From assembly GCF_021057185.1 (NCBI RefSeq), contig NZ_CP054059.1, positions 660,001 to 692,000 on the forward strand: a stretch of DNA of 32,000 bases, read 5' to 3'. The translations under genes and the position numbers were made by a program. Below are positions 1-32,000 of this stretch, piece after piece; positions within the stretch are counted from its first letter, which is position 1; each line of letters begins with the position of its first letter. Below the pieces are notes generated by a model. It made no database searches, was not told where the DNA came from, and saw only the letters and a program-made list of their open reading frames with translations. The stretch comes from Candidatus Absconditicoccus praedator (lineage in GTDB: Bacteria; Patescibacteriota; Gracilibacteria; Absconditabacterales; Absconditicoccaceae).

Positions 1-59
1 AGATCATATTCAGAAGCTTTTTTAGAAAAATAACTTGTTACATCATTATAATAACTCAT
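1..59 (-). CDS. 5' end of a CDS that continues off the left edge (hypothetical; MSYYNDVTSYFSKKASEYD...)
   Basis: ATG at 59..57 on the minus strand, open to position 1. Only 19 codons are visible, which is too few to assign a family. Confidence 0.3.
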   Translation of the reverse strand, partial: MSYYNDVTSYFSKKASEYD

Positions 60-84
60 AAAAAAATAATTAAAAAATAAAAAA

Positions 85-1113
85 CTATAAAACTCAGGAT
101 TCATTAATAAAAACTTTTTGATTATCCATATCCAAAGTTGTTTCTGCTCACATTGGTATCACAAACATAGGATCTGTATGTCCAAAATCCATATTTGTAA
201 TTATTGGTAAATTATCCAAACCAAATTCTCACTTCACTATTTTCAAAATAGATTCATTATAATTTTTTTCATCTTGGGCTCTTCATACAATTATTCAATT
301 TATATTTTCCAAAATTCATTGCACTCACATAGTTCTCAAAATTCTTTCAAGATTGCCTTCAGATATATTTTCTTCAGAAGTTTCAAAAAACATTATTTTT
401 CATTTCCATTCATCTGCAGTTGGCCAAAGTTCTGTTCACCACATAAAATAAAATACATCTATACATCATCACAATAATTCTCATTTAATAAGTCAATTTC
501 ACTGCAAAAATCTCCATCATGTATTAGGATTTAATTTTCTTTTTATATTAAGATTTTCTGGATTTCACCAATCTAAAAATTCGTTAGTCCATCAATTAGT
601 ATTTGGTTTGATTTCTCAAATTATGTTATTATTAAATAATGTTTTTTCTACGCTTTCTATCATGTATTCAAACATTCCTGCATTTTCTGCAAATCAAGCC
701 ATGATTGCTGGTCAATAATAACTCCTCAATCATGCTTTGTAGCAAATAAAATGCGTGATAGTACTATCAGAATATCACATATAAATTTTTGGATTATTCC
801 TAATAATATTAAAATCAATGTATGGTAATATTCTAATGCTGTCATCTCATCAAATACTTGAAAATATTGCATCAATACTTGAATCTAAAAATGCATTCAT
901 CAAGTCTTCTGCTCTTTTTTTAGGATTATTATAAACAAATCAAGGATCTTTTATTGTATTTTCCATTTCAATTATTTCTACTCAAAAATGTTCTTTTAAT
1001 TGTTTGATTCAATTGTTATATCTATAAGGGAAAGTTCCAGGTCATCACCAAGAACTACTAACTACAGCTATTTTTGATCATTTTTTTAATTTTTTAGGGA
1101 TTTTAAAAATCAT
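85..1113 (-). CDS. Peptidase S66 family serine peptidase (LD-carboxypeptidase LdcA / microcin C7 immunity MccF-like)
   Basis: 343 codons with TGA=Gly, ATG 1113..1111, TAG 87..85. Motifs seen: KIAVVSSSWGGPG, SSIGGDDSIRILPYID, nucleophile-type motif YMGYSDSTITH, and C-terminal NMDFGHTDP (catalytic His region). Confidence 0.8.
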
Positions 1114-1216
1114 AATTAAGTAATTATTAATAAAATTATTCTAATATTTCATTTGAAATAAATTCTTTCAAAATATGAGTTTTTTCACTATTATTAAATT
1201 AAAAAATAAAATTTAA

Positions 1217-2404
1217 TTAAAAGTTTTTTCATAATAATTCTATTCCAGTTCAAAATACTACTTGTTTAAGTCACTTAGTCTGTAATAATTCATTTGCCCA
1301 ATTAACACTTCATCAATCAGATATATCAGTATATATTCATCTGTCTCATTCTATAAAAATTGTAAATATTGTTCAACTATAATGCCCAATTCATGCAAGT
1401 CTTGAAAAATCTATTTCTATATTTGATATTAAAGACATATCTATATTATTTATCAGATTTTTGAAATAAATGTAATATTTTGAATCTTTGATATCATCTA
1501 TTCAAAATTTATATTTTTCATCTATGTTTAAATCCTTTAAAATATTAGAAGAAAATCAATTTCAGTATTCATTTCTATAGTTATATACTATTTGTTCAAC
1601 TTCTTGATTTTGTAATCAAAATTGTTCTTTTAATATTTTATATAAAATCATTCAATGTGATAATTGTATAGTAATTTTTCATATATTAAGTCAATTTTCT
1701 CTTAAATATTTTAAAAATTTTAAGTTGTTGTTTATTATTTCTGCAATTGATTTATCAAAATCTTCATTTGTAGTACCTTTTTTACAGATTTGTATTCAAG
1801 ATCAAGTTTTAAAATAGGGTAAATATAAAGGGTTTGAAAATTTTTGATTTCTTATTGAAGTAGAAATTGTAAATAATGAAACATCATTTTTATTTTCTTT
1901 TTTAAATCTACTTACTCATTCTAATGTTAAAGAATATGTTGGATCATTTATTAATTCAGAATTAAATCAGGTTGTAATTACTTTATAAGGAGAATTTTTT
2001 CATATTATATATGAAGATCATAGTGGTTTTAATGGAGAAATTTGCAAATATTCATAAGTTCAATCTAAAAAACAATCTATAAAATAATCCTCAATCTTTC
2101 TAATTTTTCTTATATCAATTTTTTGTTTTGGTTTTACAAGATTATTACTATTATAATTTTGTATTAATGTTCATGACGAAATACTATCTAAGATAGTTTT
2201 CGTTGTAAAAAATCTTAAAAAATTATATAAATCAGTTGGTGGAATTGATTCAAAAAACTGAAATAAATTACTTATTTCTTCTTCTTTCTTATCACAAGTT
2301 TTCAATCTTGAAATAAGTTTTTTTCTAAAGTTTTCGATAACCTGTTCAGTTAAAGAATTAGATTTTAATCTTTCAAGTAAATCTATTCACTTTTCTTTTT
2401 CCAT
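1217..2404 (-). CDS. Class II aminoacyl-tRNA synthetase paralog, HisRS/HisZ-like catalytic core without an anticodon-binding domain
   Basis: 396 codons, ATG 2404..2402, TAA 1219..1217. HisRS/HisZ-like blocks: ITIQLSHGMILYKILKE (l.lGh.gi..ll), RLAGIGHYSGTIFTIFIEG (motif 3-like RGldYYTG.vFe), DISDGGSVNWANELL (in place of GGGRYD.L), VVFGTGIELL at the C-terminus. The protein ends right after the core. Confidence 0.6.
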
Positions 2405-2408
2405 ACTT

Positions 2409-3539
2409 CTAAGGATTAGGAACTAAATGAGTTCTAGGAAACACAGTTGCTTCATAAATATATGGTTGGTTTGTAATCCATTGAGTTAATCTTTGCCACC
2501 CCATTCAAAATCAACTTGTTACTTCATAATCTAAAAAATCTCTTGTTTGTAAATATGGTAAATAATCATTTTCTGGAAGATTAAATATTTCAGCTTTTTT
2601 TAGTAAAACATTCTTATCTTTTATTCTCTCTCAAGCTCATATAGTTTCTCTAAATCAGTAAAGTATAAAATCAGCATTTTTTGCAACTGGAACTCCATCA
2701 ATTTCTTCTTTTGCTATAGCATGATAAAAAGGGATTTGAAGCATTGGAAATTTTTCAACAATTACATTTGATTTTAAAACTTCTGTTAATTTTACCTCTT
2801 CCCAAGTTCAAAAATTTTTTAAACTAAAATCTTTATATTTTTCATCTCAAGTTTCTTTGTAAAGTAAATCTAAAGCTTCTCTAAATCATATTCTCATAGG
2901 TCATTTATTTACTAAATCAATTTTATTTTTTAGTTCTTCTTCTGATAAGAAAAATAGTAAATCCTCTTTGTTGTTTTTCACTACATAATTAAAAATATGT
3001 TCAAACAATCACATAAATACTTTAATATCTCATTCTAAATCAACTTTTCATTCATATTCTATATGTTGAAATTCAGATAAATGAGTTGCATCAGATTTTT
3101 CTTTTCTAAAAGAATTATAAATACTAAAAGCTTGATCTAGTCATTTTATAAGTAATTGTAATTCTAAATAAAATTGAGAACTTTCAGATAAAAATATTTT
3201 TCTGTCATTTCAAAACCAATTTGGAAGTTCAACTGGTAAAGTATCTGTTGTATAATCTAGTTTTTGTCATGCATATACTTCTCAAGGAGAAGAAATCATA
3301 AGAGTTGTAAGTGGTAAATTAGTCCATTTTGCTCACAATTTTACAAAATATTCTACAGTTGCTTGAAATACTGCATTATCTATATTTGCAATATGCAAAA
3401 ACATTTTTTCATTTTTAACTCTTGAAACTCTGTTTTCAAGTAAAGAAGTTTCAACTTCTTTAAAATTAATTTTTTGAGACTTGTTTATATTGTTTCAAAC
3501 ATACTTAACTTCTCAATTCTTCAAAGCTTTATAAACCAT
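2409..3539 (-). CDS. AsnRS/AspRS-type class II catalytic core without the N-terminal OB anticodon-binding domain (archaeal-type asparagine synthetase A-like paralog)
   Basis: 377 codons, ATG 3539..3537, TAG 2411..2409, 4 nt upstream of the next gene. Motif 2-like SFRKEKSDATHLSEFQHIEYEG, GAGERI (GGSIR position), motif 3-like SGFGMGWQRLTQWI. Only about 45 aa precede the motif 1 region. Confidence 0.75.
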
Positions 3540-3623
3540 ACTTATAAATTAAAAAATAAAATTATTGACTATCGTTCTTATAAATGTTATTTCCCAAAAA
3601 TCAAGATATTTTGAGCCAAGAAA

Positions 3624-3689
3624 CTACAATAACACACTATCTATATATCCAGCTTTTATCAGTTTATCTTTGAATCATTGACTATTCAT
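3624..3689 (-). CDS. 21-codon mini-ORF (MNSQGFKDKLIKAGYIDSVLL) with a strong Shine-Dalgarno sequence; possible leader or small peptide
   Basis: AAAGGAGAGAAT-ATG (SD GGAGAG at 3698..3693, ATG 3689..3687), TAG 3626..3624. It lies in the 190-nt gap upstream of the AsnRS-like gene. Nearly all other genes here lack an SD. Confidence 0.25.
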
Positions 3690-3730
3690 ATTCTCTCCTT
3701 TGTGTGTCTGCAAAAAAAGTTTATTTTTTT

Positions 3731-3964
3731 CTATGATTTGATCTTGGATTTGTCAAATTTACACTGAAGAAATCTAGAAGTTTCTGAATAAGTCTGACTA
3801 TCCATATTTTCATGTCTTTGATCTATTTGTTCTACTAGATTGTTTACTACTACAAAATTATTGGCTTGTTCTAGCTTTTCTTGTCATTCAATATCTTCTC
3901 TTTGGTCTTGTGATTCTCAAGATTCTATTTCTTCTACTCTAGGTCATACTTCTGGATTTTGCAT
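3731..3964 (-). CDS. Hypothetical small acidic protein (77 aa)
   Basis: ATG 3964..3962, TAG 3733..3731, open with TGA=Gly: MQNPEVGPRVEEIESGESQDQREDIEGQEKLEQ... No recognisable motif. Confidence 0.45.
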
Positions 3965-3984
3965 TTTTGTTTTTATTTAGAATT

Positions 3985-4626
3985 TTAATAATTAGCTTCT
4001 ATATAAGCTGAAATATCTCCTGTATAGTCAAGGATTCTTTGTGATTCTTCTTCTGTTAGATCTCTTTGTACTCATTTTTCTTTCAAAAAGTTTCGTTTTT
4101 CTTCTAATCAAGTATTTGCAAAATCTACTCACAATAAATTTACCAAACCTTTTATTTCTCTTACATATTCTATTCTAGTTGATTCTACTTCTCTGGCTTC
4201 TTCTTGTGCTTGTTGTGCTCTTTCTTGGGCTTCTTGTGCTCTTTCTTGGGCTTCTTGTGCTCTTTCTTCTGCTTCTTGTGCTTCTTCTAAAGATTTCTCT
4301 CATTTTTCTTCCCAACTATCATCTTCTGCTATATCGTCCCATGCATGAGCTGATGGTATCACTAAGTCTACTCATTTTGCTAGCATAGATTTTATTCATT
4401 CTGAAATTCTATCTCATACTCATTTTCTTTCTACTTCCTCCAATACTTCTGATCCTGGTATTGATACAGTTTGTCAATTCTCCAAATTCTTTCAATCTCA
4501 AGATTGTATAATTGATGCCCCAAGTATAGTTGCTAAAGCTGCTCCAGTTATCTTTGTTGTGTTTCTTAGTCCTCTTGGTTTTAAGCTTTCATTTCTCTCA
4601 GATGAGTGATTAATTCATTTTTCCAT
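3985..4626 (-). CDS. Hypothetical membrane-anchored coiled-coil protein with a tandem (ERAQEAQ)n repeat
   Basis: 214 codons, ATG 4626..4624, TAA 3987..3985. N-terminal hydrophobic segment KITGAALATILGASIIQ. Central block EEAQEAEERAQEAQERAQEAQERAQQAQEEA. Confidence 0.6.
4206..4289. repeat. In-frame 21-bp tandem repeat (gggcttcttgtgctctttctt)
   Basis: Two identical units at 4227..4247 and 4248..4268, a 19/21 copy at 4206..4226, and a degenerate partial copy after 4269. On the minus strand it encodes the ERAQEAQ heptads. Confidence 0.85.
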
Positions 4627-4740
4627 TAGTATTTTAGATTATGAAATTAAAAACTTTGTTTGATTTTTAATAAAATTTATCATTATGTCAAGTATAAATT
4701 GTTTGGGTGGATTTGTATTTCAAAGCAGTTTTAGAAAATA

Positions 4741-6234
4741 CTAAATTATTTCTCAGTAAAGATTGAAACTATCTCATTTTTTTATCTCAACACAACAAAA
4801 ATTCCCTGTATTCATATCATAATCTGGCTTTTTTATAATAACATTTTTCATCTGCTCATTGTATCCAATAATAGCCTTTTCATCTATTTTTGTAGTCATA
4901 ACATCTTGTATTTTTCATACATCTTTTTGATTATTTTCAAAAGAAATATGACTAAGCAAAGAATTCATCTGAGATCGCCTATTTGATTTTGTTTGTGCCC
5001 AAACATCATCATCATATTTTTTGGCTCACAAAGTACCTGGTCTTGGAGAATATACTCACATAAATATCATATCAAATTTTGCATACTCTACCAACTCCAA
5101 AGAAGCCTGAAAATCTTCTTCTGTCTCTGATGGGAATCAGATAATCATATCAGTAGTTATACTAATATTTCTATCCAAAGAATAAATTTTATCAATAAAC
5201 TCCTTAAACTGCTCTACAGTATATCACCTAAACATTTTTTTTAAGATTTTGTTGGAGCCTGATTGTGCGGGGATATGTATATGAGGACACAATTTCTCCT
5301 CATTTTCATGCATAGAAAACAACTCATCATTATAATATGTTGGATAAGGTGATGTATATCTTATCCACTTAATATTTTTATATTTAAGTATAGCTTTTAT
5401 TATTTTGTTGAATTCTGGATGCTTGTTTACTATTTGTCCAACCAATATTATCTCTTCTACTCAATTACTAATATGATAGTCTACTTCTTTCAAAATATCA
5501 TCATAAGATCTGTTTTTCTCAAGTCATCTTGCATAAGGCACTATACAATAAGCACAAAATTGAGAACATCAAGTTTGTATTGGCACAAAAGCAGTTTTTG
5601 CCCTTTTTTCCAAATTTTGATTTGCTCATCATGGAATTATTCAAGTATATTCATTTTGGATATTTTCATCAACTTTTTCAATTTTATAACCTATTTTTTC
5701 CAATATTTGAGGCAAAAAACCAAGATCATCTATCCTAAAAACCAACTCCAAATTATCAAACCTTTTCTTGATCTTTTTGTACAAAGGATTAAATGCATTA
5801 TTCAACAATAAAACCTGATCTTTGAATCACTTCATATCTGGATTTGATTTTTTGTATTGATACAAAACATCTTCTATATTGCTTTCATAAATTCCTGCAA
5901 TAATAGGATTTTTTGTTTTCAATTTTCACTGAAAATTTCACAAGTTAAAATTATTTTGTATAGTTTCCTCATATTTTTTCATTTTGTTGAGATTTAGATT
6001 GTGCTGGATCATACATCAGGTTATCCATACTTTTTTGTCTTTAGGAATCTGCTTCAATCTTCCAAAGACTTTATCTTCTGACTTTTGTCTTACAGAACAT
6101 GTATCCAAAATAACAATATCCGCATCTTCAATATTTTCCACATATGAAAATCAACAGTTTATAAGAACTGCTCTTATTCTTGCACTATCTGAATAATTCA
6201 TCTGACATCCGTATACAATTATATGAAATTTCAT
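4741..6234 (-). CDS. miaB: tRNA-2-methylthio-N6-dimethylallyladenosine synthase (radical SAM methylthiotransferase MiaB)
   Basis: 498 codons, ATG 6234..6232, TAG 4743..4741. N-domain YGCQMNYSDS, LDTCSVRQKSEDKV, ITGCM. Radical SAM motif TGCSQFCAYCIVPYARG. HIHIPAQSGSNKILKKMFRG. C-terminal TRAM-like region. Confidence 0.9.
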
Positions 6235-6435
6235 TGATAACAATATCAAAAAAAAGTAAATAAGTAACTAAATCTTTGAATATCAAAATTTGAACAAACT
6301 CATAGAAAACACTCATATTCAAAGAAATTTTTTATCATCAACTAAACAAGAGTATAGTTTTTATAACCTTAAAAACACACTAATTTATAGTTATTTAAAA
6401 ACAAAAATCAAACCAATAAGAGTTTGCATTAAATT

Positions 6436-7149
6436 TTAAGTGACATCTACATAAGTTCATTTTATAGATTTTGAGAGGATTTTTTCTATATCCATAAGCT
6501 TACAAACAAAAATAGGAAGTTTTTCATCTTTGGCCAAAGCTATAGCACTTTGATCCATAATTTGAAGTCACTTATCCAAAGCTTCATCGATACCTATATT
6601 TTCATATTTCTTGGCTGTAGAGTCAACAAAAGGATCTTTATCATATATACCATCAACCTTTGTTCATTTTATCATAAAATCACAATTCAACTCCAAAGCC
6701 CTCAAAACAGCAGCACTATCAGTTGTAAAATAAGGATTTCAAGTACCACTCACTGTCAAAACAACTCTTCATTTTTCAAGATGTTTCAAAGCTCTTCTTC
6801 TAATAAATGTTTCAGCAACTTTTGGAATTTCCAATGCAGACATTATTCTTACTGAATTTCATTGTTTTTCTATAGCATCACCCAAAGCTATACCATTCAT
6901 CACAGTAGCAAGCATTCACATATAATCAGCTTGAGACCTATCAATACCGCTTGCAGCACCACTCACTCATCTAAATATATTTCATCATCAAATCACTATA
7001 ACAATTTGAACTCACTTGTATCTTGATAAATAAACTATTTTTTCTGATAACTTTTCAAGCAGTTTTACATCTATTCAATATTCTTTGCTTCATTGTAATG
7101 CTTCTCAACTAAGTTTTAATAATACTCTTTTGGGATGTTTTTTTATCAT
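6436..7149 (-). CDS. pyrH: UMP kinase
   Basis: 238 codons, ATG 7149..7147, TAA 6438..6436. Motifs: RVLLKLSGEAL, VIGGGNIFRG (three consecutive TGA codons at 6982..6990), ADYMGMLATVMN, TGNPYFTTDSAA, GTKVDGIYDKDP. I counted about 15 TGA-encoded Gly. Confidence 0.93.
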
Positions 7150-7169
7150 TATTTTTTTAAACAAATAAA

Positions 7170-7193
7170 AAGTCACATTTTAAAATGTGACTT
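7170..7193. repeat. Perfect 24-bp palindrome AAGTCACATTTT/AAAATGTGACTT, 21-44 nt upstream of the pyrH start
   Basis: Read directly from the sequence. On the minus strand it is followed by TTTTATTTGTTT, so it could be a weak intrinsic terminator for the upstream gene. It could also be an operator for a dimeric regulator. Confidence 0.6.
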
Positions 7194-7307
7194 ACTAACT
7201 AGCTACTCAACTAAAATCTCATACCTTTGTGTTCATCTACAACTAAATTGAAATAAAACATACATTCAACAATATAATATTTTTTTTAAATTTTTCAACA
7301 ATATATT

Positions 7308-7661
7308 TTACTTTTTTGTCTCCATTACATTTTTAAATCAAGCCAAATCTGAATCTTCTGATAATTTTCTAAAAAAATCTACATCATCTGCTGCATTTCA
7401 TTCTTCCAACTTTCATTTGGCCTCATCTAACCTATCTGCAAACACTTCGTATCATTCTTCATCTTGAGAAGGCATTTCAGGCATTAATTCAGCCAATTGA
7501 CCTGGCTTAAAATTTGCAATACACTCTTCAAATCTGGAATCAATATCCTTATCTGGATTTTCTACATTTGAATAGTCTATAGATTCTTTTTTGTCTTCTT
7601 GTTCTCTGGTTTCAGAAGGATTTTCTAATTCCTCAAAACTAGGAGCTTCTATATTTCACAT
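7308..7661 (-). CDS. Hypothetical acidic protein (117 aa)
   Basis: ATG 7661..7659, TAA 7310..7308, open with TGA=Gly: MGNIEAPSFEELENPSETREQEDKKESIDYSNVENPDKD... No recognisable motif. Confidence 0.5.
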
Positions 7662-7687
7662 TTTATTTTTGTTTTAGTTATATAAAT

Positions 7688-7954
7688 TTATAAGTTTTCC
7701 AAAAGTCTTTCTGCATCAAGAACCTCTTTGTGTTCTTCCATATGTCTTGATATCAAATTGATATCTGCTACAAATTCTCTAAGCCTGGCTATTGCTTTTT
7801 GATATCTTTCATACAAAAGAACAAATAGTTTTTTCTTTTTGTCTTCTTTTAGTAAATTTAAGTAATTTTTTAGTTTTTGTCTTTGTTCGGTATCTATATA
7901 ATACAATTCCTCTAATATTTGCATTATTTTAAAATCAAGATCGTTTTCCATCAT
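7688..7954 (-). CDS. Hypothetical small helical protein (88 aa)
   Basis: This is an intact ORF in the supplied track with an ATG start. It contains no TGA and is co-oriented and tightly spaced with its neighbours. Confidence 0.55.
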   Translation of the reverse strand: MMENDLDFKIMQILEELYYIDTEQRQKLKNYLNLLKEDKKKKLFVLLYERYQKAIARLREFVADINLISRHMEEHKEVLDAERLLENL

Positions 7955-8047
7955 ACTTTATTATACTTATAAATATATTATCAATTATAATATTTTTTAT
8001 ATCTATGTCAAACTTAAAAGCACATTTTTAGCCATTCTTTTATAAAT

Positions 8048-9037
8048 CTATACCACCACCCAGCTATCTGGTAACTCTTCTTTTATCAATCATTGCAACT
8101 CCAAAGAAGACAAAACTACAAGAATTTCAGACGAGTCCAAGTCTACTCAATTTGCTATTTCTTGATATGAACATCAATTATGCTCAAACACAAAATGATA
8201 TATTTTTTTCTCTTCAGTTGAAAGGTTTGATATGTTAGGCTTTGATTTTTCTTGGATCTTTCAGAAATTATCTTCCACAAAAGATTTTATACCTGATACC
8301 AAACCAATTTTTTTGTCTTTGATAAGCTGATTTACTCATTCACTTTGAGTGTCAAAAATCCTTCAGGGAGTTGCGTATACTGGCACATTACTTTTTAGAG
8401 CAAAATCTACTGTTATCAAACTCCCCGAACCATCTCAAGCCTCCGGCAAAAACAACAAATCTGAAAGACCTGCTATAATTCTATTTCTTTGAGGAAAAGT
8501 AAAATTGGTTGGTTTGGATTTGAGTTTGAATTCTGACATAACCAGTCATCAATTATCTATTATTTTTTGAATAAAGTTTCTTTTGTTGGAATAAAGATAA
8601 TATCAAAGTCATCATCACAATACTGCTATTGTTGGGATATTATTTTTGATGGAATGTTCGGCCACCCAACTATCTATTCATGGAGCAAGTCAAGAAATGG
8701 TGACAATATCTTTATCAGAAAGATACTCAAAAAGCTCTTCCAAAACTTTTTTTCAATAATTTGACGGCTTCCTAGGTCAAACTATTCAAATTGTTTTTTT
8801 ATCAAGTATTTGGCTGTCTCATTTCCAATAAACTATATAAGGTTTTGATTTGGTATTATAAAACCTATAGTGATAATCTGCACCTTTCTCATCAACAAAA
8901 AAGTTAAGATTGTTATCTTCCATAAATTTTCCTATTTTGGAGTAGTCAAGATTTGAAGGAATATTTTTGTTTTTCAGATCAGAGATCTTGATGTTCTCAT
9001 CTATTGAATAAGACAGCACCAATTTTTCCAAATCCAA
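8048..9037 (-). CDS. dprA: DNA processing protein A (Smf/DprA)
   Basis: 330 codons, TAG 8050..8048. Motifs: IGIVGPRKPSNYG, ISGLAPGIDSWVAEHS, TIAVLGGGL, FPQRNRIIAGLS, PEAGDGSGSLITVDFA, VYATPGRIFD...GVNQLI. The start is TTG at 9037..9035, the first start after an in-frame TAA. The first ATG lies 38 codons further in, so the start is uncertain. Confidence 0.85.
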
Positions 9038-9112
9038 AACAATAGATTACCAAATAAATTGTAGCAATTCTAATAATTCAAAACATAAAAATCAAGACAT
9101 TATAAAATTCTC

Positions 9113-9140
9113 TTGAAAAAATTATACAAATTGTTAATAT
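9113..9140 (+). promoter_or_regulatory. Candidate sigma70-type promoter for clpB (TTGAAA-16 nt-TAATAT)
   Basis: -35 at 9113..9118 and -10 at 9135..9140. The predicted TSS falls at the left edge of the CIRCE-like repeat. Such hexamers occur often by chance in AT-rich DNA. Confidence 0.3.
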
Positions 9141-9144
9141 CAAT

Positions 9145-9171
9145 ATAGCACCAAACAATAATAAGTGCTAT
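9145..9171 (+). promoter_or_regulatory. CIRCE-like inverted repeat (putative HrcA operator) upstream of clpB
   Basis: ATAGCACCA-N9-AAGTGCTAT compared with the CIRCE consensus TTAGCACTC-N9-GAGTGCTAA. 13 of 18 arm positions match and the TAGCAC-N13-GTGCTA spacing is identical. It lies 37 nt upstream of the clpB ATG. Confidence 0.4.
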
Positions 9172-9207
9172 TAAAATAATAAAATTTAGAATCTAAATAC
9201 TTAAAAA

Positions 9208-11817
9208 ATGCCAAATTTTGAAAAATATACAAGCAAAGCTTTTGAAGCTATACAACAAGCACAAGACTCAGCAGTTGGGAATGAAAACAGTTATATTGAC
9301 ATATCACATCTGTTTTTGGCTATGCTTGAACAAAAAGACTGATATATTCCTTCTATAATACAAAAATTATGATTGGAAACAAATAATATAAAACAAAAAA
9401 CTCAAGACTACATCCAAAAACTACCAACCATCTCATGACAAACACAGGTTGGAATAAGCAACGAACTCAACAAAATATTAATAGATGCAGAAAAAGTTGC
9501 CAAATCTATGAAAGATGAGTACATCACTACAATACACTTTTTGGTAAGTATGTTTAATATCAAAAACGAATTCACCAAAAATACTTTGGAAAATTTGTGA
9601 ATTACCAAAAAACAGGTAGAAGAAGCAGCTCAACAAGTAAAATGACAACAACCAATACAAAGCCAAGATCCCGAAGCCAATACAAATGCTTTGGAAAAGT
9701 ACTGAAGAGACATCACCAAAGAAGCCCAAGAATGAAAAATGGATCCTGTAATATGAAGAGAAGACGAAATCAGAAGAACTCTACAAATACTATCCAGAAG
9801 GACCAAAAACAATCCTGTACTTGTCTGAGACCCATGAGTTGGTAAAACAGCCATTGTAGAATGAATAGCCCAACTGATCACAAAATGAGAAGTACCTGAA
9901 AGCCTGCTCAACAAAAAGATAATAGAACTGGATATTTGAAGCATGATGGCAGGAAGTAAATACAGATGAGAGTTTGAAGAGAGACTAAAAGCTGTACTAA
10001 AAGAATTAAACGAAGCTGAGTGAGAAATAATACTTTTCATAGATGAAGTACATAGTGTGGTTGGTACCTGAAAAACAGAATGATCTATGGATATGTGAAA
10101 TATGATAAAACCAGAACTTGCCAGATGAAAAATAAGAATGATTTGAGCTACCACTCTCAATGAATACAGAAAATATATAGAAAAAGATCCAGCACTTGAA
10201 AGAAGAATGCAAAAAGTAAATGTAGATGAACCTACACCACAAGATAGTATTGCTATACTTAGATGAATAAAAGAAAGATATGAAGCTCATCATTGAGTAA
10301 AAATACAAGATGATGCTGTAGTTGCTTCGGTAGATCTTTCTACCAAATATATTACAGAAAGATTCTTGCCAGACAAAGCTATAGATCTTTTGGATGAGGC
10401 TGCAGCTAGTGTGAAAATGTCTCTTACTTCTATGCCAGAAGAAATTCAAGGATTAGAAAAAAAACTAAGCCAACTTGAAATTGAAAAACAAGCCCTAAAT
10501 CTAGAAAAAACTGAAAAAAACAAAGAAAGACTCCAGCAAATAGACAAAGAGATAGCAGACTTGAAAGAAAAATATCAAAGCATGAAATCTGCTTGGGAAG
10601 AAGAAAGAAAAATGGTTTTGGAAGTACAAAACCTAAAAGAAAAAATCCAACAAGCAGAACACCAAGCTGCTATGGCAGAAAAACAAACCGACTACAACAA
10701 AGTAGCAGAAATAAGGTATGGTGAAATACCAAAACTACAAGAACAACTCAAACAATACGAAGAAAAAATAGAAAATGCAAAAACTCAATGATCAGTAGCT
10801 ATCAAAGATATAGTCCAACCAGAAGATATTGCATCAATCATAAGTAAACGAACATGAATTCCAGCATCAAAACTTGTAGAAAGCGAAAAAGAAAAACTTG
10901 CCAAAATAGAAGAACATATTTCCTCACAAGTAATATGACAAGAAAAAGCAATAAACCATGTAGCCAATGCCATCAGAAGATCAAGAGCCTGACTAAAAGA
11001 CGAATCAAAACCAATAGGTTCTTTCTTGTTTCTTTGACCTACCTGAGTTGGGAAAACACAACTTGCTAAATCTCTTGCCAAATTCTTGTTCAACGATGAA
11101 AGTGCTATGGTAAGAATTGATATGTCTGAATACATGGAAAAACATTCTGTAAGCAGACTTGTAGGTGCTCCTCCAGGATATGTATGACACGAAGAATGAT
11201 GACAGCTAACAGAAAATATTAGAAGAAAACCTTATTCTGTAATACTACTAGATGAAATAGAAAAAGCTCATACTGATGTTTTCAATATACTTTTGCAAGT
11301 ACTAGATGATGGTAGACTTACAGATAGTCAGTGAAGAACAGTCAACTTCAGCAATACTATATTGATAATGACAAGTAATATATCTTCGGATCTTATTATG
11401 GAAAAACTTTGAGAAAACAACTCTCAAGAAACAAGAGAACAAGTTGAAAATCAAGTAATGAGTAATTTATGAAATTATTTTAGACCTGAATTTATCAACA
11501 GGATTGATGACATCATAGTATTCAACCCTATCAACAAAGATATGATCAAAAACATTATAGATATCCAAATCCAAGAATATCAATCAAAACTTGGCAAAGA
11601 CAAATGAATAAGTCTAGAAATAAATGACGAAGCAAAAGAATTCTTAGCCAAAGTTTGATGGGATCCTAGTTTTGGTGCAAGACCACTAAATAGAGCTATT
11701 CAAAAACATATACTAGATGAATTAGCTATGAAAATAGTAAACTGAGAAATCAAAGAATGAGCAACAGTACAAATAAGCTCAAAAAATTGAGAAAAGTTGG
11801 AATTTAGTAGTAAATAA
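9208..11817 (+). CDS. clpB: ATP-dependent chaperone / disaggregase ClpB
   Basis: 870 codons, ATG 9208, TAA 11815..11817. N-domain present. NBD1 [26 protein letters not shown]. The coiled-coil middle domain is the only long standard-code ORF (10366..10791). NBD2 [19 protein letters not shown] and LLDEIEKAH. Dozens of in-frame TGA fall at conserved Gly positions. Confidence 0.97.
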
Positions 11818-11837
11818 ATATTTGAAAATTTAAACAG

Positions 11838-11873
11838 AGAGTAATCTAAAGTTTTTGGATTACTCTTTTTTTT
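11838..11873 (+). terminator. Rho-independent terminator of clpB
   Basis: The 9-bp stem AGAGTAATC (11838..11846) pairs with GATTACTCT (11858..11866) and is followed by a T-run up to 11873. It lies 21 nt after the clpB stop. Confidence 0.75.
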
Positions 11874-11887
11874 GAACACAGAAAATA

Positions 11888-12010
11888 TTATTTTTTATCC
11901 AATCTTTTTTCTGCCATTTTGAGCTCTTCTTCAAGTTGGGACAACTCTTTCCTAGTGTTTTCTATTTCCTCCTCTTCAGGAGTTCTTTCTGGTGGGTTTT
12001 CAACACCCAT
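11888..12010 (-). CDS. Possible 40-aa acidic ORF (MGVENPPERTPEEEEIENTRKELSQLEEELKMAEKRLDKK)
   Basis: ATG 12010..12008, TAA 11890..11888. There is no homology signal and it may be non-coding. Confidence 0.25.
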   Translation of the reverse strand: MGVENPPERTPEEEEIENTRKELSQLEEELKMAEKRLDKK

Positions 12011-12184
12011 GATTTGGTTTTTATATATTAAAAATATATCCTAATATAAATTATAAATATTTTGACACAAAAATGCAAATTTATGAGAAAGTTGTCTTTA
12101 TTTAAGATTTTAAGATTTAAATTACAATAAAACACTAAATAATTTTTCAAACACACAATTTTAAAAAAATTTACACAAAAAATA

Positions 12185-12212
12185 TTGATAACACAAAACA
12201 AACTATTATACT
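12185..12212 (+). promoter_or_regulatory. Candidate promoter for ung (TTGATA-16 nt-TATACT)
   Basis: -35 at 12185..12190 and -10 at 12207..12212, 37 nt upstream of the ung ATG. There is a high chance background for such hexamers in AT-rich sequence. Confidence 0.3.
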
Positions 12213-12248
12213 AACAAAAATTTTATCTATATCAAATCACTCATCCAA

Positions 12249-12923
12249 ATGAAAGTAAATCCCAAAATAGAAAAATCCTGGTTTTCTGCACTAAAAGATG
12301 AATTCCAAAAAGACTATTTCATAGATCTCAAACAATTTTTAATCAAAGAAAAACAAAATCATGAAGTTTACCCTCCCGGAGAAAAAATTTTCTCTGCTTT
12401 TGATAAATGCCCCTATGATAAGCTTAAAGTTGTAATAATATGACAAGATCCTTATCACTGACCAGATCAAGCCAATTGACTTGCTTTTTCTGTAAATGAA
12501 TGAATATCAAGACCACCTTCCTTACAAAACATATACAAAGAGATCCAAAACGATCTTTGAATAGAAATGTGATCTTCTGGAGATTTGTGAAAATGGGCAG
12601 AACAATGAATACTTCTACTAAACACTACTCTAACTGTGAGAAAATGACAAGCAGGTTCACACAAATGACAATGATGGGAAGAGTTTACAGACTCTGTAAT
12701 CAAAACAATTTCAGAAAACAAGTCATGAATCATATTTCTTCTTTGGTGAAATTATGCCAAAGAGAAAAACTCATTGATAGATAAAAATAAACATTATATA
12801 CTAGAAGCAGCACATCCAAGTCCATTTTCAGCAAATAGAGGTTTTTTTGGATGCAAACATTTTTCCAGGGTAAATGAAATTTTAAAAAATCAATGAAAAA
12901 AAGAAATTATACGAAAAATATAA
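12249..12923 (+). CDS. ung: Uracil-DNA glycosylase (family 1)
   Basis: 225 codons, ATG 12249, TAA 12921..12923. Motifs: [59 protein letters not shown]. Confidence 0.93.
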
Positions 12924-12932
12924 TTAGATTAA

Positions 12933-14336
12933 CTAACAAAAATTAGGATTATTTTTATTTTCTTCTTGAGGATTATAAACTATTACTTTTTTGTTGGTAA
13001 ATGCTTTTAATCATTCAGGTCAGTTTTCTTTTCAATAACCTGATTTCTTAACACCACCAAAAGGTAAGCTTGCCTTGGAACCAGCAGGTTGATTGATAAA
13101 CACCATACCAGTATGTATCCTTGAAGCAATATCAACAGTTTGATTTATATCATCTCCATAAACACAACCACAAAGACCAAAATCAGAATTGTTGGCAACT
13201 TCTACAGCCTCATCCAAATCTTTTACTTTGATAATAGAAGCCACAGGCCCAAATAGTTCTTCTTGATAAGAAGTCATTCAAGAAGTAACATCTGCCAACA
13301 CAGTAGGAGCATAATAATATCAAGATCATTCCATTTTGTATCATCAAGTAAGAAGTTTGGCTCATTGTTGAATGGTTTGCTGAACTTGATAATGGAGTTT
13401 GTCTCTTAGATCTTGTCTTGCTATTGGTCATACTTGTGTATTTGAATCCATTGGATCTCATACTATCAAATTTTCCATATGTTCCTTGAAATATTCACAA
13501 AATTTATCATACTCACTTTCTCTTACTATAAACCTTTTTGAAGAATTACATTTTTGTCAACAATTTGAAACTCTTGCCTTTACAGCTTCTTTGGCCACAC
13601 CACTCAAATCACTTGTATCTGCCACAATAAATGCATCATTCCCACCAAGCTCTAATACTGACGGTTTCAGATACTTTCCTGCCAAAGAACCAACAATACT
13701 TCCTGCATTTTCTGATCATGTTAGATTTACTCAAGCAATAGCTTTTTGAGAAATAATATATTCGGTATCTTTGGTAGATGCTTTGATATCTTGATAAACT
13801 CAATCAGGAAATCCTGCCTTTTTAAAAAGCTCCTCCAACTTTTCTCAACACAAAGGAACATTTTCTGCATGTTTATATATTGTAGTATTTCCAGCCAAAA
13901 TGTTTGGGACTGCTGCCCTAAGAACTTGATTGAAAGGAAAATTCCAAGGAGCTATACCATATATCACTCACAAAGGATCATACTGGGATTTTACTTTTAC
14001 ACCCTCTGATTGGTAATATTGCTCTTTGAGAATATCTTGAAAATTTTCTGCAAACCATTTTATAAGACCTACAGACTTATCAATACCTTGATAAGAAACA
14101 TGATAAGGCATACCCATTTCTTTGGATTCTAGATCTGCCAAGTTGGACTTTTCTTTTTGTATCAGTTCTGCAAGATTTAGAAAATACTGTTTTTTTTCAT
14201 TTCATGAAACTTTTTTCCATTCATAAAAAGTTTTTTCTGCTTTTTTGATTTTTTGATCTATTTCTTCTTTAGAAATATAATCGTATCTTGCTATTAGTTC
14301 TTCTGTGGCCGGATTTATAGATATTATTTGTGACAT
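12933..14336 (-). CDS. NAD(P)+-dependent aldehyde dehydrogenase, succinate-semialdehyde dehydrogenase-like
   Basis: 468 codons, ATG 14336..14334, TAG 12935..12933. Motifs: [53 protein letters not shown] (catalytic Cys), [18 protein letters not shown]. Confidence 0.9.
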
Positions 14337-14501
14337 TAAACCTTCATTAAAATTTTAAATATGTTTATATATATTGTCATTTTAGTTAATTTTCAACAAG
14401 AAATTAAAAAATATACAAAACATATAAAGTTTAGTTATGATTTTTAAAACTAAAAGAAGCAACAAGTTTATTAAAGAAAATATATTTTACTTTTCAATAA
14501 A

Positions 14502-15623
14502 CTATTTTATAAGATTATTTCAATCATATTTTACCATCTTGGATTTTGAATCATCTGGAACAATTGCTGGCATTTGTAACCTTTCTATAGCAACTGCACT
14601 AGCTACTGTATCAATTTGTCTACCATAATGAAAAATTAAATGTTTTACTCTTTTATTTTTTTCTACTGCATCTTTAGCAATTTGTGCAGGTATTCTATAT
14701 AAAGCTCTAGGTCATTTGTAATTTATAGTACGTGATATTTTTTGACAATTTATTCATGCTCACCTTTGAAGTAGCTTGGCAAGTCTAGGCTCCATAATCA
14801 TATAAGCATTTGGTATGTTTTCAATACACATAACTTTGTGTAAACTAATAAAAGCCAAAGTCGGAAGGATTAGGCTACTGGTTGCGTTTGGATGTTTGCA
14901 TAATCTAGATATTTCACATACAGGCTCACCAGCATTTTCTTCCAATAAATCCACATTAAAAATTTTTTCTACAGGTAGCTGCACAGGATTTTCTTGTGTT
15001 TTAACTATAATCCTTGATGTTCAGACAACACCCTCTGTTTCTGTATTTTGCAAAGATACATGATGGGTACAATCAAGGTCATCATAGTAATCCCTGTCTT
15101 TTTTTGCACTATTTGGAGGCTCCCAGCCTCTTTGTTCGCAATAGACTTTGTATCTTAATTTAAACACCTCTTCTTTTAAACTATCTGGTATATTATACAT
15201 AATTCTATGAGTTTCTACAAATTCTTTAACCTCTATATCATTAAGTGCATGTAATGTATCTTCGTGCCGAAATAGTAAAACATTATCAAGTCGTCTTCAA
15301 GGAACTCGAAACTTATCAACATAAAACATTGTTTTTCTTCTCTGTTCTTTGGTTACAGCAAAAGTTTGAGGCATATTTGCTCAACGATTGTTCTGATAAT
15401 CATCTGGATCACCTATAATTTCTTGAGCAATCTCCCGATTTAAGTAATCTACATCTGTAGGAGCATCTGAGGGTTTTGAGAAATAATTGTCTAAAAAACT
15501 ATCTACAAGCTGTCTTGCAAAACTAGCACTTACACCTTCTGATTTTGATGCAGAAGGATCCAAACCATCCAATACTTCTGAATCTAAATTATTTGAACGA
15601 GTCTGAGGTTGCTGTCTTACCAT
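14502..15623 (-). CDS. GNAT-fold N-acyl amino acid synthase / autoinducer-synthase-like acyltransferase (LuxI/FeeM/PEP-CTERM-associated type) with a ~135-aa N-terminal extension
   Basis: 374 codons, ATG 15623..15621, TAG 14504..14502. Core motifs: FKLRYKVYCEQRGWEPP...DYYDDLDCTHHVSL...GVVGTSRIIV, EISRLC, MIMEPRLAKLLQRGAGI, INYKGPRALY. The N-terminus is acidic and low-complexity, and alternative internal ATG starts exist. Confidence 0.6.
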
Positions 15624-15773
15624 TTTAATTTTTATTATTAAAAACAACACACTACACCTAATATTGTCAATATTTTTTATATATTAAAGGTATTATATAA
15701 AAGTTTTCTTAAAAATCAATATCTTTTTATTTTTTTAATTTTAGCTTAAAAACAACAAGTACATATATAGATG

Positions 15774-15938
15774 CTACAGCAACTCAGAAACTCAAAAAAC
15801 TCAACTCATACTGCCAATTTCAGGTAACCCAAAAAATCAGAAAAAATATAAAAAAAATAAAAACTCAAAGAACCAAAGCTTTTTGATAATCACTAAGTTC
15901 ATCTTTGATTTTTTTCATTTTCACATTACTAAGTTCAT
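15774..15938 (-). CDS. Possible small hydrophobic ORF (54 aa)
   Basis: ATG 15938..15936, TAG 15776..15774. It has a duplicated MNLV start motif, then KKLWFFEFLFFLYFFGFFGLPEIG. It lies between pepF and the acyltransferase gene and has weak support. Confidence 0.2.
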
Positions 15939-15993
15939 AACACAATGTACCTATACCCACAAGTATCAAAGCCTATAACATCAAACTAATTGA

Positions 15994-17772
15994 TTAAACT
16001 AAACTTTCCAAATCATCTACCATATCTTCTATCACAGCTATTCAGTCTTTGAAAAAGTTTTTTGAAGAAATATCTATTCAATTTTGAATAAGCAAATCAT
16101 AAGGAGTTTTGCTTCATCCTGCTCTAAGTATGTCTTTATATTTTGGTATAAAACTTTCTCCATCTTTTTTATATTTTTGATACAATGAAAAGCTTAGTAT
16201 ATTACCAAAAGCATAAGAATAACAATAAAAAGGTACCGCAAAAATATGAGGAATACCAGACCATCATGTTTCTTTATCTGCTGGTACATCAAAACTTATC
16301 TTATCCCCTACTAGTTTTTCTTGCTCTTCTCTCCATATATTGTTGAAGTCTTTGTATGTTAGGTGTTTTCATTCATAAAAACTTTGATGAACTCTCCTTT
16401 CAAAGAGGATATATTGTATTTGTCTAAAAGTAGTAGCAAAAGCATCCTCTATCATATCTACCAGTAAAGATATTTTTTCTTTTTTTGATAGAGTTTGCTT
16501 CAGATAGTCTGTAAAAACAAGTTCATTGAAAACAGAAGCAGTTTCTGCCAAGCTCAATCAAGTATCAAAAACTTGTAAAGCTTGGTTTTGAGAAAAGTAT
16601 CCATGAATAGCATGTCAGATTTCATGAGATATAGTAGATACATCATTTAGTTTTGATGAATAATTCAAAAGAACGAAACTATCAAAATCTTTGGAATAAC
16701 TTGCAAAAGCTCATCATCTTTTTCATTTTTTGGGGAAGACATCTACTCTACCATCCTCAAACATATCTACAGCAAAATCATAAAACTGAGAATCAAAATT
16801 TTTCATAGATTTCAAAAATAAATCCAATCATTCTTCGAAAGGCATTTTTCTTTCTTCTGATGAAACAGGAGCTAATATATCATAGTATTCCAGCTTATTT
16901 TTTCACAAAAGTTTTGCTTTCAATCATAAGTATTTTTGATAAAGAGGATAAGAGTTTTCAACTTCTTCAAGCAAAGTATCCACTACTTGATTATCCAATT
17001 CTTCTGATACATTTTGAGGTTCCATCACTGTGTTGTAGTTTCTAATTTTCACTTCTGTTACCCAGTTTTTAACAATACTTGAATACATATTCCCAAGTGT
17101 TATTTGAACTTTTTTATCAAGATATTTTTTTCTGATAGCATCAAAAGCTTTTTTTCTAGTTTCTGGATTTGTGTCAGACCTTAGAGATCTTACTTCATCT
17201 TCAGATAGGTTTTTGATATTTCATTCTATATTCATCCTGAAAACAAAACTTCAAGTCAGTTCTTCACGAAGATTATCCAAAACATTACTAGTAGCAGTAT
17301 CTTTCATATTTATCACATACTCCTCTTTTTCTCACAAAAGATATTTGATACCATTAGCTGATTGCACAAACCAGTTTGAATAATCTTTTAATTTTGGGGA
17401 TTTAGAAAATTCAATAAGTTTATCATAACCTATTTGTTTTATTTCTTGAGACACAAAAAGTAGTTTATTGGATTCATTTGTCATAAAGTCTTCAAACTCT
17501 CAAAGTTTTTTTAGCACTTCCTGATTTTGAGTATCAAGAGAAGATTTGAAATTAAGGAATCTTCATATCTTCCCTGCAGTATAAGAAATTTTACTTTTCT
17601 TTTGAAAAAAGTTCAAGAAATCATCTTCTGTAAAAGTTTTAATTTTTCATTTATAGTTTTTTACTATATCATCAACTAGTTTTTGTATTTGCTTTTTGTC
17701 TTCTTCTATTTGAGGATCATCCAAAGATTTATAAAATTTTGATAAATCTCGGTTTGTTTTATAGTTTATCAT
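15994..17772 (-). CDS. pepF: Oligoendopeptidase F (peptidase M3B)
   Basis: 593 codons, ATG 17772..17770, TAA 15996..15994. Zinc motif HEIGHAIHG at 16626..16600 (the Gly is a TGA codon at 16617..16615). Also LAETASVFNE and IPHIFAVPFYCYSYAFG. Confidence 0.9.
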
Positions 17773-17807
17773 AAACAGTTATTTATTTTTAAAATTCTAT
17801 CATAAAA

Positions 17808-19709
<1,902 letters not shown>

Positions 19710-19837
19710 ATTTATTTTATTTGAGTGTTAAAACTAATACATTACTTTATACTGATTTATACAAGTTTTTCAACTTTTTGTTGAAATATATAAATATATT
19801 TTTATAACAAACTCGGATTTTAAAAATAAAAGCCAAT

Positions 19838-20257
19838 ATGATAAATACAGAAAACTTAGAAAATGCAATCAAAAAAATCAAAGATAGCGCCACCAAAAGG
19901 ATTCTTGAAGAAACAAAATCCCAGCTTATAAGTATATGAAGCCAACCCATACCAGCACAAACAAAGCTTTTGAGTTTATCAGAAATCCAAAACGATGCTG
20001 AAGCTATAAAATTTTACAAAGAAATTTGTAGATTAGAATCAGCATTGAATTGTTACTTTGATATGCAGGAAAAAATAAATTCTGAATGAGTTAAACTTAC
20101 AAAAAAAGACAGTGAAGAACTTCAAGGACTTATGTATGAATGAATCAAAATAGGATGAAAAATAATCACATACCTGTCAGAAGTCATGCATAAAAACCCT
20201 AAAGCCATTACAAAAGAATGAATGAATTTTCTAGAAATATATAGAAGTTTTTGATAA
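19838..20257 (+). CDS. Hypothetical protein (139 aa)
   Basis: ATG 19838, TAA 20255..20257, open with TGA=Gly: MINTENLENAIKKIKDSATKRILEETKSQLISIGSQ... No recognisable motif. It is the first gene of a co-oriented block. Confidence 0.5.
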
Positions 20258-20285
20258 TTTTTTAATAAATATGTAGACAACTTAA

Positions 20286-21029
20286 ATGAACCTTTTTGAC
20301 AAAGTAAATCAACAAATTCAAGAAATTTTAAAAAATCAAAATATTGATTTTTATAAGCAAAAAGACAACCAACACAAATTACCAACTTCTGATGCAGTAT
20401 TTTGCGCAGAAGACACCATCAGAAATAGATATTTTTTTAAAGCAATACAAAAAGCAATAAAAGATACAAACAAAAAAGACATAACAATAGTAGACGCCTG
20501 ATCTGGCACCTGAATACTATGAATTATGGCATTACACCTTGGAGCCAAAAAAGTGATATTTATAGAAGAAAATCCTTATTCATTAAATTTATCAAAAAAA
20601 ATAGTTGAATTTTTTGATCTTTGAAAAAAAGTAGAATTTTATAACAAAGATGCAAACAACATAGAGTTAAAAGAAAAAATAGACATACTAATAAGTGAAA
20701 CCATAAAAACAAACTTTAAAAATGAAGACTTCCCACATATTATTAAAAATTTTCAAAATCAATTTTGAAATACATTCAAAATAATACCTGAATGATTCAA
20801 GTTAAATTTTTATACTCCAGCTTATGAACTTTTATTTACCAAACTTTTTAATTCATACAATTTAAGCCCACCCTACCAGATAGATTCAAACTGACATAAA
20901 AAAGTATTTATTGACTGAACTAGTTATATGTACAAAGATATATATCTTAATTCATGAGAATGTATGTCATATTTCAATATATTACCCCTAAGTAAAAACG
21001 AAGAAAGTAGTATGTTCAATTTAATTTAA
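20286..21029 (+). CDS. Class I SAM-dependent methyltransferase, PRMT-like (protein arginine methyltransferase / PrmA-like fold)
   Basis: 248 codons, ATG 20286, TAA 21027..21029. Pre-motif I AEDTIRNRYFFKAIQKAI. Motif I ITIVDAGSGTGILGIMALHLGAKKVIFIEENP. Also DILISETIKTNFKNEDF and IIPEGFKLNF. Confidence 0.6.
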
Positions 21030-21040
21030 TAAAACCAAAA

Positions 21041-21607
21041 ATGTGGGAAAAGTTAATAAAAACCTTTCTAGAAAAAAACAGTCAAATCAACTTGTCTGCA
21101 ATAAAAGATGAAGAATGAGTTCGTATAAAACATATACAAGATAGCCTTGAAATCAACAAAATACTAACTTTCAAGCCTGGTTCTAGTATTATAGATGTAT
21201 GAACTTGATGAGGCTTTCCACTTATACCAATGGCTATAAGCAACCCAAAATGCAATTTTGTATGACTTGATTCCAAAAGAAAAAAAATTGAAGCAGTCAA
21301 TGAAATTATTGAAAAACTGGGCATACAAAATGTTTACTGCAAACGAGGAAGAGCAGAACAAGAAAAACAAAATTTTGATTATATAACAGCAAGAGCTGTT
21401 GGGTATGCGGACAAACTATTGCAACAAATTACACATCTTACCAAAAAACAAGGCTATATAATTCTTTATAAACAATTCGACGAAGAAGAACTGGAAATTA
21501 TCAAAAAAAGCAGCAAAAAACTAAATTTAAAAATTCACAAACAACATAATTATAGTCTTTTTGAGAATGATATAAACAGAGTCATATATATACTCAAAAA
21601 ATGTTAA
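21041..21607 (+). CDS. rsmG: 16S rRNA (guanine527-N7)-methyltransferase RsmG (GidB)
   Basis: 189 codons, ATG 21041, stop ends at 21607. Motifs: HIQDSL, IIDVGTGGGFPLIPMAI, VGLDSKRKKIEAV, RGRAE, ITARAV. Confidence 0.85.
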
Positions 21608-21692
21608 AAAAAGCAACTAAAATTTAAATATTGAAAATAACTATAAAATAATTATAAAGAAAGACAAGCTTTAAAATCCTAACAGCAATAAA

Positions 21693-23882
21693 GTGGCTAG
21701 AAAAAGAAGAAAGAAAACAAAAAAAATAACCTTGAATAAATACCAAATATGATTTTCTTTTTTGGGGATATGAGCAACGTTTTTTTTTGCTAGATTTATG
21801 GCTGAATGATCCCCACTTTTTAGTATAATATCAATTCCTTCTTATTTTGTATTCTGAGAGTTATGATCATACATATTTTTTGCAGTACTTTTTATTTTGT
21901 GAACCTATATACTTATAAACGAGAAAATTCTCAAGACTTGAATATTCAAAAAATTTTTCTTTCTTATCCTAGCTACAACAGGAATATTTAGCTTCCCACT
22001 AATAGAAGACTCCAATCACAGTCCTGAAGATTTAGGATGATGGATTTGATATACAACAGTTCTTTGAGCAAATTTTCTTTTGGGATGACAAGAAGAAGCT
22101 ATTAAACTAGCTTTTATTATTGCATTTTTGTGAATCATAATATGGATATTATACTCATTAAATATTAAATTCTCTTTGTGGAGTCTAAAATTCGTTGTAC
22201 AAGAACAGCCAACCAGTAAAAAATCTCAATCACAAAATAAAAATGATTCTAAAGACAACAAAGAGAAAACAAAAACTCTTTTTGATTATATACCTTGAAC
22301 AAGTTGAAACCAATCAAATACAAATAATAATCAGCCCTCCACAGAAAAACCACAAACTGATGATACTGTCAAATCTCTAATAAAAGAAAAATTCAACAAA
22401 AAAATAGATGAAAAAACTCACGAAAAACAAGAACAAATAAAACAAATCAAATTTCCTCAAGACCTTCCTAGTTTTGACACCTGAATTTTACAACCTCCTC
22501 AAGATTCTTCTGACTATGAAATAGACGATAGTTATCTTATAGAAAAAGCTGAAGCTATCAAAGCAAAACTAGATGAATTTGGAATACCTGTAAGTATAGA
22601 ATGATATAATATATGACCCACTGTAATACAAATCAAAATCAAACCCCAAGCCTGAATCAAAATAGCAAGAATTGAAAACCTAAAAAAAGACTTATCATTA
22701 GCATTAAAAACAAAGTCATTAAGAGTAATAGCTCCAATACCAGGGACAGAATTTGTATGAGTAGAAATACCAAATCCAAAGCCACAAATGGTTAGCCTTA
22801 GTGAAATACTTTGATCAAATAATTTTGGGAAGAATATATGAAAATCACAAACAAACCTAACATTATGAAAATGAATAGACTGAAACAAAGTTATAACACC
22901 CTTAGATAAAATGCCTCATTTACTTGTAGCTTGAGCAACAGGTAGTGGTAAATCAGTTTGAATAAACGATTTTATTCTATCTTTGATTTATCAAAACACA
23001 CCCTCAGATCTTAAGTTTATAATGGTAGATCCAAAACAAGTAGAATTGGGAATATATGAATGAATCCCTTATTTGCTGTCTCCTATAATTACAGAACCTG
23101 AAAAAGCTGTAAAAGTACTTAAATGGGCTGTGGATTTCATGAACGAAAGATATCAAAAACTTAAAAAACAAAAAGTTAGAAATATAGATCAGTACAACAA
23201 AAAAGTCAATAAAGAAGACAAAATGTATCGCCTTATTATAATAATAGATGAGCTTGCAGATCTTATGATGAGCTGAAGTAAAAAAGATACAGAAAACTAT
23301 ATAGCAAGAATTGCCCAAATGGCAAGAGCTGTATGAATTCATTTGATACTGGCTACACAAAGACCATCTGTAAATGTTATTACTTGAGTAATTAAAGCAA
23401 ACATACCAACAAGAATTGCATTTGGTGTGGTTTCATTAGTAGATAGTAGAACAATACTTGATAGCAAATGAGCAGAAGATCTGGTAGGTAAATGAGACAT
23501 GCTATATATGGACCCAAATACTAAATTTCCAGTAAGAATACAGGCACCATTTGTAGATACAGATGAAACAGAAGAAGTTGTATCCAAAATAAAAGAAAAA
23601 TATATGACATGAATAGAAGAAAGTCAAATATATCACCCAGAAATAATAAATATTTTGGAATCAAAAGCAGAAACTGTGACATGATGAGGAGGATGAGATG
23701 ATGATGAGTTAGTAGAGCAAGCAATACAAATAATAAGTGAAACCAAAAAAGCATCTGCCACTATGCTTCAAAGAAAGTTATGAATTTGATTTGCAAGAGC
23801 TGCCAAAATAATGGATATTCTTGAAGAAAGATGAGTTGTATGACCAGCTGATTGAGCAAAACCTAGAGAAATTTATGTTTAA
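21693..23882 (+). CDS. ftsK: DNA translocase FtsK/SpoIIIE
   Basis: 730 codons, TAA 23880..23882. N-terminal membrane segments are present. Motifs: PHLLVAGATGSGKSVGIN (Walker A; TGA at 22932..22934), IIIIDELADLMM, HLILATQRPSVNVITG, PTRIAFGV. C-terminal winged-helix gamma domain SATMLQRKLGIGFARAAKIMDILEERG. The start was assigned to GTG 21693, the first start after an in-frame TAA, so it is uncertain. Confidence 0.92.
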
Positions 23883-24760
23883 TTTTCAAATCTTTTTGTA
23901 ATATCTGAAACATAGTAAACTCATCACTCATATTTTATGTTAAAGTAAAATTCTTTTCATTCTATTGTCTCTACTTGGTATAAAGCAATATTTTCTGAAA
24001 TTCTTCTATACCTTATTTGTCTTATATTATCTGGCATTAGTCAGAACACATCATAATTTTCAAATACTCATTTAGTGAAAACATCATATATTTGATTTTC
24101 TTTTTGAATATTTACAGGAGAAAAGTACTTATCTTGTTGACTAGATAATGGAAAATCATTTTTAGGAGATAAAACCGAGGCCATATAATTTCTTGTATCT
24201 TCTATACTAAGAGACCACATAACAGAAAAAACAACCACAATTAAAGCCCCCAAACCTGTTGCCAATTTTTTGGTGTAAAAAAAATATTCATATATTTCTT
24301 TTAGTCTTTTAAGGTCAAAACTTAGAAATCTTCTGTTCAATTTTTCTCTATATCTTGAAATTTGTTTTAATCAATCTCTTGTGATTTTAACTTCAAGAAA
24401 GTATTTGTAATACAAAGATCTATCTATACTAAATCAGTTTTTAGTTTTTTTAATCATTTTTAATAATGGAATTCCATTTTCTTTTAATTTTTTTCTAAAA
24501 CTTCTTGGATTGTTAAAATCTTGATTTTTTAGATCTATGTTCCCAACTCATATATGATAAAATACTCTTTTTCTAACATATGCTATACTTACTCATAAGC
24601 TTTTTATAAACTTTTTATTTATTTTTTTATTTATATTTACATAATCTAAGTTTTGATTTAAAAATTCTTCTTCAAGCAACTCCAAAACATACAAGTCAAC
24701 TTGCTTTCTAACATATTTTTTATCTGAAATTCAAAGTTTTTTTTTAATGTATTTTATCAT
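23879..24760 (-). CDS. Hypothetical single-pass membrane protein (293 aa)
   Basis: ATG 24760..24758, TAA 23881..23879, which overlaps the ftsK stop. There is a central TM segment LATGLGALIVVVFSVMWSL, a basic N-terminal half and no recognisable domain. Confidence 0.6.
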
Positions 24761-24834
24761 TATATTTTTTGTTTATATATTTATATATTGACATACCAAA
24801 TGATATTGATTTAAAAATAGTTTTCAATTAAAAA

Positions 24835-24863
24835 AAATCTGGGTACTTAAACTACCCAGATTT
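24835..24863 (-). terminator. Rho-independent (potentially bidirectional) terminator after rpsA
   Basis: The 11-bp stem AAATCTGGGTA (24835..24845) pairs with TACCCAGATTT (24853..24863) around a 7-nt loop. An A-run lies upstream and a T-run downstream, so a U-tract follows the hairpin on either strand. Confidence 0.7.
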
Positions 24864-24883
24864 TTCTTTAATATTTTTTTGTA

Positions 24884-26065
24884 TTACTGATCTTTCTTCT
24901 TTTTAACTACAACTTTTTCAGACTTTTGTTCTTTTGCTGAGGTTGATTTAGAAGATCTTGATTTTCATTCTTTTTCTTCTTCTAATGCTTTCATACTAAG
25001 TCACATTTTTCTTTTATCTGGATCCATTAGTATAATTTTTGCTTTTACTTTTTGTCATGGTTTCACAATTTCAGCAGGATTTGAAACTGCTTTTCATGTT
25101 ATTTCACTTAGGTGTATCAATCAGTTTATATCATCATACACTCTAATAAAAACACCATAAGGTACAAATCTTATTACTTCACCTTCAACAATATCTCATA
25201 TTTGGAATTTTTGAGGTATAATTTTCCATGGATCACCTTTTAGTTTTTTCATTGATAATGATATTTTTCAGTCTTCATATCAAATCACTTTTACATTTAC
25301 TTTATCTCCTATATTACCAAATCTTTCAATATTATCAACGTGTCAGTATGTTATTTCAGAAACATGCACCAATCATTCTATTCAACCTCATATAGTAACA
25401 AATAATCAATAACTTGATACCCCTGATATTGTTCATTCATACTCTTTTCAAATATCAAGATCTTGCATTATTTTATCTTTTTCTTCTCTTAATGCTTCTC
25501 TTTCTGATAAGATAAGCCTTTTTCAATCCTCATCAATATTTATAATTCTTACCTGGAATTCTTTACCCATCAAATCCAACAACTGCTCAAAGATTTTTTC
25601 TTGATCACCATCTTCTACTCTTGGATAATTTACTGGAGCAAGTTGAGATAAAGGAATAAATCATTTTATTCAGTGCATATCTACCAACAAACCTCAAAGA
25701 TTTGCTTCTGACGGAACAACAGTAATTGTTTCATCTTTTTTTGTTTTTTCCAAGATTGAATTCCAAACATCATACTGTATTAATTTTGATATTGATATCA
25801 CAAAATATCACTCATCATCCATAGTATCAAGATTTATAATTTCTGCTTCAAGCTCCGTACCTGGAGAAAGATCAACTCCATTTCTTTCCAAGTCTTTTGC
25901 TTCTTTAGGAAGTATAAGTCAAGTGAATGTATCATCCTGACAACTAACTAAAACTCATTTTTCAATTTTTTTGATTACAGTACCCTTTGTTTTTTTTCAC
26001 TCTTTAATTTTTGGGACTGTTACAGTCTCATTTTGAACTCAGTTCAAAAAATTTTGTAAATCCAT
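24884..26065 (-). CDS. rpsA: 30S ribosomal protein S1 (about four S1 domains)
   Basis: 394 codons, ATG 26065..26063, TAA 24886..24884. Repeated S1-domain signatures: GGLLVDMHGIKGFIPLSQL, GTISGVSSYGLFVTIGGGIEGLVHVSEI, GEVIRFVPYGVFIRVYDDINGLIHLSEI. Lys-rich C-terminal tail. Confidence 0.88.
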
Positions 26066-26156
26066 TATGATATAAAATTAATTAAATAAATAAATTAAAT
26101 AAATTGCCGCCTTTTCAAAAGTCTAAATAATGGTTATTCAAAAGCACAACTAAAAA

Positions 26157-26417
26157 TTATACTTTTAATTTTAGCTTATTTGCTACAAGAGTATATCTTT
26201 CAATATCATTTTCCTTTAGATACCTAAGATATTTTCTTCTTCTTGCTACTTTTTTCAACAAACTTCTTTTAGCATCAACATCTTGAGGATGCTTTTTCAA
26301 ATGTTCTTGTAAAGTTCATATTTCTTCAGTAAGTATTCATATTTGCACTTCTGGAGAACCATTATCTTTCTCATGCCTTTGAAAAGGTTTTACAAGATCT
26401 GTAGATATTTTTGACAT
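26157..26417 (-). CDS. rpsO: 30S ribosomal protein S15
   Basis: 87 codons, ATG 26417..26415, TAA 26159..26157. Motifs: DNGSPEVQIGILTEEIGTLQEHLKKHPQDVDAKRSLLKKVARRRKYLRYL. Confidence 0.93.
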
Positions 26418-26458
26418 AGATTTTGTTATATAAAATAAATATTGAACCCAATCAAATC

Positions 26459-26530
26459 TGCCTTCGGCAGGAATCGAACCCGCATCTTCCCCTTAGGAGG
26501 GGGACGTTCTATCCGTTGAACTACGAAGGC
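26459..26530 (-). tRNA. tRNA-Arg (anticodon CCU); no encoded CCA
   Basis: Hand-folded cloverleaf from the reverse complement. Acceptor GCCTTCG/CGAAGGC, D-arm GTTC-AACGGATA-GAAC, anticodon arm TCCCC-CTCCTAA-GGGGA, variable AGAT, T-arm GCGGG-TTCGATT-CCTGC, discriminator A. Confidence 0.9.
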
Positions 26531-26715
26531 ACATCTATCATACCCTTATAAAGATTTTTTGCAAAAATTCAACAATAAATTATCTTCTTTTAACAGACAA
26601 ATTCAAAAATAGAGTTTTCTTTATTGAAAACAAAACTTTTATTAATTAAAAGTTCAATCAGCTACTTATGATTTTAATTATAAAGCTTAATATTTAAGTT
26701 CACAAAGAAAAAGCT

Positions 26716-26743
26716 TTGAAAATTCAAAAACAAAATTTATAAT
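26716..26743 (+). promoter_or_regulatory. Candidate promoter for tsaE (TTGAAA-16 nt-TATAAT)
   Basis: -35 at 26716..26721 and a consensus -10 at 26738..26743, 32 nt upstream of the tsaE ATG. The AT-rich background makes chance matches common. Confidence 0.35.
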
Positions 26744-26774
26744 AACCAACAAATTTACCAATCAAAACCTAAAA

Positions 26775-27161
26775 ATGATAATCAACTCACCTAATGAAAT
26801 GAAAGAAAAAGCCCATCAAATAATACAAAAAAAATCAAAAATATTACTAAACTGACAATTATGAGCGGGAAAAACTCAATTTGTTAAATGAGTAGCTAAT
26901 TTCCTAAAAATCGATGAATCAAAAATACAAAGTCCTACATACTCTTATATGCATGAGTATGAAGAAACATTATTACATATTGATATGTACAGGCTTGAAA
27001 CCCCAGAAGATATGATTCAAAAATGAATACTTGAGAAAATTGAAGAATACAAGTGGATATGTATAGAATGGCCAAAATTCCAAGAATACTATCAAGACAA
27101 TGAATTTTTAAGTATTGATATCAGAAAACTGGAAAATGAAAAAAGAGAATTAATATACTAA
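26775..27161 (+). CDS. tsaE: tRNA threonylcarbamoyladenosine (t6A) biosynthesis ATPase TsaE
   Basis: 129 codons, ATG 26775, TAA 27159..27161. Motifs: LLNGQLGAGKTQFVKG (P-loop), SPTYSYMHEY, LHIDMYRL, CIEWP. Confidence 0.85.
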
Positions 27162-27195
27162 AAACAAAGCTTTAAGCTATCTTACCAAAAAACCC

Positions 27196-27906
27196 ATGAG
27201 CAACATTTTAATTGTATGTGCTAGCAATAAAGAACTGAAATCTGTCAAAAAACAGATCAAAAACATCTCACATCCCCAAAAAAACAAAATTTTTTATCTA
27301 GCATCTGGAATAGGAAATTATCAAACAATACAAAACTTCACATCTTTCTTAGAAAAAAATAAAATTGATTTTGTAATAAACATTGGAATATGCTGACGAA
27401 GCAATGAAAAACCACCAGCTATTCAAGTATGAAGAATCAAAAACATCCACACCAATAAAGAGCTAATTGTACCAATCTTCTTTAAATATGAAAAAATTGA
27501 AAGTATAGCATGTAGTGAAAATATATGTAAACAAAAAAATTTTTCAGAAAACTTTGTTGATATGGAGTCTTTTGGTATTGAATTTGTATGTAGCAAGTAC
27601 AATATTCCTAGAATAATACTAAAAGTTCCTTATGATGAAATATGAAAGGATATATCAAATATAGATTTTGAAGAAGCTGCAGATAGTATCTGAAAAAAAA
27701 TAGATATAAACAAACTAATACAACACTCACAAAAATACATACAAAAAATCCCCAAAGAAAAAGACCGATCACATCTAAAACAAGAGTTGAATTTATCTTT
27801 TCAACAATACCAGATTTTAAAGCATAAAATTAAAAAACGAGAAGTTTTAAATCAAAAAGATTTCAATCCCAAATATCATCTTGATGAGATAGATTTTACC
27901 AAATAA
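27196..27906 (+). CDS. Phosphorylase-superfamily (PNP_UDP_1) nucleosidase, MTA/SAH-nucleosidase or futalosine-hydrolase-like, with a C-terminal extension
   Basis: 237 codons, ATG 27196, TAA 27904..27906. Motifs: ILIVCASNKE, LASGIGNYQT, DFVINIGICG, FVDMESFGIEFVC, IILKVPYDE. The last ~80 aa have no recognisable similarity. Confidence 0.65.
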
Positions 27907-27914
27907 AAACTTAA

Positions 27915-28898
27915 ATGATAATTTATATAGAAAACAAAATCAAACATTATAAACAAGTAAAAAACATCATAAACAAATTTCCAAATGCTAGTATTTTACA
28001 TATAGACAGTCACAAAAACATATTAGATAAAACAATCCACCCAAATCCTACAGAAAAAAAAATAATACTGGCAAATTTAGAATGAAGCGCAGTCCTCAAA
28101 ACACCAGATAAATACTGACCAAACAAACATTCTTTCTTCATCAAAACAAGCCTCAACTGTTTTTTTTCTTGTGATTATTGTTATCTACAAGGATTGTTTA
28201 AAAACAACTATCCTATACTTTTTTTGAATTATGAAGATATAAAACAACAAGTCTCTAAAAAGATTGAACAAATAAATTCAAGCGAAACAAAATGGTTTTT
28301 TAGCTGAGATTATTCTGACACACAATGATTTGATTTTATTTCAGATTTCAACAAGGAATTTATACCGTTTTTTGAAGATTTTAAAAATACTATGCTTGAA
28401 ATAAGAACCAAGTCTGCAGACATCTCATCTTTGTTGGATTTATGATTTATACCACAAAATACAGAAATTGCCTATTCTATAAATACACCCCAAGTAATAG
28501 AAAGGTACGAGAAATGAACAGCATCTTTAGAAAAAAGGATAGAAAACATAAACTATCTTGTTGATAAATGATTTAAAGTATGATTAAGATTTCTTCCTTT
28601 ATTACCAACAAACAATGCTGAAGAAGAATACATAAATCTTATAAAGCACATAAAAGACAACATAAACATAGACAAACTAAATACTATAAATATTTGATGA
28701 TTAATGTTTACCAAAAAAGAATACAATAAAATGCTCAAAAAACAACCAAACCTGGATATATTGTACAAGCTCGAGGAAAAAGATAAATATTTTGTTAGGA
28801 TAGATAAAAACTTTAGAAAAAACTTATATGAAATTTTTTATTACCATTTATGAAAACACATTAAAAACAAAAATTTTGTGTGTATGGATTATTTTTAA
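27915..28898 (+). CDS. Radical SAM protein of the spore photoproduct lyase (SplB-like DNA repair) family
   Basis: 328 codons, ATG 27915, TAA 28896..28898. CxxxCxxC cluster in SLNCFFSCDYCYLQG, as in SP lyase GC...C.YCYLQ. Also FFSGDYSD, EIRTKS and the overall size. Confidence 0.75.
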
Positions 28899-29086
28899 AC
28901 AACAAAAACCCCAGGATAAACCTGGGGGATAAGTCAAAATGGAAGCCATCAGAACACCTGCACAACAAGGTTGAACATAAAATACATCCAAACAGGGGAA
29001 AGAAGACACCCAATGAGTTTGAACCTATGAATTTCCTTATGACGATACTCCCTGTCCTGATAGTACCTTAGCTTCTTTTCTTTCAT
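28895..29086 (-). CDS. Small membrane protein candidate (63 aa) with a strong SD and atypical composition
   Basis: AAAAAGAGGTGTGT-ATG, ATG 29086..29084, TAA 28897..28895. Sequence MKEKKLRYYQDREYRHKEIHRFKLIGCLLSPVWMYFMFNLVVQVFGWLPFGLIPQVYPGVFVV (two TGA=Gly). A competing plus-strand ORF (28880..29071) and an ncRNA interpretation cannot be excluded. Confidence 0.4.
28909..28927 (-). terminator. GC-rich hairpin with a U-tract on the minus strand (intrinsic terminator candidate)
   Basis: CCCCAGG (28909..28915) pairs with CCTGGGG (28921..28927) around a 5-nt loop. On the minus strand it is followed by TTTTTGTTGTTT. It is embedded in the last codons of the small ORF. Confidence 0.5.
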
Positions 29087-29156
29087 ACACACCTCTTTTT
29101 GAAGTTTGAAAAAGGATGTAAAGTATAATTAAAAAATGAAATAAATCAATTAGAAA

Positions 29157-30569
29157 TTAATTGTTTTGAATATATTTACTAAGCATCCTCACCAAAAATC
29201 AACTTGCTCACTCTCACCATATAGGATCTGGTCAAGACATCAATCATACTGGGCCTGCTATATCAAAATGCACCCAATTTTTATTTTTTACAAATTGAGA
29301 AATAAACAATCCTGCAGTAATAGTACCAGGAGACATTCTATTTGGATTCACATTTTTCATATCAGCTGAAAATGACTTGTACTGTTGAAAGTATGGTGTA
29401 TAATAAGGCAACTCCCAGCATCTATCCTTCACCTGTCGTGAAAACTTTTGAATTTTATTATTTAGTTTTGAGTTGTTTCCAATAAGGGCTGCTATCTTGT
29501 TTCACAAAGCAACTACCTGAGCTCAAGTAAGTGTAGCCACATCAAATAGTTTATCAATTTGATATTTTTCTTGTATATAAGAAATAGCATCTGCCAAAAT
29601 CAGTCTTCATTCAGCATCTGTATTTGAAATTTCTACAGTAGTTCAGTTGTACATAGTAATCACATCTCATGGCTTGTATGCGTCTGCATCAATATTGTTT
29701 TCTACCAATGGCACAGCAACAAGAATATTTTTTTGTTCTCAAAATCATGCAAGATAATTCAAGACAGAAACCACTGTAGCAGCTCATCACATATCCAACC
29801 TCATGTCTTCAATTGCTCAAGTTGGTTTTAGATTGTATCATCCAGTATCAAAACATACTCACTTACCTACCATCGCATAGTCAAAACTTTCTTTGTTTAG
29901 TGGCTTGTATTCTATCAAAACCAGTCTTGGATGTGATTGAGCACCTTTACCTACTTCATAAATTCATCACATTCATAGCTTTTTTAGAGTCTGCTTATCA
30001 AGAACATTAATTTTTATGTTTTCTAATCATGCAAATTGATTTTGTATTTTGCTTTCAAACTGCTCTGGATTTACATAATTTGTTGGCAAATTTACAAGAT
30101 CCCTACACAAATCTGTAGATTCTACTATTTTGCTGAAATAATTGGAATCTATAGAATTACACTTCAAATATATTCAATAGTTTGTATTAACTTTTTTTGA
30201 CTTTAACTGATTAAAATCATACATTTTTATTGCAAGCAATTCTGCAAAAACCTGCTTTTGAAAATCAGAAATATTCAACTTATCTAGATCTATATGAAGT
30301 TTTTTATCGGAAGTTTTAACAATATCTCATATATTAGCAACTATATCCTCCATATTTTCTGTAAGTACTTTTTCTGAACTATATTTTACAACAATCTGTA
30401 TATTTGTGTTTGAGTCAACAAACCTATCAACTTTAAACTTATCTTCTCAAGACAACTTTATTAAAGAACAAAACTTTTTTAGTTGTTCTGAATCAAAAGT
30501 TTTTTGATTTTTTGCCACAAAATACACCTTGTTTTTAGCTTTTCAAGAAGAAGTTAAGTTTATATTCAT
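29157..30569 (-). CDS. pepA: Leucyl aminopeptidase (peptidase M17)
   Basis: 471 codons, ATG 30569..30567, TAA 29159..29157. Motifs: [61 protein letters not shown]. Confidence 0.92.
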
Positions 30570-30579
30570 AATAATGAGT

Positions 30580-30780
30580 TTATTCATCTAAAATAGAACA
30601 TCCACTTTCTCTATAAGGACATGTTTCACACAAAACCTGCAAAACTCTCAACTTGGATTCTTCTACCTTTAAAGAAGATGGCAAATTTTTTGTACTACTA
30701 GAATTTCTTGCAGAATCAAAAACCAACATATTTTCACATGGATAGTTACTTACTGGCAAGTCATATTGTTCAGTTTCCAT
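30580..30780 (-). CDS. Hypothetical small Cys-containing protein (66 aa from the ATG; 74 aa if the TTG at 30804 is used)
   Basis: ORF present in the supplied track. METEQYDLPVSNYPCENML...LQVLCETCPYRESGCSILDE. It ends 11 nt upstream of the pepA start and contains no TGA. Confidence 0.4.
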   Translation of the reverse strand: METEQYDLPVSNYPCENMLVFDSARNSSSTKNLPSSLKVEESKLRVLQVLCETCPYRESGCSILDE

Positions 30781-30980
30781 AATAATATTTATATTATAAA
30801 TCAACCAATTATTACAAAAAATTAATTTAAATTCAACATTATTTATCCTATCTACCCAAATAAACCTTTTTTTCTTATATACAATTCAACCACAAAGTCA
30901 AATATTTTTTGTATTGAATTTTTAATCCTTTTTAATAAAATCCAAAATAATAAAATTTGTTACTACAATATAAAATCAAA

Positions 30981-32000
30981 ATGTTTTTTGAAAAATACAA
31001 ACCTATCCCAAAATCTAAAATTCGAGAAAATCAAAAGAAGTTTTTTGAAAAAAACTGAATAAATGCTTGGAAAAAATGACACATACCTTTTGATTTTACC
31101 AACAATAGTTATTATACATACAAGCTTGTACAAAATATAATTGATATAATCAACAACTCTCAACTAAATACCCAAAAAAACATAAATATTCTTGAAGTTT
31201 GAGCTGGTAGCTGACTTTTTGCTATTAATTTTTTGTACAGAATAGAACAGTTAGATCCTCAAATATTCAACAAAATAAATTACACAATTACAGATTATTC
31301 ACAAACAATACTAGACAACATCCAAAAAAACAATCATATTCAATATTTTATGAAAAAATGAGTTTTACAAACAAAACCCTTTGATATTTCAAAAGACACT
31401 CCCCCTTTGGATATAGACATATTTTTAATGAATTATGTAGTTTGCAATATTCCTTTTCAATGTATTAAAAAACAAAACAATATTTATTACGAAAAAACAA
31501 TACTTCCCAAATCACCTATCTTGAAAGAAAACTATCAGAAAATTGACAAACCCTCATATTCTCACATTATTGATAAATTTCTAGACAACAAAACTACCAA
31601 TGAAACAGTTATCAATACCACATTCCTTGATTTTTTAGCAAAAGTTTTTGATACAGAAAAGGAAAAATTTGTTTATGTAGCAGACTCATGAAGTTCACAC
31701 CATTTTGAACTACTAAACTATTGAGAAAATTTTTTTAATAAAGTAAATTTTGAGCTTATTGAAATTTGGCTAAAACAACAAAAAATAAACTTCACAAGAA
31801 AACAGTTTGAAAATCCCAAATTTTCAAAATCAATAATAACTAACAGCAACTATACAAAAGATTTTTTCTATGACCACAAAGATGATTTTTTGTACAAAAA
31901 TCTTAAATCAACTTATAATCTAATTTTTGAAAATAAACTTGAAAAAGCACAAAAAAACCTTGAAAAAGTCATCAAATATAGAGACAAAGATGCCAATATA
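30981..32000 (+). CDS. Class I SAM-dependent methyltransferase (3'-truncated by the window edge)
   Basis: ATG 30981, open for 340 codons to the window end with TGA=Gly. Motif I NILEVGAGSGLFAINFL. Also DIFLMNYVVCNIP. The subfamily is not assignable by eye. Confidence 0.65.

What the first reader, a model, noticed from the sequence alone, without database searches (positions are those of the whole stretch)
1..32000. TGA is read as glycine throughout (genetic code 25): the standard-code ORF track is an artefact
Every conserved gene is broken by in-frame TGA codons that fall on universally conserved glycines. Examples: clpB Walker A LV[G]DP[G]VGKT (TGA at 9826-9828 and 9835-9837); ftsK Walker A VA[G]ATGSGKS (22932-22934); pyrH I[GGG]NIFR (three consecutive TGA at 6982-6990, minus strand); pepF zinc motif HEI[G]H (16615-16617, minus strand); gyrB RP[G]MYI[G] (19638-19640 and 19626-19628, minus strand). 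With TGA=Gly, all ~35 genes are open from start to a TAA/TAG stop and their lengths are divisible by 3. TGA appears to be the majority glycine codon; in pyrH I counted about 15 TGA against about 7 GGN. The longest correct-frame standard-code ORF in clpB is its glycine-poor coiled-coil domain. This reassignment is already described for Gracilibacteria and SR1, so it is not novel in itself. It does fix the lineage and it determines every other annotation in the window.
Basis: partly seen in the sequence, partly recalled or inferred. Interest (0 to 1): 0.8.

Follow-up and report, generated by a model that had tools for sequence, protein, structure and literature searches.

The report
UGA-as-glycine genome, plus CGA-as-tryptophan

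Summary
All seven quoted TGA sites are TGA. Under table 11 no ORF exceeds 218 aa. With TGA open there are 29 long ORFs (88% coding), ending in TAA or TAG.

In local alignments of ten window genes to E. coli K-12 orthologues, 137 of 203 aligned TGA codons face Gly and none faces Trp. The rate (67%) matches canonical GGN (70%). A BLOSUM-based decoding of 52 codons finds TGA=Gly as the only well-sampled departure from table 11. TGA supplies 70% of glycine codons.

The window's GyrB and its LuxI-like protein are identical to NCBI proteins of Ca. Absconditicoccus praedator. NCBI already translates these with Gly at TGA. The finding is therefore correct and already known.

Three of the 13 CGA codons sit on tryptophans conserved in standard-code homologues (ClpB, Ung, PepF). 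Three relatives use CGA at the invariant ClpB Trp. The two CGG codons are conserved as CGG in a 45%-identical homologue. This matches the 2021 Codetta prediction (CGA/CGG=Trp in Absconditabacteria), which is computational only.

tRNA-Gly(UCA) was seen only in relatives. RF2 loss could not be tested.

The parts
9208..11817 (+). clpB, 869 codons with 39 in-frame TGA. Walker A TGAs lie at 9826-9828 and 9835-9837. The TGA-free stretch 10297-10788 is the middle-domain region.
   Evidence: 33 of 39 TGA columns have Gly as the majority residue in 28 low-Trp reference ClpBs. The same holds for 10 of 14 GGN columns and 11 of 816 other columns. Against E. coli ClpB, 33 TGA face Gly.
10849..10851 (+). 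CGA codon at ClpB residue 548, in IISK[CGA]TGIP. This is the invariant ClpB tryptophan (SKWTGIP).
   Evidence: 31 of 32 standard-code-like homologues have W at this column, and E. coli has W. Three relatives with 'R' in the database translation all use CGA here.
17808..19709 (-). gyrB, 633 codons with 31 TGA, including 19638-19640 and 19626-19628 in RP[G]MYI[G].
   Evidence: Identical to NCBI GyrB of Ca. Absconditicoccus praedator, which has G at all 31 TGA positions. 25 of 31 TGA face Gly in E. coli GyrB.
21693..23882 (+). ftsK, about 729 codons with about 40 TGA. The Walker A TGA is at 22932-22934.
   Evidence: Translation. The Logan gene call carries FtsK_alpha, FtsK_SpoIIIE and FtsK_gamma Pfam hits. 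15 of 24 aligned TGA face Gly in E. coli FtsK.
6436..7149 (-). pyrH (UMP kinase), with 15 TGA against 7 GGN. Three consecutive TGA lie at 6982-6990.
   Evidence: NCBIfam TIGR02075, E 2e-71. 10 of 14 aligned TGA face Gly in E. coli PyrH.
15994..17772 (-). pepF (M3B oligoendopeptidase F), with 19 TGA. HEI[TGA]H is at 16615-16617. A CGA codon sits at residue 8 (17749-17751).
   Evidence: PDB matches 3ce2 and 2qr4. The N-terminal TN[CGA]DLSKFYK aligns to TWDLTTIYK (L. lactis), TWDLTTIFK (S. aureus) and SWRLTDLYL (S. meliloti).
12249..12923 (+). ung (family-1 uracil-DNA glycosylase), with 14 TGA. A CGA codon sits at residue 222 (12912-12914).
   Evidence: NCBIfam E 1e-89. GKKEII[CGA]KI aligns to human UNG GKKPIDW and to E. 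coli GETPIDW.
14502..15623 (-). LuxI/FeeM-like acyltransferase, annotated at NCBI as acyl-homoserine-lactone synthase. It holds 7 of the window's 22 CGN codons: CGG at 15435-15437 and 15267-15269, and CGA at 15306-15308 and 15291-15293.
   Evidence: P0241 is identical and P0242 is the only other homologue found. P0242 has CGG at both aligned columns although its AGA:CGG ratio is 15:2.
4741..6234 (-). miaB-family radical SAM methylthiotransferase, with 18 TGA. CGA at 4975-4977 faces Leu in E. coli.
   Evidence: TIGR00089, E 2e-97.
21041..21607 (+). rsmG (GidB). CGA at 21344-21346 lies in a variable column.
   Evidence: In PDB alignments this column is W in T. thermophilus 3g88, R in 7cfe and Q in E. 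coli 1jsx.
29157..30587 (-). pepA-like M17 leucyl aminopeptidase, with 25 TGA. CGA at 29436-29438 faces Glu in E. coli.
   Evidence: Aligned to E. coli PepA over 321 residues with 113 identities.
12933..14336 (-). Aldehyde dehydrogenase (succinate-semialdehyde dehydrogenase-like), with 18 TGA.
   Evidence: NCBIfam E 2e-120. 12 of 18 TGA face Gly in E. coli GabD.
24884..26065 (-). S1-domain protein (RpsA-like), with 24 TGA.
   Evidence: Pfam S1, E 1e-39. 11 of 21 aligned TGA face Gly in E. coli RpsA.
2409..3539 (-). AsnS/AsnA-like class II synthetase core, with 19 TGA.
   Evidence: NCBIfam asnS, E 4e-34, below the curated cut-off.
8048..9037 (-). dprA, with 19 TGA.
   Evidence: TIGR00732, E 6e-38; Logan gene call.
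85..1113 (-). LD-carboxypeptidase (Peptidase_S66), with 30 TGA against 5 GGN.
   Evidence: Pfam PF02016 and PF17676.
26458..26531 (-). tRNA-Arg(CCU), the only RNA gene in the window. It reads AGG, not TGA or CGR.
   Evidence: ARAGORN; Rfam tRNA at 69 bits. AGG faces Arg in 15 of 24 aligned positions.
27196..27906 (+). PNP_UDP_1-like protein (weak match). It has no TGG but three CGA codons (27397-27399, 27766-27768, 27838-27840), all in unconserved columns.

Best explanation
The window is a stretch of the chromosome of Candidatus Absconditicoccus praedator (order Absconditabacterales, formerly SR1).

In this organism UGA is an ordinary sense codon for glycine. It is the preferred one, supplying 70% of Gly codons in a 28% G+C genome. 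Only UAA and UAG terminate translation.

By inference from relatives and the literature, UGA is read by a dedicated tRNA with anticodon UCA. That tRNA carries the glycine acceptor identity set (G1:C72, C2:G71, G3:C70, U73), so GlyRS charges it. Release factor 2, which would compete at UGA, has been lost.

The rare codon CGA very probably, and CGG probably, has also been captured for tryptophan. This would be done by tRNA(UCG) and tRNA(CCG) of Trp identity, as Codetta predicted for the clade. The real code would then be table 25 plus CGR=Trp.

Shown here: the meaning of TGA, from alignments. Also shown: CGA sits on conserved Trp at three sites, and CGG is kept as CGG in a distant homologue.

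Inferred: the tRNAs and the release-factor loss in this particular genome.
For: TGA=Gly:
- 203 TGA codons aligned to E. coli K-12 orthologues in 10 genes face Gly 137 times (67%) and Trp 0 times. GGN faces Gly in 74 of 106 (70%). TGG faces Trp in 15 of 23.
- Binomial p is about 2e-98.
- LL(Gly)-LL(Trp) is 331 nats.
- TGA=Gly is the only departure from table 11 among 52 codons with at least 8 aligned positions.
- In ClpB, 33 of 39 TGA columns are majority-Gly in 28 reference sequences, against 11 of 816 other columns.
- Coding density is 88% with TGA as sense, against 11% for table 11 ORFs of at least 100 aa.
- All 28 complete ORFs end in TAA or TAG.

Origin: GyrB and the LuxI-like protein are identical to NCBI proteins of Ca. 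A. praedator from a 1,129,696-bp contig, with G at every TGA.

tRNA in relatives: 18 low-G+C loci of Absconditabacterales, 'Peribacteria' and unclassified Patescibacteria carry a tRNA(UCA). Its sequence is nearly identical in the nine compared, GCGGATATGATGTAATTGGTGTAGCATAGCAGACTTCAGCTCTGTTCGTACGGGTTCGAGTCCCGTTATCCGCT, with a GCG...CGC-U acceptor. Most lie in a recurring cluster UCA-Tyr-Ala-Arg-Glu-Leu.

Literature: UGA=Gly in these clades (PMC8629427, PMC8080830). Proteomic confirmation in BD1-5 (PMC4032931).

CGA=Trp:
- ClpB residue 548, Ung residue 222 and PepF residue 8 all face conserved Trp.
- For the 6 alignable CGA codons, LL(Trp)-LL(Arg) is 14 nats.
- Relatives use CGA at the invariant ClpB Trp, although CGA is 1 of 38, 3 of 42 and 1 of 34 Arg-box codons in those genes. 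In L192 all three clpB CGA codons sit on ClpB Trp columns and TGG is absent.

CGG: conserved as CGG at both aligned columns in a 45%-identical homologue.

Published prediction of CGA/CGG=Trp in Absconditabacteria: PMC8629427, repeated in PMC13092985.
Against: - No tRNA(UCA), tRNA(UCG), tRNA(CCG) or release-factor gene lies in the window. The rest of this genome could not be read, so the mechanism is not shown for this organism.
- About a third of TGA codons face non-Gly residues in E. coli. The same is true of GGN, so this is ordinary divergence.
- For CGA, only 6 of 13 codons are alignable to standard-code proteins. Three of those six fall in variable columns (Leu, Glu, Gln/Arg/Trp). Several unaligned CGA codons sit in Lys/Glu-rich contexts where Arg would also look natural.
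- For CGG the evidence is indirect: two codons in one near-orphan gene. Codon conservation could in principle reflect something other than amino-acid meaning.
- Ambiguous decoding cannot be excluded from sequence.
Confidence: 0.9

Rival explanations
1. Plain table 25: TGA=Gly is the only change, and CGA and CGG remain arginine. The Trp-to-'Arg' positions would then be real substitutions.
For: NCBI annotates the genome this way (P0121 and P0241). Several CGA codons lie in charged contexts, such as KIKK[CGA]EVL and KEKD[CGA]SHLK, where Arg is plausible. In RsmG the column is Arg in one PDB homologue.
Against: Three independent CGA codons fall on tryptophans conserved in standard-code homologues. 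None of the six alignable CGA codons faces Arg in its E. coli or L. lactis reference, whereas AGA faces Arg in 67%. The likelihood ratio is about e^14 for Trp over Arg. Relatives use the rare CGA, never AGA, at the invariant ClpB Trp. CGG is conserved as CGG across 45% identity.
Confidence: 0.09
2. TGA encodes tryptophan (table 4, as in Mycoplasma). This is how the Logan gene calls in the public protein collection translated this DNA.
For: The public protein P0001 for this very ClpB carries W at all 39 TGA positions. Many relatives in the database are W-rich. Table 4 opens the same ORFs.
Against: 0 of 203 aligned TGA codons face Trp and 137 face Gly. LL(Gly)-LL(Trp) is 331 nats. Trp content would be about 5% and Gly about 1.8%. 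Walker A GxxGxGK[ST] would read WxxWxGKT. The W residues in database relatives alternate with G at the same columns, as expected for synonymous TGA/GGN.
Confidence: 0.003
3. Standard code with TGA as stop: the region would be a field of pseudogenes, a sequencing artefact, or a case of selenocysteine or programmed read-through.
For: Under table 11 every gene is fragmented.
Against: There are 425 in-frame TGA but not one in-frame TAA or TAG in 29 ORFs of up to 870 codons, in a 28% G+C sequence. The TGA positions are conserved-Gly columns, not random ones. The same sequence was assembled independently (Logan contig and NCBI genome). TGA at 4.4% of codons is far beyond any Sec usage, and it aligns to Gly, not Cys.
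Confidence: 0.002

Closest known systems
NCBI translation table 25 (candidate division SR1 / Gracilibacteria code; Campbell et al. 2013, Rinke et al. 2013, as cited in PMC8629427 and PMC8080830)
   Same: UGA is read as glycine and UAA/UAG are the stops. The genome is low in G+C, and the lineage is Absconditabacterales. Relatives carry a tRNA(UCA) with the Gly acceptor identity set.
   Different: Table 25 keeps CGA and CGG as arginine. In this window CGA sits on conserved tryptophans and CGG is not interchangeable with AGA.
Codetta-predicted Absconditabacteria code (Shulgina and Eddy 2021, eLife, PMC8629427): UGA=Gly plus CGA=Trp and CGG=Trp
   Same: CGA and CGG are rare (13 and 2 of about 9,700 codons) and AGA is the dominant Arg codon. 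CGA lies at conserved Trp columns of single-copy genes. The G+C content falls in the reported range.
   Different: That work is a computational prediction on other Absconditabacteria assemblies. I could not confirm that this organism was in its dataset, nor examine its tRNA(UCG) and tRNA(CCG). CGG evidence here is only indirect.
Table 4 (Mycoplasma/Spiroplasma and some insect endosymbionts; UGA=Trp)
   Same: UGA is a sense codon in an AT-rich reduced genome. Gene finders that test only tables 11 and 4 pick table 4 for this DNA.
   Different: The amino acid is Gly, not Trp (0 of 203 aligned TGA face Trp). The lineage is different.
Vampirococcus lugosii (Moreira et al. 2021, PMC8080830)
   Same: A predatory epibiotic member of Absconditabacteria with UGA=Gly. 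Its ClpB is about 59% identical.
   Different: A different genus. That paper reports only the UGA change.

Membership tests
Genetic code 25 (UGA=Gly) | Frequent in-frame UGA inside conserved genes. ORFs are intact only if UGA is sense. Termination occurs at UAA and UAG. | tested here: met
   425 in-frame TGA in 29 ORFs. Terminal codons are 21 TAA and 7 TAG. Coding density is 88%, against 11% for table 11.
Genetic code 25 (UGA=Gly) | UGA columns align to glycine in homologues from standard-code organisms. | tested here: met
   137 of 203 TGA face Gly in E. coli, the same rate as GGN. 33 of 39 ClpB TGA columns are majority-Gly. The maximum-likelihood decoding gives Gly by 221 nats over the next residue.
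Genetic code 25 (UGA=Gly) | tRNA with anticodon UCA carrying Gly identity elements (G1:C72, C2:G71, G3:C70, U73). | not testable with these tools
   Not in the window. The tRNA is present and nearly invariant in 18 related loci.
Genetic code 25 (UGA=Gly) | Absence of release factor 2 (prfB). | not testable with these tools
In the literature, Gracilibacteria that keep RF2 lack the reassignment (PMC8629427).
Genetic code 25 (UGA=Gly) | Membership of the Absconditabacteria/Gracilibacteria clade. | tested here: met
   GyrB and the LuxI-like protein are identical to NCBI proteins of Ca. Absconditicoccus praedator. Lineage.
Extended Absconditabacteria code (CGA/CGG=Trp, Codetta prediction) | CGA falls on conserved Trp columns of conserved proteins. 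| tested here: met
   ClpB residue 548, Ung residue 222 and PepF residue 8. LL(Trp)-LL(Arg) is 14 nats over 6 alignable codons.
Extended Absconditabacteria code (CGA/CGG=Trp, Codetta prediction) | CGG falls on conserved Trp columns. | tested here: inconclusive
   There are only 2 CGG codons, both in a near-orphan gene with no standard-code homologue over that region. The one homologue keeps CGG at both columns. This argues against synonymy with AGA but does not show Trp.
Extended Absconditabacteria code (CGA/CGG=Trp, Codetta prediction) | tRNA(UCG) and/or tRNA(CCG) with Trp rather than Arg identity (G73, no A20). | not testable with these tools
   None in the window or in the fetched related loci.
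Genetic code 4 (UGA=Trp) | UGA columns align to tryptophan. | tested here: not met
   0 of 203 aligned TGA face Trp. LL(Gly)-LL(Trp) is 331 nats.

The most novel reading that the evidence does not exclude
This organism, which by my recollection of its description paper is kept in co-culture with its prey, uses a three-change code: UGA=Gly, CGA=Trp and CGG=Trp. No NCBI translation table contains this code.

If so, both public translations of this DNA are wrong at some residues. NCBI's table 25 would put Arg at 15 codons in this window. The Logan table-4 calls put Trp at 425.

Because a culture is said to exist, the CGR=Trp reassignment could be settled by proteomics. So far it rests only on computation.
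Probability: 0.6. Interest if true: 0.45.

Novelty: already known. Interest (0 to 1): 0.3.

Why it matters
The practical consequence is annotation. With table 11 the window looks almost non-coding. With table 4, used for this very DNA in a large public protein collection, every TGA glycine becomes tryptophan, for example Walker A 'LVWDPWVGKT'. Such sequences pollute homology searches: 55 of 120 ClpB hits and 77 of 120 GyrB hits have at least 2% Trp.

Table 25 fixes this, and GenBank already applies it to this genome.

The residual scientific point is the second reassignment. If CGA and CGG are tryptophan, table 25 is also slightly wrong for Absconditabacterales. The deposited proteome would then carry Arg at functionally conserved Trp sites. 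This organism is described as cultivated with its prey, so it may be a rare place to test a predicted sense-codon reassignment in bacteria by experiment.

Tried and rejected
- A leave-one-codon-out decoding trained on the window itself gave spurious 'reassignments' for one- and two-codon amino acids, because their training data vanished. I replaced it with BLOSUM62 conditional probabilities.
- The GyrB homologue set was useless as an independent reference. The sampled hits show G/W mosaics at the TGA columns, and every named one is SR1, Absconditabacterales or Gracilibacteria. I used E. coli K-12 orthologues instead.
- The description paper of A. praedator (doi 10.1111/1462-2920.15823) and Campbell 2013 (PMC3619370) are not held.
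- The look-up of encoding contigs found no record for the NCBI GyrB. A TGA-free window protein returned only the Logan contig. The genome outside the window plus about 5.6 kb therefore stayed out of reach.
It returned relatives but not this genome.
- PDB alignments of PepF do not reach the N-terminus. I solved this with plasmid-borne PepF genes.
- PDB matches to the LuxI-like protein cover only the C-terminal domain, not the CGR-bearing N-terminal extension.
- I considered recent horizontal transfer to explain the CGN-rich gene at 14502-15623. Its G+C (0.33) and GC3 (0.18) are typical of the window.

Full report
**Observation**

The window is 28% G+C. Under table 11, stop-to-stop ORFs of at least 100 aa cover only 20% of it, and the longest is 218 aa. 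If TGA is left open the longest ORF is 870 codons.

Listing TAA/TAG-bounded frames gives 29 non-overlapping long ORFs that carry 0 to 41 in-frame TGA each. With first-ATG starts they cover 88% of the window. Table 11 start-to-stop ORFs of at least 100 aa cover 11%.

The translated motifs are as described.

Across the 29 ORFs, TGA occurs 425 times (4.36% of codons), GGN 179 times and TGG 57 times. The 28 complete ORFs end in TAA (21) or TAG (7).

pyrH has 15 TGA and 7 GGN. The longest TGA-free stretch of clpB is residues 364-527, which spans the middle coiled-coil region.

An independent public gene call on a Logan contig carrying the same DNA gives the same boundaries for 13 of the 15 genes it calls in full; miaB and dprA differ in start.

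**What TGA means**

I fetched ten E. coli K-12 orthologues: gyrB, clpB, ftsK, pyrH, ung, miaB, gabD, rpsA, pepA and asnS. I aligned the window genes to them with TGA masked as X.

| Window codon | Aligned positions | Faces expected residue |
|---|---|---|
| TGA | 203 | Gly 137 (67%), Trp 0 |
| GGN | 106 | Gly 74 (70%) |
| TGG | 23 | Trp 15 (65%) |

The background frequencies in these columns are 8.1% Gly and 0.7% Trp. The binomial p is about 2e-98.

A maximum-likelihood decoding with BLOSUM62 conditional probabilities recovers the table 11 meaning for 51 of the 52 codons that have at least 8 aligned positions. It assigns TGA to Gly by 221 nats over the runner-up and by 331 nats over Trp.

In a 120-sequence ClpB alignment, 33 of 39 TGA columns are majority-Gly in 28 low-Trp reference sequences. 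The same holds for 10 of 14 GGN columns and for 11 of 816 other columns.

TGA is therefore a glycine codon, and the main one (70%).

**Where the window comes from**

The GyrB translation is identical, apart from the masked positions, to the NCBI protein 'DNA gyrase/topoisomerase IV subunit B [Candidatus Absconditicoccus praedator]'. That protein comes from a 1,129,696-bp contig and has G at all 31 TGA positions.

The LuxI-like protein is likewise identical to an NCBI protein of the same organism. The lineage is Absconditibacteriota, Absconditabacterales.

The deposited annotation therefore already uses UGA=Gly.

By contrast, the copy of ClpB in the large public protein collection was called on a Logan assembly (SRR15691272) with table 4. 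It carries Trp at all 39 TGA positions. Many database relatives show G/W mosaics at exactly these columns. These mosaics are synonymous TGA/GGN changes seen through the wrong table.

**Mechanism**

The literature attributes the reassignment to a tRNA-Gly(UCA) and the absence of RF2 (PMC8629427). UGA=Gly has been confirmed by proteomics in the sister group BD1-5 (PMC4032931).

The window contains neither a tRNA(UCA) nor a release-factor gene.

It did return 18 low-G+C loci labelled Absconditabacterales, 'Peribacteria' or unclassified Patescibacteria.

ARAGORN finds a tRNA(UCA) in each of these loci. Its sequence is nearly identical in the nine I compared. It has G1:C72, C2:G71, G3:C70 and U73. 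Most lie in a recurring tRNA cluster UCA-Tyr(GUA)-Ala(UGC)-Arg(UCU)-Glu(CUC)-Leu(UAA); in the two loci I read for ORFs the cluster runs into infC or rplT.

For this organism the tRNA and the RF2 loss remain inference.

Shulgina and Eddy (PMC8629427) predicted computationally that Absconditabacteria also read CGA and CGG as Trp. They stated that only experiment can establish it. A 2026 paper repeats the assignment (PMC13092985).

The window has 13 CGA, 2 CGG, 6 CGT and 1 CGC in its gene models, against 276 AGR.

Six CGA codons can be aligned to standard-code proteins.

| Gene | Window context | Residue in standard-code homologues |
|---|---|---|
| ClpB, residue 548 | IISK[CGA]TGIP | Invariant Trp: 31 of 32 standard-like homologues, and E. 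coli |
| Ung, residue 222 | GKKEII[CGA]KI | Trp in human GKKPIDW and E. coli GETPIDW |
| PepF, residue 8 | TN[CGA]DLSKFYK | Trp in L. lactis TWDLTTIYK, S. aureus TWDLTTIFK and S. meliloti SWRLTDLYL |
| MiaB, residue 420 | variable column | Leu in E. coli |
| PepA, residue 384 | variable column | Glu in E. coli |
| RsmG, residue 102 | variable column | Trp (Thermus), Arg (7cfe), Gln (E. coli) |

None of the six faces Arg in its E. coli or L. lactis reference, whereas AGA faces Arg in 67% of positions. The likelihood favours Trp over Arg by 14 nats.

In three relatives whose database ClpB shows 'R' at the invariant Trp, the codon is CGA each time. CGA is only 1 of 38, 3 of 42 and 1 of 34 Arg-box codons in those genes. 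In one of them all three CGA codons of clpB sit on the ClpB Trp columns and TGG is absent.

Both CGG codons lie in the N-terminal extension of the LuxI-like gene. That gene has only one non-self homologue among 5.8 billion proteins. The homologue is 45% identical and has CGG at both aligned columns, although its AGA:CGG ratio is 15:2. This argues that CGG is not synonymous with AGA, but it does not prove Trp.

**Rivals**

- Table 4 (UGA=Trp) is excluded by the tally above.
- Pseudogenes, sequencing errors, selenocysteine or read-through are excluded. There is a complete absence of in-frame TAA/TAG, the TGA positions are specific to Gly columns, and the sequence was assembled independently twice.
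- Plain table 25 (CGR=Arg) remains possible but is disfavoured.

**Verdict**

The finding is real, correctly interpreted in its main point, and already known. The organism and its table-25 annotation are public.

Its value is practical: it shows which table to use and warns about table-4 translations in public collections.

The one point of residual scientific interest is the likely CGA (and perhaps CGG) to Trp reassignment. No NCBI table contains it, the deposited annotation does not apply it, and it is experimentally untested.

Noticed in passing
window 10849-10851, 12912-12914, 17749-17751 (CGA); 15435-15437, 15267-15269 (CGG): CGA codons sit on tryptophans conserved in ClpB, Ung and PepF of standard-code organisms. 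The two CGG codons are kept as CGG in a 45%-identical homologue. This fits the published computational prediction that Absconditabacteria read CGA and CGG as Trp, which table 25 and the NCBI annotation of this genome do not apply.
   Followed up: yes
window 14502-15623 (-): A LuxI/FeeM-like acyltransferase, named 'acyl-homoserine-lactone synthase' at NCBI, with a roughly 130-residue N-terminal extension of no known family. It has only one non-self homologue among 5.8 billion proteins (45% identity, from an ENA metagenome contig that also uses TGA as sense). An acyl-signal synthase in an epibiotic predator of a gammaproteobacterium might interfere with prey signalling; I did not examine this. 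It also holds 7 of the window's 22 CGN codons.
   Followed up: partly
public protein collection: P0001 (ClpB of this DNA); ClpB and GyrB hit lists: The Logan gene calls for this DNA used table 4, so the stored ClpB has Trp at all 39 glycine TGA positions. 55 of 120 ClpB hits and 77 of 120 GyrB hits have at least 2% Trp, which points to widespread table-4 mistranslation of this clade in the collection.
   Followed up: partly
L079, L083, L094, L097, L114, L122, L141, L144, L159 and 9 further low-G+C loci (GTDB genomes): The tRNA(UCA) of Absconditabacterales and 'Peribacteria' genomes is almost invariant in sequence in the nine compared. Most lie in a recurring cluster tRNA(UCA)-Tyr(GUA)-Ala(UGC)-Arg(UCU)-Glu(CUC)-Leu(UAA), which runs into infC (L097) or rplT (L083) in the two loci read for ORFs. 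That cluster would be the place to look in this genome.
   Followed up: partly
viral contigs L013, L018, L022, L032, L036, L037, L049, L056, L060 (IMG/VR): Nine viral contigs carry tRNAs with anticodon UCA and a glycine-type acceptor (GCG...CGC-U). They differ in sequence from the bacterial one. They could be phage suppressor tRNAs or tRNAs of phages that infect UGA=Gly hosts.
   Followed up: no
window 12249-12923 (+): The best solved-structure matches of the uracil-DNA glycosylase are human UNG (E about 2e-77), ahead of bacterial Ung structures, with matching C-terminal GKK.I.W.
   Followed up: no
window 3731-3964, 3985-4626, 7308-7661 (all -): Three small, strongly acidic or coiled-coil proteins without a convincing family match (none searched for 3731-3964 and 7308-7661; only weak NCBIfam hits for 3985-4626), one of them with AQEAQER-type repeats. 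They lie between housekeeping genes.
   Followed up: no
window 27915-28898 (+) and 2409-3539 (-): A spore-photoproduct-lyase-like radical SAM protein in a non-sporulating CPR bacterium. Also an AsnS/AsnA-like class II synthetase core that matches asnS only from profile position about 100 onward, so it lacks the anticodon-binding N-terminus.
   Followed up: no
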